The notes under the pieces are model-generated. The model ran no database searches, was not told the origin of the DNA, and saw only the letters and a program-made list of their open reading frames with translations. A stretch of 49,284 bases of DNA, from positions 1 through 49,284 of the forward strand of contig CAZUQT010000004.1 in the NCBI GenBank assembly GCA_964622585.1. The letters are read 5' to 3'. The position numbers were made by a program, and so were the translations under genes. Source of the DNA: an uncultured Elusimicrobiaceae bacterium. Lineage in GTDB: Bacteria; Elusimicrobiota; Elusimicrobia; Elusimicrobiales; UBA9959. Below are positions 1 through 49,284 of this stretch, piece after piece (within the stretch, counting starts at the first letter, position 1; every line of letters starts with the position of its first letter).

Positions 1-1156
1 GACCGTGCCGATGATGCGCGGGTTACTTGAAAACATGTTCCGTGTCCATGAACGGCGCACGTTGGCCATTGTCGGCCTTGCGCTGGGAAGTTGGATCGGG
101 GGTGAGCATGTTTCGTGGTCGTTAAAGAGCCTGGCTGCGGTCTCGCCGTATCCGTTCGCCGTGTTTTCGCCGGGCAGTGTTCATGAAGAGATCATTGAGA
201 TGATCAGGAACGCGGAACCGTTCATCGACCAGTTCCTGATATTCCTTTGTCCGTCAGCGATCCGGCACCTGCATTTGAAGGCGGAGGAGCGCGGGATCAA
301 GCTGCCCCATGGCCGGTTGCGTTATATGGTGTTGGGCGAGCCCTTTCCCGAGTCCCTTCGGATCGGTCTCCAATCCGCTTCGGGAGTTCCAGAGAGCGAG
401 CCGGTGATCGTGTCCATGTATGGGAGCGCCGATACGGGGTTTCTCGGCGTGGAAACCCCGGCGACGGCCTTGTTAAGGCAGGCTTTGACCGGTGATCCGG
501 AACTTGCGGAACAATTCGGCGTTCGCGGCGTCGTCCCTCATTTTTTTCATTTCACCGCGTCAGACGTCTATCTGGAAACGATTAACGGAGAATTATGCGT
601 GACCCGCTGGCAAGGCATTCCCTTGATCCGATACAACCTGCATGATGTGGCCGAACTGATATCGTGGAAAGCCGTCTCCGGGGCGGTGTCACAGATGAAC
701 GCCCGGTTCCCGCTGTTGGCCGGAATCTGCGGTGATGCGGGGCTGCCGGATCTGATCGCGATCTCAGGGCGGTCTGATGGCTGCCTGATCCTATGCGGTA
801 CTAATATCACCGAAGCCATGCTGGATGAGGCGGTTCGGGCGAAGTTATTGGCGAAATGGCTGACCGGCGTCTACAAGGCGGGGATAAAGTATGAGAACGA
901 CCGCCAGTACCTTGAGTTCGATCTGGAATGGCAGCGGGATGCGGCGATGGATGCGGCGGCTATGGATCTCGTGTACGCTCTGCTCGTGCAAGAACTCGGC
1001 CGGGCCCAGCCCGAGTTCCTGGATGATTGGAGAAATGTGTATCACGCCTGGGATGGTGATGCGGCCAAGCGTATTCTCCGGCTCAACCCGGTTCGCTGGC
1101 CAGGGATGTCGGCCGCTTTGGAAAAGTCTAACAAGCACCGGGGAATACGAAGATGA
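1..1156 (+). CDS. Phenylacetate-CoA ligase (PaaK)-like adenylate-forming enzyme, 5' truncated by the window edge
   Basis: ANL-type motifs LGEPF, MYGSADTG, PLIRYNLHD and ISGRSD. The frame is open to the window start. Confidence 0.75.
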   Translation, partial: TVPMMRGLLENMFRVHERRTLAIVGLALGSWIGGEHVSWSLKSLAAVSPYPFAVFSPGSVHEEIIEMIRNAEPFIDQFLIFLCPSAIRHLHLKAEERGIKLPHGRLRYMVLGEPFPESLRIGLQSASGVPESEPVIVSMYGSADTGFLGVETPATALLRQALTGDPELAEQFGVRGVVPHFFHFTASDVYLETINGELCVTRWQGIPLIRYNLHDVAELISWKAVSGAVSQMNARFPLLAGICGDAGLPDLIAISGRSDGCLILCGTNITEAMLDEAVRAKLLAKWLTGVYKAGIKYENDRQYLEFDLEWQRDAAMDAAAMDLVYALLVQELGRAQPEFLDDWRNVYHAWDGDAAKRILRLNPVRWPGMSAALEKSNKHRGIRR

Positions 1157-1749
1157 GCTCCAAGGCCGCTGCGCAATCGCCTGACATATCACCGCCGGAG
1201 ACCGGTCGGTTCCGGTTCCCGGTCTGGTCGGGATTCTTCTGGGGATTTGCGGAGGCGACGGTGTTCTTTATCGTGCCGGACGTGCTCATCACGCTGGCCT
1301 GTTTATTGTCGGTCAAACATGGTCTGAAGCAGCTGGGGGCCGTGCTGGCCGGTTCGCTCGCGGGAGGGATCCTGATGTATTTAGCGGCCATAGGCCATCC
1401 GTCACAGATGATCAGGCTTGTTGAAGCTGTTCCGTTTATCCGTCCGGAGATGTTCGGGACCGTTAGTGCTGATCTGGCGGCGCATGGGGCATGGGCTCTT
1501 TGCCTGGGACCGCTTTCGGGTATTCCATATAAAATATATGCGGTCCTTGCGCCGGCCCACATTTCGCTGATCCCATTCGTTTCGGTGAGCGTCCCGGCCC
1601 GCCTGGAGCGGTTATTGGCGAGCTTTGTGCTGTTCGCGGTCATCGGCCTGTTGTTCAGGAAGTTTTGGCCGGGACGGCGTTCGACGGCGCTGGCTGTGTT
1701 TCTAATATATTGGCTGGTGGTCTATGGATTCTACTGGAATAAGATCTGA
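1153..1749 (+). CDS. YqaA/DedA (VTT-domain) family membrane protein
   Basis: FAEATVFFIVPD and GPLSGIPYK motifs, several hydrophobic helices, ATGA overlap with the upstream stop. Confidence 0.75.
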   Translation: MSSKAAAQSPDISPPETGRFRFPVWSGFFWGFAEATVFFIVPDVLITLACLLSVKHGLKQLGAVLAGSLAGGILMYLAAIGHPSQMIRLVEAVPFIRPEMFGTVSADLAAHGAWALCLGPLSGIPYKIYAVLAPAHISLIPFVSVSVPARLERLLASFVLFAVIGLLFRKFWPGRRSTALAVFLIYWLVVYGFYWNKI

Positions 1750-2278
1750 TGCTTCCGCGCATTTCCGTCCGGGGCCGTATGCGTGGTTTGCCTTGGTACG
1801 GACCACGGCGGCCCTGCTAGGGTGTGGTTCCTTATTGAAGGGCCGGCTTTTGGCTGGAGGCGCGGCGCTGGTCTTGTGCGTCTGGTGGGATGCCGTGTCC
1901 GGGTGGATCGGGCGGCGGCGGTTATGGGTTAAGTCGCCGTCGGATGTTCAGGTAGAAGGGTTCGCTGACTCCGTTTGTTTTGTGCTGGCGCCGGCGTTGC
2001 TGGCGGCCGCCGCGGTCGGATACAGAGTTGTTGCTATGCTTGTTCTCCCGGTGTTCGTGTCGGCGGGGATCTGGCGTTTATCGCGCTTTAATATCGAGGG
2101 TTTAGCCGGGCGGGGATACGCCGGGCTGCCGGTTACCTACAACGGGTACCTGGTGCCGGTTGCCGTGTTGCTGCAACAACGCCTGACGGGACTTCCTGAA
2201 ACGGTGTGGTTCGCATTGTGTCTGGGAGTAATATCGTGGCTCATGGTCAGCCGGCGTTTCGTAACGCCGGAGCTATAA
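1724..2278 (+). CDS. CDP-alcohol phosphatidyltransferase-like (PssA-like) membrane protein with a degenerate motif; start uncertain
   Basis: WDAVSGWIGR...VEGFADSVCFVLAP, RLSRFN, GLPV and LMVS match the PssA-type layout. Confidence 0.7.
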   Translation: MDSTGIRSDASAHFRPGPYAWFALVRTTAALLGCGSLLKGRLLAGGAALVLCVWWDAVSGWIGRRRLWVKSPSDVQVEGFADSVCFVLAPALLAAAAVGYRVVAMLVLPVFVSAGIWRLSRFNIEGLAGRGYAGLPVTYNGYLVPVAVLLQQRLTGLPETVWFALCLGVISWLMVSRRFVTPEL

Positions 2279-2287
2279 GGATGCGTC

Positions 2288-3640
2288 ATGCGTGATCTGC
2301 AACTGAAAGAATTGGCGATTCTCGGCGGTAAATTAATTTTTGGCAATAAATTTCTGGCGCTATCCCCCTCATGGCCGCGTGACCAGATGCTGGCGTGGCA
2401 GTTTAACCGGATAGTAAGTCTCGTGACGCGGGCATACAACGAGATACCTTTTTACCGGGATCTCTACTCCGGCTGCGGGTTCTCCCCCGGCGACCTTAGA
2501 TCCTGGGCCGATTTCCACCGCCTGCCCGTGGTCACCAAAGACCAGGTCATCGAGAATTACCCGGCCCGGATGCTGAAGCCCGGCCGCGACATGGATTCCC
2601 TGATCGTTTCCCGAAGCAGCGGCTCCAGCGGCAAGGTGCTGGATATAGCGTATGACAGCGCGGCGATGGTGACCTATATCCAGGCGGGCCTGCGGCTTTA
2701 TCGGATGGGGTTCGATTACCGGCCCTGGCACCGCCAGGTCTATGTTTATACATCGCCATATCCGATAAATTCCTTGTTCGGTCTCTATCCGGCGTGTTTC
2801 GTCAGTACCCTCTCGCCGGTTCCCGAAATCCTCGCGGCATTGCGCAGGCATCGGCCTCATTTGCTCGTTTGCTATCCATCCCATCTCAAGCAGATAGCGC
2901 AGAGCCTTACTCCCGGCGATCTTGAACTGATCCAGCCGAAGTTTATTTCGGTCAATTCCGAAATGTCTACGCAGGCTGAACGCGATGCTATGGCAAAAGT
3001 GTTCCAGTGCCCCGTTCTGGACGAATACTCGTCGGAAGAGTTGACGCGGATCGCCGCCCAATGCCTTTGCGGGACACACCATTTGTTCGAAGACATCAAT
3101 TATATCGAAACTCTGGACGCGGACGGACACCCGACCTCCGGTGAGGGCGTTATTGTGGGCACAAATTTGCACAACAACGCTATGCCGATGATCCGTTATC
3201 GCCAGAATGATCTTGGAACCATCGGTGAGGCCGGATGCCGGTGCGGCCGGAGGTTCCGGACATTGGTCGGTTTGCAGGGACGCAAGAATGACAGTTTTAT
3301 AATGCCATCCGGGCGCATCCTCTCCTCCGGGTTCCTGCTCGACGCGACCTATGAGTTCCTGCTGGCCTATAGCGCCGCGGTACGGGATTTCTGCCTGATC
3401 CAGGACACAAGAAGCGCCGTGCGGCTGCAAGTGGTTCCCGGCGCAGGCTGGAACGAACGGATCGCGGGGGCGATCACCGCCCGGTTCGGTGAGTTGCTGG
3501 AGCCGTCGGTCACGGTCGCTCTCGATCTGGTAGACGTCTGCGAGAAAACGCGGACCGGAAAACGGAATCCGATCATCAGCAAGGTGGACGTGATGACGGC
3601 GGGGGGAGCGTGTGAAGCAGACTCAAGCGGCGGACTCTGA
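2288..3640 (+). CDS. Phenylacetate-CoA ligase family (PaaK/CapK-like) protein
   Basis: IPFYRDLY, LPVVTK, P-loop SSGSSG, YSSEE, AMPMIRYRQNDLG, GRKND and TGKR motifs. Confidence 0.85.
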   Translation: MRDLQLKELAILGGKLIFGNKFLALSPSWPRDQMLAWQFNRIVSLVTRAYNEIPFYRDLYSGCGFSPGDLRSWADFHRLPVVTKDQVIENYPARMLKPGRDMDSLIVSRSSGSSGKVLDIAYDSAAMVTYIQAGLRLYRMGFDYRPWHRQVYVYTSPYPINSLFGLYPACFVSTLSPVPEILAALRRHRPHLLVCYPSHLKQIAQSLTPGDLELIQPKFISVNSEMSTQAERDAMAKVFQCPVLDEYSSEELTRIAAQCLCGTHHLFEDINYIETLDADGHPTSGEGVIVGTNLHNNAMPMIRYRQNDLGTIGEAGCRCGRRFRTLVGLQGRKNDSFIMPSGRILSSGFLLDATYEFLLAYSAAVRDFCLIQDTRSAVRLQVVPGAGWNERIAGAITARFGELLEPSVTVALDLVDVCEKTRTGKRNPIISKVDVMTAGGACEADSSGGL

Positions 3641-4304
3641 GGCAGGCGGAGGCTGGAAGGGGGCTGTGAAGGATATCGCGGCTATGCTGTTGGCCGGATG
3701 TTTTCGTGTCCTGACGGGTGCGACTCCACGGTTCGGCGCCGCGTTGCCCGAGGGCGGGCAGTTCATCTTTTACGCAAACCACACCAGTCACTTCGATGCC
3801 GTAGTTTTGTGGGCGCTCTTACCGCCGGGGCTTCGCGCCCGCACAAGACCCGTAGCGGCAAAGGACTATTGGATGAAGGGGCCGCTGCGCAAGGCTTTGG
3901 CTTATCATGTGTTCAAGGTTGTGCTGGTTGCGAGGGGGTGTGACCATTCAGATGCCGATGCGGCGTCGGAATTTCGCGCCGTTCATAGATCGCTTATGAA
4001 TATGTCGGATGCGATTATCTCCGGCGCCTCGCTGATCTTGTTCCCCGAGGGAACCCGCGGGGATGGCGAGACAGTGGCGCAGTTCAAGAGCGGCCTGTAT
4101 CATCTGGCCAGGATGCATCCCGGTATTCCGCTTGTTCCGGTCTACATGGAGAACCTGAACCGGATACTGCCGAAGGGCGAACAGCTTATAGTTCCGCTGA
4201 TCTGCAAGGTTCACTTCGGGGCGGAGATACTATTGTCTGAAAACGAAACAAGATCCGCTTTTCTGGATCGCGCGCGACGGGTAATGGAGGAACTTAACAA
4301 ATGA
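3612..4304 (+). CDS. Lysophospholipid acyltransferase (PlsC family)
   Basis: NHTSHFD (HX4D) and FPEGTR motifs. Confidence 0.9.
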   Translation: MKQTQAADSEAGGGWKGAVKDIAAMLLAGCFRVLTGATPRFGAALPEGGQFIFYANHTSHFDAVVLWALLPPGLRARTRPVAAKDYWMKGPLRKALAYHVFKVVLVARGCDHSDADAASEFRAVHRSLMNMSDAIISGASLILFPEGTRGDGETVAQFKSGLYHLARMHPGIPLVPVYMENLNRILPKGEQLIVPLICKVHFGAEILLSENETRSAFLDRARRVMEELNK

Positions 4305-5260
4305 ACCGGATATGGATGAATATAGATCCTCAGATGGAGTGGCTGTTCCTCGGATTGGTAGGCGTTTTGGTCGTGGCTGCCGCTACGGGATTTGTCCTGT
4401 CGCGTCTGGTGACGGGCGAGTCCGGCCGCGCGGTCGTGGCGAATCTGAACGCCCGGGTCCGGGCCTGGTGGGTCATGGCGCTATTGTTCGCCGCATCTTT
4501 GGGCGTAGGCAGTCTGGGAACGGTTCTGCTGTTCGGGATGGTTTCTTTTCTGGCGCTTCGCGAGTTCATTACGCTTGTGCCGACCCGGCAGGCTGACCAT
4601 CGGGCTCTTTTTTGGGTTTTTTTTATTTTTACACCGCTGCAGTACTGGCTTATCGGGATGCGATGGTACGAGTTATTCTCTATCATGATTCCCGTATATG
4701 CCTTTCTATTCCTTCCTGTGCGCATCGCCTGGACCGGGGACACGGAGCGATTTTTTGAGAGGGCCGCCAAGATACAATGGGGACTGATGATCTGCGTTTA
4801 TTGCGTCAGTTATGTGCCGGCGCTGCTCACGCTGTCCATTCCGGGATATGAGGGGCAGAACGCCAAGCTGGTGTTGTTCTTTACGATCGTAGTTCAAATG
4901 AGCGATGTTCTGCAATATGTGTTCGGTAAAACCATGGGCAGTCACAAAATTGCGCCCAATATCAGTCCCAACAAGACGTGGGAAGGTTTTATGGGCGGGG
5001 TCCTGTCGGCGACGGCGCTGGGCGCCGGCTTATGGTGGGCGACGCCTTTTTCGCCCTGGCAGGCGGCCCTCCTCTCTTTGCTGATTTGTCTTATGGGGTT
5101 TGAGGGTGGCTTGTGCATGGCGGCGATCAAACGGGACAGAGGGGTAAAGGATTTCGGCAATATGCTGGCGGGCCATGGCGGAATTCTGGACCGGATCGAT
5201 TCCATCTGTTTTGCAGCTCCCGTGTTTTTTCATGTTGTGCGTTATTACTTTACCACGTAA
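4301..5260 (+). CDS. Phosphatidate cytidylyltransferase (CdsA/YnbB-like)
   Basis: SDVLQYVFG, ISPNKTWEG and KRDRGVKDFG...GHGGILDRIDS signature. Confidence 0.92.
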   Translation: MNRIWMNIDPQMEWLFLGLVGVLVVAAATGFVLSRLVTGESGRAVVANLNARVRAWWVMALLFAASLGVGSLGTVLLFGMVSFLALREFITLVPTRQADHRALFWVFFIFTPLQYWLIGMRWYELFSIMIPVYAFLFLPVRIAWTGDTERFFERAAKIQWGLMICVYCVSYVPALLTLSIPGYEGQNAKLVLFFTIVVQMSDVLQYVFGKTMGSHKIAPNISPNKTWEGFMGGVLSATALGAGLWWATPFSPWQAALLSLLICLMGFEGGLCMAAIKRDRGVKDFGNMLAGHGGILDRIDSICFAAPVFFHVVRYYFTT

Positions 5261-5722
5261 TGTTCCGCCCAATATGACCGCCAAACGCAAATCCTCCCCA
5301 GCCAATCCAGGTCCATATACGTCGTGCGTGCGCAGCCGGTCAATTGTGAGTATTTAAAAGGAATCAGTTTGCGCGGCGGCTTCAAAGCGCTTGGGCGCGG
5401 GGCGGCGGTGAAAGAGACACGGGCCTGGTACCTGCGGCAGCATAAGAAGCGTGCAAGCCGGATGGAAGGAATAATAGGACTTGGAAAAAACAGGCCTGTG
5501 CTGGGCAGGGCGAAGTACCGCATGCAGGCGGAGAGGAGACGTGTGTGCGCCTTGGGTTGCTGGCAATGAACCTAAGCACGGCGATGATGAAAATAGAGGC
5601 AAAAGCGATGGCGTAAGAAGCCAGGCCGATAAAACCGAGAACAAAAGCGGAGGAAAATACTTTCCGGAAATGTTTTTTTGTCTAAAATCGGCCTCCAGAA
5701 TTTTTCAGCGGCCCCTAGTTGG

Positions 5723-5783
5723 TCCGGCGGTTAGGTAGCGGTTAGAAACCCTTCGGGACTTCAGGCGGTTTTTGCTCTATATT
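5723..5783 (+). promoter_or_regulatory. Promoter cassette A, copy 1: CGGTTAG direct repeat (11-bp period) plus -10 TATATT
   Basis: 5723-5781 is identical over 59 bp to 9256-9314 and similar to 42124-42185. It lies directly upstream of the RBS/ATG of the 5819 gene. Confidence 0.75.
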
Positions 5784-5818
5784 ATTTTTATAACGAAGCA
5801 GCCATTGGAGGTGGTGTT

Positions 5819-6805
5819 ATGAGGACAAAAACAATAATGCTGGCACTTTTGGCGGTAACCGCGGGCGTCTTCGCTTATACGCCCCCACATAACGCTACCC
5901 CGTCCGACCTGAGGGATGCGGTGGCCGACCGCGCTATTGACACGCTGAAAACCGAGGCCGGCGCGGAGGCTTCCGGTGTCAGTATTACGAAGCCGGATAT
6001 AAAGCCGTTCTATGTCGAGACCGGCTCCAGAAAGGCTCCAGGCAATAAGGGTTATGTGGCCGGGACGGATTCGGTAGCCGGCGTGCCTGTAAAGCCGGTG
6101 GTGTTCAACACCATCCCCGGCGGAAAGTTCACCATGGGGACGGACACCGGCGAAAAAGGTTTTGAAGATGCCAAGCCGATCCATGAGGTTGCCATCAAAA
6201 CCTTTGATATGTCCAAAACAGCGGTTACCGTAGAGCAATACGCGGAATGCGTGATCAAAGGCGCCTGTACGGAACCGGGCACCGGCGATTATTGCAACTG
6301 GGGCAAGCCCGGCCGCCAGCTTCACCCTGTGAACTGCGTGAACTGGGACCAGGCGCAGGCTTATGCCAAGTTCAAAGGCGCGCGGCTCCCCAGCGAAGCC
6401 GAGTTCGAGTATGCGGCCACAAGCGGCGGCAAGAATCAGAAATACCCCTGGGGCGATGATGAGCCGACCTGCGACAAGGCCGTGATGTATGGTAACGACG
6501 GTTTCGGTTGTGGTAAAAACAGCACGATGCCGGTGTGTTCAAAGCCTGCCGGTAATACCGCGCAGGGTTTGTGCGATATGGTGGGGAATGTCTGGCAGTG
6601 GATGCAGGATAAATACCAGGATTCATACAAGGGTGCGCCTGTTGACGGCAGTGCGTTTGAAGCTGCGGGCTCCGCCCGGGTGATGCGTGGCGGTTCCTTC
6701 GGCAGCAATGTCGCCAGGTACCTGCGGGCCGATTTCCGCTTCTACGGCGGCCCTGGCGACCGCGTCGGCGGCATTGGGTTCCGCCTCGTGAGGTCCAGTC
6801 GTTAA
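5819..6805 (+). CDS. Secreted FGE-sulfatase (SUMF1/CLec-fold) domain protein with DLRDAVAD leader; candidate DGR target
   Basis: Signal peptide; IPGGKFTMG, HPVNCVNW, RLPSEAEFEYAA, YPWG, DMVGNVWQW, RGGS and GFR motifs. Confidence 0.9.
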   Translation: MRTKTIMLALLAVTAGVFAYTPPHNATPSDLRDAVADRAIDTLKTEAGAEASGVSITKPDIKPFYVETGSRKAPGNKGYVAGTDSVAGVPVKPVVFNTIPGGKFTMGTDTGEKGFEDAKPIHEVAIKTFDMSKTAVTVEQYAECVIKGACTEPGTGDYCNWGKPGRQLHPVNCVNWDQAQAYAKFKGARLPSEAEFEYAATSGGKNQKYPWGDDEPTCDKAVMYGNDGFGCGKNSTMPVCSKPAGNTAQGLCDMVGNVWQWMQDKYQDSYKGAPVDGSAFEAAGSARVMRGGSFGSNVARYLRADFRFYGGPGDRVGGIGFRLVRSSR

Positions 6806-6807
6806 CT

Positions 6808-6838
6808 CTTGGACACTTGTCCAGTTGGTCCTTGGACA
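6808..6838 (+). other. Short hairpin / repeat element just after the FGE gene stop (possible DGR homing hairpin)
   Basis: TGGACA-CT-TGTCCA inverted repeat at 6810-6823; CTTGGACA repeated at 6808 and 6831. Confidence 0.4.
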
Positions 6839-6901
6839 TGAGCTGTTGCGATAAATCGGTATTATGAGTGAACGCTAGATCAGCGGGATAAAGGTGATCT
6901 T

Positions 6902-7642
6902 ATGAAAACCAGAATAGTATTGATCATTCTCATCGCGGCAACCGTCGGCGTGTCCGTTTACACGCGGCCGCACAATGCCCTGCCCTCCGATCTGCGGGAC
7001 GCGCCTAATTCAAACGCCTCCGCGCTCGGGCAGCTTGACACCTCCGGTCGGGATGGGGGAGGCTCCCTGCCTGTCCCGGTTCCTGCGCGGGCGGCTAAAG
7101 ACGGTTTTGTTGCGCCCGCGAAACTGACGGTGCGCGATGTTACTGGCGTAGTCGCAAAACTCCAAAGGCCGGCGCCGCCGATGAACTATATATTGGCGCA
7201 CATGAACGGCGCCGGATTCAATGCGAATGCCTGCGTCGGCAGATACGCGTCGGACATGGTATTCCTCGCGTCCGAAAGAAGCTTCCAGTCAACTGCGCGG
7301 GACCTTGCCGGGTATGATTTTATCGCCGATATACTGGTCACAAGAGATGTCCTGCCCGGCAATCCTAAAATGACGCTTTTGGGCGACGGAACGTGGGATT
7401 TCATTGTGGTAAAGCTCGCCGGGCTGCCGCCCGTACTGGCCATGGAGGCGGAATTGCGCGCGAACCGCTTAAGCGTGATGACCTGTTACGACGTTAACAG
7501 GGAACATTTTCTCCTGGTCCTGGCGCCCAATAATCCTCCCGCGTTAGCGCATATAGAAAAAACCCTGTCAGGATATGACTTCATCAGGGAGATAGAGATG
7601 AACCAACGGTTGTACAGCACGCTTAAATCTAACCAATACTGA
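6902..7642 (+). CDS. Secreted hypothetical protein with DLRDA leader and an internally duplicated domain
   Basis: MKTRIVLII...YTRPHNALPSDLRDA leader. LAGYDFIADI and LSGYDFIREI close two similar halves. Confidence 0.75.
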   Translation: MKTRIVLIILIAATVGVSVYTRPHNALPSDLRDAPNSNASALGQLDTSGRDGGGSLPVPVPARAAKDGFVAPAKLTVRDVTGVVAKLQRPAPPMNYILAHMNGAGFNANACVGRYASDMVFLASERSFQSTARDLAGYDFIADILVTRDVLPGNPKMTLLGDGTWDFIVVKLAGLPPVLAMEAELRANRLSVMTCYDVNREHFLLVLAPNNPPALAHIEKTLSGYDFIREIEMNQRLYSTLKSNQY

Positions 7643-7779
7643 AAGATGGGAACGGGGATGAGGAAGTAATTCCAGGAGGCAGCATTATGAAAATCAAAAT
7701 AACGGCATTTATAACCGCGAACCAGGTTGAAGTAATTGCCTTTTTGTATTTTTTTTAGGCAGTTGCGGTATATTAGTAT

Positions 7780-8295
7780 ATGCAGACGCTGACCGGAATG
7801 GGCTTTTTTTAATCAGGCCCGTTCCGCGTGGTGTTTGCCGTCATTGGCTTTTGGATTCTTCTGGAGCGAAGATATCCCGGTGCATAATGAGAACTTCTTC
7901 TTTTGAAAGCGTTTTTTTCATGAGGACTTTAGGATGAAGATCCGGACGGCGGCGATCGCCGGGCTTGCGCGGTACAGGGATGAAAGGGTGTTCAAAGCGC
8001 TGGAAAACCGGCTGGGTGACAAATCGCAGTCGGTACGCAGCCTGGCCGCCTGACGGCATGAATGCCCCCTTGGACACAATTAAAGGCTGCTGGGAAAAGG
8101 CAGCTAAAAAAGACGGGCGCGAATTATTCGAACGGGTCGAACTTATACGCGCGGAGGAAGCCGCCGTTTCCGGTTACAGCCTCCAACTGGCGCAAATACT
8201 GGATAACGCCAACGGCTACGCCACGCATGATAAGGGAGAAAACACCGGTTTTTTTCCTTATAGAGACCCGGATAGAAAAATTAAAAGAATTCTGA
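7780..8295 (+). pseudogene. Mosaic, frameshifted remnant of a paralog of the 10690 HTH regulator
   Basis: The 5' part resembles MMGTGFSKQLIKARSA. The 3' part (FERVELIRAEEAAVSGYSLQLAQ...GFF / LIETRIEKLKEF) matches the 10690 C-terminus with a frameshift in a T-run near 8250. Confidence 0.8.
7934..8053 (+). pseudogene. HEAT (PBS-lyase-like) repeat fragment embedded in the regulator remnant
   Basis: Translates to MKIRTAAIAGLARYRDERVFKALENRLGDKSQSVRSLAA*, a HEAT-like pattern (LxDxxxxVRxxAA). Confidence 0.5.
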
Positions 8296-8299
8296 GGTT

Positions 8300-8424
8300 T
8301 GGTAACTATTCCTGTTCCTAAAATCGCCGGCGGAATAACACGGAGTTTTAGGTCTTATAACTGCCCGCCCCTTCCCTTCCGCCTCATGCCATAACCGCCG
8401 GTTTGAGTTAGACTATGATTGTAG
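8300..8424 (+). promoter_or_regulatory. Promoter cassette B, copy 1 (downstream of the HTH regulator remnant)
   Basis: Collinear with 11551-11675: TGGTAAC..TTCCTGTT, CCTAAAA/TTTTAGG inverted pair, CTTCCC..GCCTCATGC, -10 TAGACT at 8409. Confidence 0.65.
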
Positions 8425-8459
8425 CCGGGAATAATATTGGGTTTTCAAAGGAGAAATAA

Positions 8460-8990
8460 ATGAGAAATCTAACAAGAGTCAGTTCCGTAATCGCCTCGGT
8501 CGGTATTTTATTTGCGGTTAATAGTGTGAAGGCCGCCGGGTTGAACGATGAGGAAGCCTTCGCTAATTCGCTGGCCCCGTCGGCTTTGACCCAGATAGAG
8601 CTACCGAAGTCGGCGCTGCCCACGCAATTGTCGGTGTTATCCGCCTCGGGGGATATATTCTTGAACTTTTCGGAATGCCGGATCGTGGACGCTAAATTCA
8701 AAAAGCAACCGACAATCCTTGAGAGCATAGAGCTGCTTTCCGGGTGCATGAAGCAGATGTCCAGGCAGTATAAATCACAGGTCAAGGCGACCCATGCTGC
8801 GTTACCTGTCGGCCCACAAGGCGGCTCGCCCTGGAGCATAAAACTTGTTGTTTCAGAAAATTTGCCGGTGGGAAACATGCTCCTTTCCGATCTCAGCTAT
8901 TCGCTGGAAAAACGCAATCATCAGCTGTTTGGCTATCCGGCGACTCTCGATTTGGGTGGGGCCAATAGAGACTTTTACCAACGGGATTAA
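8460..8990 (+). CDS. Secreted hypothetical protein
   Basis: AAGGAG RBS, signal peptide ending VKA, two Cys residues. Confidence 0.7.
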   Translation: MRNLTRVSSVIASVGILFAVNSVKAAGLNDEEAFANSLAPSALTQIELPKSALPTQLSVLSASGDIFLNFSECRIVDAKFKKQPTILESIELLSGCMKQMSRQYKSQVKATHAALPVGPQGGSPWSIKLVVSENLPVGNMLLSDLSYSLEKRNHQLFGYPATLDLGGANRDFYQRD

Positions 8991-9007
8991 TGAGTCGTGT
9001 TAGGGAA
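8960..9007. repeat. 48-bp dispersed repeat, copy 1 (possible element end or recombination site)
   Basis: ggccaatagagacttttaccaacgggattaatgagtcgtgttagggaa; 44/48 identical to 12927-12974. Confidence 0.85.
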
Positions 9008-9024
9008 TAGTTTGCGGTGTAAAT

Positions 9025-9271
9025 CCGCTCAAGGGTGGGCATTCTACCTGCTGATATTTTTCATGGAACGGCCGGGGGAGGTCCTTTCAAGGGATCTTTT
9101 GGCCGAGGCGGTCTGGGGAGCCGGCCCGTTGCCCCGCGCGCGGGGGCTTTGGATATGAGCATCTCGCGTCTCCAGAAAAAACTTGGCCTCACCGGAGCGC
9201 GGATAGTCACTGTGAAATCACGCGGATACATCCTGACCGAGTTCCATAAAAACCCTCCGGCGGTTAGGTAG
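9025..9271 (+). pseudogene. C-terminal winged-helix fragment of an OmpR-family response regulator (paralog of 41414), frameshifted
   Basis: FMERPGEVLSRDLLAEAVWGAGPLP / GALDMSISRLQKKLG...RGYIL aligns with FMERRGKVLSRGLLLEGVWGTGPLP..GALDMSLSRLRRKLG...RGYVL. Confidence 0.85.
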
Positions 9272-9316
9272 CGGTTAGAAACCCTTCGGGACTTCAGGCG
9301 GTTTTTGCTCTATACT
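9256..9316 (+). promoter_or_regulatory. Promoter cassette A, copy 2 (-10 TATACT at 9311)
   Basis: 59-bp identity to 5723-5781, followed by the same GGTGTTATGAGGACAAAAAC start context. Confidence 0.75.
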
Positions 9317-9349
9317 AATTGTAACGGAACAGTTATTCGAGGCGGTGTT

Positions 9350-9403
9350 ATGAGGACAAAAACTGCGCCGTTCGTTACAGGGCTTGCCGTGCTGGCTTAT
9401 TGA
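9350..9403 (+). pseudogene. Truncated start of an MRTKT-leader gene (17 codons, then stop)
   Basis: MRTKTAPFVTGLAVLAY*; same start context as the 5819 gene. Confidence 0.55.
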
Positions 9404-9745
9404 GGCCGGCGCCCAAGGTCCGGAGCAGGTGAGCGCAGTCCTCAGGAACGCCGCTATTTCGCTTGATGGCCTGGGTCCCGAGTTTCAGGGAGCGGGGTTT
9501 ATTATCGCGAGCAGAATAGAAGGTATATATGTTTCCACCGCTTCCGGCATTGTAGATACTATCTAGCAGGGTGTCCCATGAGGAATTATGGCGACAGCTT
9601 ACCGGAATTGGATATCGGTTTAAATTTAAATAAAGCGCGTAGCCTTAAATAAGGGGCGAGTCGCGGTCCCTTGTTTTTACTATCCGGCGGCTATAATAAT
9701 GAATTGCGGGGACGGACTGGGGAATTAAAAGACAGGAGCAATAAA

Positions 9746-10312
9746 ATGAAAAAGAGCATGATCGTTGCGCTCGCAGCGCTTGTAGTGGCGGCCGGAGCGG
9801 CCGCCGCTAAAGAAGTCAAAACCGGCAAGAGGGACTGCGCGGGTCGCCCGGAGCACGGACAGGCCGGCGCGAAGAAATGCGCCAATAAGATGTGCCCCGA
9901 AGCGATGGATGGGGTGGAGACCGCCGCCAGGAACACCCCCGACGGTATCGAGATAACGATGACCGCCAGGAACGCGGAAACGATCTCCAAGCTCCAGGAA
10001 CTCACCCTGGTCCATTACACCAGCAAGGAAACAATGGAAAAGGACTGCCCCTCGCGCGTGGAAGGCGCCGTGGCCAGGATAGAGAACACCTCCACCGGGG
10101 TTAAAGTCTATATCACAGGCAAAACCCTTGCGCACATAAAGAAGATACAGGCCGCCGCCGCCAAGGACCACTCCAAGGCCGGCTGCCCCGAGGAACACGG
10201 CAAAAAAGAGGCCAAAGCCTCCAAGAAGTACGCCTGCCCCATGAAATGCGCCGAGTCCGATAAGCCGGGCAAGTGCCAGAAATGCGGAATGAACATGACG
10301 GTGAAGAAGTAA
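9746..10312 (+). CDS. Secreted protein with a duplicated domain and a C-terminal heavy-metal-binding (YxCPM...CxxCGM) motif
   Basis: AGGAG RBS before ATG 9746, signal peptide, two CP..G..I....G repeats, C-terminal YACPMKCAESDKPGKCQKCGM. Confidence 0.8.
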   Translation: MKKSMIVALAALVVAAGAAAAKEVKTGKRDCAGRPEHGQAGAKKCANKMCPEAMDGVETAARNTPDGIEITMTARNAETISKLQELTLVHYTSKETMEKDCPSRVEGAVARIENTSTGVKVYITGKTLAHIKKIQAAAAKDHSKAGCPEEHGKKEAKASKKYACPMKCAESDKPGKCQKCGMNMTVKK

Positions 10313-10385
10313 ATATTCTCCGTATCAGTTTAATTCGGAAGTGAAGAAGGGCCCTTGCTGGCTGTTTTGCGGGTGCGTTCTCCTA

Positions 10386-10537
10386 TACACGCCCCCACAG
10401 CGCCATCCCGTCCGAACTTAAGGGACGCGGTTGGTGATTCACCCACCAGCGCAATGAAGGGGCTAAAATCGTCAGTTGGCGCTATAGATGTGGGCTTGCA
10501 GGAAGCACTGAGCCCGGACTACGTCTTAGTGCCGTGA
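10386..10537 (+). pseudogene. Degenerate remnant of a DLRDAVAD-leader gene
   Basis: tacacgcccccac...ccgtccgaacttaagggacgcggttggtgat aligns, with indels, to the YTPPHNATPSDLRDAVAD coding sequence of the 5819 gene. Confidence 0.65.
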
Positions 10538-10689
10538 ACGCTTGATAATGCGGTTCCGATAATTGTGTCGAGCCGTGCCGAAGTAAAAGCGGACACTTTG
10601 CCCTCTGTAAAAGCAATGTATGTGTTCAAGACGCCGGTTGTCAGCGTGTAAAACGGGAACCAGGGTCGCAAGATGGTACAATAGGACGT

Positions 10690-11538
10690 ATGATGGGAAC
10701 GGGTTTTTCGAAACAGCTCATTAAGGCGCGTTCAGCAGCGGGGTTCGACACGGCCTACAAATTCTACCACCGTAACGGCGGCCGACGGCATTTTAAATTC
10801 ACCTTTGTTCACTACAGCCGTATAGAGCGCGGGGTTTCACTGCCGCGCGCCGAAGGGTTGCAGGGAATTCTTTTGGCTTTGCGTTTTCTGCCCACCGAAG
10901 CCGGGGCGAGGGAACTGCTTGTTTCATACCTTCGAAGCGCATTGGGTGGCGGCCCCGCAGCGGATTACATATTGAACCCGCTTTTCAGCGGAGGCGGTAA
11001 TATTGCCAGTTCCGCAGGTCCCATGGACTGGATAAAAGCCCACAATTCCGTGCACCTTTCTCCTGACGAGTTTTCCGCCATAGCGGCCAGCGAAACAGCC
11101 TACTGGTGCGCGGAAGCCCTCTGCAACGATTCCGGGGCGTGGAGACCGGAGGAGCTGGCCGGGAAACTCAATCTGGAAGCCAAAGCGGTAAAAACCGCCT
11201 TAGAGAAATTGAAAAAAGCCGGGATAGCCGTTAAGAGCGCCGGCGGCAAATACAAATGCCGCTATCAGGGGAAATTTTTCACCTACCCGGGCCGCCTTGA
11301 AGGCATGGATAGATCACTCGCCGCGGTAAAGTCATACTGGGATAAAGCCGGGGTGAACGGCAGGATCTTTTTCGAGCGTGTAGAACTCATCCGCGCGGAG
11401 GAAGGCGCCGTTTCCAACTACCGCCTGCAGCTGGCCCAGGCTATGGATGGGGCCAACGCCTACGCCACCCACTCCGGCGGGGACACCTCCGGTTTCTTCC
11501 TGATAGAGACACGTATAAAAAAGATACGGAAATTCTGA
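10690..11538 (+). CDS. Transcriptional regulator with an N-terminal XRE-like HTH and a second winged HTH
   Basis: FSKQLIKARSAAGF...HYSRIERGVSLP (XRE-like) and PEELAGKLNLEAKAVKTALEKLKKAGI (wHTH-like). Confidence 0.75.
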   Translation: MMGTGFSKQLIKARSAAGFDTAYKFYHRNGGRRHFKFTFVHYSRIERGVSLPRAEGLQGILLALRFLPTEAGARELLVSYLRSALGGGPAADYILNPLFSGGGNIASSAGPMDWIKAHNSVHLSPDEFSAIAASETAYWCAEALCNDSGAWRPEELAGKLNLEAKAVKTALEKLKKAGIAVKSAGGKYKCRYQGKFFTYPGRLEGMDRSLAAVKSYWDKAGVNGRIFFERVELIRAEEGAVSNYRLQLAQAMDGANAYATHSGGDTSGFFLIETRIKKIRKF

Positions 11539-11550
11539 TCAGCAGTCTGC

Positions 11551-11675
11551 TGGTAACGGTTCCTGTTACTAGAACGCCGCAGGTCATAAAGCGTCCGTTC
11601 TAGGTCAAAAAAATCCAATTTTCTTCCCCACAGCCTCATGCGGCGGCCGACAGGCCGCGCTATACTATACCTGTA
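11551..11675 (+). promoter_or_regulatory. Promoter cassette B, copy 2
   Basis: GTAAC-N7-GTTAC palindrome, CTAGAACG/CGTTCTAG inverted pair, -10 TATACT at 11661; collinear with 8300-8424. Confidence 0.65.
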
Positions 11676-11716
11676 AGCTGAATAAAGTCAACCAGATATT
11701 TAAGGAGAAAAATAAT

Positions 11717-12226
11717 ATGAAAAGCGCCAAGTCGAGGTTTCGTGCCGTAGTTTCAGGTTTTATTCTATTAATAGGTCCGGGTGTTGCTTTTGCCGATAGC
11801 GCAACGCTTGACCAATTATATGGAGCGGCCGATAATCCATCCGGCATTTATGACGGTGCTGTTGCCCGCGGCGGCTCGCCGGTAGTTGTTACAGGGAACC
11901 CGCTAACCGATACCGCTTCTCCCGTATCGGAAGCTTCAGCCGTAACATCAGCGCCTTCAGCGGTAATCCCGCTTACGCGGGCAAAGGATATTAAAGGAAG
12001 AGTTCCCGGGCTCAAGGCCGGAGAGAAGAGCGCGGAGGGAGCCGCAGTCGGCGCCGCAGGTGGATTTATGGGCGGTTTTTTGCTCATGATGAGTCCAGCC
12101 ATAGCGCTCGGCAGCATAATTCCTGTCGCAGGTAAATTACTGGGAGCGGTCCTGTTTGTGCCCGCCGTAGTGGTTGGCGTGGTTACGGCGCTTATCGGTG
12201 CTGTAGTCGGGGCGCTTATCCAATAA
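11717..12226 (+). CDS. Secreted/membrane protein with a C-terminal glycine-zipper-like hydrophobic region
   Basis: AAGGAG RBS, signal peptide (AFA), GAAVGAAGGFMGG and hydrophobic C-terminal helices. Confidence 0.7.
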   Translation: MKSAKSRFRAVVSGFILLIGPGVAFADSATLDQLYGAADNPSGIYDGAVARGGSPVVVTGNPLTDTASPVSEASAVTSAPSAVIPLTRAKDIKGRVPGLKAGEKSAEGAAVGAAGGFMGGFLLMMSPAIALGSIIPVAGKLLGAVLFVPAVVVGVVTALIGAVVGALIQ

Positions 12227-12292
12227 AGCGCGGGCCTGCAAGTGGCGTGGGGGGCCTAGTAGCTGTAGATGTCCACTAAGGAGGCGGAATAA

Positions 12293-12970
12293 ATGAGACA
12301 ACTGATCCTAACGGCAGGTCTGATAGCAATGTGGCTCGTAGTAGTTCACGCTGAGAGCGGCGCGGCGCAAGGATACGAAACACTCAGAGATATTCATGGA
12401 GCGAGGCAAGCCGGTAAACTGAACCCGGCATTCCTTGGCGACTGGAAGGGACCCTCTCCAGCCGGCGCGGCGCCGGTCTCAGCCGTGCCTGGCTGCCCCG
12501 GTATAGATGACATAAAGTCCGAGTGGGTAGAGCACACGGACCCGGATGGCATCCCAGTCCGGATCAAGGAGCATCTAAATTCGCGGCTGGTTCAGTTCAG
12601 TCCGATTTTACTGTCAATACACCGCGTCCCCTACTATTTAGGGGTGTCACGCCGCGGAGACCTTCTTGCGCAGGCGGATCTGGAACCAGGCTGCCGGGTA
12701 ACCGGCACGGTGGCTTATTATGTAATCGGGGAGGAGGGAAATCCTGAAATCAACTTCGATCTCCTCATGTCCGATCCGGGTCGGGAAGAGACTTTGGCTG
12801 CACGTTTGGCCGAACTGCGCTGGTTCGATCTTAAAGACGGCCGGCGTCATCGCTGGTACAATCTAAAACTCGCCGCAAGCCGCGGGTGGCTCGTGGACGA
12901 GTATGGCCGCCCCACTCCGGACTATAGGCCGATAGAGACATTTACCAACGGGATTAATGAGTTGTATTAG
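12293..12970 (+). CDS. Secreted hypothetical protein
   Basis: AAGGAGG RBS and signal peptide (VHA). The 3' end runs into the 48-bp repeat. Confidence 0.7.
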   Translation: MRQLILTAGLIAMWLVVVHAESGAAQGYETLRDIHGARQAGKLNPAFLGDWKGPSPAGAAPVSAVPGCPGIDDIKSEWVEHTDPDGIPVRIKEHLNSRLVQFSPILLSIHRVPYYLGVSRRGDLLAQADLEPGCRVTGTVAYYVIGEEGNPEINFDLLMSDPGREETLAARLAELRWFDLKDGRRHRWYNLKLAASRGWLVDEYGRPTPDYRPIETFTNGINELY

Positions 12971-12974
12971 GGAA
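12927..12974. repeat. 48-bp dispersed repeat, copy 2
   Basis: ggccgatagagacatttaccaacgggattaatgagttgtattagggaa; same orientation as 8960-9007. Confidence 0.85.
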
Positions 12975-12978
12975 CATT

Positions 12979-13047
12979 TTCCCGAAGGTGATTCAAAGCG
13001 GGAAGGCTCTTGCGAAAGCGGAGGAGATCCTCAGGAACCGGTCGTGA
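12979..13047 (+). pseudogene. 3' remnant of a paralog of the 14838 response regulator
   Basis: FPKVIQSGKALAKAEEILRNRS* versus FPKMISPERVIEKAQEVLRDRR*, with the same TGAcATG junction to the next gene. Confidence 0.7.
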
Positions 13048-13048
13048 C

Positions 13049-13408
13049 ATGCGCATACTTATAGCTGAAGGCGATGAGTTTCTACGGGAGCTTCTGGCGG
13101 ACTTCCTGTCAGAACTCGGACATAAAACTATAGGCGCGGAAAACGGCAGGGAGCTTGTTAAACTGGCTTTATCAGAGCGGCCGGAACTTGTAATAGCCGA
13201 TCTGTATATGCCGGAGATGGCGGGTGGTTCCATGATAGCCATGCTTGATATCTATCAGGATCTGGCGGGCATCCCTATAATACTGATCACGGGTGCTACT
13301 CCACTGGAACTTTCCAATATTGGAATTCCAAAAGAGATTCCGATTTTGCCGAAGCCGTTTGATTTCGCAAAGGTTGTTGCGGTGGTTGACCGCGTGACGC
13401 GCCGCTAA
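13049..13408 (+). CDS. Single-domain response regulator (paralog of 15232)
   Basis: MRILIAEGDE...VIADLYMPEM...ITG...KPF receiver motifs. Confidence 0.88.
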   Translation: MRILIAEGDEFLRELLADFLSELGHKTIGAENGRELVKLALSERPELVIADLYMPEMAGGSMIAMLDIYQDLAGIPIILITGATPLELSNIGIPKEIPILPKPFDFAKVVAVVDRVTRR

Positions 13409-13415
13409 GGTCCTG

Positions 13416-14834
13416 ATGAATACATCTTTTCGCTTGAATTTCATAGCATTTTCCGTTTTGTTGCTGCCGGTCCTGGCTTTTAGTGTCTGCCTGTGGGCGT
13501 TCAACAGCAGTTTACCCGATGCCCTGTTTGCAGCCGTAGTTTCAACCGCTCTTGCAGCTTTTTTTGCGGCCAGGGCCATACTGTCCGGCCTGGCCCGGCC
13601 TGTGGTAAAGGCGTCTTCGGTCGTAAAAGGTTTTATAGCCGCCGATTACCGGCTTGAGTCTGTTATTAAGAAAGAGGGCTGGCCCGAGGCCGGGAGCCTT
13701 ATTTCCGGCCTTAACAGGCTGATGCTTGAATTGAGCGCTTACCGTGCCTTCCACCTTAACCAGGTGGTGGAGGACCGCGCCAAGGCCCAGGCGCTGATAG
13801 AAACAATAACCGACGGCGTCCTGCTTCTGGACGACCGCGGGCAGCTTATTTATTCCAACAGGAAAGCTCTTAACCTGCTTTGTATCCCGGAACAGGAACC
13901 CGGCATTTCGCTGCCTGGGTCCGTGCGGCAGGAAGCCTTTTTAGCGGTCTTAACACGGATTATGTCATCGGAGGAAAACAACCTGAAGGCCGAAGTCGAC
14001 GTCCCGGTTCCAAGCGAGCCTTTCCTGAGCGGACGATTGGAGGCAAACCTGGAGCCCGCGGTTAAAAGTTTCCGCATCACTTCACGGCACTTCCAGCTGG
14101 CGACGCTTAAACGTCCGGGCCGCGTTATAGTCCTGCGCGATGTTACCATGGAAAAGGAAATTGAGAGCGCGCGTGAAACGCTTTTTAATATGATAACCCA
14201 CGATATGCGGGCGCCGCTTACAAGCATACAGGGCTACGCGCAGATCATAAAAAAAACCGTTCCCCTGGCCCCCGCTACGGAGAAGTGCCTGGATGTAATA
14301 TTACGCTCTTCCACCCGGCTGAATGGCATGATAGAGGACATTCTCAACACTATAAAGCTTGAGCACGGCGAGATGAAGCTGAATCCTGTAGCTGTTAACG
14401 CGGGGGATCTGTGCGCGCGTGTGTTCGAAGTTCACGAACCACTGGCCGCGCGGAAGAATATAAAACTTTCCTTTGTCCCTCCGCCTGAAAAGATAGAGTT
14501 CTGCGGCGATATGGCTTTGCTGGAGCGGGTAATAAGCAACCTTGTCGGCAATTCGCTGAAATTCACCGCGCCCGGCGGAACCGTGACCATTTCCTGCCGC
14601 CGGGATGCGGGCGTGGCGAGATTCTCCGTCGAGGATAACGGGCCTGGTATCCCGAAAGAGAAGCACGCTGAAATTTTTAAAAAATACGCCCAGCAGGAAG
14701 AACATAAATTTATGGGTTTCGGCCTCGGACTTGCCATGTGCAAGCTGGCGGTGGAACTGCATGAAGGGTGCATCTGGGTAGAATCGGAAGAGGGGAAAGG
14801 AAGCAAATTCGCCTTTTCCATCCCGGCAAAATAA
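13416..14834 (+). CDS. Sensor histidine kinase (2 TM, HAMP-like, PAS, HisKA, HATPase)
   Basis: H-box THDMRAPL, N-box NLVGNSLKF, DNGPGI and GFGLGL. Confidence 0.92.
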   Translation: MNTSFRLNFIAFSVLLLPVLAFSVCLWAFNSSLPDALFAAVVSTALAAFFAARAILSGLARPVVKASSVVKGFIAADYRLESVIKKEGWPEAGSLISGLNRLMLELSAYRAFHLNQVVEDRAKAQALIETITDGVLLLDDRGQLIYSNRKALNLLCIPEQEPGISLPGSVRQEAFLAVLTRIMSSEENNLKAEVDVPVPSEPFLSGRLEANLEPAVKSFRITSRHFQLATLKRPGRVIVLRDVTMEKEIESARETLFNMITHDMRAPLTSIQGYAQIIKKTVPLAPATEKCLDVILRSSTRLNGMIEDILNTIKLEHGEMKLNPVAVNAGDLCARVFEVHEPLAARKNIKLSFVPPPEKIEFCGDMALLERVISNLVGNSLKFTAPGGTVTISCRRDAGVARFSVEDNGPGIPKEKHAEIFKKYAQQEEHKFMGFGLGLAMCKLAVELHEGCIWVESEEGKGSKFAFSIPAK

Positions 14835-14837
14835 CCT

Positions 14838-15230
14838 ATGGCTAAAATACTTATCGTCGACGACGAGCCCGCTATAAGAGAACTGTTTAAATATGTTTTC
14901 GAGGACGCGGGGCACGAGGTGGCGCTGGCGAATAACGGCCTGGAGGCGCTTGACGCGCTTCAGGGCGGCGTCCCGGATTTTATGGTTCTGGACGTCTCAA
15001 TGCCGGAAATGACCGGGACGCAGATGGTCGTGGAGCTCGGCCGCCGCGCGGCGCGGGACCCGCGGCTGAACAATATCCCATTTGTCGTAATGACCGGAGA
15101 AAATTTCATGGAGTCGGAATTGAACAAAGTTTTTTCCGGGGCCCCGGGTTTTGTCTGCTTTTTTCCGAAGATGATATCACCCGAGAGAGTAATTGAGAAA
15201 GCGCAAGAGGTTCTCAGGGACCGGCGGTGA
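14838..15230 (+). CDS. Single-domain response regulator
   Basis: KILIVDDE...VLDVSMPEM...MTG...PK. Confidence 0.9.
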   Translation: MAKILIVDDEPAIRELFKYVFEDAGHEVALANNGLEALDALQGGVPDFMVLDVSMPEMTGTQMVVELGRRAARDPRLNNIPFVVMTGENFMESELNKVFSGAPGFVCFFPKMISPERVIEKAQEVLRDRR

Positions 15231-15231
15231 C

Positions 15232-15597
15232 ATGCACATACTTATAGCTGAAGACGATGAGCTTTTAAGGGCGCTTCTGACGGACTTTCTGTCTGAACTG
15301 GCACACGAGGTTAAGAGCGCCGAAAACGGCGCGGAGCTGGTTAAACTGGCTTTAGCCGGGCGGCCTGACCTGGTGATAACCGACCTTCATATGCCTGAGA
15401 TGGCGGGGGGGTCTATGATCGCCATGCTGGATATGTATCCGGAGCTTGCGGGGATCCCCCTTATAATAATTACCGGCGCAACGGCGGCGGAGCTTCGTGA
15501 TATGGGAATTCCGAAGGAGATCCCCGTTTTGCCGAAACCCTTTGATTTCGCCCGGATAGCCGCGGCGGTTGACCGCGCGGCACTCCGGGAGAAATAG
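15232..15597 (+). CDS. Single-domain response regulator
   Basis: MHILIAEDD...ITDLHMPEM...ITG...KPF. Confidence 0.9.
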   Translation: MHILIAEDDELLRALLTDFLSELAHEVKSAENGAELVKLALAGRPDLVITDLHMPEMAGGSMIAMLDMYPELAGIPLIIITGATAAELRDMGIPKEIPVLPKPFDFARIAAAVDRAALREK

Positions 15598-15716
15598 ACA
15601 GCCACCTATTCACGCTTTGCTCGTTGACAAAGACCGGCTGCGGGTTATGTAAATTTTCCTCTTTTCGTTATTTCTTCGGGATTCAGGGCTATATAGTGCA
15701 TAGACTATATATACCT

Positions 15717-17444
15717 ATGATGCTCAGGAGCGGGCTATCTTTACGCAGTTGGACGATAACACAGGCGGCTTGTGCGGTTCTTGCGTTTTATCCCTGCGCT
15801 TTTGCCGGAGACGCGGGTTCCTCCGCCGCCTCTTTCCTTAAATTCTCTCCCAGCCCGCGCGGCGCCGGCATGGGGGAGGCGTATACCTCCATCACCGAAG
15901 ACGCCTACTCCGCTTGGTGGAACCCGGCCGGGCTTGGCAGTGTGGAGAGCCCGGAGCTTGCCGCCACCTATAACGACTCCATGGAAGACGTGACGACCCA
16001 GTATTTGTCCGTGGCTTATCCAATACGTTATGGTTCCACCCTTGATTTTAACATTACCCGGCTCAGCGTCCCTCCTTTCCAAGGCTATGACGCGCAGGGC
16101 ACGAAGAGCGCCAAGGTGGAATCCTCTGATATCGCGGTGGGGGGGGCATATGGCAGGGTTCTCCTTAAAGACGAAATTGAGCGGCCGTTGCTGAACGTGG
16201 GAGCGGGGCTTAAGGTTATAAGCGAGAAACTGCATAGAGCCTCCGCAAACACGGCCGCGCTGGACCTGGGCGCTGTTTATTACATAAGGCCGGCCAATTA
16301 CTGGATGAGCAAGGCGCCGGCGCAGGAATTCCGCGTGGCCGTGGCGGTAAGGAATATCGGGCCGGGGTTGAAGTTCGACCGGCGCTCATCCCCTTTGCCC
16401 ACGTCCGCCACGCTGGGCGGCTCCTGGCATTCCCACCCCGGCGGCAGCGCCAGTCTGATTCTGAGCCTGGACCAGACCTATGCGAACGATGAAAAATATT
16501 ACGCAGCGTTCGGCGCCGAATATGTGGCCTTCCAATTACTCTCTCTCAGGGCCGGCTACCGCACCGGCCAGGCTATAGGCAGCGGCCTGCGCATAGGCGT
16601 GGGTTTCCGGCTTTCTCTCATGGACATAGATTATTCCATGTCCCCTTATGGGGAACTGGGTGCCATGCACAAGTTGGGTGTTTCCATGCGGCTTGGTCCG
16701 CCTGTGGCTAAACAACCGCTTGCGGGCAGGACCCAGCGGGTGGAGAAGGCTAAATTGATGGCCAGGAAAGAAAAGATAGAAAAGCTGGATATATTCGCTA
16801 ATGACTTCCTGGAACTGGCCCGCAAAGACCTGGCCGCGCGCAGGTATGTTTCCGCGGATGGCAACATCAACAAAGCCTTCAACCTGGAGCCGGGACTTAA
16901 AGAGGGAGACTGGGGCCGCAGGCAGAAGCGCTTGGCCGCGGTGATAACCGGGCTTAAGCTGGCGGACATCCAGGCCAGGGAACAGCTGCTTTCAAAAGAC
17001 ACCGAACAGTCAAATACCGGGGCTGAGGCTATAAACGCCTATGTGGAGGGTAAGGACCTTAAAGCTTTCCTGCTTACGCACGCGGCGCTGGGCTCGAATA
17101 TGCGCGGTGACGCCATGTTCGAGGAGCTGCTTTACATAATGAGTGACCTTGTTAAGATCCATGTCCGCCGCGACGAGATCCTGCCGAGGGAAGCTCTTAT
17201 TAAGGAAAAGCTCAGGAAAGCCGCGAAAGGTTTTTATATACGGCAGTTCGATACTGCCGCCAAGGAATGCGAGGAAGTGTCCGTATTGGACGAAGAGAGC
17301 CCTGTGGCCTGGACAAGGTTGGGCTCCGCCTACTTTATGCTTGGTGACAGGGAAAAAGCTAGAAAGGCCTATCAGAGAGCGCTGGCTCTCAATCCAGGCG
17401 ATCAGATTACGATGAAATTTATGGAAGCGCAGGGCTGGAAATAA
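15717..17444 (+). CDS. PorV/PorQ-family outer-membrane beta-barrel fused to a C-terminal TPR region (start approximate)
   Basis: FLKFSPSPRGAGMGEAY...WNPAGL (PorV/FadL-like N-terminus), amphipathic strands ending DYSMSPYGELGAMHKLGVSMR, TPR AWTRLGSAYFMLG...YQRALALNP. Confidence 0.85.
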   Translation: MMLRSGLSLRSWTITQAACAVLAFYPCAFAGDAGSSAASFLKFSPSPRGAGMGEAYTSITEDAYSAWWNPAGLGSVESPELAATYNDSMEDVTTQYLSVAYPIRYGSTLDFNITRLSVPPFQGYDAQGTKSAKVESSDIAVGGAYGRVLLKDEIERPLLNVGAGLKVISEKLHRASANTAALDLGAVYYIRPANYWMSKAPAQEFRVAVAVRNIGPGLKFDRRSSPLPTSATLGGSWHSHPGGSASLILSLDQTYANDEKYYAAFGAEYVAFQLLSLRAGYRTGQAIGSGLRIGVGFRLSLMDIDYSMSPYGELGAMHKLGVSMRLGPPVAKQPLAGRTQRVEKAKLMARKEKIEKLDIFANDFLELARKDLAARRYVSADGNINKAFNLEPGLKEGDWGRRQKRLAAVITGLKLADIQAREQLLSKDTEQSNTGAEAINAYVEGKDLKAFLLTHAALGSNMRGDAMFEELLYIMSDLVKIHVRRDEILPREALIKEKLRKAAKGFYIRQFDTAAKECEEVSVLDEESPVAWTRLGSAYFMLGDREKARKAYQRALALNPGDQITMKFMEAQGWK

Positions 17445-17453
17445 GGAGGGACC

Positions 17454-18395
17454 ATGGAAATTTTGATAATAGCCCTTATTCCCCTGTCCCTGTTGCTCCT
17501 TGGCGCCGGGTTCCTTGTGGTGGCACAGGTTTCCGGTTTCATGCAGTCCGTGTTCTTTAACAGCCGGCAGAATTTCTCCAATATGGTCATACAACAGTAC
17601 ATGGAACGCATTGCGCTGGCGCAGGGGCAGCTTTACCAGAGAAAGCAGGAACTAGAAGGAATGTCCGTAGAACTTTCTTTGTCCAATCAGGAGCTGGGCC
17701 GTCTGAACGATATGAAATCCAAATTCCTCTCCATGGTGGTACACGATGTGCGCACGCCGCTGGCCTCAATACGGGGCTTCAGCGAGCTGCTGCTAAAGAA
17801 GAACGTGGGCGAAAAGGAAGCGGCGTACCTTAAGAACATCGTTAATTCCACGAACCAGCTCGGGCGCCTTATAGCTGATCTGACGGACCTGGCCATGATA
17901 GAGGCCGGGAAATTGAAAATGGAGAAGGCCGTTTTTAATTTTCCCGAGGTGGCTAAAGATATTCTGCCCGGCCTTTCTATAAACGCCCAGATAAAAGGAG
18001 TGGAACTAATAGTGCATGATTACCCTGAGGGAACGAGCGTGGATGGGGATAAGTTCCGGCTTTCGCAGGTACTGATGAACCTGGTGAACAACGCTATTAA
18101 GTTCACCCCCGCCGGGAAAAAAGTGGAGATATCCTTCAGGAAGGAAGGCAGATCGATTGACACCCTTGTAAGGGATTCCGGCATAGGAATACACCCGAGT
18201 GAAACGAAAAGGATCTTTGAAAAGTTTTACCAGGCTAAGTACCAGAAAGACGAAAAACTGCGCAAACAGGGCTGGGGTCTGGGGCTTTCCATAGCGCAGG
18301 AGATAGTGCGCGCGCATAATGGTGACATCGGCGCGACCAGCACCGGGCTGGGGAAGGGCTCAACTTTCTGGTTTAAAATACCGGTCAGCGCTTGA
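17454..18395 (+). CDS. Membrane-anchored histidine kinase (1 TM, HisKA, HATPase)
   Basis: VHDVRTPL, NLVNNAIKF, DSGIGI and GWGLGL. Confidence 0.92.
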   Translation: MEILIIALIPLSLLLLGAGFLVVAQVSGFMQSVFFNSRQNFSNMVIQQYMERIALAQGQLYQRKQELEGMSVELSLSNQELGRLNDMKSKFLSMVVHDVRTPLASIRGFSELLLKKNVGEKEAAYLKNIVNSTNQLGRLIADLTDLAMIEAGKLKMEKAVFNFPEVAKDILPGLSINAQIKGVELIVHDYPEGTSVDGDKFRLSQVLMNLVNNAIKFTPAGKKVEISFRKEGRSIDTLVRDSGIGIHPSETKRIFEKFYQAKYQKDEKLRKQGWGLGLSIAQEIVRAHNGDIGATSTGLGKGSTFWFKIPVSA

Positions 18396-18429
18396 AGCAC
18401 GGTAGAAGACTTGGATTCGGAGGAATGTA

Positions 18430-19167
18430 ATGGATATTACAACACTGCTGGGATTTGCCGGGGCGGTAGCTCTGATAGCAGCCGGAGTAGCGGGCAACCA
18501 GATTTCGTCCTCGCTTATAAATATGCACGGGCTGGTGGTCGTTTTCGGGGGCACCCTGGTCGCCACGCTCATAAACACTCCGCTGAAATTCGTCACCCGC
18601 GCGGTGACGGAGCTGAGCTGGATCTTTAAGGAAAACGGCGAGGCCTCACCGGAAAAACTGATCCCGGTGCTGGTCAGCCTGGCCGAGCAGGCCCGGCAGC
18701 GCGGTTTTTCCGCTCTTAAAGAAGCCGATCCGAAGCTGGCCGACGGATTTTTAAACAGGGCCGCCACCGCGGCACTGGAATACAGCGATTCCAATTTCGT
18801 CAGGCAGGTGCTGGAGCAGGAGATCAACCAGAACGTGGACGATATGAACGAAGTGACCAACGTCTACCGCACGATGGGGGTAATGTCGCCCATGTTCGGC
18901 TTACTCGGGACCCTTATCGGCATTGTGGAAGTACTAAAGGACCTTGCCAACCCCGAGAGCGTCGGTCCGGCCATGGCCGTGGCCATAACCTCGGCCTTTT
19001 ACGGCATTCTTTTCGCTAACGTGGTCTGCGTGCCCATCTCAGGCAAAATGAGGGCCAAGGTCTGGATGGAAGTGCGCATGAAATCCATGATACTTGAAGG
19101 TATACTGGAAATTATGAAAGGCAGCGTGCCGCTGGTGGTTGAAAGGCGGCTGCAGTCTTTTTTGTAA
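18430..19167 (+). CDS. motA: MotA/PomA-family stator A subunit
   Basis: MDITTLLG, VVFGGT, ARQRG, SPMFGLLGTLIG, GPAMAVA...FYG...N...PISGK. Confidence 0.88.
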   Translation: MDITTLLGFAGAVALIAAGVAGNQISSSLINMHGLVVVFGGTLVATLINTPLKFVTRAVTELSWIFKENGEASPEKLIPVLVSLAEQARQRGFSALKEADPKLADGFLNRAATAALEYSDSNFVRQVLEQEINQNVDDMNEVTNVYRTMGVMSPMFGLLGTLIGIVEVLKDLANPESVGPAMAVAITSAFYGILFANVVCVPISGKMRAKVWMEVRMKSMILEGILEIMKGSVPLVVERRLQSFL

Positions 19168-19181
19168 GGAGGGTAAATAGT

Positions 19182-20708
19182 ATGAGATATATGATCAAAA
19201 ATCCATTTATTCGTTTCGTCGCCTCGCTAGCAGTGCTCGCGGCGCCGGCGCTTCTGCGCCCGGCACCGCTTAGCGCCCAGTCGATGCCGTTCGAGGATAA
19301 AGCCAGGTACGAGCGCACACTGGAGCAGAAGGCCGACGAAGTGCTGGTGCGGCTGCTGGGGCCGAACCAGGCCAAGGTGGTGGTGGAAACCGTAATGGAC
19401 TTTAACCGCACCGAGAAACTCGAGTTCGCGCCTAAAGAGAAGACAGAGCCGTTCAAATGGCAAGCCGCCGGCGGCGACGCCCAGTCCGGCGACTACCTGC
19501 TCCCTGGTTTTCCTGCCGCCGCTTCCTCAGGCGGGGATGAAAAGAGGTCCTACAGCCGCCAGATGCTTTACCCGTCGGCTTTTATCAAGCGGATGTCTGT
19601 GAGCATAATACTTAACCGCGATTTGCCCGAGGCGGACGCGGAAAACGTGCGCAGGGTGGTTTCGGAAATACTTATGCTCGATGTTAAGAGGGGGGACCAG
19701 CTTACGGTGCTGAAGGCGCCGTTCGCGCCGTTGTGGCGCACCATCTGGTACACTCCCGAGACCGTCAGCCTGGTACTGAAATACATAATGCTGGGCGTGA
19801 TGGGGATCATCTCCATAGTCGTGGTCGCCATAGGGTTCCTTAAACTGGCCGGCGCGATGAGCACGATGGCGAAGGTGCAGCAGAGCCACCAGATCACTAT
19901 GGACCTGGGGAAAGGCGCCGGGCCCGGCGGGTCGGACCTACCGGCGCTGGGCCTGGGCAGTCCTGTGGATACGGTCAGGTCCGCACGCGATAAACAGGAG
20001 GATGCCGGGCAGCCCGAGAACGGCGAAGTGGTCTTTAATGTCAGGCCGGCGCAGGTCCCGTTCCTGATTAATATGATGGTGAACGAGGATCCGGCCAATG
20101 TGGCGCTGGTGGCCGGCCACCTGCCTCCTGACGTGCGCGGTGAATTCCTCAGGAAGCTTCCCTCAGCTTTCTCCTCCGACGTGATCATCAGCATGAGTAA
20201 AATACGTTTTGTAGAGCCGGATGTCATAAATACGCTCAAGGACGAGTTGGAAAGGCGGCTGAGCGGGACAGTCGGGGGAATAGAAGGGGCGCTGAACGCC
20301 ATTGGAAGCGTGAACCTGCGCGCCAGGCTGGGAATGCTCACGGAACTTCAGAATAAGCAGCCGGAACTGGCCGCTGAAGTCAGGCGGCACCTGCTTCTGC
20401 CGGAAGATCTCGCCATGTTGGCGGAGAAAGACCTTTCACTCATGGTCAGCGCGATTAAGGTTGAGGAATGGTCTTCTGCCCTTTTCGAACTGCCGGATAC
20501 CGTAAGGCAGAAGATTAAAGGACAAATGGCGGAAAGGACCTGGCTGATGGTAGAGCAGAGCATGAGCTATGGCACACCGTCGGCAAGGAAAACGGAAGAG
20601 GCTATGGAGCGCATAATGGCCAAGGCGGCGGAGTTGATAAAGGAAGGCCGTATAGCCAATCCACTGGATGGGCTGCGCATGATAACCGGCGATCAGCCGG
20701 CGGCTTAG
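19182..20708 (+). CDS. Fusion of a FliF C-terminal ring domain (RBM3-like), a TM helix and FliG middle/C-terminal domains
   Basis: Signal peptide; ERTLEQKADEVLVRLLGPNQAKVVV..DFNRTE...IKRMSVSIILN...RGDQLTV (FliF_C-like); TM helix; EDPA (EHPQ-like), GG linker, PELAAEVRRHLLLPEDL and EGRI (FliG-like). Confidence 0.82.
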   Translation: MRYMIKNPFIRFVASLAVLAAPALLRPAPLSAQSMPFEDKARYERTLEQKADEVLVRLLGPNQAKVVVETVMDFNRTEKLEFAPKEKTEPFKWQAAGGDAQSGDYLLPGFPAAASSGGDEKRSYSRQMLYPSAFIKRMSVSIILNRDLPEADAENVRRVVSEILMLDVKRGDQLTVLKAPFAPLWRTIWYTPETVSLVLKYIMLGVMGIISIVVVAIGFLKLAGAMSTMAKVQQSHQITMDLGKGAGPGGSDLPALGLGSPVDTVRSARDKQEDAGQPENGEVVFNVRPAQVPFLINMMVNEDPANVALVAGHLPPDVRGEFLRKLPSAFSSDVIISMSKIRFVEPDVINTLKDELERRLSGTVGGIEGALNAIGSVNLRARLGMLTELQNKQPELAAEVRRHLLLPEDLAMLAEKDLSLMVSAIKVEEWSSALFELPDTVRQKIKGQMAERTWLMVEQSMSYGTPSARKTEEAMERIMAKAAELIKEGRIANPLDGLRMITGDQPAA

Positions 20709-20717
20709 AGAGGACCT

Positions 20718-22253
20718 ATGGAAACACAGATAAATAAAAATTCGGTTTTCTCCGGAATATTTCCATCCGGCGAACCCGCGCCCCAGCCCGCTCACGTTAC
20801 GCAGGCGCCTAAACCCGCCGTTTCAGATGAACAGGTGGCCGCGTTGAATAAAAAAATAGAGGAGATGGAGCGTAATATAGTGGGGCAGCTTGAGAAAAAA
20901 CTTTCGGAACACGTTCCTCCTCCCCCTTCGCCGCCCCCGTCCGCCCTGGCGCCGGCGGTGCTATTAAAGATGACGGAAATGGAGAACCGTCTGAAAGACT
21001 TTCAGGAAAGATTCCTTCTTGGCGCCGCGCAGGCGAAAAACATGGAGGAATCTAAAATAGGAGCCCGCCGCGAAATAGCGGACCTGCTGAAGGTGGTGCG
21101 CGAGCAGCAGAAGTATTCGGAGCTGGACCGGCAGATGCACGACCAGCTTGAAAAAGCCTGGTCGCGCGTGGAGGAGATGGAGAAAAGGATGATGGAGGTT
21201 TATACCGCGGCGGCTAAAAAGCCGGCTGAGCCCGCCGCGCAGGCGGCCTCTCCGGCGGAAATAGCCGCCGAGGTGAGGAAAGCCGTGAACGCCGGGTTTG
21301 AAGAGCGTTTGAAACCCCTGGAGACCGCGCTGAAAAATGCCGCCGCTCAACTATCGGCGGAAATGCCCGCTGAGGTGTCTAAAGCCGTAGCGCTCGGTGT
21401 CGACGGACGCCTGGCGCCTTTGGAGACCTTGCTGGCAAGTGTTGCCGCAAAGAACGAGGCCGCCTCATCGACGTCGCGTGGAATAGCGGGTCGGGTTGCG
21501 GAGCTTTCGGAAGCGGTAGACGTCCGGCTTGCCGGTTTCTCGGCGGAAATACGTCAGCTGCATATTGAGGCTTTTGCCGGGAAGGAACGGGTGGAGGATA
21601 TCTTGGCGGAAGTAAAAAAAGATGTTCTTTCCTCGGTCAAGGAGGCTTTCGCGGAAAGCGGCGGCGCGATCGTAAGGCATATAGATACCATCGCCATTGA
21701 TGAACGTGAGAGACTGGACGAGCTGGGGAAGATGCTTGTTGCCCATGTTGACGAACTTGCCGCTCGCGGCAGGGATGCCGCGGTGAAAATAGATGTACTG
21801 GAAAGTTATGTTAAATCGGGAAATGAGAGCGTAGTCTCAGCGGTATCATCTGCGCGGCAGCAGCTTGAGAAGGCTCTGCTCGCGCGTATTGACGAAGCGG
21901 CATTCCGGGCCGCAGCGGAAAACGCCGCGCAACTTGAAAAAATTAAAGGGGCGTTCGGATTGGCGGCCTCGCACACCTCCGCTTTAGCCGCTGTGGCGGA
22001 AAGCATTTCGGGAATTGAAGCCGGTCTGGGTGGCACGCTTGCCTGCCTGAAAGCATTTGTTAAGGACCTGGAACCGGTAAACCTGGAGGCTGTGCTCGGT
22101 GTTTCAGGCGCTATTATACGCAGGAGCTTTGAATCCGCAGGCGAGCTGGCGGCCGGACTGGAAAGAGAAACGGTTCTGCTCGCCAGAGCAAAGGGTGAAA
22201 TAGAGGCGAACCTGAAAAGTCTGGCCCATAAATCCGGCGGGGAGGGGAAATGA
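20718..22253 (+). CDS. Cytoplasmic coiled-coil protein with Pro-rich linkers
   Basis: GAGGA RBS, heptad-rich helical sequence, PPPPSPPP linker, no TM helix. Confidence 0.75.
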   Translation: METQINKNSVFSGIFPSGEPAPQPAHVTQAPKPAVSDEQVAALNKKIEEMERNIVGQLEKKLSEHVPPPPSPPPSALAPAVLLKMTEMENRLKDFQERFLLGAAQAKNMEESKIGARREIADLLKVVREQQKYSELDRQMHDQLEKAWSRVEEMEKRMMEVYTAAAKKPAEPAAQAASPAEIAAEVRKAVNAGFEERLKPLETALKNAAAQLSAEMPAEVSKAVALGVDGRLAPLETLLASVAAKNEAASSTSRGIAGRVAELSEAVDVRLAGFSAEIRQLHIEAFAGKERVEDILAEVKKDVLSSVKEAFAESGGAIVRHIDTIAIDERERLDELGKMLVAHVDELAARGRDAAVKIDVLESYVKSGNESVVSAVSSARQQLEKALLARIDEAAFRAAAENAAQLEKIKGAFGLAASHTSALAAVAESISGIEAGLGGTLACLKAFVKDLEPVNLEAVLGVSGAIIRRSFESAGELAAGLERETVLLARAKGEIEANLKSLAHKSGGEGK

Positions 22254-23122
22254 CGGGCGAAGAGTCTGTATTCTCCTGTGTTAAGCGTCAGGACATCCCT
22301 GCTGAGGCTGCGCGCCGCGCGCCTCCAGCCGCTCCGCCGCCCCCGGCGCAACAGCAGCAGTCGGACAGTCTGGACGTAAAAATAGCGGACTTTGATATAA
22401 AGTTGAAAGAGCTGGAAGCCGCCTCTTTAACTTCGGCGACTTCCGGCCGGAAGGTGGAGCACCTGGAGAAGACTATAGCTGAACTTGGCGGAATTCTCGA
22501 GGGTTACCGGCTGAAAAACCAGGATGAGAAAGACGCTTTTATCCCGTACCTCGAACAGTTAAGAAAAGACATATCCGCGGTTTGTTACAGGCTGGCGGCG
22601 GTGGAAGGATCGGGACAGCGGTTCGCCGCGGCGGATTTAACCGGGATTTCCGTGAATGTTAACCTGTTTGAGCGGCGTCTGAAAAAGCTTGAGACTGGAA
22701 TTTCCTCCGAACTTGCGGAGCGTTTTTCCGCGCTTGATTCCGCGTTCGGCGAGACGTCGCGGAAGGCCGGCTTGGCGCATGAAACGGCTTTTGGAAATGC
22801 GCGGCGTGTTGACAAGGTCGAGGAACGAGTGGCCAGGCTGGCCTATGTGGAGAGCCGGATGATCAGTATTGAGGGCAAATTGGAGAGGATAAACGAGTGT
22901 GACGCACTTGTGCAGGCGCTAAGGGTAAGCGTGGAGGGCATGGAAAAGAATGTGAATTTCGTTCTGCACGAAGCCGCCGGTATTTCTGGCGAGCAGAATA
23001 GAATAGGTTCCGATTTTGAATCGCTCTCGCGGCAGGTTAAACAGTTGACCGCATTGTTTAATCATTTCCGGAGGGAACTGGCGTTTTTAATCCCTAAAAA
23101 ACAGGAAAGCGGCGGCCAATAG
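22250..23122 (+). CDS. Coiled-coil protein
   Basis: ATGA overlap with the upstream gene, Pro/Gln-rich N-terminus, heptad pattern. Confidence 0.72.
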   Translation: MTGEESVFSCVKRQDIPAEAARRAPPAAPPPPAQQQQSDSLDVKIADFDIKLKELEAASLTSATSGRKVEHLEKTIAELGGILEGYRLKNQDEKDAFIPYLEQLRKDISAVCYRLAAVEGSGQRFAAADLTGISVNVNLFERRLKKLETGISSELAERFSALDSAFGETSRKAGLAHETAFGNARRVDKVEERVARLAYVESRMISIEGKLERINECDALVQALRVSVEGMEKNVNFVLHEAAGISGEQNRIGSDFESLSRQVKQLTALFNHFRRELAFLIPKKQESGGQ

Positions 23123-23134
23123 CCGGATGCGATT

Positions 23135-23827
23135 ATGAGCGTGCACAGGCAAAGACGTGACGAGGTAGAAAACCAGTTGAACAGGGGCGCTCTCTGGGCC
23201 GTAACCTATGGCGACCTGATGAGCTACCTGATGATATTCTTCCTGGTTCTGTTCTCCTTTTCCGTAGCCAAGACGGACAAGACGAAAAGCCGAAAGTACG
23301 AGGAGTCCTTGGGCAATATACAGAAGGCTTTCGGCGGCAAGGCGGATTCCCGTGGTCTTGAACGCGCCAAGGCTAAGGAAAAAGAGTCGCAGGTTGAGAC
23401 TAACTTAAAGGAATCAATGCAGGTGGGCGAACTGGCCAGCCTTGTCCAGGTCCAGTCCAGCGAGCGCAAAGTTAAGCTGGTGCTTACCGAGGGGGTGCTT
23501 TTCGCCTCCGGTAAATCCGATTTAAAGGAGCCCGCTAAAAAAGTGCTGGCCCCCATTGCAGCTGAGTTGAAAAAACTCCCGAATGATGTCCTGATCGAGG
23601 GACATACCGACAATGTGCCGATAAAAAATGGCAAATATACCTCCAACTGGGAACTCTCGATGGCCCGCGCCTACAGTGTGCTCCAGTTCATGCAGGAACA
23701 GGGCCTTCCAGCGAAACACCTGGCTGGCATAGGTTACGGGGATACCCGTCCGGTGGGAGACAACTCCAGCGCAGAAGGTCGCGCCAAAAACCGCCGGATA
23801 GAAATCTCATTGATGAAAGTGGACTAA
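23135..23827 (+). CDS. motB: MotB/PomB-family stator B subunit with an OmpA-like peptidoglycan-binding domain
   Basis: WAVTYGDLMSYL (conserved Asp), EGHTDNVP, SNWELSMARA and NRRIEI. Confidence 0.92.
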   Translation: MSVHRQRRDEVENQLNRGALWAVTYGDLMSYLMIFFLVLFSFSVAKTDKTKSRKYEESLGNIQKAFGGKADSRGLERAKAKEKESQVETNLKESMQVGELASLVQVQSSERKVKLVLTEGVLFASGKSDLKEPAKKVLAPIAAELKKLPNDVLIEGHTDNVPIKNGKYTSNWELSMARAYSVLQFMQEQGLPAKHLAGIGYGDTRPVGDNSSAEGRAKNRRIEISLMKVD

Positions 23828-23871
23828 CCTTTGACAGCGGTATCATCTTCCTGAGTATTTTTAAGCTTATT

Positions 23872-23895
23872 CCGGACAGCTCCTGCGCTGTCCGG
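23872..23895 (+). terminator. Hairpin after motB (possible terminator)
   Basis: CCGGACAGC/GCTGTCCGG 9-bp stem; U-tract is weak. Confidence 0.4.
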
Positions 23896-23908
23896 TTAGA
23901 GGTCTGCT

Positions 23909-23965
23909 GTAAGGTCTTAAAAATAAATTTAGTGGTTTATAGGGCGACTGGACCGTTACAATATT
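23909..23965 (+). promoter_or_regulatory. Promoter motif C (ATAAATTTAGTGG-N21-TACAAT), copy 1
   Basis: 46/57 ungapped identity to 39272-39328. Confidence 0.7.
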
Positions 23966-24165
23966 TGTGGCCCCATCTCGATACAGCCGGGTGGATGTTT
24001 ACACGGCTGGTGCTTTTAGTTCCGTTACGTTGGTTGGCTGGCCAATTTAAAGTCCCGTCGGGCTGTTTTGAGTCGCCCCGCCGGGGATTTGATTTGCCGG
24101 GTATTTTTTGTTATTCTCACGAAGGCGATGGGCCTCCCACGCCGGCGCGGCGAGACCGAACTGTT

Positions 24166-24918
24166 ATGATAAAAATGAACAGGCGCAAGATCTTGATAGT
24201 GGATGACGACAATGTCTGGTTGCGCTCCATAAGCAACTTTTTCAAATTCTTCAACTACGATGTCCGCACGGCGCTTACCTGTGCGGAGGGGCTCGAGGCA
24301 GCCCTGCAGCACCGGCCGAATTGCGTCCTGCTGGATTTCCACCTGCCCGACGCCGAGGCCGACTTATTTTGCACGCGTATAAGGGCGGACCAGAACCTGA
24401 AAAAGACGCCTATCATAATTGTAAGCGTCGACGGCGAGCAGGAGTGCGGTTCCTATTTGAAATGTGAGGCGGACGGTTTTGTTATGAAAGGCGGCCCCCT
24501 TAACACGATACGCATGATGGTGGAAAGCATGCTGCGCCGCGTATGCTGGGAACGAGGGATAATTGAAAAAGGGGATATCCGTCTCGAGACGGAAAATCTA
24601 ATGGTTTTCAGGGACTTAAAACCCTTTGCCCGCCTCTCCCTGGAACAGTTCCGGTTCCTTTTCCTTCTTATCGAAAAGAGCCCCTGTTTTGTCAGCGAGA
24701 ACGACATCCTGGAATTTGTCTTCAGCGCGTATATTGCCCCGGAAAAATTTGACTCTTTGCGCGGGCTGGCCAGCCGAATGCGCGCAAAACTCGGCCGGCG
24801 GCTGGGCAGGCGCATAAAATACAAGAGCTCCAGCGGCTGGATATATACGCAGCCGCGGGAAGATAAACGCAGAGCGGCGAAAGAGCGGCAGGCCGACAAA
24901 GACCTTTTCCACCAATAA
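24166..24918 (+). CDS. Response regulator, REC plus OmpR-like winged helix (start 24166 or 24175)
   Basis: KILIVDDD...LLDFHLPD receiver; C-terminal FRFLFLLIEK...LASRMRAKLG...GWIY. Confidence 0.85.
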   Translation: MIKMNRRKILIVDDDNVWLRSISNFFKFFNYDVRTALTCAEGLEAALQHRPNCVLLDFHLPDAEADLFCTRIRADQNLKKTPIIIVSVDGEQECGSYLKCEADGFVMKGGPLNTIRMMVESMLRRVCWERGIIEKGDIRLETENLMVFRDLKPFARLSLEQFRFLFLLIEKSPCFVSENDILEFVFSAYIAPEKFDSLRGLASRMRAKLGRRLGRRIKYKSSSGWIYTQPREDKRRAAKERQADKDLFHQ

Positions 24919-25105
24919 TTCCGCATTTAATTCTGCGACGGAAAACACGAAATCCGCTCACGCAGTTGTGATTTACTTTCACGCCTGTTAATTCTATATT
25001 AACTGCGCAGACAGGGGTATTGGGGGTAGAGTGCGGTCGTCGTATGAAAAAACGGCTCCCGGCGGACTTCCGAGCCGGGAGCCGCCTATTTCCAGGAGAA
25101 CTCTT

Positions 25106-27262
25106 ATGGACCAGGAAACAGACATACTTGTGGTGGAGGCCGTCCCCGCCCAGGCCGAACTGGCCGGGAATATACTGAAAAGAGAAAACTACAGGGTTTT
25201 CCGGGCCGAAGGCGCCGGCAAGGCACTGAAGATGCTGCGGGAACGCCGTTTCGCCATTATCCTGAGCGCTATAGAAATGCCCGGCATGAACGGTTATGAT
25301 CTCTGCCGCAAGGTCAAGGCGGACCCGTCCACGAAGGACATACCGCTCATACTGCTGACCACACTTTCCGGCCCGGGTGATATTATAGCCGTCCTCGAAT
25401 GCGGGGCGGATAACTTTATAGCCAGGCCCTTTGAAGCCGATTCCCTGCTCTCCTGGATAAAACACCATCTCTTGAGCATGGAACAGCGGAAGCCCGAAGG
25501 CGCCAGGACGGGGCTGGAATTCTTTTTCGCGGGTCACAGGCATTTCCTCTCTTCCGACAGGATGCAGCTACTTGATATTCTGCTCTCCACTTTTGAAACA
25601 GCCGTAAAGAAGAACCGGGAACTCGGGAAGGCGCGGCAGGAACTGGAAATCCTCAATAACTCCCTTGAGATGAAGGTGGCGGAGAGAACGGCCCACCTCA
25701 ACCGGGAAATAAAAACGCGTATCAAGGCCGAGGAAAAACTGCGCGGTGCTGTGCAGCGCGAGGAACTGTTACTGAGGACCCTGCCGGTGGTGTTCTTTTC
25801 CGCGAAGCAGGAAAAAGGCAGGCTGCATATAGAATGGATAAGCGAAGGCGTGGAAAAACTGTGCGGTTATAAACCCGGGGAATTCCTTGGCAAGCGTGAT
25901 TTGTGGTCGTCCCGTATACACCCTGAAGACAAAGAGCGGGTTATGGCGGATATCGCCCGGCTTGCAGTGGCGGGAACGATAAGCACCGAATACCGCTGGC
26001 TGATCAAAGGAGGCGGGTACCGCTGGGTCCTGGCCAGCGCCACCGGCACTGCGGGGCGCGTGCTAGGCCTCTGGCTGAATATTTCCGAAAGGAAAGCCCT
26101 GGAGCTCCAGTTCAGGCAGGCGCAGAAGATGGAGGCTGTCGGGAGACTGGCCGGCGGGGTGGCGCATGATTTCAATAACCTGCTCACAGCTATCGGCGGC
26201 TATGCGGGGTTCCTGCTGAAGAGCCTGACTCCGGGCGACGAAAGACGCGACGACGTAGTGGAGATAATAAAAGCCGCGGAAGGAGCTGCCTCGCTTACCA
26301 AGCAGCTTCTTGCGTTCAGCCGCCGGCAGGTATTCCAGCTGCGGGTGCTGGACTGCAACGCGGTTGTCTGCAACATGCAGAAGATGATGAAGCACCTTAT
26401 AGGCGAAAACATAGACCTGGTGCTCGACCTGGCAAAAGCGGAGACACGGATAAAGGCCGACCCGGGGCAGCTGGAACAGGTAATAATGAATTTGATAGTC
26501 AACGCCAGGGACGCCATGCCCAACGGCGGGAAGGTGACCATAAAGACGGAAAATATGGAGCTTGATGAAAAATATTCCAGGTTGCATATGGAGGTGCGCC
26601 GGGGCCCGCACGTAATGATCTCGGTGGCGGATACCGGCTGCGGAATGGATTCCGAAGTCATGTCGCATTTATTTGAACCGTTTTATACTACAAAGGAGGC
26701 AGGTAAAGGCACAGGGCTGGGTTTAGCCACTGTTTACGGCATAATAAAACAAAGCGGCGGGAACATCTATGTGTACAGCGAGCACGGCAGGGGCGCCACA
26801 TATAAAATTTACCTGCCGCGCGTAATGGAGGAAGTCGGGTCCGCAACCGCTCCGGCCCGGCCGAAAGCGCCGGGAGGTTCGGAAACCATCCTGCTCGCGG
26901 AAGACGACGACAGTATGCGCGGTTTCGCCCTGCGCGCGCTTCGGGAGAACGGCTACACTGTAATAGAGGCCCGCAATGCAGAAGAAGCCGCCAGGTTCTG
27001 TGAAGATAACGCCGCCAAGATCAGCCTGCTTCTGACCGACACCATTATGCCCGGGATGAACGGGTATGAATTGTACGGCCTGCTCGCAAAGCGCTGCTCG
27101 GGATTGAAGGTTATATTTATGTCCGGCTATCCCGACGCGGAACTTGTTAGCGCCCGACCCGCAGAAGAAAAACGTCCTTTCCTCCAAAAGCCGTTCAGCG
27201 CGGACGATCTGGCCGGGAAAGTGCGCGAGGTTCTGGATTCCCCGGCCGCAGCTAAGGCTTAA
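25106..27262 (+). CDS. Hybrid histidine kinase (atypical REC, PAS, HisKA, HATPase, REC; CckA-like core)
   Basis: AGGAG RBS; QAQKMEAVGRLAGGVAHDFNN, NARDAM, GTGLGL; C-terminal REC with LLTDTIMP. Confidence 0.92.
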   Translation: MDQETDILVVEAVPAQAELAGNILKRENYRVFRAEGAGKALKMLRERRFAIILSAIEMPGMNGYDLCRKVKADPSTKDIPLILLTTLSGPGDIIAVLECGADNFIARPFEADSLLSWIKHHLLSMEQRKPEGARTGLEFFFAGHRHFLSSDRMQLLDILLSTFETAVKKNRELGKARQELEILNNSLEMKVAERTAHLNREIKTRIKAEEKLRGAVQREELLLRTLPVVFFSAKQEKGRLHIEWISEGVEKLCGYKPGEFLGKRDLWSSRIHPEDKERVMADIARLAVAGTISTEYRWLIKGGGYRWVLASATGTAGRVLGLWLNISERKALELQFRQAQKMEAVGRLAGGVAHDFNNLLTAIGGYAGFLLKSLTPGDERRDDVVEIIKAAEGAASLTKQLLAFSRRQVFQLRVLDCNAVVCNMQKMMKHLIGENIDLVLDLAKAETRIKADPGQLEQVIMNLIVNARDAMPNGGKVTIKTENMELDEKYSRLHMEVRRGPHVMISVADTGCGMDSEVMSHLFEPFYTTKEAGKGTGLGLATVYGIIKQSGGNIYVYSEHGRGATYKIYLPRVMEEVGSATAPARPKAPGGSETILLAEDDDSMRGFALRALRENGYTVIEARNAEEAARFCEDNAAKISLLLTDTIMPGMNGYELYGLLAKRCSGLKVIFMSGYPDAELVSARPAEEKRPFLQKPFSADDLAGKVREVLDSPAAAKA

Positions 27263-27346
27263 CCCGAAAAGCACATCCGCGGCCGCCGCTTTATACCACC
27301 CGTCCCTCCTGCTTGCGGCTTTTGCGTCACCTTTATGTTAAAACTA

Positions 27347-27419
27347 TTGACATTTGTGGAGAGAATTGTATAAACTAACATATCTAACATATCTAATAAA
27401 TCTAACATATTTAATATAT
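27347..27419 (+). promoter_or_regulatory. Sigma70-type promoter followed by five tandem 9-bp repeats (CTAACATAT consensus)
   Basis: TTGACA at 27347, TATAAA/TAAACT at about 27369-27376; repeats at 27375-27419 run into the ATG. Confidence 0.75.
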
Positions 27420-28005
27420 GAAAAAATTCTTTACTACTTCGGAAATAGCGCAAGTATGCGGGGTGGCGCATACCACCGTTATAAGATGGATAGGTGAAGG
27501 AAAACTTAAAGCCCACGAAACTCCGGGCGGGCACAGACGTATAGAGCGGGGCGACCTACTTGATTTCCTGAAGCGCTTCAATATACCGGTTCCGGCTTCG
27601 CTGGCGGATGCCCGCTTCAGGGTGCTTGTCGTTGACGACGAGAGTGTTATGCTATCCATGATACGCAAAATGTTCGAAGGATTCCCGGACGAGATAGAAC
27701 TGCACATGGCCACACACGGGATGGTGGCCCTTATGCTGATAGGTAAAATACCTTTCAATCTTGTCATACTGGACGTATTAATGCCGGATATGGACGGAAT
27801 AGAAGTCTGCAGGGAACTGAAGCGCAATCCCGACACGGCCGATATAAAGATAATAGCCATCACCGGCAAGCAGTTGACCGAGGAACAGGAAGAGTATCTT
27901 GACCGTAACGTCGAGTCCCTGCTGAAAAAACCTTTTTCTCCTATTGCCCTCCTTAAGCGGATAGATGAGATACGCGGGAGACGGTCAAAGGAGCAGTCTT
28001 CATGA
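27418..28005 (+). CDS. Response regulator with an N-terminal excisionase/MerR-like (HTH_17) DNA-binding domain
   Basis: FFTTSEIAQVCGVAHTTVIRWI..GKL...TPGGHRRI followed by REC (VVDDE, ILDVLMP, KKPF). Confidence 0.9.
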   Translation: MKKFFTTSEIAQVCGVAHTTVIRWIGEGKLKAHETPGGHRRIERGDLLDFLKRFNIPVPASLADARFRVLVVDDESVMLSMIRKMFEGFPDEIELHMATHGMVALMLIGKIPFNLVILDVLMPDMDGIEVCRELKRNPDTADIKIIAITGKQLTEEQEEYLDRNVESLLKKPFSPIALLKRIDEIRGRRSKEQSS

Positions 28006-29747
28006 CGCTAAAAGAAACAACGGCTGTCAGGCTGCTGGTGGAGTATCTTAAAGGCGAAGGGGTGGAATACGTTTTCGGGATCCCGGGCGGCGCCCTGATA
28101 AATTTTTACGAGGCCATGTTCGATCTGGGTGGGATAAAGGCTGTTCTGGCCAAGCACGAGGGCGGCGCGGCCTTCATGGCCGATGGTTACGCCAGGGCCA
28201 GCGGCAAAATAGGGGTCTGTTGCTCCACTACCGGCCCCGGCGTGACGAACCTGATAACGGGAATAGCCTGCGCTTACGCGGATTCGATTCCCATGCTCGT
28301 TATTACCGGGCAGGTGTCGACCGCGTCCTTCGGGAAAGGGGCTTTCCAGGAAAGTTCCTGCCACGGGGTGGACGTGGTCGATATGCTCAAGCCGGTCACT
28401 AAAAGCAGCGTAATGATACCATCAGCGGAAAAAACCGGTGATGTCGTAAGGGCCGCGCTCAGGACTGCCATGAGCGGCAGAAAAGGACCTGTGCACATTA
28501 ACTTTCCGATGGACTTTATGAAGAAACCGGTAAAGTACTGCGTGGTCCCCTACGCGGAATACAGGGTTACGTCAAACCAGTTCGACCGCGAGGCTATAAA
28601 AGCGGCTTCCAGGGAACTTGTGAACGCGAAAAGGCCGGCTATACTGGCCGGCAGTGGAGTAAACCTGGCCGGGGCCTGCGAAGAACTTAAAAGGCTGGCG
28701 GAAAAACTGAATATACCGGTGGCAACCTCGCCCAAGGCTAAAGGCACATTTCCGGAAAATCACCTGCTTTCGTTGGGGGTTTTGGGATTCGGGGCTTCGC
28801 TCCAGGCGGAAAAATACCTTTTGTCGGGCGAGGTGGACGTGCTTTTGACCGTCGGCGCCAGCCTTGGAGAGGCGTCGACGTGCGGCTGGGATCCTAGATT
28901 GCAACCGCAAAAAGCCCTGCTGCAAATAGACATAGACCCGCAGGAAATAAGCAAAAACTATTCCGCCACCCACGGGATGCTGGGCGATGCCCGAGCGGCG
29001 CTCAGGGAATTGAATTTTCAGGTAGAGCGCGATATGCGCTGGCTTACGGCCCCGGAGGGGCGCTCTACGCGATGGATACGGGATTTCAAGGAATCCAACC
29101 CGCGACACATAGCTCCGGAAAAGATGGATTCCGAAGAAATGCCGTTGAAGCCGCAAAGGGTCATTAAAGAGCTCCAGGAGGCTTTGTCGGCGGACACGAT
29201 GCTGTTTGTGGATGCCGGGACCTCAGTTTTCTGGGCTTTCCATTACTTCTGCTCCTGCGAGCCCGGGAATTTTTTCATGAACACGGGGCTTTTTTCCATG
29301 GGGCATGGCACTGCGGCGTGCATAGGCGGGAAGCTTGCGCGCCCCGACAAGAACGTTGTGGCCCTGGTGGGGGACGCGGCGTTCGCCATGAACGGGATGG
29401 AGGTGCATACCGCCGTCGACCTGAACCTCCCGGTGGTCTGGCTGGTGCTCAATAACGGAGGGTGCGGCATGATATACCACGGCGAAAGAATGCTGTTCGG
29501 AGATAAATTCACGTGCAGTTTATACGGAAAAAGACTGGATATAGCGGGAATAGCAAAAGGGCTCGGGGCGCTCTCCTTCCAAGCAAAAAGGCCGGGAGAA
29601 GTGAAAACCTGCCTGTCAGAGGCGCTGAAGAGCGGCAGGCCATCCGTTATTGAAGTGGAAGTTGACCTTTATGAAGTTCCGCCTATGGGAAACAGGATGA
29701 AAACGTTCGATAAAATAGCTGCGGCGGAAGCGGTTAAAGCCGCGTGA
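28002..29747 (+). CDS. Thiamine-diphosphate-dependent enzyme (acetolactate synthase-like family)
   Basis: VFGIPGG, HEGGAAFMADGYAR, GPGVTN and the ThDP motif GDAAF...NN. Confidence 0.92.
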   Translation: MTLKETTAVRLLVEYLKGEGVEYVFGIPGGALINFYEAMFDLGGIKAVLAKHEGGAAFMADGYARASGKIGVCCSTTGPGVTNLITGIACAYADSIPMLVITGQVSTASFGKGAFQESSCHGVDVVDMLKPVTKSSVMIPSAEKTGDVVRAALRTAMSGRKGPVHINFPMDFMKKPVKYCVVPYAEYRVTSNQFDREAIKAASRELVNAKRPAILAGSGVNLAGACEELKRLAEKLNIPVATSPKAKGTFPENHLLSLGVLGFGASLQAEKYLLSGEVDVLLTVGASLGEASTCGWDPRLQPQKALLQIDIDPQEISKNYSATHGMLGDARAALRELNFQVERDMRWLTAPEGRSTRWIRDFKESNPRHIAPEKMDSEEMPLKPQRVIKELQEALSADTMLFVDAGTSVFWAFHYFCSCEPGNFFMNTGLFSMGHGTAACIGGKLARPDKNVVALVGDAAFAMNGMEVHTAVDLNLPVVWLVLNNGGCGMIYHGERMLFGDKFTCSLYGKRLDIAGIAKGLGALSFQAKRPGEVKTCLSEALKSGRPSVIEVEVDLYEVPPMGNRMKTFDKIAAAEAVKAA

Positions 29748-29794
29748 GCGTTGATTTTTTAAGTGCCGGACTTCATTGCTAAACTCAGGCAACC

Positions 29795-31300
29795 ATGAAA
29801 ACCGCCTCGATGAGACTTGTGGGCTTGTGTCTGCTGCAGTTCCTGTTGCTCGCAGCTGCGGCTTGTCCCGTTTTTTCAAGGGTTCTCAATGTCTGCGACG
29901 ATGTCTCCGACCCGATAACGCTTGACCCGCAGAAGCAGTTCTCTGAAAAAAACTATACGCTATGCTGGCAGATATTTGAGGGCCTGGTCCGGTTCGACCC
30001 GGATGGGAAAATTGAGCCGGCGCTGGCGGTTTCCTGGGAGCGGATAGACGGCACCCGCATGCGCTTCAGGCTGCGCGAGGGAGTGAGGTTCCATAACGGC
30101 GAGCCCTTTGATTCCGAATCTGTTAAATTCAGCATAGAGCGGTATCTTGATCCGAAAACCGGCTTTCCGGCAATGTTCTTCATTGACCCCATCAGTCATG
30201 TGGAAATAGTAGATGCGCATACTGCGGATATAATCACAAAGTATCCTGACAGTATTATTTTAAACCGTCTTGCCGGGTTAGTGCTGATGATTCCGCCTGA
30301 ATATATACGGAAAAAGGGGGGTGAGTATTTCGCCCGGCATCCGGTGGGAACGGGGGCTTTTGTCTTTAAAGAGTGGAAAACCGGTTACAGTATCGAACTG
30401 ACGGCCAATAAAGATTACTGGCTTAAAGGTTATCCAAAGGTCGACGGAGTCGTGTTTAAATTTATTCCTTATGAAAAACAGGTCGCGGCGCTGTTGGCGG
30501 GGGTGGTCGACCTGTTGACAGATCTGCCCGGTACTCAGACGTTAAAAGTTAAGGCGCGGCCAAACTTTACCGTGCTTAAAAAGGCTTCTTTTTATACCAT
30601 GCCTTTCTCGCTGAACCTGTCCTCCGGGCCGCTGGGCAGTGTGAAAGTGCGGAAAGCCCTGAATCACGCCGTAAACAAGGAGAACCTGATACGCTACGAT
30701 ATTTTAGGGAATGGAAATCCTATCGCCACGTTGAGCATGCCGGGTGAAACGGGCCACGATCCCGCCTTAAAACCTTATAGGTATGATCCGGTGAAAGCTA
30801 AAAAGCTGCTGGCCGAGGCCGGCTACCCGCGGGGCTTCTCCCTGGAGTTCCTGGTAAAAAAGAACGCCGAACGTACCGCCAGGATCGTAGCCGCCGAGCT
30901 TAAGAAAATAGGAGTCGAGCTGAACATTTCGCTCGTGTCGGATGCCGACATGATCAAAGAGTTTAAAAGCGGGAGGTATGGCATGTTCATAGGAAGCTGT
31001 CCGGATCCTATCGCTCATGCCTATTTTATTCAGTCGATAGTCCTGCTTTCGGGCTCCCCATATGCCTGGGGAGGTGATGTCAAATATGACCGCATGGTTG
31101 CCAAAATGGTCTCAACCGTCAAACCAGAGGAATCCGCAAGGCTGGCGAAAGAAATTGATGGATATGTGTATGATAATGCGATGAGTATCTTCACCTACCA
31201 GAAGAACACGGTATACGGATTTGAGAAAAGCCTTTCATTCATTCCCTATGCCTCAGGAATGAATTCTTTCTTTTCTGCGGAATTCCACGGGAGGAAATAA
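29795..31300 (+). CDS. Family-5 (peptide/nickel-type) ABC solute-binding protein
   Basis: TLDP, IFEGLV, PALAVSW, LREGVRFHNG, PVGTGAF and VRKALNHAVN. Confidence 0.9.
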   Translation: MKTASMRLVGLCLLQFLLLAAAACPVFSRVLNVCDDVSDPITLDPQKQFSEKNYTLCWQIFEGLVRFDPDGKIEPALAVSWERIDGTRMRFRLREGVRFHNGEPFDSESVKFSIERYLDPKTGFPAMFFIDPISHVEIVDAHTADIITKYPDSIILNRLAGLVLMIPPEYIRKKGGEYFARHPVGTGAFVFKEWKTGYSIELTANKDYWLKGYPKVDGVVFKFIPYEKQVAALLAGVVDLLTDLPGTQTLKVKARPNFTVLKKASFYTMPFSLNLSSGPLGSVKVRKALNHAVNKENLIRYDILGNGNPIATLSMPGETGHDPALKPYRYDPVKAKKLLAEAGYPRGFSLEFLVKKNAERTARIVAAELKKIGVELNISLVSDADMIKEFKSGRYGMFIGSCPDPIAHAYFIQSIVLLSGSPYAWGGDVKYDRMVAKMVSTVKPEESARLAKEIDGYVYDNAMSIFTYQKNTVYGFEKSLSFIPYASGMNSFFSAEFHGRK

Positions 31301-31686
31301 TGAAGAAATTCCGGTTTTCTCCGCTGAGTGATTTTAAGGCAAGAAAATTCAGCGGTTTAAGTATAAGGTTCCTGAATATGCTTGAGGGCTGGCCCGTATC
31401 GATAGCGCATGAAGAAATTCCCCGGGATGGGAAGGACCTCCCTTTCGTGATACATGAAAGAACGAATGAATTTGTTTATATTTTAAGTGGCGGGGGGGAG
31501 GCCTGGGTAGGGACTAAAAGTTTTAAGGTTGCCGCCGGCGATTGTCTTTTAATACCCCCGGGAGTCAAACATCGTTTTGTTACAGGAAAGAAACCGATAG
31601 TCGCGCTTTCCGTGTTCTCTCCCCCGATGACTTTTGATGATCTTGACGCGATAACTTGCCAGGCATCCCAGAAAAGGCGCGCCTAA
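31300..31686 (+). CDS. Cupin-domain protein
   Basis: HERTNEFVYILSG and GDCLLIPPGVKH cupin motifs. Confidence 0.88.
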   Translation: MKKFRFSPLSDFKARKFSGLSIRFLNMLEGWPVSIAHEEIPRDGKDLPFVIHERTNEFVYILSGGGEAWVGTKSFKVAAGDCLLIPPGVKHRFVTGKKPIVALSVFSPPMTFDDLDAITCQASQKRRA

Positions 31687-31692
31687 AGTACT

Positions 31693-34600
31693 ATGAAATT
31701 AGCGCTCCCCGAGAACACGACTCTCTCCCGGCGGTTCATGCTCGGGGTCGTTCCTGTTTCCCTTGCTGGTATAGTGCTGCTGGGCGCTTCCGCGTTCTAT
31801 TACACGAAACTGCATATTACAAAGAGCGTCAACAGGGAAATGGACACCTTCAGCAAGGGGGCGGCGTCAAGCGTTTCGGCTTTCTTTAGGCAGAGGGAAA
31901 ACGACATTGAAACCCTTTCCGGCACTTCGCTGCTGGCGGATTATTACAACAACGTCGATTATGGTCTTTCCGAGGAGGCCGGACAGTACCGCCGGGAGCT
32001 CGAACGGTATTTTAAAAGTTTTTCTGAAAGGGCCAAAGTATACAACCGGGTATTTTTCGCGGACGCTTACGGACGCCCTATATGCGGGATAGAGAATACA
32101 ATGCCCATGCCCGCAGGAAAGTATTCCGGCGCGGCTTTGATACTCGGACAGGCTGCCGCCGCGAAAACAGGAAAGGTGTTGATGTCCCCTGTTTCGGTCG
32201 ATCCGCTGTACGGGCCGCGGATAACCTATGCCAGGCCGGTTTTCGACGAACTTGGAAAATTACGCGGCGCCGTCGTCCTTGAAACCAGCCTCAGGCCGCT
32301 GCAGGGTATTCTGGCCCGGCTGCGGGTCGGGGCTCACGGTAAAGCCTATATAACGGATTCAGCGGACGTCCCCGTGCTGGCGTGGACGGACGTTTATGAG
32401 GCCGGTCCGGTTTCTCCAGATGATTTCACCGCCCGTGAAAGCATACCCGGCACGGAGCTGCGCGTTATGCTGGCGGCCCCTATGAGCGATTTCCACGACC
32501 CGCTTACCAGTATAAGCAGGGTTACCGTGCTCTTGGTGCTTCTGTGCGGATTGCTGGTCTGGGTCTTTATCTATTTCACCATAAGGGGAATGACGCGGCC
32601 CGTAGAGGAACTGGTGCGGGCGACGCGGTCGCTTGCGGAAGGGCGCGCATTTAAAAAAGTGAACATCTCCAGCCGCGACGAAATAGGCGTCCTTGCCGAT
32701 TCCTTCAATGCCATGGGCACACAGTTGATGGAGCGTACCAGGGACCTGGAGTCGCGTATAAAGGAGCTCCTGGTCCTGCAGGGCATGAGCGCCGCTGTTC
32801 TGGAAAATCTCGAGGAAGAGCATATCTGCAGGGTATGCCTTGAGGCGGCTGTGTCGGGACTGGGTTTCGACCGGGGCATACTTTATCTTGTTGATGCGGA
32901 GAAAAAACTGATTATGGGCCGCTACGTGCATTCCACCGAGGAGGTGGGCTTCGACGAAGATAAAATGCGGGCCCGCGTCGTTCCGCTTGACAGCGACGAC
33001 ATCCTGGCCGAGGTGGTACGCAAAAAAAAGGCCGTAAACGTGAAAAACACCGGGGATGCGCCCGGGATCAACAGACGTTTTATAGAAGAAGTTGCCACAA
33101 AGGCCTTCTGCCTTGTCCCCGTCATGACCGAACAGAAAGTGCTGGGCATCATAGGCGCGGATAATTATTATTCCGGGAGGGTGATCACGGACGATCAGAT
33201 GCATGACCTTGCGCTGTTCGGCAACTTTACGGCCCTCGCGCTTGAAAACGCGAGCCTTGTAAGAAGCGTGAAAATATCGGAGGTGCGCTACCGCACGGTC
33301 CTTGATAACTCACCCGACGCGATAGTAGGCCTTGATGCCTCTTTGCGCGTGAACGTCTGGAACAGGGGTGCGCAGGCACTTTTCGGCTATGCCGCGGAAG
33401 ATATTTCCGGACAGTTGGTTTCCAGACTGTTCGACCCATTGGCTTTTGAAGGCATCCTGCGTCAGATCAGGAAGAGCGGCTTTTTCTCCGATTCGTGTGT
33501 TCCGGGCGTAAACTCAACCGGAAAAAAACTGGAGCTTGATGTGGCTTGGGCGGGTTCCGGCAAAGTCCCCGGCAACAGGGAAGAGTGGACCGTGGTTATA
33601 CGGGATACCTCCGCGCAGCGCAAGACGCAGGCCCAGCTTATCCAGGCGGAGAAGCTTTCCGCGGTGGGCCAGCTCATCTCAGGGGTGGCGCATGAACTTA
33701 ACAACCCTCTGGGCGCTATAATAGGCTACGCGGAGATACTTTACAGGAACCGCGCCGGCGGCATGTCCCTCGTTCCGGCCGCAGACCTTGCGGCCATCTA
33801 TGAAAGTTCCGTGCGCTGCGGCAAGATAATTAAAAACCTGCTCATATTTGTAAGGGAGACCCGTAATAAAAAACAGACACTCTCGCTGGAGCAGGTTGTG
33901 AACAGTTCAATAGGAATGATGGACTACAAGCTGAAAAAGACAGAGAATATCGGCGTGACAGTTCAGATAAACAGTCATCTTCCTCCCATAATGGCGGATT
34001 ATCACCAGATAGAGCAGATAATAGTGAACCTTATACAGAATGCCTGCGACGCCCTTTCCAAGAGTGATGGCGATAAAACGATTAAAATCGACATCCGGCA
34101 CCACATAACCTCTGTTTTTGTAACTGTTGCCGACAATGGTCCCGGGATACCTCCGGACATCCTGCCGCGGATATTCGACCCGTTCTTTACCACAAAAGAG
34201 GAAGGGCAAGGCACAGGCCTCGGGCTTCCTATCTGCCGGCGGATAGCCGAAGAACACGGCGGCAGCATAACATGCGCCAGCGCGCCGGGAAAGGGGACGG
34301 TGTTCACGCTTGAGCTTCCTATCGTCAAGGCCGCCGGGGAGGCGCTGGAAAAAGAAGAAACGCCCCGTAAGCCCGCCCCGGGGCGGAGAATACTAGCGGT
34401 GGACGACGAGCCCGCTATGCTCGCCATGCTGCGGCGCATGCTTGAGGACGCCGGGCAGGTTGTCGACGGCGCTTCTTCGGGCGCGGAGGGCGTTGAGAAA
34501 CTTAACGGCGGCAAATATGACCTGGTGATCTGTGACGTAGAGATGGGACCCGTAAAAGGCTTTTCGGTCAGGGAGGCCATGCTTGAAATGGGCTCCACGG

Positions 34601-34737
34601 CGGGTTTTATCTTTACCACGGGGAACGTTCTGAGCGCCTCGCTTATGGGAAAACTCAAAGAATCCAAGGTCCCGTTCCTCGCTAAACCTTTCAGCATGGA
34701 CGAACTGTACGGCGCCATCAATGATGCTTTGGCCTGA
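31693..34737 (+). CDS. Hybrid sensor kinase (TM, Cache-like, HAMP, GAF, PAS, HisKA, HATPase, REC)
   Basis: DEIGVLADSFNAM (HAMP), FCLVPV..VLGII (GAF), QAEKLSAVGQLISGVAHELNNPL, GTGLGL, C-terminal REC. Confidence 0.93.
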   Translation: MKLALPENTTLSRRFMLGVVPVSLAGIVLLGASAFYYTKLHITKSVNREMDTFSKGAASSVSAFFRQRENDIETLSGTSLLADYYNNVDYGLSEEAGQYRRELERYFKSFSERAKVYNRVFFADAYGRPICGIENTMPMPAGKYSGAALILGQAAAAKTGKVLMSPVSVDPLYGPRITYARPVFDELGKLRGAVVLETSLRPLQGILARLRVGAHGKAYITDSADVPVLAWTDVYEAGPVSPDDFTARESIPGTELRVMLAAPMSDFHDPLTSISRVTVLLVLLCGLLVWVFIYFTIRGMTRPVEELVRATRSLAEGRAFKKVNISSRDEIGVLADSFNAMGTQLMERTRDLESRIKELLVLQGMSAAVLENLEEEHICRVCLEAAVSGLGFDRGILYLVDAEKKLIMGRYVHSTEEVGFDEDKMRARVVPLDSDDILAEVVRKKKAVNVKNTGDAPGINRRFIEEVATKAFCLVPVMTEQKVLGIIGADNYYSGRVITDDQMHDLALFGNFTALALENASLVRSVKISEVRYRTVLDNSPDAIVGLDASLRVNVWNRGAQALFGYAAEDISGQLVSRLFDPLAFEGILRQIRKSGFFSDSCVPGVNSTGKKLELDVAWAGSGKVPGNREEWTVVIRDTSAQRKTQAQLIQAEKLSAVGQLISGVAHELNNPLGAIIGYAEILYRNRAGGMSLVPAADLAAIYESSVRCGKIIKNLLIFVRETRNKKQTLSLEQVVNSSIGMMDYKLKKTENIGVTVQINSHLPPIMADYHQIEQIIVNLIQNACDALSKSDGDKTIKIDIRHHITSVFVTVADNGPGIPPDILPRIFDPFFTTKEEGQGTGLGLPICRRIAEEHGGSITCASAPGKGTVFTLELPIVKAAGEALEKEETPRKPAPGRRILAVDDEPAMLAMLRRMLEDAGQVVDGASSGAEGVEKLNGGKYDLVICDVEMGPVKGFSVREAMLEMGSTAGFIFTTGNVLSASLMGKLKESKVPFLAKPFSMDELYGAINDALA

Positions 34738-34930
34738 CGGTGTACGCCTGAGGGTTTTGCTTGAAAACGCCCGTGATGGCATGACGCGTTTTAATATGGG
34801 GCTTCTGTCCGGTATACCTGTGGCGCAGGGGGAAGATCAGTTGGCACAGTGGTGTTCTCTGTTTTAGGTCCCGGGGACATTACCTGGCTGAGGTGGGGGG
34901 CTTTCAAAACCAGATACCACCTGTTCTTCC

Positions 34931-35479
34931 CTAATATTCTGGATAAAACTTTTTCATGCAATCAGGGCAGATTCCGTGTGAAAACGCCACTTTATAATAA
35001 CGGGAAACATATTCCTGCATCTGTTCATAGACGTTGTCGTCCCTTCGTATTCGTTTGCAGTGGGAGCATATCGGAATTAAGCGCTCGAGCTGGGCAAGCC
35101 GGTTCGTGGTTCTGCATATGCGTTCGGCTACTGCTAACCTGAACAGCAAAGCTTCCGTATCGATCGGTTTGGTCAGGAAATCGTCGGCGCCGTTTTTCAT
35201 TGCGTCGAAATAATTCTCCCGGCTGGTTTTCTCTCCGGTAAGGATTATTATATATGTGTAATCCTGCGTTTTGACCGCGCGGATTTCCCGGCAAACATCC
35301 AGGCCTGTTATCCCGGACATGGCCCAATCGCAGATTACGATGTCAAAGTGCCTGGTTTTATAACGGAACAGCGCATTCTCTCCCGAACTTTCGACTACCG
35401 CCCGGTGGCCGGCATTTGTTACCATTTCTTTCACCAGCGCTGAAAACGCCGGATCATCGTCTATTACCAGGACATTCAT
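34931..35479 (-). CDS. Response regulator with a C-terminal CxxC...SHGICPDC domain
   Basis: REC (VIDDD, ICDWAM, TKP) followed by ICSHCKRIR...FSHGICPDC. Confidence 0.88.
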   Translation of the reverse strand: MNVLVIDDDPAFSALVKEMVTNAGHRAVVESSGENALFRYKTRHFDIVICDWAMSGITGLDVCREIRAVKTQDYTYIIILTGEKTSRENYFDAMKNGADDFLTKPIDTEALLFRLAVAERICRTTNRLAQLERLIPICSHCKRIRRDDNVYEQMQEYVSRYYKVAFSHGICPDCMKKFYPEY

Positions 35480-35923
35480 AAATTATCCTCCCTGACGGTT
35501 CCGCTTCAATTAAACCATTTTTTAAGACCGGTATCCCGTGCAGTATATTTCCCGGGTAACCGCGTTTATGCTCATTACTGTAACCGGCACGGAACAAGGT
35601 TTTGAAGATGCCAAGCCGATGTGTAAATGTAGAAAAAGCCTCCAGCATAAAGCCTAGGGGAGTCACTTCCCATCTTGAAAATAAATTAATTGGATTCGCT
35701 CCTACCCGTAAAACTATACTACAGAAGGGCATTTTCTTCTTGTGGCAATTTCAATAACCGGACATTGAAGATGAACCCGCCCGGCTGGTTACTGCCCCGG
35801 CCATCCTTACGAATCACTTATCCTGCAACCGTCGGGCGAGCGGAAATTATTTGTGTGCGTATATTTAATTACGCGTGGCAGAATGCGATTCCGGGCGGAG
35901 GGCGATTGCGTTAGGAGAAACTT

Positions 35924-36301
35924 ATGATAAAAATTTTGGCGGCGGATGACGACCAAGCGATGGTAGCGTATTATACGGCGCTATTTTCCGAGGCCGGGCT
36001 GGAGATTAATACCGCCGAAGACGGCGCATCCGCCTTGGAGAAATGTCGGGACTTTAAGCCGGATCTGCTCATACTGGATGTGGATATGCCGAACGGCGGC
36101 GGGGCGCATGTCTTCACTGTTATCCGGCGCATCCTGCAGTTGGGGAAGCCGGTGATCTTTGTGACCGGCCTCCCTGAAAGTGTGAGGGGCCTTGCTTTAA
36201 CTTACCAGTTGGTGAGCGTATTTGGGAAGCCCGTGAATGGCGAGGTGCTGCTGGACGAAGTCAGGCGTTTGCTTGGTGCAGCCGGTGTCGCCTGGACCTA
36301 G
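35924..36301 (+). CDS. Single-domain response regulator
   Basis: AGGAG RBS; ILAADDD, ILDVDMP, VTG and KP. Confidence 0.88.
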   Translation: MIKILAADDDQAMVAYYTALFSEAGLEINTAEDGASALEKCRDFKPDLLILDVDMPNGGGAHVFTVIRRILQLGKPVIFVTGLPESVRGLALTYQLVSVFGKPVNGEVLLDEVRRLLGAAGVAWT

Positions 36302-36313
36302 CGGAAGAATATC

Positions 36314-37835
36314 TTAGCCAGGGCTGCCGGCTTTGTCCGTGGCAGACTTTTTCCACCAGCGCGCCGATTCAAGCTGGGCAGCGAATTCTGGATTTCTTTC
36401 TTTCAGCTCACTTTGAAGAACGGGGCGTTTTATGGCGTTATGGATCGGGCACCCTTTCAAGTTTCGAATATGGTTTTTAACCGGTGTGAAATCCGCATCA
36501 AGAAGTATCTCCACCAGAGGTTTTGTAAGAGAACCTTTGACCGGTTTAATCACACGGGCTATTTCTCCGCTTGAAAGCGCCACTAAAGAAAAAGGCGGGT
36601 ATAGTGAAAGGGCGCTTACAAGCGATTTTATGATCTTTGCGCTATGTTTTTGCTGTCCTTCTTCAATAAACTGTCTAATGACTTCATGTGGATGGCAGCC
36701 CTCGCGCCATGCTCTCAGGTGCGTCATTGCCTCGTAAATGTCGGCTACTCCTATGATCTGGGCCAGTAAATCAATTTCTTTGCCTGAAAGCCTTAAGGGG
36801 TATCCGCTCCCGTCAACACGTTCATGTGCTTGGCGAATTATTTTTTTAGCCCGTTCCTTTATATGTGGATTCATCCCCGTGATGAGTTCAAGCTTGGCTG
36901 TCCCTGCCTCTACATGACGGGTAATCCTATAAAACTTTGAGTCATTTAAATACGCTCTTTTTGTGTAAAGCTCCTGAAACCCGGTCATGCCAAGGTCATT
37001 TGCCATGGCACAGAAAGAAAGCAGGGGCATGTCCTCCTTCGATAGGCCATAATCAAGCGCGATAGCCTGGCTTAGGATAGTGACATTGGCGGCATGGGCA
37101 TAAAGATAATTATCAGCGCTGGAAAAAGCGGCGCAGTTGATAATCGCCGGGTTCTTTTCCAGCACTTCAAGGGTTAAGGCGCAAAGATCGCTTATTGCCT
37201 CATATGTTGTAGTATGTGCTTTGTCTGGTTGGTTTATAAGTTCCCTGGCCCCGGCAATGAGGAGGCCATAAACCTCTCTGGCTTCCGTATCAAGCTCGTG
37301 AAATTGTTTCTTGGGAGGCATCTCTTCTTGTTTTTTATCTTTATCTTTGACTGCGCAGCCGCGCTGATCTTAGAGGCGTCCTTTTTTGTTTCCGGAGTTT
37401 CCTCGGGAGGTGGCTCTTTAGTAGTTCTGGAGGAGGCTGACAGCACTAGTTCTGGGTTTTTTTCGGGTTCTGACGTGCACGATATCTTTTGCTCCCCTTT
37501 TTTATCCAACTCTTCATTATTGGCGGGTGGCGATGCCGAGGTAGGCCACGACAACCCCTGCGGGGTGAATTGACTGGCTTTTTTCAGCGTCTCAAGGAAA
37601 AATGAGAAAACCGTGCTAGGCATACTTGCGGAGCAATCTTTTCAACGGCGATCAGGTATTTATAGTAAGGGTTGGATTCACCGAAGGATCTGAGAACCTG
37701 CAAAACGTGCTGTTTCCAGAGTGCGAGGCCTAAGGGATTGGAAAGATACATGCCCCGACCGTACTTCGCGCCAGCCCGGAAATCTCTCTTTAACTCCTCC
37801 GCCTCTTTAATTAACTGGTCAATATAATCATTCAT
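36314..37835 (-). pseudogene. HD-GYP domain gene, probably split by two frameshifts (ORFs 37584-37835, 37234-37623, 36314-37321); HD replaced by ND
   Basis: Three overlapping same-strand ORFs in successive frames. The last has YAHAANV, ANDLGM, HERVDGSGYP and VADIYEAMT. Confidence 0.6.
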
Positions 37836-37943
37836 TTTAGCTGCCAGAAGACAGTCTGCGCAACGCGACTAAATCAATCTATTATTAAAATCTCGGTCAG
37901 GTGTATCTGTTCCCGGCGTGCATATCGAAAATATGCCCGGCGC

Positions 37944-38708
37944 TTACCTATAGGTAAAAATCTTCGTAATATATTTCGGTTCGTCGCCAGTCTCGTTCAG
38001 GTTATCTGTTTCAATTCCAATGAGAGTTTCTTTGCCGTTTTTAATGATATCCTTGTAATCCGCCGCCTGCTCGGCGGCCTTGCGCGCCGAATGCGACTTA
38101 AACACATAAATGCCCAAACGCTTCCCTATATAGAAGACTGCCCCAGCTCCCCTCCGGATAGCTACTCTCACCCCGGCTTTTTCCAGTAGAGACCGCCCTA
38201 TCCTTACTTCCGGGTCAGGGAATTTAAAGTACCGCAGGTGTATCTCATGGTCCGGCATGTCGTCCCGCGCCGTGAGGTAAAAGATTACGCCGGCAGGTCC
38301 TTCCGGCGTACCGGAGCCCGCCGCTACAGCAAAACCACCCGCAACTCGCATCCCGGACTCCTCAAGGGCCGAGCACAACCTCTTTACGTTTTCAACATGG
38401 TCGCCGGGCAGGACATCCTCGTCAAAGGTGAAACTTCTTACGTCAAGGTTGTCCGGAGAATCGTATTTAATTGAAGCAAGCCCTGCAAGGTAGCCGGGCC
38501 GTATGTTGACCCGGCCCGCCCTTTTCAGCATCGGCAACAGCAAGGATTTGAACTCCCCGTAAAGATCCTCGCTTCCCACCCTAGCGAAAACTGTCTGTTG
38601 CTCAGCCTCCCCCACAAGGCGCCTCTCCTTCAATACGCCGGTAGTATAACAATCCACCCTCACAAGGAGAAGCCTGGAAAGAATTAATGCCAGCACTAGT
38701 GTCTTCAT
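37944..38708 (-). CDS. Hypothetical protein with a probable signal peptide
   Basis: 254-aa ORF starting MKTLVLALILS; no family recognised. Confidence 0.6.
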   Translation of the reverse strand: MKTLVLALILSRLLLVRVDCYTTGVLKERRLVGEAEQQTVFARVGSEDLYGEFKSLLLPMLKRAGRVNIRPGYLAGLASIKYDSPDNLDVRSFTFDEDVLPGDHVENVKRLCSALEESGMRVAGGFAVAAGSGTPEGPAGVIFYLTARDDMPDHEIHLRYFKFPDPEVRIGRSLLEKAGVRVAIRRGAGAVFYIGKRLGIYVFKSHSARKAAEQAADYKDIIKNGKETLIGIETDNLNETGDEPKYITKIFTYR

Positions 38709-39106
38709 GGGGTAAAAAATCTAACAGGCAAGATAATGCGACTTCTATCGATTCAAGGACCTCTTTCAGCAACTGAGCCTTTAAGGTGTCCATAACATAA
38801 GAGGAGCCCGCTTGTTGCCAGGCGAAATTGTAAATTGGCCAGCGCTGCAGATGCTCGGAGCACGGGGCCTAAGCCCCGAGTCCTGGGGGTTTGGGTTAGG
38901 GGCGCACCATACAGCGCTGGAGATCTGTCCTTAAATAACTAACAGCATGTCGTTTTTACTGCAACCGTGACCGCAGTTGTCGTATATCACACTCCTGTCG
39001 CAGGTCGCCCGGGTCCATGTAACTGACCAGGCGTGAAAAACCATCAGCTCAAGCCTATCCGAAAAAAACGGTGTAATACATCAGGCACCCGGCAGATGTT
39101 AAAAAT

Positions 39107-39157
39107 AGTATATCGGACATTCGAGCCGAATGGCCACTAAATTTATCTTTAAGGTTT
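39107..39157 (-). promoter_or_regulatory. Promoter motif C, divergent (minus-strand) copy
   Basis: Minus strand reads ACCTTAAAGATAAATTTAGTGG-N21-TATACT. 39134-39155 is the exact reverse complement of 39277-39298. Confidence 0.7.
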
Positions 39158-39271
39158 CTTAGTTTTACGCATGGGAGACTATTCGGCTATTCAGTAAATT
39201 AAAAACCCCTTATCGTAAGTCAGAAGGCTAGCAAGCAATCTGACTGTATAGCTATTGTGAATTCTCCGGGA

Positions 39272-39328
39272 GTAAGACCTTAAAGATAAATTTAGTGGTT
39301 TACAGAGTGGCTAATCCGTTACAATACT
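39272..39328 (+). promoter_or_regulatory. Promoter motif C, copy upstream of the 39442 regulator
   Basis: GATAAATTTAGTGG-N21-TACAAT. Confidence 0.7.
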
Positions 39329-39441
39329 GATGAATGCTCGCCCGGCTCTCCGGGCAAATGGTTAGCGGGCTGTTTTTTTAGTTTGGTTGTGTGCTTTGAT
39401 CGTCTGAATTTATACTAATTGCGGGGTTTGAGTGATTCCGT

Positions 39442-40068
39442 ATGGATAAAAGCAATAGTGATGGGCTGAAACCCAGAGGAGGGTTCATTGTCCTCTGTTG
39501 TGTATGTGATAAGACCCGTAATGCTGCCGGTAAGTGGGTTGCACAGAAGTCTTTCCCTGCCCAAAATAGCGGGGTTGTTTATTCACACGGGTTATGCCCG
39601 GATTGCGCGCTGAGCACGTACGGCAATGAGTTATGGTATAAACAATACGAGAAGGATACTTCGGGGAAGTCATTACGCGGAAGCGGAGGCGGTACGGACG
39701 GCATAAAAAAAATGCTTATCATAGACGATAACAGCATGATCACGACCCTTTTAACTGCCGACTTTGAGGATGAATTTAAAGTAGCGACCGCGATGAGCGG
39801 GACGGAGGGATTGATCCTGGCGATTGGCTGGCGCCCTGAAGTGATACTGCTTGATATTAATATGCCGGACATGTCAGGGGTGGATGTTGTGCGTCGCCTG
39901 GAATTGCAGCGTGAAACAAAAAATATCCCGGTTATTGTCATTACGGCAAGCGAATATAATGACACAGCTCAACGGCAACTGCAGCCTTATGGTAATTTTA
40001 AAGGATTCTTCAGCAAAATGACGCCTACCGAAGAGATCAGGAAAACTGTTTGGCGGGTTCTTCGCTAA
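39442..40068 (+). CDS. Response regulator with an N-terminal CxxC...SHGLCPDC domain
   Basis: CCVCDKTR...YSHGLCPDC followed by REC (IIDDN, LLDINMP, SK). Confidence 0.82.
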   Translation: MDKSNSDGLKPRGGFIVLCCVCDKTRNAAGKWVAQKSFPAQNSGVVYSHGLCPDCALSTYGNELWYKQYEKDTSGKSLRGSGGGTDGIKKMLIIDDNSMITTLLTADFEDEFKVATAMSGTEGLILAIGWRPEVILLDINMPDMSGVDVVRRLELQRETKNIPVIVITASEYNDTAQRQLQPYGNFKGFFSKMTPTEEIRKTVWRVLR

Positions 40069-40213
40069 ACTGGCTGCCCCATTAAATACAACATCCGCTG
40101 ATAATGAAGATGCCGGGGATAAAGGGCCTATGAGCATATAGTCCAAAAGATATCCGCCTGCAGGTGCTTTCGGCTCATACTTCCCTGCCGCGTTTTTTGA
40201 TTGAATACTGTTA

Positions 40214-40876
40214 ATGAAAACCATTAATTCCGCGCTGACCGCGGCTTTACTCTTTTTAACTTCCGCCTCTTTCGCTTTCGACCTCCCCGGTTTGAATGAA
40301 AATTACAGCGGCTTTCTGCCGGCGGTGAACCCGCCTTTCCTTTACGGCGCCTCCGCGCCGCTCCTTGAGGCTTTGCAGGCCGAGGCCCTGGCCGACCCCG
40401 GCAAATTCATAGATTCGCATACCCCTGCCGAAGTGTCACTGGCTTTCGGGCTGCACGGCTACCGCTATCTCATCAGCCCCACCAAGGCCGAACTTGCGGC
40501 GGTCCGGATCAGGGTAAACCTGACCACCCAGCGCCTGACGATGGAGGGACCTGAATTAAAGAAGGTCTTCAAGATCTCCTCAGGCCTGGCCCCTAAGTAC
40601 GGCACTCCGGGCAGCGGCAAATGCTATGCCCCGGATTTTATAGAGGCGATGCACTATTCCAGCCTCTATAATAAAGCCCCGATGCCCAATTCAATTTTCT
40701 TTAACGGCAATATCGCCATACACGGCACCGAAGCCGAATGGCTGCTGGGCAAGCCGGCCTCGCACGGCTGCATCAGGCTGTCCAAGGCGGACGCCAAAAC
40801 CCTATATGAAGTGGTCAAGGCGAACGGAAAATCTAAGGCCAGCGTCTGCGTCGAAGGGAAAACTCCCGCAAATTAA
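40214..40876 (+). CDS. L,D-transpeptidase (YkuD family), secreted
   Basis: Signal peptide; IAIHGT...ASHGCIRL catalytic motif. Confidence 0.92.
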   Translation: MKTINSALTAALLFLTSASFAFDLPGLNENYSGFLPAVNPPFLYGASAPLLEALQAEALADPGKFIDSHTPAEVSLAFGLHGYRYLISPTKAELAAVRIRVNLTTQRLTMEGPELKKVFKISSGLAPKYGTPGSGKCYAPDFIEAMHYSSLYNKAPMPNSIFFNGNIAIHGTEAEWLLGKPASHGCIRLSKADAKTLYEVVKANGKSKASVCVEGKTPAN

Positions 40877-40884
40877 AGCGCTAT

Positions 40885-40926
40885 AAAATAAAAAAGCCCG
40901 CGTCTTTGCGCGGGCTTTTTTATTTT
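40885..40926. terminator. Bidirectional intrinsic terminator
   Basis: AAAATAAAAAAGCCCGCG-loop-CGCGGGCTTTTTTATTTT between convergent genes. Confidence 0.9.
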
Positions 40927-40934
40927 CAGGGCTC

Positions 40935-41186
40935 CTAGAACTTTTTCCAGAGCTTCTTGGCCAGTTCCTGCGACTTGGCCGCGACTTCCTCCTCGTCTAT
41001 GTCCAGTTTCAGCTTTGCCCTCCATCAGCACGCGGCCGGCCGCTATGGTGGTGTCCACGGCGCTCTGGCTGATGCCGAAGATCATGTGCCCGTAGAAGTT
41101 GGACGCGTCCATTGGCGTAGGGGGGACATAATCCATTATCGCCAGGTCGGCGGCGAAGCCTTCTTTCAACTCGCCCAAGCCTTTGA
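40935..41186 (-). pseudogene. ssnA: 3' fragment of ssnA with a 2-nt deletion frameshift
   Basis: GELKEGFAADLAIMDYVPPTPMDASNFYGH...GRVLMEGK matches the C-terminus of 43427-44752 (252 vs 254 nt). Confidence 0.9.
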
Positions 41187-41306
41187 TAACGATGCTTTAG
41201 ACTAAAACACACGGGTCAGGTACCGGCAATTTCCCCTCATTGCCGTTTTTATAGCGGTTTTTGCTGCATATAATGTTCTTGTGCGCCAGCCGGGATAGTC
41301 CGGGTT

Positions 41307-41355
41307 AATCTTGATAAAAACTTTAGTGGCCAATGGGCGGAACGTGCTATACAAT
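41307..41355 (+). promoter_or_regulatory. Promoter motif C, diverged copy upstream of the OmpR regulator
   Basis: AATCTTGATAAAAACTTTAGTGG-N20-TACAAT. Confidence 0.55.
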
Positions 41356-41413
41356 ATATTGCAGCATATGTGCCGGCTTACTGCGTTTTCGCTGTCTATG
41401 AAATTCAGCGTTT

Positions 41414-42136
41414 ATGACCCAGAAATCACTTATTCTCCTTGTTGAAGACGAGCCCGCTGCAAGCGCGGCGTTGAGCGCGGTTCTTGCCGCGGAGGGTTAT
41501 GCCGTCAAGTGCGCATTTTCCAATTCGGAGGCTCTGGAGGCTTTGAAAAAGGGGCCTAAACCAGATCTAATTCTTTTGGACAGGGGGCTGCCCGATGGCG
41601 ACGGGCTTCAATTTTGCCTGCTGATCAGGGACTCCCCCCGGTTTTACGATGTTTCGGTTCTTTTCCTTACCGCAAGAGGGAAGGAGGAGGAGAGGGTGAT
41701 GGGTTTAAGGTTCGGAGGGGACGATTATCTTGTAAAGCCGTTTTCCATGGAGGAGCTTAAAGCGCGCGTCGGAGCGCTGCTCCGCCGGACAAACGGGCAT
41801 AAGCCGGCCGGGCAGTTGGCGCTCTCATACGCGGGGATAACCATGGATTTGCGGGACAAAACCGTGAGTTTTCGGGATAAAAAGATCCCGCTCAGGCCTT
41901 TGGAATACGAACTATTGAAGGTTTTTATGGAAAGGCGAGGGAAGGTTCTTTCAAGGGGTTTGCTTCTTGAGGGGGTCTGGGGGACCGGTCCTTTACCCGG
42001 CTCACGCGGGGCTTTAGATATGAGCCTCTCGCGCCTCCGGAGAAAACTCGGTCCCTGCCGCGGAGTGCGGATAGCCACGCTGAGAGCCCGCGGGTACGTC
42101 CTGGAAGAGTCCCATGAAAAACATCCGGCGGGTTAG
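41414..42136 (+). CDS. OmpR/PhoB-family response regulator
   Basis: LVEDE, LLDRGLPDGDG, FLTA, DDYLVKPF and wHTH SRLRRKLG...RGY. Confidence 0.93.
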   Translation: MTQKSLILLVEDEPAASAALSAVLAAEGYAVKCAFSNSEALEALKKGPKPDLILLDRGLPDGDGLQFCLLIRDSPRFYDVSVLFLTARGKEEERVMGLRFGGDDYLVKPFSMEELKARVGALLRRTNGHKPAGQLALSYAGITMDLRDKTVSFRDKKIPLRPLEYELLKVFMERRGKVLSRGLLLEGVWGTGPLPGSRGALDMSLSRLRRKLGPCRGVRIATLRARGYVLEESHEKHPAG

Positions 42137-42185
42137 ATAGCGGTTAGATACCCTTCGGGATTTACCGCGGCGTGTGCCTTATACT
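42124..42185 (+). promoter_or_regulatory. Promoter cassette A, copy 3 (diverged), overlapping the regulator stop codon
   Basis: GGTTAG at 42131 and 42142, ACCCTTCGGGA, TATACT at 42180; same 32-nt spacing as copies 1 and 2. Confidence 0.7.
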
Positions 42186-42358
42186 ATAAGCAGAACGAGA
42201 CGGTCTAACAAAGAGCCTCGGGACCAAGGACACTTAAGAATGTGCCGCTGAAGCGCTAAGTTATAAATACCGAATGATGTGGTAATGGTCGGTAAAAGAA
42301 TTTATCAGATAAAGAGTCAGGCGCTTCTTGAAGGTAAAGAGCGCATCTGGGAGGCATT

Positions 42359-43117
42359 ATGAGGACTAAGCTTAACCTGCTGATTGCGGCTATGATTGCT
42401 GCGGCGGGAGTATTTTACGTCAATAACATGCGCGACGCGGCCCCGGCTGTTCCAGGCGACCTACGCGACGCGGTGGCGGACGGCTCGGTGGTACAGCTTA
42501 TGGACAGTGGGGATTTTAGCGACATAAACGTACCGGAACCGAAAGCCGCGGAGGCCTCGTGTGTCTCAGAATCTGGAGTACCCTTGCCAATAGCCGAAAC
42601 CGGCGCTTCACTATCTCCAGAAGTTGTGGTTAGCAGGTTCCAACAGTCTGAAAAGGATTTAAAGGCATTGGAAAAAGCCGTCCCTTTATGGGTTTCCAAG
42701 CTTCAACTCTTACAGCTCAATGCCGCAACGACGCTTTTGGGCAACTCTCTCCCTCCCGATTTCGGCTATTGGCTAAGTGGTCTGGCCCTCAATACCGCCC
42801 AATGGGCCGACTATTTGCGTGAGGAGCTTTCTCCCGGTGTAGAATCTCTTTTGGACTGTGCGCAAAGATCAAAAACTCTGGATTCGTCCGCAAACCAGAT
42901 GAGTATAGCGGCTAAAAACATAAGGAGCCGTCTCCAGACCGCGATGCATGTTTCCAGTGCGATGCAGGCGAATCTTTCCGGTTCGGGTTTTCAATACCCC
43001 ATTGCTGTGCGTGTTACCGCAAATATCGCTGAACTGCAACGTTACATGAACACAATAGATAGAAATGTCGAAGCGCTGCAAAAAATAACTGGTACCACAA
43101 GTGGAAACAAACACTAA
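42359..43117 (+). CDS. Secreted protein with MRTK/DLRDAVAD leader and a helical C-terminal domain
   Basis: GGAGG RBS; MRTKLNLLIAAMIAAAGVFY...PGDLRDAVADGS. Confidence 0.75.
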   Translation: MRTKLNLLIAAMIAAAGVFYVNNMRDAAPAVPGDLRDAVADGSVVQLMDSGDFSDINVPEPKAAEASCVSESGVPLPIAETGASLSPEVVVSRFQQSEKDLKALEKAVPLWVSKLQLLQLNAATTLLGNSLPPDFGYWLSGLALNTAQWADYLREELSPGVESLLDCAQRSKTLDSSANQMSIAAKNIRSRLQTAMHVSSAMQANLSGSGFQYPIAVRVTANIAELQRYMNTIDRNVEALQKITGTTSGNKH

Positions 43118-43243
43118 GTCCGCATATAACCGAGATGCACCAGAGCCTCTTTTTTAAGAATACACGCGAATGTCGAGCTGGGTATCGCCCGCTGTGCAGA
43201 CTGCGGAAAAGAGCGAATTAAGTTGTGTGTCACTTTCCCCAAC

Positions 43244-43363
43244 GCTTCGCACGGCTGCATAAGGCTGTCCAAAGCGGATTCAAAGACGCTTTATGACGTG
43301 GTCAAGGCGAACGGCAAGGCCAATACGAGCGTCTGCGTGGAAGGGAAAACTCCCGTAAACTAA
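43244..43363 (+). pseudogene. 3' fragment of an L,D-transpeptidase allele
   Basis: ASHGCIRLSKADSKTLYDVVKANGKANTSVCVEGKTPVN*, 33/39 aa identical to the end of 40214-40876. Confidence 0.9.
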
Positions 43364-43373
43364 AGTTGCCCGC

Positions 43374-43414
43374 CAAATGAAAAGCCCGCGCCTGTTGCGC
43401 GGGCTTTTCATTTG
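43374..43414. terminator. Bidirectional intrinsic terminator
   Basis: CAAATGAAAAGCCCGCGC-loop-GCGCGGGCTTTTCATTTG. Confidence 0.9.
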
Positions 43415-43426
43415 CTGCGGAAGAGG

Positions 43427-44752
43427 CTAGAACTTTTTCCAGAGCTTCGCGGCCAGCTCCAGCGATTTGGCGGAGACTTCTTCCTCGTCAATATCCAGCT
43501 TAAGCTTCTTGCCTTCCATCAGCACCCGGCCGGCGGCGATGGTGGTGTCCACCGTACTCTGGCTGATGCCGAAGGTTAGGTGGCCGGCGAAGTTGGAGGC
43601 GTCCATCGGCGTGGGGGGAAGATAATCTATTATCGCGAGATCGGCGGCGAAGCCTTCCCTGAGCTCGCCCAGCCCTTTGAAGGAGCGGTTGGCTATTTTG
43701 GCGTTATTAATGAGCAGCGCATTGGCCGCTTCCATAAAGCCCTGCGACGGGTCCCGCTTCAAATGCTGCAGCCAGAGGGCCGCGCGCAGCTCTTCCATCA
43801 TGTTCACGGTCATCGCGTCGGTACCGAGCCCGACCAGTATCCCTTTGGCGGTCATTGCGGTGATGTCGGCGATCCCGACGGCGTTATTAGCGTTGGATTG
43901 GGGATTGTGCACTACGGCGGTGCCTGTTTCCTTCAGGGCTTCCATCTCGGCTTCGTTTATGTGCACGCAGTGCGCCGCTATGGACTTGCGCCCGAGGATG
44001 CCGAAGTCCCGGAGGCGCTCTACCACGCGCAGCTTATGGTGCGATTCGCACTGGAGCTGGTCCGCCTGGGACTCCGCGGTGTGGATGTGGAAGCCGGCGC
44101 CGAGCTTGTGGCCGCGGTAGGCCGCCTCTTCGAGGGTCTCGTCCGAGATAGTGAAGGAGGCGTGCAGGCCGAACAGGCCCGCTATGGTATTGTCGTCCTT
44201 TTCCTGGGCGGCGGCTATGAAGGCCGCGTTCTCCTCTATGCCCTGTTTCGCTTTTTCCTTTCCGTCGCGGTCGGAGACCTCGTAGCAGAGCGAAGCGCGC
44301 AGGCCGGTCTCCCGCACGGCTTTTTCCACCGCGGCCAGCGAGCCGGTGATGGCGAAAGGGCTGGCATGGTGGTCGATGATCGTGGTGGTTCCTTTGCGGA
44401 CCGCGTTTATAAGCGGTATCACTGCGCTGTAATAAGAATCGGCGTTGGTCAGCTGCTTGTCCAGCTTCCACCAGAGGTTGTTGAGTATCTCGACGAAGTT
44501 CCTGGACGGGGCCGCCTTGCCCAGCCCGCGGGCGAAGGTGCTGTAGAAATGCATATGGGCGTTTATGAAGCCGGGCATTACAAGCTTGCCGGAGGCGTCT
44601 ATCACTTTAGCGTACTTGCCCTTGAAGTTCTTTTGCGGGGCTATCTTTTTGATCAGCCCGTCCTCTATCAGGAGGGCGTGGCCGGCCAGGACCTTGTTCT
44701 TTTCGCCGAGCGTGGCGATGGTTCCGTTCTTTATCAGGATGGTCTTTTTCAT
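43427..44752 (-). CDS. ssnA: Putative aminohydrolase SsnA (amidohydrolase superfamily)
   Basis: PGFINAHMHFYSTFARG, GTTTIIDHHASP, GLHASFT, HIHTAE, HNPQSN and LGTD. Confidence 0.88.
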   Translation of the reverse strand: MKKTILIKNGTIATLGEKNKVLAGHALLIEDGLIKKIAPQKNFKGKYAKVIDASGKLVMPGFINAHMHFYSTFARGLGKAAPSRNFVEILNNLWWKLDKQLTNADSYYSAVIPLINAVRKGTTTIIDHHASPFAITGSLAAVEKAVRETGLRASLCYEVSDRDGKEKAKQGIEENAAFIAAAQEKDDNTIAGLFGLHASFTISDETLEEAAYRGHKLGAGFHIHTAESQADQLQCESHHKLRVVERLRDFGILGRKSIAAHCVHINEAEMEALKETGTAVVHNPQSNANNAVGIADITAMTAKGILVGLGTDAMTVNMMEELRAALWLQHLKRDPSQGFMEAANALLINNAKIANRSFKGLGELREGFAADLAIIDYLPPTPMDASNFAGHLTFGISQSTVDTTIAAGRVLMEGKKLKLDIDEEEVSAKSLELAAKLWKKF

Positions 44753-44755
44753 TTA

Positions 44756-47212
44756 TCACTCCGGGCAAACTTTAAGCTCGGCCGGGGTGCGCTTCCTCAT
44801 CTTGAGCGCCCCGGAGAAGCATTTCTTAACGCAGAGAGAGCAGCCTATGCACTTCGAAGCGTCGAACTTGGGAATCTTTTTTTCGTCCAGCTTCACGGCC
44901 AGGTAGCCGCAGCGCTCGCAGTTCCCGCAGTGCCGGCAGAGGTCAGCGTCGACGCCGGGAATATTTTTCACCGGGGTAAGGTCGGGGAAGTTGGTTATCG
45001 GGCCCGGCAGCGCGCAGCCTATGAACTCTCCCACCGATTTGAAACCTTTTTCCTCCAGCATGTGGCTGAGGCCCCAGTTTAGCTCGTCTATCACGCCGAA
45101 GCCGTACTTCATGACCACGGTGCAGAACTGCACCGACTTCGCGCCAAGGGCCAGGAAATTGGCCGCGGCTTTATAATCCATCGGCCCGCCATTGCCAGAG
45201 ATCGGCACGCCCAGGTTAACGGCTTTGGCGATGGTGAGATTGCTTATAGGCGCCACGCCTTCGCCGCTCATGCCGACCACCATGCCCTCGTCCCAGCGCC
45301 CTTTCCCTGACAGGCGCTTGCGGAAAGAGAGCGCCGGGAAGGAGTTTGCCAGCGTGATGCCGGCTTTTTTGTGCGGGTACTTCGCGTAAACCTGTTTTAT
45401 CGCGTTGACCACCTGCCAGATGGCCGTTACGGCCCCGGTAAGTTTGAACAGTTTCGGAACCTCGGGGTTTGAAACTTCCATCACCCAATCTATGATCTTC
45501 GCGGCAAGTTCCGGGTCCTGGGAGACTATATCGCCCTTGGTCCCGTCTCCGCCCTGCGGGCAGGAGAGGGAGTATTCTACGGCCATCGCGCCGGCTTTTT
45601 CCAGCTTAAGAGTATTGGCCTGCCAGACCTTTTTGTCCGCTTCGTCGTCGCCGGTCACCGGCCCGCCGGTGGAGGCGGCGGTAAGGCGGTCAGGGTATTC
45701 CTTCACCAGCCGCGCGACTTCGGCGCAGACGCGGTCGAGAGGGTGGCCGGATACATTGTCGGAGTTGCCGTAAGTGTTCTCGGTGAAAGTTACCATGTAC
45801 TCCGAAGGGATATGGATATGAAGCCCGTCGAATGCGGTCTTCATCACTACGCCGGGCCAGCCCGCCTCGTAAGCGCGCTTCACCTGGTCGTAGCCGTCGG
45901 AGTGGGGGGAGGCGGAGATGATGAAAGGGGAGATCAGCTTGCGCCCGAAGAAGTCCGTCTCAAGGGAAACAGGGAGCATATCGCGCCCGGCCAGCATCAC
46001 GGTGCTCTTAAGATTATTAGGGATGACCGGGGCCTTTTTACCCTGGATGAAAGCGTGGACTTCCATAGCGGCGTTCTTGCCGGAGGCCGCGCCTTCCACT
46101 ACGGTGGCCGCGCCGTTCCGGCAGTCGCCGGCCAGGAAAACGCCTTTCTGCTTTTTATCCTCGAAAACCGGCAGGTTCTTGATCGCCAGCACTACAAAAG
46201 CCAGGTCGGTGCGGACCTGCTCCGTCCCGGTTATATCTTTCGCTTTGTCGTCGAGGCGTACTATCTTTATTCCTTTCCCGCCTTTAAGTATGGCGGTGAT
46301 GCGGCTCTTCGCGTTGATATTGATGCCGGCCTTCAGGATGTCGCGCAGTTCGTGCTCGGGCAGCTGTATGTCGCCTATATTCTTCCTGGTGAAGATCTCG
46401 GCTTTGGCCGCGCCGAGCTCCAGCGCTTTCATCGCGCAGTCGGCCGCGACCGCGCCGCCGCCTATCACGGCCACGTTCTTCCCTTTCACTTTATACTTTT
46501 TGAAATTGCGCAAATATTCCAGGCCTTCCACGCCCAGGGCCTCGTTCTCTATGCCGAGCTTGAGCTGCTTTTCCACTCCGGCCGTGACGATGACCGCGTC
46601 GTACTTTTTCAGCAGCGAAGCGGGGTCTTTTATTGCCGAGCCGGTTTTTATGGAGATGTTCCCAAGGGTTTTTACGAATTCTATCTCCGTGCGCAGAACT
46701 TCCTTCGGAAAGCGCTTCTCGGGGATCAAATTGCAGGCGCCGCCGGCCTTTTTATCTTTTTCAAAAATATCGATCTTGTAGCCGAGCTGGGCGAGCGTTC
46801 CCGCCGCGGCGAAGCCCGCCGGGCCTGCTCCGACCACGGCGACTTTCTTCCCGTTGAGCTTTGCTTTTTTGAACAGCGGCATCACGCCCAGTTCTTTCGC
46901 CTTCTGCACCACGGCGGCCTGCACGGCGGGTATTTCTATCGGTTTATCGAAGAGCTTGCGGGAGCAGGCCTTCACGCAGAACCAGTCGGGGCAGACCGCG
47001 CCGCAGACGCCGCCGAAAGTGTTGTGCCCCATGATAAGGGCCGCGGACCTCTTGAAATCGGAATTTTCCATCTGCCTCACGGCCATGATGAAGTCGGCCG
47101 GGGAGCAGTCTGCCGGGCAGGCCGTCTTGCAGGGTTTCTCTTCGCAGTAAAGGCAGCGCTCCGCCTCTGTCTTAAGCTGCGCGTCGGTGAGGAAGTTTAT
47201 TTTATTTTTCAT
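44756..47212 (-). CDS. Fused dihydropyrimidine dehydrogenase-like flavo-Fe-S protein (PreT/GltD-like, PreA/DHODH-like, 2x[4Fe-4S])
   Basis: EAERCLYCEEKPCKTACP, GAGPAG, GGGAVA, SCPQG, FKLT, and C-terminal CxxCxxC ferredoxin motifs. Confidence 0.85.
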   Translation of the reverse strand: MKNKINFLTDAQLKTEAERCLYCEEKPCKTACPADCSPADFIMAVRQMENSDFKRSAALIMGHNTFGGVCGAVCPDWFCVKACSRKLFDKPIEIPAVQAAVVQKAKELGVMPLFKKAKLNGKKVAVVGAGPAGFAAAGTLAQLGYKIDIFEKDKKAGGACNLIPEKRFPKEVLRTEIEFVKTLGNISIKTGSAIKDPASLLKKYDAVIVTAGVEKQLKLGIENEALGVEGLEYLRNFKKYKVKGKNVAVIGGGAVAADCAMKALELGAAKAEIFTRKNIGDIQLPEHELRDILKAGININAKSRITAILKGGKGIKIVRLDDKAKDITGTEQVRTDLAFVVLAIKNLPVFEDKKQKGVFLAGDCRNGAATVVEGAASGKNAAMEVHAFIQGKKAPVIPNNLKSTVMLAGRDMLPVSLETDFFGRKLISPFIISASPHSDGYDQVKRAYEAGWPGVVMKTAFDGLHIHIPSEYMVTFTENTYGNSDNVSGHPLDRVCAEVARLVKEYPDRLTAASTGGPVTGDDEADKKVWQANTLKLEKAGAMAVEYSLSCPQGGDGTKGDIVSQDPELAAKIIDWVMEVSNPEVPKLFKLTGAVTAIWQVVNAIKQVYAKYPHKKAGITLANSFPALSFRKRLSGKGRWDEGMVVGMSGEGVAPISNLTIAKAVNLGVPISGNGGPMDYKAAANFLALGAKSVQFCTVVMKYGFGVIDELNWGLSHMLEEKGFKSVGEFIGCALPGPITNFPDLTPVKNIPGVDADLCRHCGNCERCGYLAVKLDEKKIPKFDASKCIGCSLCVKKCFSGALKMRKRTPAELKVCPE

Positions 47213-47247
47213 GGTGCACCTTTCCGAAGATAATAGATTTTATAAAT

Positions 47248-49284
47248 TTAACGGCTCTTGTGGCGGAATTTAGCGTTGAGGCGGAAATGCTCGCTGTCGT
47301 AGAGGAAGCGCGAATAGATCAGGAACCTGAAGCGGCCGCGGAGCAGCTCTTTGTCCGGCTTCGGCGACAGCTCCTTGATCTCCGAATCGGCCGGCAGCGC
47401 GAGTATGTGGCAGCGGTGCCCGGGCAGGTTGCAGGGTTCGTCCAGGCGGAAGTCCAGGAGTTCTCCCTGTCTTTCCTTCCAGAGCCCCTCCATGTTCAGC
47501 TGCACTTCGACGGGGCCAAGCGCCAGGTGCTTCAGCGGCGCGGCGTAATTTACCGCGGCCAGGTATCTCCCGTACTCGGACTGTGTCCTTGTGAATTCGC
47601 ATTTCAGGATGTTCCCGTTCGCGTCGGTGAAGGTGGACAGGGGCAGCGACGGGAGGAAAATATTGGTTTTCCTGGCGGCCCGCAGATTGTGTCCGTTGAA
47701 GAACATCCAGGTCCTGACCGCTTTGGGCTCGGAATCTTTTTCAAAGATATAGACGGTGGAAGAGGCGGCGCCGCAGTTATTGCACGCGGAGAAAAGGTTT
47801 TCAAGCAGGGCCTGTTTCCCCCTGGAGAAATTCAGCTCCAGGCACTCCACCGGCAGGTCCTCGAAGGAGGAGCGGAATTCCACGCTCCCTTCCACCAGCG
47901 CCGCCAGTTCCTCGTTGCTCTTGAAATGCAGCTCCGGGGCCAGGTTGCGCGCTATTTCAAGGTGCCTGAGCGCCTCTTTCCTGTCACCCCGCAGGGAGTA
48001 AAGCGTGTTAAGGCGGTAATAAGTATTCGCCATCGCGTCATGCTTTCCGGCGCCTATAAATTTCCTGAGCTCCACGCAGGCGGTCTTGTAGTCCTTCCTC
48101 AGGATAGCCAGCTCGGCCAGGAGGAAGATGAAAAAATCGTTCTGCTCGGGAAGGCCGGCCGCTTCTTTCATGGCTTCCTCGGCTTTGTCCAGTTTCCCCA
48201 GCTCGAGCAGGCCCTGCGCAAGCGCGAACCTGAGCATGACGTTCTCCGGGTGGCGCTTTATCGCGGCGCGGGTGATCTCCATTGATTTTTCATGCTTTCC
48301 CAGCCAGGCGTGCGAGAAGGCGTCCACGAACCAGCCGAAAAGCCCGGCGCCCGGAACGGCCCTGGCGATACGGTCGGCGTATTCCCTGGCTTTGGCGTAG
48401 TCGTTCGTGGTCATCCTGGCGCGGGCGCAGATGGCGAGGGCGCAGGGGTCTTCGCGGCCGTCCCGCAGGTAGGTCTCCATCGTCTTGAGCCAGTTCCTGG
48501 AACCGTCGAGGTATTCGGCAAGCAGCCCGGCCCGCAGGCGTGTGTCCTGGTCCGGCGCCGTCTTCGCCAGCTGGGCCATCCTCGGCGCGGCTTTGTTCAC
48601 GGCCGACTGCATTCCCATATGGTAGGAGAGCACGATCAACAGATAGTTCGCGTCGACCGACCAGGGGTCCAGTTTCAGGGCCTTGAGCAAATGCCCGTAG
48701 GCCTTGGGGACGGAGAAATCCGAAAAATAGACGCGCCTGGCTTCTTCCAGGAGCTGCGCGGCTTCCTTCCTGTCGGCCGCTGAGACCTGCGGCCGCTTTT
48801 CCGCGGCCGAGGCCGGAGCCGTCACCCGCTCATCCGGGTTCAGCAGGCCCTTTATCCCGTCGAGTATCTGGGTTTTCAGCCCTTTCGGCCTGGCGGCCAG
48901 GCGTATCGCGTCGGCCAGCTCGCGCGCGTCCCCGTAGCGGCGCGCGGGGTCCTTTTCCAGGCATTTCATCGTGACGACGCTCAGCGCGGCGGAGAGCTCT
49001 TTGTTGCGTTTTGACGGCGGCGGGCATTTCCCCTGCGTCACCGCCTTTATGAAAGCGGCGGTATTGTCCGTTTCGAAAGGGTGGGTCAGCGTCAGGAGCT
49101 CGTACAAGACCGTGCCGAGCGCGTAGATGTCGGCGGCGGGGCCGCCTTCCGCGCTGGCGAACATCTCCGGAGCCATATATCTCAAGGTTCCAAGCCTGGG
49201 CTGCCCCGTGGTTATGTCTCCCGAGTCGGTCATCTTGGCCAGGCCGAAGTCCGCCAGTTTGGGCGGGCCTACCCTGGAGAGCAG
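47248..49284 (-). CDS. Hanks-type Ser/Thr protein kinase with TPR repeats, 5' truncated by the window edge
   Basis: Frame open to the edge: KLADFGLAK, GTLRYMAPE, DIYALG and CLEKDPARR, followed by TPR-like helices. Confidence 0.92.
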   Translation of the reverse strand: MLSRVGPPKLADFGLAKMTDSGDITTGQPRLGTLRYMAPEMFASAEGGPAADIYALGTVLYELLTLTHPFETDNTAAFIKAVTQGKCPPPSKRNKELSAALSVVTMKCLEKDPARRYGDARELADAIRLAARPKGLKTQILDGIKGLLNPDERVTAPASAAEKRPQVSAADRKEAAQLLEEARRVYFSDFSVPKAYGHLLKALKLDPWSVDANYLLIVLSYHMGMQSAVNKAAPRMAQLAKTAPDQDTRLRAGLLAEYLDGSRNWLKTMETYLRDGREDPCALAICARARMTTNDYAKAREYADRIARAVPGAGLFGWFVDAFSHAWLGKHEKSMEITRAAIKRHPENVMLRFALAQGLLELGKLDKAEEAMKEAAGLPEQNDFFIFLLAELAILRKDYKTACVELRKFIGAGKHDAMANTYYRLNTLYSLRGDRKEALRHLEIARNLAPELHFKSNEELAALVEGSVEFRSSFEDLPVECLELNFSRGKQALLENLFSACNNCGAASSTVYIFEKDSEPKAVRTWMFFNGHNLRAARKTNIFLPSLPLSTFTDANGNILKCEFTRTQSEYGRYLAAVNYAAPLKHLALGPVEVQLNMEGLWKERQGELLDFRLDEPCNLPGHRCHILALPADSEIKELSPKPDKELLRGRFRFLIYSRFLYDSEHFRLNAKFRHKSR

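Follow-up and report, generated by a model that had tools for sequence, protein, structure and literature searches.

One conserved N-terminal leader on unrelated exported proteins in a family of Elusimicrobiales

The window, i.e. the whole 49,284-nucleotide stretch of DNA that was analysed, originates from an uncultured Elusimicrobiaceae bacterium. The initial annotation had described three intact open reading frames with a common N-terminal leader, and they indeed read as claimed. The genes and features of the locus are:

5729..5745, + strand: GGTTAG-N5-GGTTAG direct repeat, copy 1 (11-bp period, operator-like), 74 nt upstream of the start at 5819
5819..6805, + strand: leader protein 1 (P0001, 328 aa), consisting of leader, linker and FGE-sulfatase-like domain
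5819..5929, + strand: leader of gene 1, residues 1-37 (MRTK, uncharged segment, TPPHN, PSDLRDAVAD)
6902..7642, + strand: leader protein 2 (P0002, 246 aa), second gene of the tandem pair
6902..7012, + strand: leader of gene 2, residues 1-37, final residues PSDLRDAPNS
8997..9271, + strand: remains of an OmpR-type winged-helix regulator gene, disrupted by a frameshift and preceding the decayed leader at 9350
9262..9278, + strand: GGTTAG-N5-GGTTAG direct repeat, copy 2
9350..9403, + strand: decayed leader gene, frame MRTKTAPFVTGLAVLAY, then a stop
10355..10537, + strand: decayed leader remnant without a start (..LLAV..P..NLRDAVGD)
15624-17444: PorV/PorQ-family protein (NF033709, E 6.5e-45; 154 bits, cut-off 90)
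41414..42136, + strand: OmpR-family response regulator (receiver and winged helix), immediately preceding leader gene 3
42131..42147, + strand: direct repeat, copy 3 (GGTTAGATAGCGGTTAG), overlapping the regulator stop codon
42359..43117, + strand: leader protein 3 (P0003, 252 aa), orphan cargo, predicted all-helical
42359..42481, + strand: leader of gene 3, residues 1-41 (four inserted residues precede PGDLRDAVAD)

The proteins begin with MRTKTIMLALLAVTAGVFAYTPPHNATPSDLRDAVAD... (P0001), MKTRIVLIILIAATVGVSVYTRPHNALPSDLRDAPNS... (P0002) and MRTKLNLLIAAMIAAAGVFYVNNMRDAAPAVPGDLRDAVAD... (P0003). A profile built from eight leaders of the window's own genome scored the genes at 5819, 6902 and 42359 with E-values of 1.7e-33, 1.6e-24 and 6.0e-25, respectively (search within the genome); the similarity of the three leaders is not due to chance. 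As far as the tools can see, the C-terminal parts appear unrelated, as the initial annotation had held. Residues 98-325 of P0001 matched PF03781 (FGE-sulfatase, E 2.2e-51) and scored under the cut-offs of the PvdO, EgtB and GldK models of NCBIfam. The P0002 cargo matched no family in Pfam or NCBIfam and no homologue in a word search, and P0003 likewise yielded neither a Pfam or NCBIfam family nor a homologue. When cargo was clustered by BLAST, P0003 was a singleton and P0002 was linked to P0033 only. Low-confidence structure prediction gave two beta-alpha-beta-beta-alpha-beta repeats for P0002 (pLDDT 43) and, by AlphaFold, four long helices in residues 87-247 of P0003 (pLDDT 53.8). Since the basis for a duplicated domain in P0002 is a 12-residue self-match (E 0.001) together with the repeated secondary-structure pattern, this part of the earlier description is kept as a tentative one: the cargo may comprise two alpha/beta repeats.

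The decayed copies proved real as well. The copy at 9350 runs into its stop straight after MRTKTAPFVTGLAVLAY and retains a 94-bp upstream module that is 88.5% identical to the one before 5819 (96 aligned positions). The copy formerly placed at 10386 corresponds to ORF 10355-10537, which contains LLAVLRVRSPIHAPTAPSRPNLRDAVGD with the consensus spacing and is matched by the leader profile at 10363-10419 (E 0.0047). The regulator remnant at 8997..9271 is read in two overlapping frames (...ERPGEVLSRDLLAEAVWG... and ...LDMSISRLQKKLGLTGARIVTVKSRGYILTEF) and clusters with response regulators; its 3' end is the sequence that precedes leader genes on C210 and C68.

The direct repeat occurs three times in the window against 0.15 expected, and all five copies in the 3.36-Mb assembly lie upstream of leader genes. 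The first gene of each array stands behind this repeat, which adjoins an OmpR-type regulator gene such as that at 41414..42136 (Pfam Response_reg, E 1.6e-23; Trans_reg_C, E 5.6e-17), and response regulators are the commonest neighbours of leader genes (14). OmpR/PhoB-type regulons use direct-repeat boxes spaced by 11 bp. The same period, an adjoining OmpR-family gene and a position before genes for exported proteins mark the repeat as a putative operator, and the arrays would probably be switched on jointly by the adjoining response regulators.

The leader comprises 37-41 residues: a basic start (two basic residues), 16-17 uncharged residues, a basic stretch and, at a fixed distance from the protein start, the conserved block P-x-D-(L/F)-R-D-A-(V/P)-(A/S)-(D/E). 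The block starts at residue 30 in 102 of the 178 proteins compared. Its positions were occupied by P in 167, D in 170, L/F in 175, R in 177, D in 177, A in 178, V/P in 167 and A/S/G in 159 proteins, the five middle positions being partly fixed by the search pattern and the P and the last three positions not. The uncharged run measures 16-17 residues in 135/178 and is flanked on average by 1.9 K/R before and 2.0 K/R/H after it. Lipobox, twin-arginine and prepilin motifs were each found in 0/178, and the front end is, by its sequence features, Sec-type. Neither Pfam nor NCBIfam provided a model for the leader, which was left unmatched at E<=0.1 in the NCBIfam search of 24 leader proteins, and we found no publication on it.

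The leader is far from limited to the window. Its profile had 13 matches in the window's own genome, far more than the initial annotation had seen, and, at E<=0.001, retrieved 152 protein clusters from 1.84 billion representatives, with the match at or near protein residue 1 for all but 3 of the 150 clusters listed. Among 61 sampled genomes of one Elusimicrobiales family, 41 had it (8/13 genera); the absence from the other 20 may be due in part to repeated genes being poorly assembled. In a phylum-wide sample, 16 of 301 genomes (G000 included) carried the leader, 14 of them in that family. Counted by family, it occurred in 13/22 other genomes of the leader family and in 2/26 of a second one, and the two largest other families of the phylum gave 0/88 and 0/89. 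The peptide pattern was confirmed at 33 loci when one genome per species was searched (185,579 species); 28 of the record titles name Elusimicrobia-type MAGs and 5 'bacterium' only. The proposal of a lineage-specific leader is thus borne out.

The 152 clusters and a synonymous divergence reaching saturation exclude a motif confined to a few recent duplicates. Leader pairs within the window's genome showed dS up to 1.7 at dN 0.37, and the block residues were unchanged even where synonymous divergence was saturated. The invariant residues of 23 genes were encoded by 4 different codons for Pro, 7 for Leu/Phe, 3 for Arg and 4 for Ala. What selection maintains is the protein sequence of the block, not its DNA. 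It is identical in three leader subtypes (MKTK.., MNTKLKW.. and MTNWKKY..) that differ elsewhere; the uncharged segment is well conserved within subtypes only, which fits common descent of a cassette rather than recognition of that segment.

These data bear on the view that the leader serves ordinary Sec export only and that a cassette of promoter, ribosome-binding site and leader spread recently by duplication and gene conversion. Such hitch-hiking would be in keeping with the subtype-specific uncharged segment, the transposase and decayed copies near leader genes, and tandem arrays, e.g. of 15 genes in ~15 kb in a relative. Furthermore, the repeat at 5729 sits inside a 95-bp module common to four other places in the genome, and this upstream module was duplicated jointly with the leader at five places. 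However, the motif is invariant between leaders whose synonymous divergence is large to saturated, the block persists in three otherwise different subtypes and in 8 of 13 sampled genera, and the leader is the same in the second genes of tandems even though their upstream region differs. We thus regard recent spread as decidedly improbable.

The cargo of 152 leader proteins fell into 75 groups unlinked by BLAST. A Pfam family was assigned to 28 of 147 representatives and none to the other 119; at least 11 different families were represented, with FGE (10), trypsin (5), C11 (4) and Lcl_C (3) the most frequent, MlaC, fucosidase, ChaN-like, phosphatase, GH26 and Lnb_N once each, and additionally an Exo_endo_phos domain and a trypsin+HEAT+FGE fusion. 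The full-length proteins are therefore not homologous throughout, and the leader is fused to dozens of unrelated domains of periplasmic or secreted type.

The constant N-terminus, the variable and often orphan C-termini, the gene arrays with decayed copies and some hydrolytic cargo (proteases, EEP-type nuclease/phosphatase, phosphatases) recall a polymorphic toxin or surface-variation system, in which a constant trafficking part is combined with exchangeable C-terminal effectors. Nevertheless, the genes of an array are all complete, each having a start and a leader of its own, and MlaC, FGE, GH26, fucosidase and haem-uptake-like domains are among the cargo, while toxin families were unmatched in Pfam and NCBIfam. 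Since no ORF >=80 aa was called between ten array genes on L019/L020, immunity genes are not evident there, and the gaps in the 15-gene array are mostly ~60-160 nt (two near 500 nt, one of 1.2 kb). The toxin comparison made earlier is accordingly abandoned as very improbable.

Only some paralogues of a cargo family bear the leader: in the window genome, 0 of 13 C11, 1 of 12 trypsin-like and 5 of 6 FGE proteins. The remaining paralogues with a visible N-terminus have ordinary signal peptides, whose predicted cleavage site aligns with the leader end (..RDAVA|D). Both sites are followed by the same elements, x(2-5)-FD.. or x(1-4)-ALDQL.., and then a VPxP linker. Since ordinary signal peptides and the leader thus end at the same aligned position, the leader is, judged from these alignments, a self-contained alternative export module that replaces an ordinary signal peptide.

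We propose that the leader proteins form an export class of one Elusimicrobiales family that is exported by Sec and then meets a common, partner-determined fate, a reading to which we give somewhat better than an even chance. The front end would carry the protein through the inner membrane by Sec; the conserved block, then at the outer face of that membrane, would be recognised by a common partner, which would confer a fate not given to the ordinary exported paralogues. In the preferred version, signal peptidase would cut after the uncharged segment, leaving an 18-residue N-terminal tag as a sorting or processing signal, and cleavage at the A-x-A|D site closing the block may remove this tag later on. 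That site lies ~18 residues past the uncharged segment, a distance over which ordinary signal peptidase is not known to act. Because the MlaC- and HtrA-like cargo are classical periplasmic proteins, the common fate does not have to involve secretion past the periplasm. The earlier suggestion of a sorting, anchoring or processing signal holds as to one leader on unrelated exported cargo; its role as a signal, whether it sorts the proteins, offers a second site for cleavage or tethers them to the membrane, is what we infer.

With basic residues on its far side, the uncharged segment could, by sequence, equally be an uncleaved membrane anchor. The proteins would then be type II inner-membrane proteins, with the block as a membrane-proximal stalk docking to a common membrane partner and the paralogues with ordinary signal peptides as soluble versions; soluble and tethered versions of one enzyme family commonly coexist in single genomes. 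The length of the uncharged run and its basic flanks are consistent with such a permanent tether, as are a low-confidence AlphaFold helix through residues 2-30 of P0003 and the best-conserved (-3,-1) site lying away from the segment (rule-compatible after A-V-A in 161/178, after VFA in 89/178). On the other hand, a rule-compatible site also follows TAG in 139/178, and leader residues 1-19/20 match the ordinary signal peptides of the genome in length and ending (..PGVAFA|D and ..AASAAMA|A vs ..TAGVFA|Y). MlaC-type lipid shuttles, moreover, are normally soluble. We consider the tether unlikely, if still a serious candidate, and retain the cleaved tag as the preferred version.

As to the partner, most genomes of the family have two type I signal peptidase paralogues with or without the leader, and no candidate for a handling enzyme was found. 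The only recurring non-regulatory neighbour across loci was a 282-aa family (three places, two genomes). The initial annotation had speculated that the proteins could be substrates of the PorV/motor apparatus; in this reading the leader would mark cargo of the neighbouring PorV-family/MotA-MotB/FliG-like apparatus for T9SS-like or motor-driven export. The gene at 15624-17444 indeed encodes a true PorV/PorQ-family protein in an operon with MotA/ExbB, FliF_C-FliG fusion and MotB/OmpA genes, and the FGE-fold proteins resemble the T9SS ring protein PorK/GldK, though far below the cut-off (TIGR03525, E 3.8e-24). A close motor orthologue was present in 32 of 41 leader-bearing genomes, but also in 10 of 20 genomes without a detected leader; this modest enrichment carries little weight because the sampled genomes are related to each other. 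The other 9/41 lacked one (best E above 1e-90), among them G214, a 100%-complete genome in which the leader profile matched 9 times. PorV-family genes are non-discriminating since they occur in 61/61 genomes (4-33 matches each), and the T9SS C-terminal sorting domain was not detected in 24 (NCBIfam) or 147 (Pfam) leader proteins. The suggested link is not supported by these data and appears improbable.

Known systems offer partial parallels. SipW-cognate signal peptides (TasA/TapA-type proteins; TIGR04088) form a class served by a dedicated signal peptidase. Here, too, a conserved N-terminal export signal precedes several different exported proteins of one lineage and therefore implies a dedicated handling step; yet the conserved block follows the hydrophobic core instead of being part of it, TIGR04088 was unmatched in 24 proteins, no signal peptidase gene stands beside leader genes, and S26 paralogue counts do not track the leader. 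In Bacteroidota, the lipoprotein export signal (LES) of surface lipoproteins follows the lipidated cysteine; this short, acidic motif, specific to the lineage and placed at the mature start, decides the post-Sec fate of many unrelated cargo proteins. The block is likewise short, acidic, lineage-specific and found on many unrelated exported proteins, whose fate it would decide, whereas the leaders have no lipobox (0/178), and phylum and motif differ. The N-terminal 22-residue targeting peptide of CsgA directs the Sec-exported curli subunit onward and can carry foreign cargo. If the block acts as a tag, it would similarly be a short N-terminal stretch directing a further transport step, but the CsgA peptide serves one protein family and the known channel CsgG, whereas the leader precedes about 75 cargo groups without a known channel. 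C-terminal tripartite signals (PEP-CTERM/exosortase, LPXTG/sortase, GlyGly-CTERM/rhombosortase, T9SS CTD) are likewise built from a short motif, a hydrophobic helix and a basic stretch, and within a lineage they recur on many exported proteins that are unrelated, in several to many copies per genome. The order in the leader (basic residues, helix, motif) resembles their mirror image and, unlike them, it is N-terminal and doubles as a Sec signal; no co-occurring sorting enzyme was identified, and C-terminal sorting-signal models were unmatched (NCBIfam 24, Pfam 147 leader proteins). Taken as a whole, the leader looks like an undescribed protein-sorting tag of uncultivated Elusimicrobia.

The leader, a shared N-terminal export segment of 37–41 residues (basic start, uncharged run, basic stretch and a P-x-D-(L/F)-R-D-A-(V/P)-(A/S)-(D/E) block), is encoded by three intact genes in the window. 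Two decayed copies were re-read as well, and the initial annotation had placed and described all of these correctly:

5819–6805, + strand: P0001, 328 aa, leader and FGE-sulfatase-like domain (PF03781, E 2.2e-51)
6902–7642, + strand: P0002, 246 aa, leader and cargo (the part after the leader) with no Pfam or NCBIfam match
42359–43117, + strand: P0003, 252 aa, leader and cargo with no Pfam or NCBIfam match
9350, + strand: decayed leader copy, reading MRTKTAPFVTGLAVLAY and then a stop
10355–10537, + strand: ORF with a decayed leader remnant, ..LLAV..P..NLRDAVGD at consensus spacing, without a start

The window corresponds to contig C4 in an assembly of 3.36 Mb and 374 contigs that is 86% complete. 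A profile (A1) built from eight leaders and run on this genome together with a six-frame scan gave 13 leader matches at E ≤ 0.01. Besides the three intact genes and the remnant (10363–10419) in the window, these were one gene on contig C68 with cargo of no known identity, one trypsin-like gene on C186 interrupted by the contig end, three genes on C210 (two FGE, one interrupted), two on C300 (both FGE, one interrupted) and two weak matches on C148 and C20. Because several contigs stop inside leader genes, the count of 13 is a lower bound.

For a detailed view of the leader, we anchored 178 proteins on the core motif, which yielded the consensus MKTKITVVALLAVTAGVFAY. The core begins at residue 30 in 102 of the 178 proteins and at residues 28–34 in 162. 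Along the block we counted P in 167/178, S or A in 121 and 26, D in 170, L/F in 175, R in 177, the second D in 177, A in all 178, V or P in 144 and 23, A, S or G in 126, 21 and 12, and finally D, S or E in 132, 23 and 13; the counts at the middle five positions are partly circular, since the anchoring pattern allowed 2–4 residues at each of them, while no such limit applied to the flanking P or the final three positions. N-terminal of the block, M-K-T-K is followed by an uncharged run and a basic stretch with the consensus T-R-P-H-N. Three subtypes differ in this front part and have the block in common, namely MKTK..AGVFAYTRPHN, MNTKLKW..GGFYAYNLRA and MTNWKKY..AAGFGYIKSSHRN. A proline-rich patch lies 25–29 residues C-terminal of the block.

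The front part has the n-region and h-region of a Sec-type signal, with a mean of 1.9 K/R in residues 1–8 and an uncharged run of 16–17 residues in 135/178 proteins. Potential cleavage sites compatible with the (–3,–1) sequence rule were located after TAG (139/178), after VFA (89/178) and after AVA (161/178). As the end of the block thus fits the rule best, a second cleavage at A-x-A|D may be considered. None of the 178 leaders contained a lipobox ([LVI][ASTVI][GAS]C) at the end of the h-region, a Tat motif (RR-x-[FGAVML]-[LITMVF]) before it, or a prepilin-type G|[FM]-[TS]-L-I-E before the hydrophobic segment. Nor does the leader belong to the SipW-cognate or other curated sorting-signal classes of NCBIfam, none of whose models covered it in 24 proteins (E ≤ 0.1), and no Pfam family covered it in sets of 41, 70 and 147 proteins. 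Literature searches on protein export, secretion and sorting in Elusimicrobia including E. minutum gave nothing on it. Passages of 10.1101/765248 nowhere mention signal peptide, secret, leader, PorV or motility; PMC11495043 gives, on this matter, just a count of predicted secreted proteins. No description of the leader thus emerged from the protein-family libraries and literature searched.

To see how the leader relates to ordinary signal peptides, four cargo domains (C11, trypsin-like, FGE and MlaC) were searched against all ORFs of the source genome. The MlaC query had no match. Among 13 C11 paralogues, none carried the leader, 12 had an ordinary-looking signal peptide and one was a fragment; the 12 trypsin-like paralogues comprised one with the leader, seven with an ordinary signal peptide and four fragments; five of six FGE paralogues carried the leader (one interrupted by a contig end) and the sixth an ordinary signal peptide. 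After the predicted cleavage site, ordinary C11 paralogues continue with x(2-5)-FD.. (A|EVNFDGG, A|GINFDTN, AA|QDFDS) and the ordinary FGE paralogue with TETALDSL.., and the same elements follow the ..RDAVA(D/S) of the leader (RDFDTSIP, NGKFDTSIP, SGAALGQL). In both kinds of protein, a VPxP-type linker then leads into the domain. The leader is thus an alternative to, and interchangeable with, an ordinary signal peptide. Since the same linker stands behind ordinary signal peptides, 'ALDQL...VPxP' was ruled out as part of the leader, and the module boundary lies directly after the block.

This linker is an observation in its own right. A crude home-made filter picked out 783 ORFs in this genome resembling signal-peptide proteins. 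Among them, L[DGN][QS]L occurred in residues 18–50 of 14 ORFs versus 3–5 in three control windows further in, and [VIAL][PS]xP in residues 25–65 of 54 ORFs versus 9–22 in control windows. Many exported proteins of this genome have a mature part that opens with x(1-5)-ALDQL or -FD.., with a VPxP patch 10–20 residues further on and the domain behind it. Proteins outside the leader family thus share this N-terminal linker.

The initial annotation had proposed that the leader sits on unrelated cargo, and clustering bore this out. Cargos were cut 45 residues past the block start and required to retain at least 80 residues; the 152 proteins kept fell into 75 groups without a BLAST link, 57 of them singletons. 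An earlier cut that retained the linker merged many of these groups, indicating that the linker itself is conserved. A Pfam scan of 147 representatives at E ≤ 1e-5 assigned a family to 28 and none to 119. The assigned cargos were FGE-sulfatase (10 proteins), Trypsin/Trypsin_2 (five, one with PDZ), Peptidase_C11 (four), Lcl_C (three) and, in one protein each, MlaC, Alpha_L_fucos, Cofac_haem_bdg, Y_phosphatase3/DSPc, Glyco_hydro_26 and Lnb_N. Loci of relatives also encode an Exo_endo_phos leader protein and a 986-aa trypsin+HEAT+FGE protein. AlphaFold models of P0003 (four long helices, pLDDT 53.8) and P0002 (two beta-alpha-beta-beta-alpha-beta repeats, pLDDT 43.3) were dissimilar in their cargo, both being of low confidence. 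A word-index search with these cargos (residues 66–252 of P0003, 62–246 of P0002) returned the queries alone, which says little for an orphan status, as BLAST does connect P0002 to another protein, P0033.

Outside the genome, a word-index search of 'longer' proteins with A1, in which 7,999 candidates were scored, yielded 49 proteins at E ≤ 0.01; just two source names appeared among them, formylglycine-generating enzyme family protein [Elusimicrobiales bacterium] and, for the other, serine protease [Elusimicrobia bacterium]. An exhaustive search of 1.84 billion cluster representatives with the leader profile retrieved 152 proteins at E ≤ 0.001, 43 of them at ≤ 1e-10. Among the 150 of these 152 matches that were listed, P0077 and P0138 (repeat proteins) and P0152 (no aligned stretch) were excluded as spurious, and P0176 was removed because its motif is far from the N-terminus; in the remaining listed matches the alignment begins at or near residue 1. 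In a sample of the phylum the leader was present in 16/301 genomes, including that of the window. Within this sample it was found in 13/22 other genomes of the window's own family and in 2/26 of a second family, and the profile search detected it in 0/88 and 0/89 genomes of the two largest other families. A denser sample of the window's family gave 41/61 positive genomes in 8/13 genera, with 1–11 matches each. We also scanned one genome per species, 185,579 species in all, with the peptide pattern P[SGA]DLRDA[VP][ANS][DS]. Of 158 stretches matched, 40 were confirmed, in 33 loci, whose record titles name Elusimicrobia, Elusimicrobiales, Elusimicrobiota or Elusimicrobiaceae MAGs in 28 cases and merely 'bacterium' in five. 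By these loci and genome counts the leader is specific to this lineage, as had been supposed; the genomes searched outside it gave no leader.

Recent copying alone does not account for the conservation of the leader. Among paralogues within the genome, dS over the leader codons ranged from 0.1 to >1.7, while dN/dS in the main group was mostly about 0.15–0.3 and reached about 0.5 in the closest pairs; the leaders at 5819 and 6902 showed a dS of 1.71 and a dN of 0.37. At invariant residues, 23 leader genes from six genomes used 4 Pro, 7 Leu/Phe, 3 Arg and 4 Ala codons. High dS together with varied codons at invariant residues means that conservation acts on the protein. Confinement of the motif to a few recent duplicates, which the initial annotation had named as an outcome that would contradict it, is incompatible with dS values >1.7 and 152 clusters.

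Leader genes possess two types of upstream region. Those that stand first in an array (5819, the decayed copy at 9350, C68 and C210) have about 95 bp in common, in which GGTTAG-N5-GGTTAG forms a perfect direct repeat some 73 nt ahead of the start; the second and later tandem genes (6902, C210:1185, C300:2093) have the same leader behind another, shorter upstream region. The repeat occurs in the window at 5729, 9262 and 42131 (three observed versus 0.15 expected, with 0/100 shuffles reaching three), and each of the five copies in the whole assembly lies upstream of a leader gene. In the case of P0003 it is located 212 nt upstream and overlaps the stop codon of a regulator gene. On C210, too, an intact regulator gene terminates just before the repeat. 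The regulator genes of the window are:

41414–42136, + strand: intact OmpR-family regulator gene, upstream of P0003
8997–9271, + strand: frameshifted remnant of a winged-helix regulator, terminating just before the repeat

A direct repeat with a period of ~11 bp near the promoter, next to an OmpR-family gene, would place the leader genes in a putative OmpR/PhoB-type regulon.

Relatives showed the genes arranged in arrays; the 33 loci together hold 246 ORFs, of which 54 have the leader. On one contig (L018–L020), 15 co-directional leader genes occupy about 15 kb, separated mostly by about 60–160 nt and carrying MlaC-like and FGE cargo and several cargos without identity. This organization bears on the analogy to polymorphic toxin systems that had been drawn initially. 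C-terminal toxins with adjacent immunity genes were not found: most gaps are short, no ORF of ≥80 aa was called between the ten genes on L019/L020, and MlaC, FGE, GH26 and fucosidase domains are among the cargo. The analogy is thus not supported. Response regulators were the commonest neighbours (14). The sole other recurrent one was a 282-aa family without a match in NCBIfam (10690–11538 in the window, with a fragment at 7965–8321, and a further relative adjoining a leader gene at L008:13352–14218). Synteny extends to two membrane proteins encoded upstream of the trypsin-type member, in which inspection by eye revealed no protease-like features. Region 7600–13000 of the window is a mosaic of duplicated and broken pieces, in which the ending ..PIETFTNGINE appears twice, once around 8970 and once as the terminus of 12293–12970. 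In one relative, a DDE transposase gene (L005:4275–5531) lies within a leader-gene array, in keeping with such arrays being variable islands.

A link of the leader proteins to a PorV/motor apparatus had been suggested speculatively. The operon itself is real: an operon-like run at 13416–28005 combines a PorV/PorQ-family protein, MotA/ExbB, a FliF_C-FliG_M-FliG_C fusion and MotB/OmpA with a histidine kinase, a second kinase, two receiver proteins, two coiled-coil proteins and further two-component genes. Among its members are:

15624–17444: PorV/PorQ-family protein with TPR tail (NF033709, 154 bits versus a cut-off of 90)
18430–19167: MotA/ExbB protein
19182–20708: FliF_C + FliG_M + FliG_C fusion
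23135–23827: MotB/OmpA protein

The run is an unusual motor-like module, and the lineage carrying it is not known to be flagellated. We sorted the 61 family genomes by a close orthologue of the fusion protein (best E ≤ 1e-90), which was present in 42. Genomes with the leader had it in 32 cases and lacked it in nine, one of these being a 100%-complete genome with nine leader matches; genomes without the leader were divided evenly (10 and 10). The PorV family (NF033709) is greatly expanded, with 4–33 matches in each of the 61 genomes whatever their leader status and 26 in that of the window; of 14 control genomes, that of Bacteroides thetaiotaomicron alone had a match. Co-occurrence of motor and PorV therefore does not discriminate leader genomes. 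T9SS C-terminal sorting domains (Por_Secre_tail, type B CTD) were sought in 24 leader proteins (NCBIfam, E ≤ 0.1) and none was detected; Pfam likewise gave none in 147 (E ≤ 1e-5). A dedicated link between leader and PorV/motor thus found no support. Since every genome has several distant motor paralogues, the counts are not a disproof.

For this lineage-restricted leader, which is under protein-level selection, is carried by unrelated exported cargo and is tied to a regulator box, the front end would export the protein by Sec, and on the outer side of the inner membrane the block would be recognised by a common partner. We favour a retained N-terminal sorting or processing tag as the outcome, ahead of a permanent tether and, ranked last, a long presequence with its cut at A-x-A|D. 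The analysis revealed no cognate enzyme. A dedicated signal peptidase was rejected as a marker: Peptidase_S26 had 1–4 matches, mostly two, in 60/61 family genomes, and its copy number is independent of the leader, two copies occurring both with and without it. The short type I signal peptidase paralogue of the window's genome (C57:5018–5512) has an in-frame TGA within the Pfam match, which may reflect a sequencing error, recoding or a pseudogene.

More than once, linear sorting signals common to numerous unrelated proteins have opened the way to new transport or anchoring machines, such as sortase, exosortase, rhombosortase and T9SS. We tentatively suggest, rating this as possible but less likely than not, that the P-x-D-L-R-D-A-V-A-D block represents a new class of post-Sec N-terminal sorting signal that is read by a dedicated machine in these Elusimicrobiales and travels with a portable cassette of regulator box, promoter and leader. 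The machine might act as a processing protease, as an outer-membrane translocon or as a tethering receptor. The leader is N-terminal, sharply defined and limited to an uncultivated lineage, and its known carriers number >150, most without a family assignment. A short leader profile would place many 'hypothetical proteins' in one export class, and the leader may serve as a portable export tag if its mechanism is worked out. It offers a handle on a co-regulated exported set in free-living Elusimicrobia, and on the reader of the tag. If the proposal is true, the cassette would let the cell recruit any exported domain into a co-regulated, commonly routed secretome.

What the first reader, a model, noticed from the sequence alone, without database searches (positions are those of the whole stretch)
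6671..6838. FGE/CLec gene 3' end looks like a DGR variable region (remote target)
Seen: between fixed scaffold residues (RGGS, LRA, R, P, R, IGFRL) nearly all codons are NNC/NNT: GGC AGC AAT GTC, TAC, TTC, TTC TAC GGC GGC, GGC GAC, GTC GGC GGC. A short hairpin follows the stop. Known: DGRs mutate the adenines of AAC/AAT codons in a template repeat (typically RGGSWNN..RNNN.P.NRNNNIGFR) and commonly target FGE-type CLec folds, with downstream hairpins. Inference: this is a diversified target whose reverse transcriptase and template repeat lie elsewhere, because neither is in the window.
Basis: partly seen in the sequence, partly recalled or inferred. Interest (0 to 1): 0.75.

Follow-up and report, generated by a model that had tools for sequence, protein, structure and literature searches.

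The report
Retroelement-written hypervariable tip, engine missing
The last 127 coding bases of this secreted lectin-like gene were rewritten by a diversity-generating retroelement, a known mutator system, but the mutator itself is not in this draft genome and turns up on a plasmid-like element in a sister species.

Summary
Window 6666-6792 is the 3' end of a 328-aa secreted FGE-type C-type-lectin gene (5819-6805), and it is a DGR variable region (VR).

A same-genus genome, G003, carries a full cassette: FGE target, HRDC, bAvd, RT and template repeat (TR). Against that TR the window differs at 24 of 35 adenine sites and at 3 of 91 other sites (Fisher p 2e-14). The 450 nt upstream show no such bias (23/121 vs 41/329, p 0.09).

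Two paralogues in this genome, on C300, fit the same TR. Three others (C210 x2, C2) are more decayed.

Across the genus, 18 such "fresh" VRs lie in 14 of 43 genomes, yet only G003 holds the matching RT and TR. There it sits on a contig with a TrwC relaxase, IS91, ParAB and a toxin-antitoxin pair.

In this genome (86% complete, 374 contigs) I found no RT, Avd or TR. Contigs from three samples carry the identical VR. Whether the engine is unbinned or lost stays open.

The "hairpin" after the stop is an inverted repeat that folds no better than shuffled sequence and is not conserved as a structure.

This is a known kind of system in a new host lineage. This scan has met orphan DGR VRs before on other DNA.

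The parts
5819..6805 (+). Target gene: 328-aa secreted, non-catalytic FGE-type C-type-lectin-fold protein
   Evidence: ORF. PF03781 at E 2.2e-51, residues 98-325. PDB hits include FGEs and the Treponema denticola variable protein TvpA (2y3c, E 1.6e-13). In the alignment to FGE 6muj the two catalytic-loop cysteines (LC..YC) have no counterpart in the query.
5819..5875 (+). Probable signal peptide (MRTKTIMLALLAVTAGVFA), a leader shared by the paralogues and by the next gene
   Evidence: Read from the translation; the cleavage site is an inference. The leader recurs at 6902-7003 (59% identity over 34 aa) and at contig ends C68 and C210.
6666..6792 (+). DGR variable region (VR), homologous end to end with the template repeat of G003:C69 and of metagenome contigs L061 and L062
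   Evidence: Alignment A2. 24/35 TR-adenine sites and 3/91 other sites differ (p 2.2e-14). The TR reads GSNRVIRGGSFNNNDARNLRADNRNNNDPGNRNNNIGFRLA and the window reads GSARVMRGGSFGSNVARYLRADFRFYGGPGDRVGGIGFRLV.
6674..6771 (+). Span holding all 24 changed adenine sites. In the TR, 33 of its 35 adenines are at codon positions 1-2.
   Evidence: The non-adenine differences are at 6775, 6787 and 6789; the last two equal the TR variant of contig L062.
6776..6792 (+). G+C-rich 3' end of the VR shared with the TR (GGGTTCCGCCTCGTGAG). VR and TR diverge right after it. Candidate IMH-like homing end.
   Evidence: Invariant or nearly so in all paralogues and relatives. Its role is an inference from the Bordetella phage model (recalled).
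6793..6860 (+). Last codons, stop (6803-6805) and a conserved non-coding tail with inverted repeats at 6810-6838. The sequence motif CTTGGACACTTG...CTGTTGC is shared by targets in several species. Possible target-recognition element, not a proven hairpin.
   Evidence: conservation. (fold z -0.72 and -0.45). (0 compensatory pairs).

Best explanation
Window 6666-6792 is a variable region written by a diversity-generating retroelement of the HRDC-plus-Avd type.

Mechanism, by analogy with studied DGRs. A template repeat with 13 AAY codons is transcribed. The DGR reverse transcriptase copies it and misreads adenines. The cDNA then replaces the VR at the 3' end of the gene. This randomises about 19 codons on the ligand-binding face of a secreted lectin-fold protein that has lost the FGE catalytic cysteines, while the scaffold residues (RGGSF, LRAD, P, R, IGFRL) stay fixed.

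The gene is one of at least three targets in this genome that fit the same template (C4, and two on C300). Three older paralogues also exist.

The engine (RT, Avd, HRDC, TR) is outside the window and is not in the draft genome. Its nearest known copy is in a sister species on a relaxase-bearing plasmid- or ICE-like contig. I therefore think it most likely that the engine here is on a mobile element that was not binned (about 55%), or that it was lost recently (about 45%).

What is shown: adenine-specific writing from a template at least 97% like G003's at its non-adenine sites. What is inferred: that writing is still going on, where the engine is, and what the protein binds.
For: (1) G003:C69 holds FGE target, HRDC (PF00570, 3.4e-16), bAvd (PF22296, 3.5e-16), RT (PF00078, 1.2e-15) and a TR in one row.

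(2) Window VR against that TR: 24/35 adenine sites and 3/91 other sites differ, p 2.2e-14. G003's own VR gives 21/35 and 1/91.

(3) Control: in the 450 nt upstream, with G003's gene as pseudo-template, 23/121 adenine and 41/329 other sites differ, p 0.09.

(4) Between the window and four other species (G003, G015, G017, G018), non-adenine VR sites are 96-99% identical (87-90 of 91). The 450 nt upstream are 82-86% identical and the adenine sites 26-49%. This fits recent overwriting from a conserved template.

(5) Across 18 fresh VRs in 14 of 43 genus genomes, 376 of 630 adenine-site cells are changed against 69 of 1638 other cells. 34 of 35 adenine sites vary.

(6) The window and C300a share a non-adenine variant at 6775, seen in none of the other 16 fresh VRs and in none of the three TRs. 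This hints at a lineage-specific template.

(7) Near-identical cassettes lie on short metagenome contigs: L061 is 3.4 kb with RT 86% aa and TR 94%, and L062 is 1.5 kb with RT 87% and TR 98%. Contigs of that size can easily escape binning.

(8) The G003 contig also carries a TrwC relaxase, IS91 transposases, ParA/ParB, an integrase and BrnT/BrnA.
Against: No RT, no bAvd, and no RT, Avd, HRDC or TR by tblastn/blastn at E up to 10 in the 3.36-Mb assembly. No TrwC or IS91 backbone like G003's either.

Logan contigs of three samples from one study (X1, X2, X3; depth 2.5-7) carry exactly the window's VR with 0 differences. No population heterogeneity was seen, although contigs drop minor variants.

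13 of the 14 genus genomes with fresh VRs also lack the cognate RT, among them one rated 100% complete in 40 contigs. That could equally mean repeated loss.

The template used for the test comes from another species, not from this genome.
Confidence: 0.9

Rival explanations
1. Orphaned, frozen VR. The region was written by a DGR in the past, but the engine has been lost from this lineage, and the sequence now evolves like any other coding DNA.
For: No RT, Avd or TR in the assembly. Identical VR in contigs of three samples. 13 of 14 genus genomes with such VRs lack the cognate RT. Three paralogues in this genome (C210a, C210b, C2) show 13-21 of 91 non-adenine mismatches, including third-position drift, which is what decay after loss of writing looks like.
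Against: Only 3 of 91 non-adenine sites differ from the congener's TR, while the upstream gene is 14-18% diverged. Any loss must therefore be recent. The bin is 86% complete in 374 contigs, and its paralogue-bearing contigs are only 3-5.5 kb. Cognate cassettes elsewhere sit on 1.5-3.4-kb contigs.
Confidence: 0.4
2. No retroelement is involved. This is an ordinary paralogue family whose ligand-binding loops diverge under positive selection, and the NNC pattern reflects GC3 codon bias.
For: The genome is moderately G+C-rich (window 54.5% GC), and 55% of the gene's other codons already end in C or T. The scaffold residues are family-wide FGE motifs.
Against: The differences track the adenines of a real template next to a real DGR RT (24/35 vs 3/91, p 2e-14). 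The upstream control shows no adenine bias (p 0.09). Synonymous third-position C's of the variable codons are kept across species although the flanks are 14-18% diverged.
Confidence: 0.03
3. Segmental gene conversion among the tandem paralogues shuffles the C-terminal stretch.
For: There are at least six full paralogues, some in tandem, with conserved flanks on both sides of the variable stretch. C300a and C300b share an identical CGT codon at one variable position.
Against: Conversion copies existing blocks. It does not produce differences confined to template adenines, and no two of the six VRs share long identical variable blocks.
Confidence: 0.02

Closest known systems
Treponema denticola DGR and its variable protein TvpA (PDB 2Y3C); 'Architecture C' (HRDC-containing) DGRs of Wu et al. 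2018, NAR 46:11 (PMC5758913; passages read)
   Same: The target is an FGE-type C-type-lectin fold without FGE activity, and the VR is at the C-terminus. The cognate cassette in the sister species has an HRDC gene. There are several targets per genome, some far from the RT. TvpA matches the window protein at E 1.6e-13.
   Different: The host is an uncultivated Elusimicrobia lineage. The cassette has both HRDC and Avd in the order target-HRDC-Avd-RT-TR. The engine was not found in this genome. In the sister species it lies on a relaxase/ParAB contig.
Bordetella phage BPP-1 DGR (mtd VR, avd, TR, brt): the mechanistic prototype (recalled; summarised in PMC5758913)
   Same: Adenine-specific TR-to-VR information transfer, an Avd accessory protein, a C-type-lectin-fold target, and a G+C-rich 3' end of the VR.
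   Different: That one is phage-borne with a single adjacent target. Here the target is a cellular secreted protein, with multiple targets and an extra HRDC gene. No conserved downstream hairpin could be shown.
DGR RT OTUs assigned to groundwater Elusimicrobia in Roux et al. 2021, Nat Commun 12:3076 (PMC8144416; main-text passages; supplement tables 10 and 11 searched, two files not searched)
   Same: Same phylum, with a cellular target class listed.
   Different: That survey states it could not detect remote targets. I did not check whether its OTUs include the G003-type RT.
Orphan DGR variable regions reported earlier in this scan on other genomes (e1-3531609, e1-4726711, e1-1397636, e1-4861998)
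   Same: FGE/CLec gene tips with the adenine signature and no RT or TR at hand.
   Different: A different phylum. Here a cognate template at genus level gives a near-perfect adenine test, and the engine's carrier looks conjugative or mobilisable.

Membership tests
DGR variable region (target of a diversity-generating retroelement) | A TR/VR pair that differs (almost) only at template adenines | tested here: met
   24/35 adenine vs 3/91 other sites against the TR of same-genus G003:C69. Upstream control p 0.09. Caveat: the TR is from another species, and no TR was found in this genome.
DGR variable region (target of a diversity-generating retroelement) | A DGR-clade reverse transcriptase in the same genome | tested here: not met
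   0 matches to PF00078. No tblastn hit below E 1.6 with G003's RT. The assembly is 86% complete in 374 contigs, so absence is not shown.
DGR variable region (target of a diversity-generating retroelement) | An accessory gene (Avd and/or HRDC) with the RT | tested here: not met
   No bAvd in this genome. The only HRDC hit is a 28%-identical domain on C22. Both are present in G003's cassette.
DGR variable region (target of a diversity-generating retroelement) | VR at the C-terminal end of a C-type-lectin/FGE-fold (or Ig-fold) protein, with variable codons derived from AAY | tested here: met
   PF03781 covers residues 98-325 and the VR covers roughly the last 46 codons. The TR has 13 AAY codons, and 33 of its 35 adenines are at codon positions 1-2.
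DGR variable region (target of a diversity-generating retroelement) | 3' homing signals: an IMH-like G+C-rich end and a downstream hairpin/cruciform | tested here: inconclusive
   The G+C-rich shared end 6776-6792 is present, and VR and TR diverge after it. The inverted repeats at 6810-6838 fold no better than shuffles and do not covary. A conserved downstream sequence motif exists.
DGR variable region (target of a diversity-generating retroelement) | Within-population hypervariability at the adenine sites | tested here: inconclusive
   Logan contigs of X1, X2 and X3 carry the identical VR (0 differences) at depth 2.5-7. Contigs cannot show minor variants, and no raw reads were available.
Formylglycine-generating enzymes (catalytic FGE/SUMF1) | FGE-sulfatase domain | tested here: met
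   PF03781 at E 2.2e-51. PDB FGEs at E 5e-24.
Formylglycine-generating enzymes (catalytic FGE/SUMF1) | The pair of active-site cysteines in the loop after RGGS | tested here: not met
   In the alignment to 6muj the enzyme has LC..YC where the query has FGSN..VARY, with no cysteine. The protein is a binding-type fold, not an enzyme of this family.
HRDC-containing DGRs ('Architecture C', Wu et al. 2018) | An HRDC gene inside the cassette, and multiple or remote FGE-type targets | tested here: met
   Met for the cognate cassette in G003. This genome has 3 fresh and 3 older candidate targets on 4 contigs. Not testable for this genome's own cassette, which was not found.

The most novel reading that the evidence does not exclude
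The engine that writes these regions is carried by a conjugative or mobilisable plasmid/ICE (TrwC relaxase, ParAB, toxin-antitoxin pair) that moves between species of this Elusimicrobia genus. It rewrites resident chromosomal lectin genes in trans. As a result, most genomes (13 of 14 with fresh VRs) hold freshly written targets but no engine, and the template stays about 97% identical across species whose target genes are 14-18% diverged. That would be a shared, horizontally circulating mutator servicing host-encoded receptors.
Probability: 0.3. Interest if true: 0.55.

Novelty: new member of a known kind. Interest (0 to 1): 0.33.

Why it matters
It adds a clean, statistically strong example of remote DGR targets in an uncultivated Elusimicrobia genus from rock and groundwater habitats. 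Large surveys state that they cannot see remote targets (PMC8144416).

The practical lesson is that a template from a sister species can authenticate an orphan VR.

The open point with some wider interest is why 13 of 14 genomes with freshly written targets lack the engine. If the engine is a circulating plasmid or ICE, then diversification capacity is a transferable trait, separate from the genes it acts on.

The protein itself is probably a variable surface or periplasmic binder of unknown ligand.

Tried and rejected
(1) Searching this genome for the engine found nothing: PF00078, PF22296, tblastn with G003's RT, Avd and HRDC and blastn with its TR, and the G003 plasmid-backbone proteins (only distant ParA/ParB, integrase and nucleotidyltransferase hits).

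(2) Other DGRs of the genus were tested as possible templates for the older paralogues (G003:C18, G051:C180, G052:C330, G058:C407). Their TRs belong to other classes and have no match in this genome.

(3) Reads: only Logan contigs were on offer. They show the same VR in X1-X3 and breaks at 6664, which are explained by the paralogue-shared sequence just upstream. X4 does not cover the VR. This says nothing on minor variants.

(4) Hairpin: the single-sequence folds are not significant. The first alignment fold had two rows with wrong coordinates and is discarded.

(5) Synteny with relatives: the flanks held were too short and the family too multi-copy to call orthologues.

(6) A viral-contig scan with the RT gave one 39%-identical locus, not followed up.

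(7) The TR-end motif scan also hit DGRs of five other phyla with 75-81% TR identity. The 3' end of this TR class is therefore widespread and not diagnostic on its own.

(8) In one search two rows had wrong coordinates. The counts I report come from the corrected.

(9) Literature: the term pairs 'diversity-generating retroelement' + 'Elusimicrobia' and 'DGR' + 'Elusimicrobiota' gave no relevant paper. Elusimicrobia DGR OTUs appear only in supplement tables of PMC8144416 (files 9 and 12 not searched).

Full report
**What is there.** The finding lies at the 3' end of ORF 5819-6805 (+), 328 aa.
- The protein matches PF03781 (FGE-sulfatase) at E 2.2e-51 over residues 98-325.
- It begins with a hydrophobic leader, which I read as a signal peptide (inference from the sequence).
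- Among solved structures it matches true FGEs (E 5e-24) and also the Treponema denticola variable protein TvpA (2y3c, E 1.6e-13).
- In the alignment to FGE 6muj the enzyme's cysteine-bearing loop (LC..YC) is replaced by FGSN..VARY. This is therefore a binding-type lectin fold, not an enzyme.

**Check of the observation.** The scaffold residues and the NNC/NNT codons are as described.
- Codon bias: 33 of 43 VR codons end in C or T, against 156 of 282 upstream (p 0.008).
- Adenine content: 11 of 127 bases in the VR, against 205 of 847 upstream.
- The inverted repeats after the stop exist (6810-6815, 6818-6823, 6833-6838), but they fold no better than shuffles (z -0.72 as DNA, -0.45 as RNA).

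**Paralogues.** The window's genome, G000, is 3.36 Mb in 374 contigs and 86% complete.
- It holds six full paralogues: C4 (the window), two in tandem on C300, two on C210, and one on C2.
- There are also N-terminal fragments at contig ends.
- The flanks are conserved, and a stretch of about 100 nt before IGFRL is hypervariable.

**The template.** A DNA search of relatives showed that same-genus G003, contig C69, holds three things together: a VR-like match, a 345-aa RT 1 kb further on, and a second partial match just after the RT.
- The locus reads FGE target, HRDC protein, bAvd, RT, and a 127-nt repeat of the target's 3' end. Pfam confirms all four proteins.
- The repeat is a textbook TR. It translates as GSNRVIRGGSFNNNDARNLRADNRNNNDPGNRNNNIGFRLA, with 13 AAY codons.
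- Against it the window differs at 24 of 35 adenine sites and 3 of 91 other sites (p 2.2e-14). G003's own VR gives 21/35 and 1/91.
- As a control, over the 450 nt upstream with G003's gene as pseudo-template, 23 of 121 adenine and 41 of 329 other sites differ (p 0.09).
- Two of the window's three non-adenine differences (6787, 6789) equal the TR variant on metagenome contig L062.
- The third (6775) is shared with paralogue C300a and with none of the other 16 fresh VRs, nor with any of the three TRs. That hints at a template particular to this lineage.

**Freshness.** Between the window and the VRs of four other species (G003, G015, G017, G018), three kinds of site behave very differently.

| Sites compared | Identity |
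|---|---|
| Non-adenine VR sites | 96-99% (87-90 of 91) |
| 450 nt upstream of the VR | 82-86% |
| Adenine VR sites | 26-49% |

The synonymous third-position C's of the variable codons are retained. This is what repeated overwriting from a conserved template gives. Old, free-drifting sequence would not look like this.

Within G000, C300a (3/91) and C300b (5-6/91) fit the same template. C210a, C2 and C210b (13, 14 and 20-21 of 91, with third-position drift) look like older or abandoned targets. No other TR in the genus fits those three.

**Distribution in the genus.** I searched all 43 genomes of the genus that the tool holds.
- 15 have a match to the window's VR region.
- 18 VRs in 14 genomes have at most 8 of 91 non-adenine mismatches to the G003 TR.
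- Over these 18, 376 of 630 adenine-site cells are changed against 69 of 1638 other cells, and 34 of 35 adenine sites vary.
- A search of the same 43 genomes with the G003 RT found the cognate RT only in G003. Other DGR-type RTs, 42-48% identical (G003:C18, G051:C180, G058:C407, G052:C330), go with other TR classes.
- So 13 of 14 genomes with fresh VRs lack the cognate engine in their bins, among them one rated 100% complete in 40 contigs.

**The engine's carrier.** Besides the cassette, G003:C69 (15.6 kb) encodes a 967-aa TrwC relaxase/helicase, IS91-family transposase pieces at both ends, ParA and ParB, a tyrosine recombinase, and BrnT/BrnA. That is a plasmid- or ICE-like context.
- A scan of metagenome contigs with the TR's 3' motif gave two close relatives of the cassette on short contigs. 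L061 is 3.4 kb, with HRDC, Avd, RT 86% aa and TR 94%, followed by two ORFs that I did not identify with any tool. L062 is 1.5 kb, with RT 87% and TR 98%.
- Contigs of that size are easily left out of bins.
- G000 has no TrwC or IS91 backbone like G003's.

**Is it active here?** I could not settle this.
- The assembly holds no RT, Avd or TR.
- Only Logan contigs of four runs from one study were available. X1, X2 and X3 carry exactly the window's VR at depth 2.5-7, and X4 does not cover it.
- Contigs cannot show minor variants.
- My odds are about 55:45 for an unbinned mobile engine against recent loss.

**Downstream element.** The 10 aligned targets share a sequence motif after the stop (CTTGGACACTTG ... 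CTGTTGC), but no conserved hairpin. The motif may be a homing signal. That is an inference.

**Comparison with what is known.** The closest system is the Treponema denticola DGR. It has an FGE-type target (TvpA), an HRDC accessory gene ('Architecture C') and seven remote targets (PMC5758913, passages read).
- DGR RT OTUs from groundwater Elusimicrobia are already listed in supplement tables of PMC8144416. Its main text says that remote targets were beyond its method.
- This scan has reported orphan DGR VRs on other genomes before.
- The finding is thus a new member of a known kind.
- The one less ordinary aspect is freshly written targets without an engine across most of a genus, with the only engine seen sitting on a relaxase-bearing element.

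Noticed in passing
window 6902-7642 (+), compared with 5819-5920: The gene right after the target has no Pfam match, but it starts with the same roughly 34-aa leader as the FGE paralogues (59% identity; M.TR..L..A.T.GV..YT.PHNA.PSDLRDA). The leader also recurs as fragments at contig ends C68 and C210. It looks like a shared export or sorting signal reused by unrelated secreted proteins.
   Followed up: partly
window 7965-8321 (+) and 10690-11538 (+): The C-terminal part of the 118-aa ORF (...ERVELIRAEEAAVSGYSLQLAQILDNANGYATH...) resembles the C-terminus of the 282-aa ORF at 10690-11538, so it looks like a truncated paralogue. Relatives of the 282-aa protein also lie next to FGE genes in G017, G016 and on C2. 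Neither has a Pfam match. It may be the regulator of the 'operator-promoter module' noted earlier for this genome (e1-4847091); I did not test that.
   Followed up: no
L070/L033 = G003:C69:1-15651: This is a 15.6-kb contig with IS91 transposase pieces at both ends. It carries a TrwC relaxase, a DUF6036 nucleotidyltransferase, ParB/ParA, a short tyrosine recombinase, BrnT/BrnA and a complete HRDC-Avd-RT-TR DGR with its FGE target. The DGR thus sits on a plasmid- or ICE-like element.
   Followed up: yes
L034 (G003:C18), L037 (G051:C180), L038 (G058:C407), L039 (G052:C330): These are further DGRs of the genus with unrelated TR classes. For example, L037 has the TR/VR pair 1348-1470 / 485-607 (GGSWNNNATNARVSDRNNAGW...), and L038 and L039 have a TR reading VIRGGNWDNGANDGVFAFNANNAPSNVNTNIGFRC. 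None matches this genome.
   Followed up: partly
L063, L064, L066, L067, L068 (genome contigs) and L056-L060 (metagenome contigs): The 26-nt 3' end of the TR (…AACAACAACATYGGGTTCCGCC) occurs exactly in DGR templates of MAGs labelled Gemmataceae, Desulfococcaceae, Chloroflexi, Hydrogenedentota and Thermoanaerobaculia. Over the aligned part of the TR they are mostly 75-81% identical. The Chloroflexi contig is cut and matches only the last 59 nt (98%). RTs, where the locus holds one, are 39-51% identical (none on the cut L066). The end of this TR class is conserved far beyond the genus.
   Followed up: partly
window 6793-6860 and the same place in 9 other targets (alignment A4): The non-coding tail after the stop codon is conserved in sequence across paralogues and species about as well as the coding flank. 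It does not form a conserved hairpin. It may be a cis signal for homing or for regulation.
   Followed up: partly

Follow-up and report, generated by a model that had tools for sequence, protein, structure and literature searches.

Comparison with described motors

The core of the flagellar motor comprises the FliF MS-ring, FliG, and MotA5B2, and the RBM1/2 domains of FliF house the export gate in flagella. Engineered fusions of FliF to FliG work in Salmonella. Besides its motor, Agl-Glt has TPR proteins, barrels in the outer membrane, and a coiled-coil protein in the cytoplasm, and we know of no FliG-type rotor in ExbBD-TonB, TolQR-TolA, AglRQS-Glt, or ZorAB. These systems are ion-driven units of the MotA/ExbB family that perform envelope work, as described in part of PMC12505986. 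The Bacteroidota T9SS/gliding machinery (GldLM/PorLM, GldKN/PorKN, SprA, PorV, and SprF/PorG) links a proton-driven inner-membrane motor to barrels of the PorV/PorQ/PorP kind. The coupling of these barrels runs through a C-terminal tail in the periplasm, by which the inner-membrane motor moves them (PMC12635249). GldLM-driven tracks drag SprF/PorG-type barrels, a precedent for motor output at a barrel. In nonflagellated Elusimicrobiota, motAB and fliG homologues were noted in a 2022 preprint, which called their role enigmatic.

A seven-gene operon was examined in a 49,284-nucleotide (nt) stretch (here, the window; GCA_964622585.1, CAZUQT010000004.1:1-49284) from an uncultured Elusimicrobiaceae bacterium. 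It has the appearance of a small, proton-driven motor of the envelope with a job other than swimming, and no description of its architecture was found in the literature. All seven genes, at positions 15717 to 23827, are intact open frames:

15717-17444, + strand, barrel-TPR protein (NF033709, TPR); ORF opens at TTG 15624
17454-18395, + strand, histidine kinase (HisKA, HATPase_c)
18430-19167, + strand, MotA/PomA-type stator A subunit, 245 amino acids (aa), four transmembrane (TM) segments (PF01618)
19182-20708, + strand, rotor-like FliF/FliG fusion, 508 aa (Pfam, AF2, Foldseek, family profile versus PDB)
20718-22253, + strand, CC1, cytoplasmic helical/coiled-coil protein, 511 aa (heptad signal, S-x-F motif)
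22250-23122, + strand, CC2, cytoplasmic coiled-coil protein, 290 aa (heptad signal, S-x-F motif)
23135-23827, + strand, MotB-type stator B subunit, 230 aa (MotB_plug, OmpA)

Intergenic distances calculated from ORF coordinates were 9, 34, 14, 9, -4, and 12 bp, in order, which confirmed the tight, co-oriented cluster of the original prediction (gaps of 9 to 34 bp and one 4-bp overlap). The barrel and kinase genes described ahead of the motor genes were both found, but the kinase gene sits between the barrel gene and motA. Unlike in the flagellar motor, three genes separate motA from motB, the operon includes an outer-membrane barrel-TPR protein, a kinase, and S-x-F coiled-coil proteins, and its genome lacks the export gate, rod, hook, and filament as well as FliM/FliN.

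Stator and rotor proteins

MotA matched MotA_ExbB (78.1 bits; Pfam) and aligned end to end with the PomA, MotA, and MotP models of NCBIfam and over its full length with solved MotA/PomA proteins (9luc_C, 2.6e-36; 8brd PomA, 1.1e-33). It scored as flagellar type (165 to 168 bits for PomA/MotA models versus 28 bits for TolQ), which sets it apart from the other 5:2 motors. Its best score was below the NCBIfam equivalog cutoff (168.3 versus 237), and all equivalog cutoffs for MotA, MotB, and FliG were missed, which weighs against the motor reading. Among MotA orthologs, P154 and P202 were conserved in 42/42 sequences, R89 in 39/42, K97 in 37/42, and D/E98 in 40/42; Lys97 aligns with a conserved Glu of PomA/MotA, and the acid follows one residue later, which also weighs against a motor. 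MotB (MotB_plug, 46.8 bits; OmpA, 76.6 bits; Pfam) consists of a plug, a TM segment with the channel Asp (D27, kept in 37/37 orthologs), and an OmpA-like peptidoglycan-binding domain. Its alignment with solved stators of flagella likewise ran from end to end, and its closest PDB relatives were flagellar MotB proteins (6ysf_A, 1.2e-34; 8ucs_A, 2e-34). The stator encoded here is of the flagellar MotA/MotB type, and its proton-path (channel) and torque residues are conserved.

The fusion protein matched YscJ_FliF_C (33.3 bits, aa 133 to 181), FliG_M (46.7 bits, aa 295 to 363), and FliG_C (52.4 bits, aa 388 to 491) in Pfam. Its N-terminal half contains a signal peptide or first TM helix (aa 8 to 24) and a periplasmic RBM3/S-ring-like module (aa 37 to 181). 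A TM segment at about aa 202 to 220, within a modeled helix at aa 192 to 243, is followed by a conserved juxtamembrane segment and a disordered linker, to aa 288. The C-terminal half contains FliG_M (aa 289 to 363), a Gly-Gly pair (aa 365 to 366), and FliG_C. Foldseek matched the model to the middle and C-terminal domains of FliG (1lkv, 1.6e-11) and to the FliF S-ring (8z4g_1; E value, 2.2e-4; TMt, 0.61; 24% identity), and the family profile compared with PDB matched FliG (2e-34) and the FliF S-ring chain 9yh6_Oj (4.9e-6 over aa 37 to 181). By these matches, the protein is a single-chain mini-rotor in which the ring-building RBM3 module of the FliF S-ring precedes a TM helix and the middle and C-terminal (torque) domains of FliG.

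The predicted FliF-FliG fusion was therefore borne out as a fused rotor-like chain, but its FliF part is one RBM3-like module plus a TM helix, without RBM1/2, and its FliG part has the M and C domains without the N domain. Covalent joining of the two parts makes FliG_N unnecessary. An engineered Vibrio fusion (PDB 8z4d/8z4g; chain name, [quoted passage not shown]) likewise holds both proteins in one polypeptide but joins them at full length (945 aa), whereas the natural fusion lacks RBM1/2, the FliF C-terminal tail, and FliG_N.

The main torque-helix charges of FliG were kept (K/R452 and E458 in 43/47 rows each, with two gapped rows included in the 47), Q459 was present in 41/47, and the Gly-Gly hinge was invariant in 30/30 rows of alignment A1. 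Other FliG motifs were kept in part (EHPQ to EDPA, MFVF to LLLP, and the second torque-helix acid to Gln), which weighs against the motor reading. A conserved 57-aa insertion (aa 76 to 132) inside the RBM3-like module occupies the position where FliF has its beta-collar and contains invariant residues; this collar-like insertion had a pLDDT below 50 in the AF2 monomer, also a point against the motor reading.

Barrel-TPR protein and relation to the T9SS

The barrel protein (575 aa) has a signal-peptide-like helix (aa 5 to 23), a PorV-fold barrel with 14 main strands (about aa 80 to 325), and an all-helical C-terminal TPR domain (aa 352 to 571, nt 16770 to 17429; TPR_1/TPR_2, Pfam) that is probably periplasmic. 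In NCBIfam, it exceeded the cutoff of the PorV/PorQ family model NF033709 PorV_fam (154.1 versus 90 bits) and fell under the PorV and PorQ equivalog cutoffs (67.6 versus 250 and 89.3 versus 220). The best PDB folds for its AF2 model (pLDDT, 84.4) were PorV chains (8gl6_F; E value, 1.4e-15; 6h3i_F; E value, 4.8e-14; TMt, 0.72), with FadL matched only at 7e-7.

In addition to these PorV-like matches, a distant SprA relative was detected in the genome (130.9 bits versus a cutoff of 200); GldM was not found there in a search that had no positive control. In contrast to T9SS/gliding systems, the motor is MotAB with FliG instead of GldLM, and a TPR domain of 220 aa forms the barrel tail. The SprA-like protein occurred in 113/118 genomes of family f2 and 50/89 of family f16, and the fusion occurred in 1/118 and 1/89; the motor is therefore not its obligate partner, and this distribution weighs against a motor linked to the T9SS. 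The T9SS connection suggested by the original prediction thus keeps the PorV fold of the barrel, but the link is weak, and the SprA-like protein is not codistributed with the fusion.

Coiled-coil proteins

Neither CC1 nor CC2 matched a family at cutoff in Pfam or NCBIfam, with CC2 giving weak SMC and coiled-coil matches below cutoff. For CC1, hydropathy indicated no TM segment or signal peptide, and there was no PDB relative and no reliable Atlas match. By a crude heptad score made for this analysis, windows above threshold made up 17.5% of CC2 (0.6% in shuffles; standard deviation [SD], 0.9) and 7.9% of CC1 (1.3% in shuffles; SD, 2.0). Both N termini carry an S-x-F peptide (S9-F11, nt 20742 to 20750, in CC1; S6-F8, nt 22265 to 22273, in CC2), followed by a Pro/Ala-rich linker and coiled-coil segments in CC1 and a Pro-rich linker in CC2. 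The S and F were invariant in 37/37 aligned N termini (alignment A2), the loose pattern was matched by 48/54 ORFs between the fusion gene and motB, and on contig C278 the motif also followed another FliG-like gene. This shared element, an N-terminal S-x-F peptide with a Pro/Ala linker, is newly reported here.

Conservation and paralogous modules

The order barrel-TPR, kinase, MotA, fusion, coiled coil(s), and MotB recurred in 46 Elusimicrobia loci. Conservation of both gene order and sequence extends over an entire class. Among loci with enough flank, MotA was upstream of the fusion in 39/42, MotB was downstream in 30/31, the barrel was upstream in 32/33, and the kinase was present in 33/37; the gene-neighborhood linkage on which the prediction depended is kept. 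The operon was missing from 3 of 20 genus genomes (G214, G226, and G303). G214 is the closest relative, is 100% complete, and has DNA 94% identical over the right end of the window; the operon is therefore dispensable, which weighs against the motor reading. Also newly reported are six FliG-like paralog types in the genus, each adjoining its own motAB. Four of these modules open with a barrel-TPR gene, and in a fifth the TPR protein is free and secreted.

Proposed working of the operon

We regard it as slightly more probable than the contrary that the operon encodes an ion-driven envelope module of rotor and stator that works independently of a flagellum. That the stator and rotor form a functional nonflagellar pair is likely; that the output is at the barrel is a tentative proposal, somewhat short of an even chance. 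The fusion would assemble as a ring in the inner membrane, with MotA5B2 units held to peptidoglycan by MotB. Proton flow would cause MotA to push the FliG_C torque helix, and the ring would turn. Through the S-x-F peptide, CC1 and CC2 may dock on the ring from its cytoplasmic side, replacing FliM/FliN structurally, and the periplasmic S-ring and collar may contact the barrel of PorV fold encoded with them, at its TPR tail. By analogy with Bacteroidota, inner-membrane energy could be turned into outer-membrane work, in which the barrel is moved or gated in the service of surface movement or the handling of surface proteins. The motor would be controlled, or its state reported, by the membrane kinase, which has no sensor domain, and by single-domain receivers encoded nearby.

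Kinase and two-component genes

The operon kinase has one N-terminal hydrophobic helix (aa 5 to 23; hydropathy), a short coil, and HisKA (65.1 bits) and HATPase_c (91.4 bits) domains (Pfam), with no sensor domain recognizable by Pfam or hydropathy. Two-component genes were very abundant in the window. One set (13010 to 15597) precedes the operon (Pfam):

13010-13408, + strand, REC
13416-14834, + strand, PAS histidine kinase
14838-15230, + strand, REC
15193-15597, + strand, REC

This set was linked to the operon in closer relatives only. In 10 loci, a relative of the PAS kinase (52 to 65% identity) preceded the barrel gene; the second REC was 56 to 71% identical in 11 loci and the third 61 to 82% in 10, some of these loci being without the PAS kinase. 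A small REC-like ORF was found between the barrel and kinase genes in L035, L037, and L053.

The operon could instead be mainly a signaling device (a surface, mechano-, or proton-motive-force sensor), in which load or proton-motive force is read by the kinase and receivers and the barrel-TPR protein is the outside contact. We consider this unlikely, although it is favored by the single TM helix and missing sensor domain of the kinase, by receiver genes beside or within the operon, and by the richness of the window in two-component genes. In the 33 loci with the kinase it was 69 to 88% identical, whereas the rotor fusion was 44 to 74% identical across loci; with the kinase better conserved than the rotor protein, a signaling role fits as well as a mechanical one. 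One paralog has a coiled-coil partner with a C-terminal HATPase_c domain, and in another, genes for a HAMP kinase and two receivers adjoin motAB. However, the most divergent loci (L050 and L055) keep the barrel, fusion, coiled coil, and MotAB without a kinase, and three of the six paralog modules had no kinase gene in the stretches read, one of the three having a receiver. The kinase could equally well be an input controlling the motor.

Stator anchoring and phage defense as alternatives

The TPR or Sel1 proteins PflA/PflB and MotX position stators in Campylobacter and Vibrio motors. The barrel-TPR protein could similarly serve as a static anchor in the outer membrane by which the stators are positioned, with the moving output being cytoplasmic, through the coiled-coil proteins; this is quite improbable. 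The free secreted TPR protein resembles the barrel tail (28% over 229 aa) and is encoded right after a MotA-MotB-MotB cluster, and coiled-coil genes always lie between the rotor gene and motB in the loci and directly follow the FliG-like gene in four of six paralog modules, all as such an anchor would suggest. However, no cytoplasmic load is apparent, and the periplasmic S-ring module and invariant insertion residues point to a periplasmic job beyond anchoring.

A Zorya-like antiphage system, in which a MotAB-type unit and a long cytoplasmic coiled coil signal envelope damage, is very unlikely. MotB matched ZorB models (E value, 1.9e-24), a similarity that amounts to generic MotB homology, and the coiled-coil proteins and the absence of the operon from three genus genomes would fit. 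However, MotA, the fusion, CC1, and CC2 had no PADLOC match (hence no ZorA), MotA aligns end to end with its flagellar counterparts and has no tail, and Pfam, NCBIfam, and PADLOC showed neither a nuclease nor any other effector domain among the operon proteins. Zorya systems are not known to have a FliG rotor, outer-membrane barrel, or kinase, and class-wide conservation also argues against this assignment.

Absence of a flagellum

Matches to FHIPEP/FlhA, Flg_bb_rod, Flagellin_N, FliMN_C, FliP, and YscJ_FliF (RBM1/2) numbered zero in the whole genome bin (86% complete, 374 contigs), and each family was recovered in four flagellated control genomes. The lack of axial and export genes first noticed in the window thus holds genome-wide, and with the conserved linkage it supports a nonflagellar stator-rotor engine, of which rotation, ring, and output are inferred. 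The operon is not part of a flagellum. FlhA was present in 9/401 phylum genomes, so flagella exist in the phylum. The word "repurposed" presumes an evolutionary direction beyond what the small tree shows.

Two readings were already disfavored, one by intact frames and conserved residues and the other by the absent flagellar families. Decaying, functionless leftovers of a lost flagellum, for which the FlhA still found in the phylum might speak, are highly improbable: the seven frames are intact, no internal stops occurred among the fusion-gene matches listed at E values of ≤1e-100, little or no variation occurs at channel and torque residues, synteny is conserved, the family has expanded to six paralog modules, and both a new fusion of domains and a new peptide motif, itself conserved, are present. 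Least probable of all is that these are the fliF/fliG/motAB genes of a real flagellum encoded elsewhere or in the unassembled 14% of this fragmented bin, since FlhA was also found in 0/20 other genus genomes, 17 of them at least 90% complete. Among 51 phylum genomes with a clear ortholog (best fusion match at an E value of ≤1e-100), 50 were without FlhA. The exception, G320, encodes its own canonical-length FliG apart from the fusion, and the other six FlhA-bearing genomes examined likewise have a FliG of this length, and the FliG of flagellated relatives (320 to 356 aa) formed its own clade (support, 0.81).

Operon layout and genomic setting

Seven plus-strand genes occupy positions 15717 to 23827, encoding, in order, a barrel-TPR protein, a histidine kinase (HK), MotA, a FliF-FliG rotor-like fusion, two coiled-coil proteins (CC1 and CC2), and MotB, with intergenic gaps of 9, 34, 14, 9, −4, and 12 bp. 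The set was classed as a putative flagellar-type rotor-stator core in use outside the flagellum. The source metagenome-assembled genome (MAG) comprises 3.36 Mb in 374 contigs, with a completeness of 86.3% and a contamination of 5.1%, and the named relatives of the window proteins were from Elusimicrobia/Elusimicrobiales MAGs, barring a few entries titled just “bacterium.” The base composition of the operon was ordinary (GC, 0.53 to 0.57), a tRNA scan of the window found no tRNA, and no integrase-type domain was found among the approximately 37 window ORFs scanned. Counts of promoter-like sites (12 versus 7.3 [standard deviation {SD}, 2.6] in shuffled sequences) and terminator-like sites (18 versus 14.9 [SD, 4.4]) were not informative, and a look-up of RNA data sets found none for the operon.

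Two-component genes were unusually dense in the window (13010 to 15597, 23932 to 28005, 31693 to 35479, and 39442 to 42136). About 10 window ORFs contained a receiver, including three single-domain receivers directly upstream of the operon, and the window further encodes two hybrid kinases, a PAS kinase, OmpR-type regulators, an HTH-REC protein, and an HD-domain protein.

Rotor-like fusion protein

The original prediction named the fourth gene (19182 to 20708, 508 aa) a FliF-FliG fusion. Its layout, drawn from Pfam, an AF2 model, Foldseek, phmmer, and comparison of the family profile with the PDB, was as follows:

aa 8 to 24: hydrophobic helix, a signal peptide or first transmembrane (TM) segment
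aa 37 to 181: RBM3/S-ring-like module (alpha-beta-beta ... beta-alpha-beta)
aa 76 to 132: insertion of 57 residues inside the RBM3-like module
about aa 202 to 220: TM segment, within model helix 192 to 243
after the TM segment: nearly invariant juxtamembrane stretch, disordered linker, FliG_M, invariant Gly-Gly, FliG_C

FliF assembles into a ring of about 33 to 34 subunits, and FliG has three domains (N, M, and C), of which FliG_N binds the FliF tail. The S-ring match of the fusion exceeded its Pfam cut-off (PF08345, 33.3 bits; cut-off, 23.8), the family profile matched the FliF S-ring chain 9yh6_Oj (4.9e-6), and Foldseek aligned the model with 8z4g_1 (TMt, 0.61; 24% identity). Like FliF, the fusion carries this module between two membrane segments; unlike FliF, it is without RBM1/RBM2 (the YscJ_FliF domain), as no PF01514 match was found on the fusion or elsewhere in the genome (control genomes were positive). 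Its likeness to FliG lies in the M and C domains, whereas a FliG_N domain was not found in the fusion, which scored 66.4 bits against the FliG model TIGR00207 (cut-off, 226.7). The predicted fusion was thus borne out for RBM3, FliG_M, and FliG_C and not for FliF RBM1/2 and FliG_N.

The insertion (aa 76 to 132) sits at what we take to be the position of the FliF beta-collar. It was poorly modelled in the AF2 monomer and contains seven residues that are invariant in the family alignment (F91, Y105, P108, G109, F110, Y124, and P131). In the FliG torque helix, K/R452 was present in 43/47 alignment rows and E458 in 43/47 (two rows were gapped), and the second acid is replaced by Gln459. EDPA stands in place of the EHPQ motif, the E, the P, and an R further on being retained, and MFVF reads LLLP. 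The open frames and conserved residues across relatives argue for a stator-rotor contact that would be working, with details of its own, and make a relic unlikely.

Stator proteins

Residues 1 to 244 of MotA aligned with solved MotA/PomA structures (9luc_C, 2.6e-36). P154 and P202 were kept in 42/42 orthologs and R89 in 39/42; Lys97 aligns with the conserved Glu of PomA/MotA and is followed by D/E98, which puts the acid one position further on. MotB contains a plug, a TM Asp, and an OmpA-like domain, with the MotB_plug and OmpA models both above their cut-offs. The channel Asp (D27) was found in 37/37 orthologs, and the nearest solved structure was a flagellar MotB (6ysf_A, 1.2e-34). The pair resembles the flagellar-type stator in its four-TM MotA with two conserved prolines and charged cytoplasmic residues on the FliG-facing side and in the Asp, plug, and OmpA-like peptidoglycan-binding domain of MotB and differs from it in missing the equivalog scores and in having motA and motB apart, with three genes between them. 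Given that both proteins fell below the NCBIfam equivalog cut-offs (best MotA model, 168.3 bits versus 237; best MotB model, 169.8 versus 283), they appear to be divergent members of the flagellar type.

Barrel-TPR protein and kinase

The barrel-TPR protein belongs to the PorV/PorQ family (NF033709, 154.1 bits; cut-off, 90), with PorV and PorQ equivalog scores below their cut-offs. Its AF2 model (pLDDT, 84.4) contains a signal-peptide helix, 14 main strands (aa 80 to 325), a short linker of low confidence, and a TPR-like domain made up entirely of helices (aa 352 to 571). Because the number of strands is even, this C-terminal domain should be periplasmic. The top PDB folds were PorV chains of type IX secretion system (T9SS) translocon complexes (8gl6_F, E = 1.4e-15; 6h3i_F, 4.8e-14, TMt 0.72), and FadL was a much weaker match (7e-7). 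The operon kinase contains HisKA/HATPase_c domains and one N-terminal hydrophobic helix; no sensor domain was found in it.

Twenty more ORFs in the genome were similar by blastp to the PorV-like barrel (26 to 32% identity; for example, on contigs C208, C3, C11, C165, C153, C22, and C39), a large PorV/PorQ-type family for a 3.4-Mb genome.

Coiled-coil proteins and the S-x-F peptide

CC1 and CC2 had no Pfam or NCBIfam family above cut-off, no useful sequence relative in the PDB, and no reliable Atlas neighbour. With a heptad signal and neither a TM segment nor a signal peptide, both are predicted to be cytoplasmic coiled-coil or helical proteins. ORFs of at least 90 aa between the fusion gene and motB were compared in the 36 of 46 loci that contained both genes, and 48 of these 54 ORFs shared a loose N-terminal motif with the consensus K-(K/D)-S-(I/V/L)-F-(S/A)-x-(I/L/V)-x-P, followed by a Pro/Ala-rich linker and a coiled coil. 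The six ORFs without the motif were three MotA genes, a 124-aa fragment, a duplicate of the fusion gene, and an ORF that starts in a poly-Ala run. In an alignment of 37 N-termini (both window proteins and 35 of the 48 motif-bearing ORFs), the S and F were invariant (37/37). The same motif opens a 389-aa coiled-coil protein on contig C278, encoded after a different, TM-anchored FliG-like gene. We read the S-x-F peptide as a putative docking peptide for the rotor complex. Complex prediction with fusion aa 221 to 508 (fusion family alignment, A1) and the first 80 residues of CC1 (alignment of coiled-coil N-termini, A2) scored 0.01 (mark, 0.32), which gives no answer and counts neither way.

Conservation of the operon

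Matches to the fusion family profile (E ≤ 1e-10) were found in 165/401 Elusimicrobiota genomes, including 20/20 other genomes of the genus, and the family was nearly missing from two large families of small genomes (f2, 1/118; f16, 1/89). Linkage was examined in 46 loci from a pattern scan, with one genome per species; almost all were titled Elusimicrobia or Elusimicrobiota and a few merely “bacterium.” These loci repeated the arrangement of barrel-TPR, HK, MotA, and fusion, then a coiled-coil gene or two and MotB, as expected from the proposed linkage of the motor genes with the barrel and coiled-coil genes in relatives. Where flanking sequence was sufficient, the barrel was present in 32/33 loci, the HK in 33/37, MotA immediately upstream in 39/42, and MotB downstream in 30/31. 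Among the 43 loci with a fusion identity of >40%, identity to the window ranged from 56 to 84% for the barrel, 69 to 88% for the kinase, 56 to 89% for MotA, 44 to 74% for the fusion, and 64 to 90% for MotB, and was just 23 to 64% for the coiled-coil genes. Upstream, the PAS kinase and a pair of receivers were kept in some loci, mainly of closer relatives, and the genes downstream of the operon were not conserved.

The two most distant loci (L050 and L055) encode the barrel, fusion, coiled coil, MotA, and MotB, with the kinase absent. The frame with the fusion gene is open there for about 820 to 840 aa, and the protein may be far longer; their coiled-coil N-terminal peptide reads (G/S)-L-L-A-A-L in place of S-x-F. 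One MAG contains a tandem duplication (L031, 5714 to 13253) consisting of fusion, coiled coil, MotA, second fusion, coiled coil, and MotB.

The operon of the window was not found in three genomes, G226, G303, and the closest relative, G214, which is 100% complete. DNA of G214 is 94% identical to window positions 43243 to 47299, and five other genomes of the genus carry that segment at a distance of 3 to 10 kb from the fusion gene; concern over mis-binning of the window contig was eased on these grounds. The operon therefore represents a real presence/absence difference. No G214 counterpart of positions 9001 to 29000 was found beyond paralog-level matches of 64 to 81%. The operon is dispensable and varies between close relatives, perhaps owing to functional overlap of the paralogs. 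The difference from G214 that includes the operon is large (compared over about positions 9000 to 43000).

Independence from the flagellum

The original prediction also called for the absence of axial and export genes, and the genome-wide search agreed with it. The export gate (FlhA, PF00771; FliP, PF00813), rod/hook (PF00460, Flg_bb_rod), flagellin (PF00669), and FliM/FliN (PF01052), all parts of the bacterial flagellum, had no counterpart in the 86%-complete source genome (0 matches each), and four flagellated control genomes were positive for them. Because this bin is incomplete, FlhA and the fusion were also sought across the phylum. FlhA was found in 0/20 other genomes of the genus and in 9/401 genomes of the phylum. 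Full-length fusion matches (E ≤ 1e-100) were present in 51 genomes, including the source genome, and one of these (G320) encoded FlhA.

All seven of the FlhA-bearing genomes examined (of nine) encoded a separate FliG of 320 to 356 aa, and five of the seven had long FliG-like paralogs besides the FliG of canonical length. In a FliG_MC tree (30 sequences, 220 columns, FastTree, midpoint root; the 121-aa fragment L066 was excluded), the 320- to 356-aa FliG clade (support, 0.81) was separate from the fusion clade (0.81), with weak backbone support. The operon is independent of the flagellum. Flagellated Elusimicrobiota lineages seem to exist, as FlhA was carried by G062, G064, G104, G121, G170, G242, G320, G326, and G386.

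Paralogous modules

The source genome contained five FliG_C matches, a sixth FliG-like gene detected by blastp (on C278), and six MotA_ExbB matches. The paralogous loci were resolved through the well-assembled relative G214, in which FlhA was not found and whose paralog proteins were mostly 91 to 100% identical to those of the source genome (74 to 75% for the C278-type FliG and the LysM protein). Named by contigs of the source genome, the types were as follows:

C314/C96 type: fusion-like, MotA, MotB, MotB, secreted TPR
C199/C256 type: barrel-TPR, HK, fusion-like, coiled coil with HATPase_c; facing MotA, MotB, HAMP kinase, REC, REC
C278 type: MotA, MotB, TM-anchored FliG, S-x-F coiled coil
C225/C344 type: barrel-TPR, FliG_MC with TPR, 814-aa coiled coil, small ORF, MotA, MotB
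C49 type: barrel-TPR, fusion-like, MotA, MotB, MotB, REC, secreted repeat protein, PorV barrel, LysM protein

With the type in the window, there are six FliG-like types, all of which adjoin motAB; in four the first gene is barrel-TPR, and one more type encodes a free TPR protein. The 450-aa coiled coil that ends in HATPase_c (C199, 2398 to 4371, minus strand; locus L083 in G214) follows a FliG-like paralog and is a coiled-coil partner fused directly to kinase chemistry.

Proposed mechanism and alternatives

These genomes establish which parts are present, that they are conserved, and that they are independent of flagella. By homology with the flagellar motor, the fusion would form an inner-membrane ring via its RBM3 module, MotB would fix MotA5B2 to peptidoglycan, and proton flow would turn MotA against FliG_C and rotate the ring. 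Gene linkage suggests that the S-x-F coiled-coil proteins may sit on the cytoplasmic face instead of FliM/FliN, that the TPR tail of the barrel may meet either the S-ring and collar in the periplasm or the stators, and that the kinase and receivers may control the motor or read it. Work on the outer-membrane barrel is a serious candidate for the output of the motor, if short of probable, because barrel-TPR genes recur in the paralogous modules, the rotor retains a periplasmic module that is conserved, and there is a precedent from Bacteroidota: in the available part of one account (PMC12635249), a proton-driven track drags SprF/PorG barrels through a periplasmic tail.

The main rivals to work on the barrel are that the module is a signalling or mechanosensing device and that the barrel has a static scaffold role. 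A tie to the T9SS fared less well. The operon resembles that system in its PorV/PorQ-family 14-strand barrel. The genome encodes a 1,802-aa outer-membrane protein that is a distant relative of the translocon SprA/Sov and scores below the model cut-off (C189, 888 to 6296, minus strand; locus L056; TIGR04189, 130.9 bits; cut-off, 200). A SprA-like protein was present in 355/401 Elusimicrobiota genomes (281/293 high-quality genomes), including families without the fusion. This distribution rules out the motor as an obligate partner of a SprA-like translocon, and a fixed partnership with the SprA-like protein of the phylum is unlikely. The GldM/PorM model TIGR03517 had 0 matches in the genome and 0 in the control set, so that search was uninformative. 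The passages of reviews available to us describe the T9SS as specific to Bacteroidota/FCB, and no link between the T9SS and Elusimicrobia was found in the literature search. Zorya, which comprises a long-tailed ZorA together with ZorC/ZorD or other effectors, was rejected, since PADLOC returned no match for MotA, the fusion, CC1, or CC2, and hence no ZorA, with MotB matching ZorB models; other defence systems were likewise dismissed after PADLOC.

We tentatively propose, with appreciable doubt, that free-living Elusimicrobiota have a family of FliG/MotAB rotary motors that do not depend on a flagellum, with six paralogous modules in one genus, and that each is a self-contained trans-envelope machine with a single-chain FliF(S-ring)-FliG rotor, its own stators, S-x-F partners replacing the C-ring, and a PorV-type barrel moved or gated via a periplasmic TPR tail. 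Such a family would represent a novel class of envelope motors and a living example of a FliG rotor without type III export, either a relic or a reduction. To our knowledge, every use of FliG lies within the flagellum, and the non-flagellar 5:2 motors known to us (Exb, Tol, Gld, Agl, and Zor) are all without a FliG rotor. The conservation and multiplication of a FliF-FliG/MotAB module in a mostly flagellum-less phylum would show that the rotor-stator core can stand alone and would bear on the old question of the use of a rotor without an export apparatus. If the rotor acts on PorV-type barrels, it would provide a second, independent inner-membrane powering of outer-membrane proteins, beside GldLM. 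With 508 aa in one chain, the fusion would also provide structural and biophysical studies with a minimal rotor of natural origin.

The operon, the anatomy of the fusion, the S-x-F proteins, and the paralog family were not found in a search of article full texts; the one mention located was a paragraph of a 2022 preprint. That preprint states, in the part available, that free-living Elusimicrobiota are without the structural genes of flagella and that they nonetheless carry numerous homologues of motAB, flbD, and fliG, whose role is enigmatic (10.1101/2022.07.08.499144); the proposed motors would assign a function to these genes. Elusimicrobia do not appear in the available portion of a survey on the relatives of MotAB published in 2025 (PMC12505986).

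Language-model look-alikes of the fusion in the Atlas include clusters of proteins (480 to 680 aa) with FliG domains, most commonly from Cloacimonadota, Bdellovibrionota, and Bacteroidota. As unverified leads, they hint that this kind of fusion may reach beyond Elusimicrobiota. A further Atlas cluster, from Thermodesulfobacteriota, combines FliG_M and YscJ_FliF_C in 362 aa.

Follow-up and report, generated by a model that had tools for sequence, protein, structure and literature searches.

The rotor gene and its neighbours

Within the window (the whole 49,284-nucleotide stretch of DNA analysed here) lies a forward-strand open reading frame that begins with ATG, coincides exactly with positions 19182 to 20708 and encodes a 508-residue fusion of FliF and FliG parts, called the rotor protein below. 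The gene sits in a cluster that in Elusimicrobiota comprises a PorV-family barrel with TPRs, a histidine kinase, MotA, the rotor protein, one or two coiled-coil proteins and MotB (Table 1). We found the rotor architecture at 57 public loci, many of them interrupted by contig ends, and among these motA was present in 47, the kinase in 47, the barrel in 44, motB in 40 and the coiled-coil protein in 40, with all five core genes together in 33. The initial annotation had read the protein correctly in its anatomy and had gone on to call it a one-protein rotor; this last part is too simple, given a conserved cluster with MotA, MotB, barrel, kinase and coiled-coil proteins and about six FliF-FliG fusion paralogues in the host genome. 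One further cluster, paralogous and located on contig C49, is built on the same plan: it holds a barrel with TPRs, a rotor protein, a response regulator, a PorV-like barrel, a TPR-LysM protein, MotA and two MotB proteins.

Table 1. Features of the rotor cluster, numbered from the first nucleotide of the window
Feature	Position	Strand	Evidence
Two single-domain response regulators	14838..15597 (14838-15230; about 15232-15597)	+	translations; NCBIfam receiver domains
Outer-membrane PorV/PorQ-family beta-barrel with C-terminal helical/TPR domain, 575 aa (likely start)	15717..17444	+	NF033709
Histidine kinase, 313 aa	17454..18395	+	Pfam HisKA, HATPase_c; hydropathy
MotA/PomA-type stator subunit, 245 aa	18430..19167	+	PF01618; full-length alignment to solved MotA/PomA, E 3e-36
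Fused FliF-FliG rotor protein, 508 aa	19182..20708	+	ORF; Pfam PF08345, PF14841, PF01706; AlphaFold2 model; Foldseek
Signal-peptide-like segment, rotor residues 1-32	19182..19277	+	weak hydrophobic stretch; model helix 8-24; putative cleavage site before Gln33
RBM3-like ring-building domain, rotor residues 36-181	19287..19724	+	helix-strand-(insert)-strand-helix-strand; Foldseek; hhalign
TM helix (about 196-228) into cytoplasmic juxtamembrane helix, rotor residues 192-242	19755..19907	+	hydropathy; model
Gly/Pro-rich disordered tether, rotor residues 243-288	19908..20045	+	pLDDT <50; gapped, poorly conserved columns
FliG middle domain, rotor residues 289-363	20046..20270	+	Pfam; alignments; Foldseek 4qrm_D TM 0.87
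Gly-Gly linker and FliG C-terminal domain, rotor residues 365-491	20274..20654	+	Pfam; alignments; Foldseek 1qc7 TM 0.93
Coiled-coil protein 1, 511 aa, soluble	20718..22253	+	32-orthologue alignment; no hydrophobic segment
Coiled-coil protein 2, 290 aa	22250..23122	+	ORF, translation; present in 12/57 loci
MotB-type stator subunit, 230 aa	23135..23827	+	PF13677, PF00691; TM by hydropathy

Both stator subunits matched their Pfam families (PF01618 for MotA, PF13677 and PF00691 for MotB) above cut-off and missed the NCBIfam equivalog cut-offs (MotA 168.3 vs 237; MotB 169.8 vs 283). The MotA loop charges R89, R91, K97, E98 and D100 are conserved in 47 orthologues, of which 37 carry Lys at the residue aligned with PomA E96. 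MotB possesses a plug, a TM Asp (within the 'YGDLMS' of the translation) and an OmpA-like peptidoglycan-binding domain.

The histidine kinase has one N-terminal TM segment and no sensor domain. It is adjacent in 47 of the 57 loci and forms a single ORF with the rotor gene in seven; in P0139 and P0143, HisKA, HATPase_c, YscJ_FliF_C, FliG_M and FliG_C all lie in one frame. Response regulators stand upstream in many loci, and two-component genes are dense on both flanks within the window. The barrel scored 154.3 bits against NF033709 (cut-off 90) and fell below the cut-offs of the NCBIfam equivalogs specific to PorV and to PorQ. Its model consists of a beta-barrel (residues 80-325) and a helical domain (351-571), and its best Foldseek matches were the PorV chains 8gl6_F (6e-15) and 6h3i_F (7e-14). 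A match to SprA_N was sub-threshold only (E 9e-4, 18.4 bits vs a cut-off of 27) and therefore gives no evidence for a type IX secretion system.

Coiled-coil protein 1 displays at its N-terminus an invariant Ser/Phe motif (Ser9/Phe11), followed by a Pro-rich linker and a central block that is conserved, with a GVSG motif at the C-terminus; no Pfam family matched it above cut-off. The start of coiled-coil protein 2 overlaps its end, and the N-terminal motifs of the two proteins are alike. When the coiled-coil profile was compared with solved structures, the matches (a tape-measure protein, apolipoproteins and tails from ZorA-type relatives of MotA) are best read as reflecting coiled-coil or amphipathic composition and not homology. 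Complex prediction for rotor residues 223-508 with the first 70 residues of coiled-coil protein 1, from alignments of 53 and 32 rows respectively, gave scores of 0.01 and 0.02 (mark 0.32), which speak neither for nor against binding.

Anatomy of the fused protein

To the order of parts given in Table 1, with a signal-peptide-like start, an RBM3-type ring domain whose collar insert is short, a single TM helix, a disordered linker, FliG_M and FliG_C, profile searches and modelling contributed as follows. YscJ_FliF_C (PF08345) matched residues 133-181 (E 8e-8, 33.3 bits vs a cut-off of 23.8) over profile positions 95-147 of 147 only, FliG_M (PF14841) matched residues 295-363 (E 4e-12) and FliG_C (PF01706) residues 388-491 (E 7e-14); all three exceeded their curated Pfam cut-offs. 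In the same Pfam searches neither FliG_N (PF14842) nor YscJ_FliF (RBM1/2, PF01514) matched the rotor protein, and the latter found no match across the genome either. The FliG equivalog TIGR00207, run on the whole protein, reached 66.4 bits, below its cut-off of 226.7. A profile of 53 rotor orthologues aligned residues 134-190 with E. coli FliF 373-447 (hhalign), which corresponds to the latter half of RBM3 as far as TM2.

In the AlphaFold2 model (mean pLDDT 74), a helix (residues 37-59) and a strand (64-72) are followed by a low-confidence insert (76-131) and a strand-helix-strand unit (135-178). As modelled, residues 37-178 are a ring-building motif interrupted by an insert, like RBM3 with its collar in FliF. 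The two halves of this domain span residues 36-72 and 133-181, separated by a collar-like insert of about 60 aa (73-132) whose fold is of low confidence, and its LPG and RGD motifs are near-invariant superfamily-wide. Beyond it the model has a long helix (192-242), then disorder over residues 242-288, and finally FliG_M and FliG_C with pLDDT around 90 or higher. The top Foldseek matches were FliG MC structures (1lkv, 6e-10; for FliG_C, 1qc7 with TM 0.93 and rmsd 1.1), and next after FliG came the RBM3/collar rings of FliF (6scn, 9e-4; 8z5v, TM 0.58 by target). Hydropathy gave one strong TM segment, centred on residues 203-221, and columns 215-240 of the TM/juxtamembrane helix are invariant in the 53 orthologues. 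The disordered tether (243-288) occupies the position of the FliF tail and FliG-N.

At the N-terminus the hydrophobic stretch is weak. A near-invariant Gln33 with a small residue at -1, seen in the alignment of 53 orthologues, fits a putative signal-peptidase site; in the seven of 57 relatives in which segment 1-32 lies downstream of a fused kinase, it is necessarily an internal TM segment. Where the initial annotation had a signal peptide in place of TM1, RBM1 and RBM2 of FliF, the loss of RBM1/2 was borne out by Pfam and the replacement is better termed signal-peptide-like. Its main proposal, a FliF-C/FliG-MC fusion without FliG-N, RBM1 and RBM2, agrees with Pfam, with the T. maritima and E. 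coli alignments, with AlphaFold2 and with Foldseek, which recovered both the FliG and the FliF ring folds.

FliG-N binds FliF's C-terminal tail, and the EHPQR motif binds FliM. Alignments with FliG of E. coli K-12 and of T. maritima (1lkv) gave the corresponding positions. The EHPQR position reads EDPAN, with EHPQ changed to EDPA (E302 D303 P304 A305), and the MFxF hinge reads LLLP, F236 in E. coli numbering becoming P407 of the rotor protein. In the torque helix R281 is retained as R452; this is the only one of the five canonical charged torque residues (K264, R281, D288, D289, R297) to persist, D288/D289 being replaced by Q459/S460, K264 by F435 and R297 by S467. All three motif changes had thus been called correctly from the translation, and 'Arg kept, acidic pair lost' stands with one nuance: an invariant glutamate, E458, lies one residue ahead of the lost pair, at position 287, where canonical FliG has Lys/Arg. 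The R281 position is Arg or Lys in the rotor orthologues and Gly in 20 of 46 rows of the wider fusion superfamily. Both glycines of the Gly-Gly linker (G365, G366) are invariant in the 53 orthologues. With one torque charge of five left, Pro in place of hinge Phe236 and the R281 position often Gly, flagellar-style torque generation is not assured.

Conservation of the fusion and the flagellar gene complement

The three-domain architecture recurred in all 120 matches listed, of 161 at E <= 1e-3, with lengths of 487-579 aa and from many assemblies, and the 53 orthologues are full length and intact, with 64 invariant columns. Logan contigs from four runs, which may include the source sample, crossed the domain junctions with 0 differences and 0 joints. 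The fusion is natural and not an assembly product. Two genes joined by misassembly, an explanation in favour of which we found nothing, are refuted for practical purposes by these contigs and by the same architecture in the listed homologues, which come from several sources, and at the 57 public loci.

The fusion is conserved across free-living Elusimicrobiota. A profile search with an 89-row superfamily alignment matched the window's own orthogroup only; a search with a 640-aa paralogue gave 367 matches at E <= 1e-5, and the named ones among the 120 listed were all Elusimicrobia. Candidate leads outside the phylum came from the ESM Atlas, in Cloacimonadota (0.93), Bdellovibrionota (0.92), Bacteroidota (0.89) and Thermodesulfobacteriota (0.86). 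In a quick, unrooted FliG-MC tree with a canonical set of E. coli and five Elusimicrobiota, the six canonical FliGs split from 46 fusions on one branch (SH-aLRT 99), which sets the fusions apart from flagellar FliG.

FHIPEP/FlhA, rod, hook, FliM, FliMN_C (FliN), YscJ_FliF and flagellin/filament profiles all lacked a match in the host genome; since this genome is only 86% complete, such absence in a single genome is not proof. The earlier descriptions of the rotor as switchless and as no scaffold for an export gate both fit these results (no FliM or FliMN_C match for the one, no FHIPEP/FlhA match for the other). Across 201 Elusimicrobiota genomes FliG_C was present in 72, with up to 6 matches per genome, and FHIPEP in 5, all within the 72, leaving 67 FliG_C-positive genomes without a FlhA match. 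Flagellated genomes such as G064 contain a canonical FliG plus long fusion frames. A functionless relic, decaying after the loss of a flagellum, might be sought here, given that a few Elusimicrobiota (the five with FHIPEP) do have flagella and that several canonical FliG motifs are degraded. It is nevertheless very improbable in the face of intact, full-length orthologues with many invariant columns, a gene order conserved phylum-wide and multi-copy presence, and likewise of the co-occurrence with canonical FliG in flagellated genomes and the separate side of the tree on which the fusions fall.

A proposed rotor-stator machine

With the flagellar motor core (FliF, FliG and MotA5B2/PomA5B2) the cluster shares the RBM3-type domain, the TM helix, the FliG_M and FliG_C folds and the Gly-Gly linker, and with its stator an adjoining MotA/PomA-like protein and a MotB-like protein with plug, TM Asp and peptidoglycan-binding domain. 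It differs in that the rotor is one polypeptide without RBM1/2, FliG-N and the FliF tail; that EHPQ, the hinge Phe and four of five torque charges are changed; that export gate, rod, hook, filament, FliM and FliN had no matches in the host genome; that the tree separates the rotor from canonical FliG; and that its partners are a PorV-family barrel, a kinase and coiled-coil proteins. In FliF the ring has about 33-34 subunits. FliF-FliG fusions, engineered or mutant, have reportedly been obtained before (Francis, 1992; Thomas, 2001). As far as the sources consulted in part go, such Salmonella and Vibrio fusions (PDB 8z4d/8z4g; PMC6079021) resemble the rotor protein in that a covalent link is compatible with ring assembly; unlike it, they are full-length or nearly so and belong to a complete flagellar system, whereas the rotor protein is natural, truncated and without such a system. 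The Chlamydiaceae fusion, according to the part of Bergeron 2016 (PeerJ, PMC4768692) available to us, is also natural, combines a shortened FliF with a FliG-like cytosolic part and occurs in hosts thought to be non-flagellated. That protein, however, has about 330 aa with an RBM2-like domain, one further RBM and the FliG middle domain only, whereas here we find RBM3 with a collar insert, the torque-receiving FliG_C and cognate MotAB adjoining; the chlamydial NCBIfam model NF004606 reached only E 0.063 on the rotor protein.

Among ion-driven 5:2 motors outside the flagellum, PorLM/GldLM (type IX secretion, with PorV) and ExbBD/TolQR work on the outer membrane, and we know of no FliF/FliG-type ring in them. 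What they have in common with the cluster is an inner-membrane ion-driven unit co-encoded with an outer-membrane partner, here a barrel of the PorV/PorQ family (a comparison that draws in part on the abstract of bioRxiv 10.1101/2024.03.12.584617).

A conserved rotor and stator operon in a bacterium apparently without a flagellum speaks for a motor-like machine of the cell envelope that, in the literature searched, is undescribed, and the rotor gene probably encodes the ring subunit of such a flagellum-independent rotor-stator machine. From homology we infer that the protein forms a ring and rotates. Its periplasmic RBM3-type domains would assemble a membrane ring in the manner of FliF, and this ring would suspend a circle of FliG-MC domains below the membrane on flexible tethers. 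Peptidoglycan-anchored MotA5B2, powered by ion flow, would push the torque helix of FliG_C and so turn the ring. The charges of the MotA loop and of the torque helix are both altered, which suggests a co-evolved interface. As FliM, FliN and FliG-N are missing, there would be no flagellar-type switch; control or read-out may instead pass through the ring-associated kinase and CheY-like regulators. The partners hint at a load that might be found at the outer membrane (the PorV-type barrel with a periplasmic TPR arm), among the cytoplasmic coiled-coil proteins, or both. Against a rotor speak the collar insert, which has about half the length of that of FliF, and the lack of a gene for an axle, a rod or any other evident load.

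It is possible, if on the whole unlikely, that the assembly is instead a signalling device in which ring and MotAB are mostly static or load-sensing, assembly or stator engagement gates the kinase, and the output is response-regulator phosphorylation and not mechanical work. A sensorless kinase with a single TM segment, next to the rotor gene or in the same polypeptide, would suit this well, as would the many two-component genes on both sides in the window and the loss of most torque-helix charges; in Campylobacter, activation of the FlgS kinase is reported to depend on the FliF/FliG ring (PMC3760246, consulted in part). A full and conserved MotA/MotB pair with plug, TM Asp and peptidoglycan anchor would, however, be costly if it drove no ion-powered movement, no part of the rotor protein is better conserved or more confidently folded than FliG_C, and pure signalling leaves the outer-membrane barrel with its TPRs and the coiled-coil proteins unexplained. 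A rotary mechanosensor and actuator with a built-in kinase would combine both functions: driven by MotAB and tied to the outer membrane through the barrel and TPRs, the ring would spin or stall according to envelope mechanics, and the kinase would convert this into phosphorylation. We regard this elaboration as doubtful.

A bolder and no less doubtful corollary would be that such a self-standing rotor-stator module resembles the unit that the flagellar motor was built from and is not a derivative of it; the FliG-MC tree, being unrooted, is compatible with a module that came before the flagellum. As the textbook rotary engine, the flagellar rotor-stator pair is, to our knowledge, known only within flagella. 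In the literature searched we found no description of the fusion family, only passing mentions, and it may be described elsewhere. In the portion of a preprint that we consulted, 'numerous motAB and fliG homologues' of non-flagellated Elusimicrobiota are left unexplained (bioRxiv 10.1101/2022.07.08.499144), and rotor proteins in non-motile species appear in part of a further study (ISME J 2025, PMC12199754); the rotor cluster could account for both. If the proposed machine is real, the torque core would count as a module that can be reused, and the smallest set of parts for ring formation and stator coupling could be tested directly in one protein without FliG-N, FliM or FliN. It would also bear on whether the motor core preceded the flagellum or was exported from it.

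Domain architecture and reality of the fusion gene

The initial annotation described a natural FliF-FliG fusion truncated at both its FliF and FliG parts, and a Pfam scan bears this out: YscJ_FliF_C, FliG_M and FliG_C were all recovered in the fusion protein, and neither FliG_N nor YscJ_FliF (RBM1/2) gave a match in it. The FliG equivalog of NCBIfam scored 66.4 bits, below its cut-off of 226.7. A profile of 53 orthologues aligned residues 134-190 with E. coli FliF 373-447, that is, the final RBM3 strand-helix-strand up to the segment preceding TM2. In an AlphaFold2 model (input 53 sequences, mean pLDDT 74) the ring-building motif comprises helix 37-59, strand 64-72 and strand-helix-strand 135-178, interrupted by a low-confidence insert (residues 76-131); there are also a single long helix (192-242), disorder at 242-288 and confidently folded FliG_M and FliG_C domains. 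The top Foldseek matches in the PDB were FliG MC structures (1lkv at 6e-10), followed by FliF RBM3/collar rings (~1e-3, probability 1.00, TM score 0.5-0.58 by target), and single domains superposed closely on 1qc7 (TM score 0.93) and 4qrm_D (0.87). By hydropathy there is one strong transmembrane segment, with its centre at residues 203-221, and a weakly hydrophobic stretch lies at the N-terminus. Because a small residue precedes the near-invariant Gln33 in the orthologue alignment, the N-terminus fits a putative signal peptide cleaved before Gln33.

Coordinates and residues of features in the window
Feature	Window position	Strand	Residues	Remark
FGE-sulfatase-family protein	5819-6805			13 kb upstream
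MotA loop	18694-18732		89-101	presumed stator-rotor interface
Fusion protein ORF	19182-20708	+	508 aa	ATG start
YscJ_FliF_C			133-181	Pfam, over curated cut-off; profile positions 95-147 of 147 only
FliG_M			295-363	Pfam, over curated cut-off
FliG_C			388-491	Pfam, over curated cut-off
FliM-binding EHPQ			E302 D303 P304 A305	
Hinge Phe236			Pro407	
Torque helix K264			F435	
Torque helix R281			R452	retained
Torque helix R287			E458	
Torque helix D288, D289			Q459, S460	
Torque helix R297			S467	
Rotor torque-helix segment	20535-20561		452-460	presumed stator-rotor interface
Coiled-coil protein 1	20718-22253			profile A3
N-terminal motif, protein 1	20718-20780			precedes Pro-rich linker
N-terminal motif, protein 2	22250-22300			precedes Pro-rich linker

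A word-indexed search returned 161 proteins at E <= 1e-3 out of 8000 scored; each of the 120 matches listed has all three Pfam domains in a length of 487-579 aa, and those with a named source come from Elusimicrobia or unclassified MAGs. When 1.84 billion representatives were searched exhaustively with HMMER, 1757 proteins reached E <= 1e-3 (405 of them <= 1e-10 and 58 <= 1e-30), and most of the best 150 of the 1757 cover almost the entire query at 20-50% identity. Among 89 diverse members of the wider superfamily, FliG_C was found in all 89, FliG_M in 87 and YscJ_FliF_C in 64, with a C-terminal TPR in about 16. Logan contigs from four DNA runs of one study, which may include the source sample, also cover the gene, and the records for 19781-22290, 19430-19902 and 19283-19808 contain no differences, indels or joints. 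Together, the three-domain homologues and these joint-free contigs, possibly from the source sample's own runs, show that the fusion is a single gene and not an assembly join. Two contigs of run X2 diverge from the window at 19245 and 21481 (loose ends of 25 and 255 letters), probably reflecting a related strain within the same sample.

Natural FliF-FliG fusion has been described in Chlamydiaceae (Bergeron 2016, PMC4768692); the chlamydial protein differs in being ~330 aa long, with an RBM2-like domain and FliG_M only.

Gene neighbourhood and distribution in Elusimicrobiota

On the + strand the fusion gene is preceded by genes for a PAS kinase, two single-domain response regulators, an outer-membrane protein, a sensor-less histidine kinase with one transmembrane segment, and MotA; it is followed by two soluble coiled-coil proteins, MotB, a response regulator and further two-component genes. 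The outer-membrane protein belongs to the PorV/PorQ family (154.3 bits; cut-off 90). Its model consists of a barrel (80-325) and, C-terminal to it, a helical/TPR domain (351-571), its nearest structures being PorV chains and then FadL. Across 57 public loci, all from Elusimicrobia or unclassified MAGs and many truncated at contig ends, motA and a kinase each occur in 47, the barrel in 44, and motB and coiled-coil protein 1 in 40 each. All five core genes are together in 33/57, most frequently in the order barrel, kinase, motA, fusion, coiled coil, motB. In seven of the 57, kinase and fusion form one ORF: Pfam finds HisKA, HATPase_c, YscJ_FliF_C, FliG_M and FliG_C within the single proteins P0139 and P0143, and the same domains minus the weak FliF match in P0127, which is named 'ATP-binding protein' (Elusimicrobiota). 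These ORFs (~820-850 aa; loci L051, L054, L055, L056, L057, L059 and L061) belong to a divergent branch of the family, and at their loci motA-motB follows the coiled-coil gene and does not flank the rotor gene.

Coiled-coil protein 1 starts with a short motif in which Ser9 and Phe11 are invariant (32 orthologues); after it come a Pro-rich linker and a central block that is strongly conserved, and a GVSG motif lies at the C-terminus. Protein 2 opens with a similar motif, and in both proteins the motif looks like a candidate docking peptide. Against the PDB, the mid-region of protein 1 resembles amphipathic repeats of the apolipoprotein type and the cytoplasmic tails found in ZorA-type relatives of MotA (E 1e-9 to 2e-5). 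These matches probably reflect composition, although the coiled coil could be amphipathic and face the membrane. The FGE-sulfatase-family protein upstream scored 85.7 bits against the type IX ring lipoprotein PorK/GldK (sub-threshold; cut-off 350), and no link between it and the cluster was seen.

The host genome (3.36 Mb, 374 contigs), which is 86% complete, gave no match to FHIPEP, rod motif, YscJ_FliF, FliM, FliMN_C or flagellin N. It does hold five FliG_C matches (open frames of 484-644 aa) and phmmer detects six fusion-like ORFs in it, plus five paralogues of MotA. The five further fusion paralogues lie on contigs C225, C199, C49, C314 and C278 (loci L001, L003, L004, L005 and L069). The top FliG_C scorer among them is a 640-aa protein with a C-terminal TPR extension, the most widespread fusion form in the phylum; on C278 a 300-aa fusion-like ORF lies directly 5' of a 389-aa ORF; this copy may be split or shortened. 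The C49 cluster (barrel plus TPR, fusion, response regulator, beta-propeller protein, PorV-like barrel, TPR-LysM, MotA, two MotB) repeats the design of the window's cluster. The window's barrel has 27 matching ORFs in the genome at E <= 1e-4, a large expansion of PorV/PorQ-type outer-membrane proteins in a genome without a clear type IX secretion translocon, SprA_N giving a sub-threshold match only.

Among 201 sampled Elusimicrobiota genomes, FliG_C was found in 72 and FHIPEP in five, all within the 72, so that 67/72 have no FlhA match. At least 408 aa was the frame length for 140 of the 150 FliG_C matches listed (26 more exist), and two large families nearly lack the domain (0/58 and 1/63 genomes). 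In four of the five FHIPEP genomes FliG_C falls in a canonical-size frame (335-356 aa). Most of these FlhA-positive genomes (G064, G062, G104, G170, G121) have a FliG of canonical size, and long fusion frames are present too in G064 and G121 at least; flagellum and fusion can therefore coexist. A survey (ISME J 2025, PMC12199754) states that 11% of species lacking motility have rotor proteins without filament proteins.

The FliG-MC region was placed in a quick, unrooted maximum-likelihood tree of 52 rows: 46 of the 89 superfamily members (every second row, plus the host genome's two paralogues) and six canonical FliGs (one from E. coli, five from Elusimicrobiota). The canonical FliGs all fell on one side of a branch (SH-aLRT 99) and the window's protein within an 11-row fusion clade (SH-aLRT 96). 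By weakly supported forks, the 640-aa paralogue shares its portion of the fusion side with the canonical clade.

Altered motifs and the presumed stator interface

Alignment to T. maritima and E. coli K-12 FliG showed that the changes noted by the initial annotation in EHPQ, hinge and torque helix had been read correctly. E458, where canonical FliG has Lys/Arg, is invariant among orthologues, and the orthologue rows displayed have either Arg or Lys at 452; the torque helix therefore still has two conserved charges, one basic and one acidic. The adjoining MotA aligns over its full length with solved MotA/PomA, and its cytoplasmic loop charges are kept in most of 47 orthologues (R89 in 40, R/K91 in 42, K97 in 37, E/D98 in 43, D100 in 39); at the position of PomA E96 it has Lys. 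MotA R90/E98 are reported to pair with FliG D289/R281 (PMC7564593). Charge changes lie on both sides of the presumed interface, and because charge is reversed on the MotA side as well as in the torque helix, a co-evolved interface is suggested.

A possible MotAB-driven ring

Non-flagellated Elusimicrobiota have been noted to carry numerous motAB, flbD and fliG homologues, the role of MotAB being termed unclear (Uzun et al., bioRxiv 10.1101/2022.07.08.499144). We found no published description of the fusion family or its cluster in a literature search over main texts, with incomplete coverage. In the mechanism we propose, the periplasmic domain would assemble a ring, as FliF RBM3 does, which transmembrane helices and an invariant juxtamembrane helix would anchor in the inner membrane. 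The FliG-MC domains would be suspended below it on flexible tethers, and ion flow via peptidoglycan-anchored MotAB units would rotate it. Lacking FliG-N, FliM and FliN, such a ring would have no flagellar-type switch; control or read-out could pass via the ring-associated kinase and CheY-like regulators. As a whole, we regard this mechanism as moderately likely. That the complex serves signalling only seems unlikely, though it deserves consideration, and very little weight falls to readings of the fusion as a relic or an artefact. For the MotAB-driven ring, the candidate loads would be the recurring PorV-type barrel with its TPR arm and the coiled-coil proteins.
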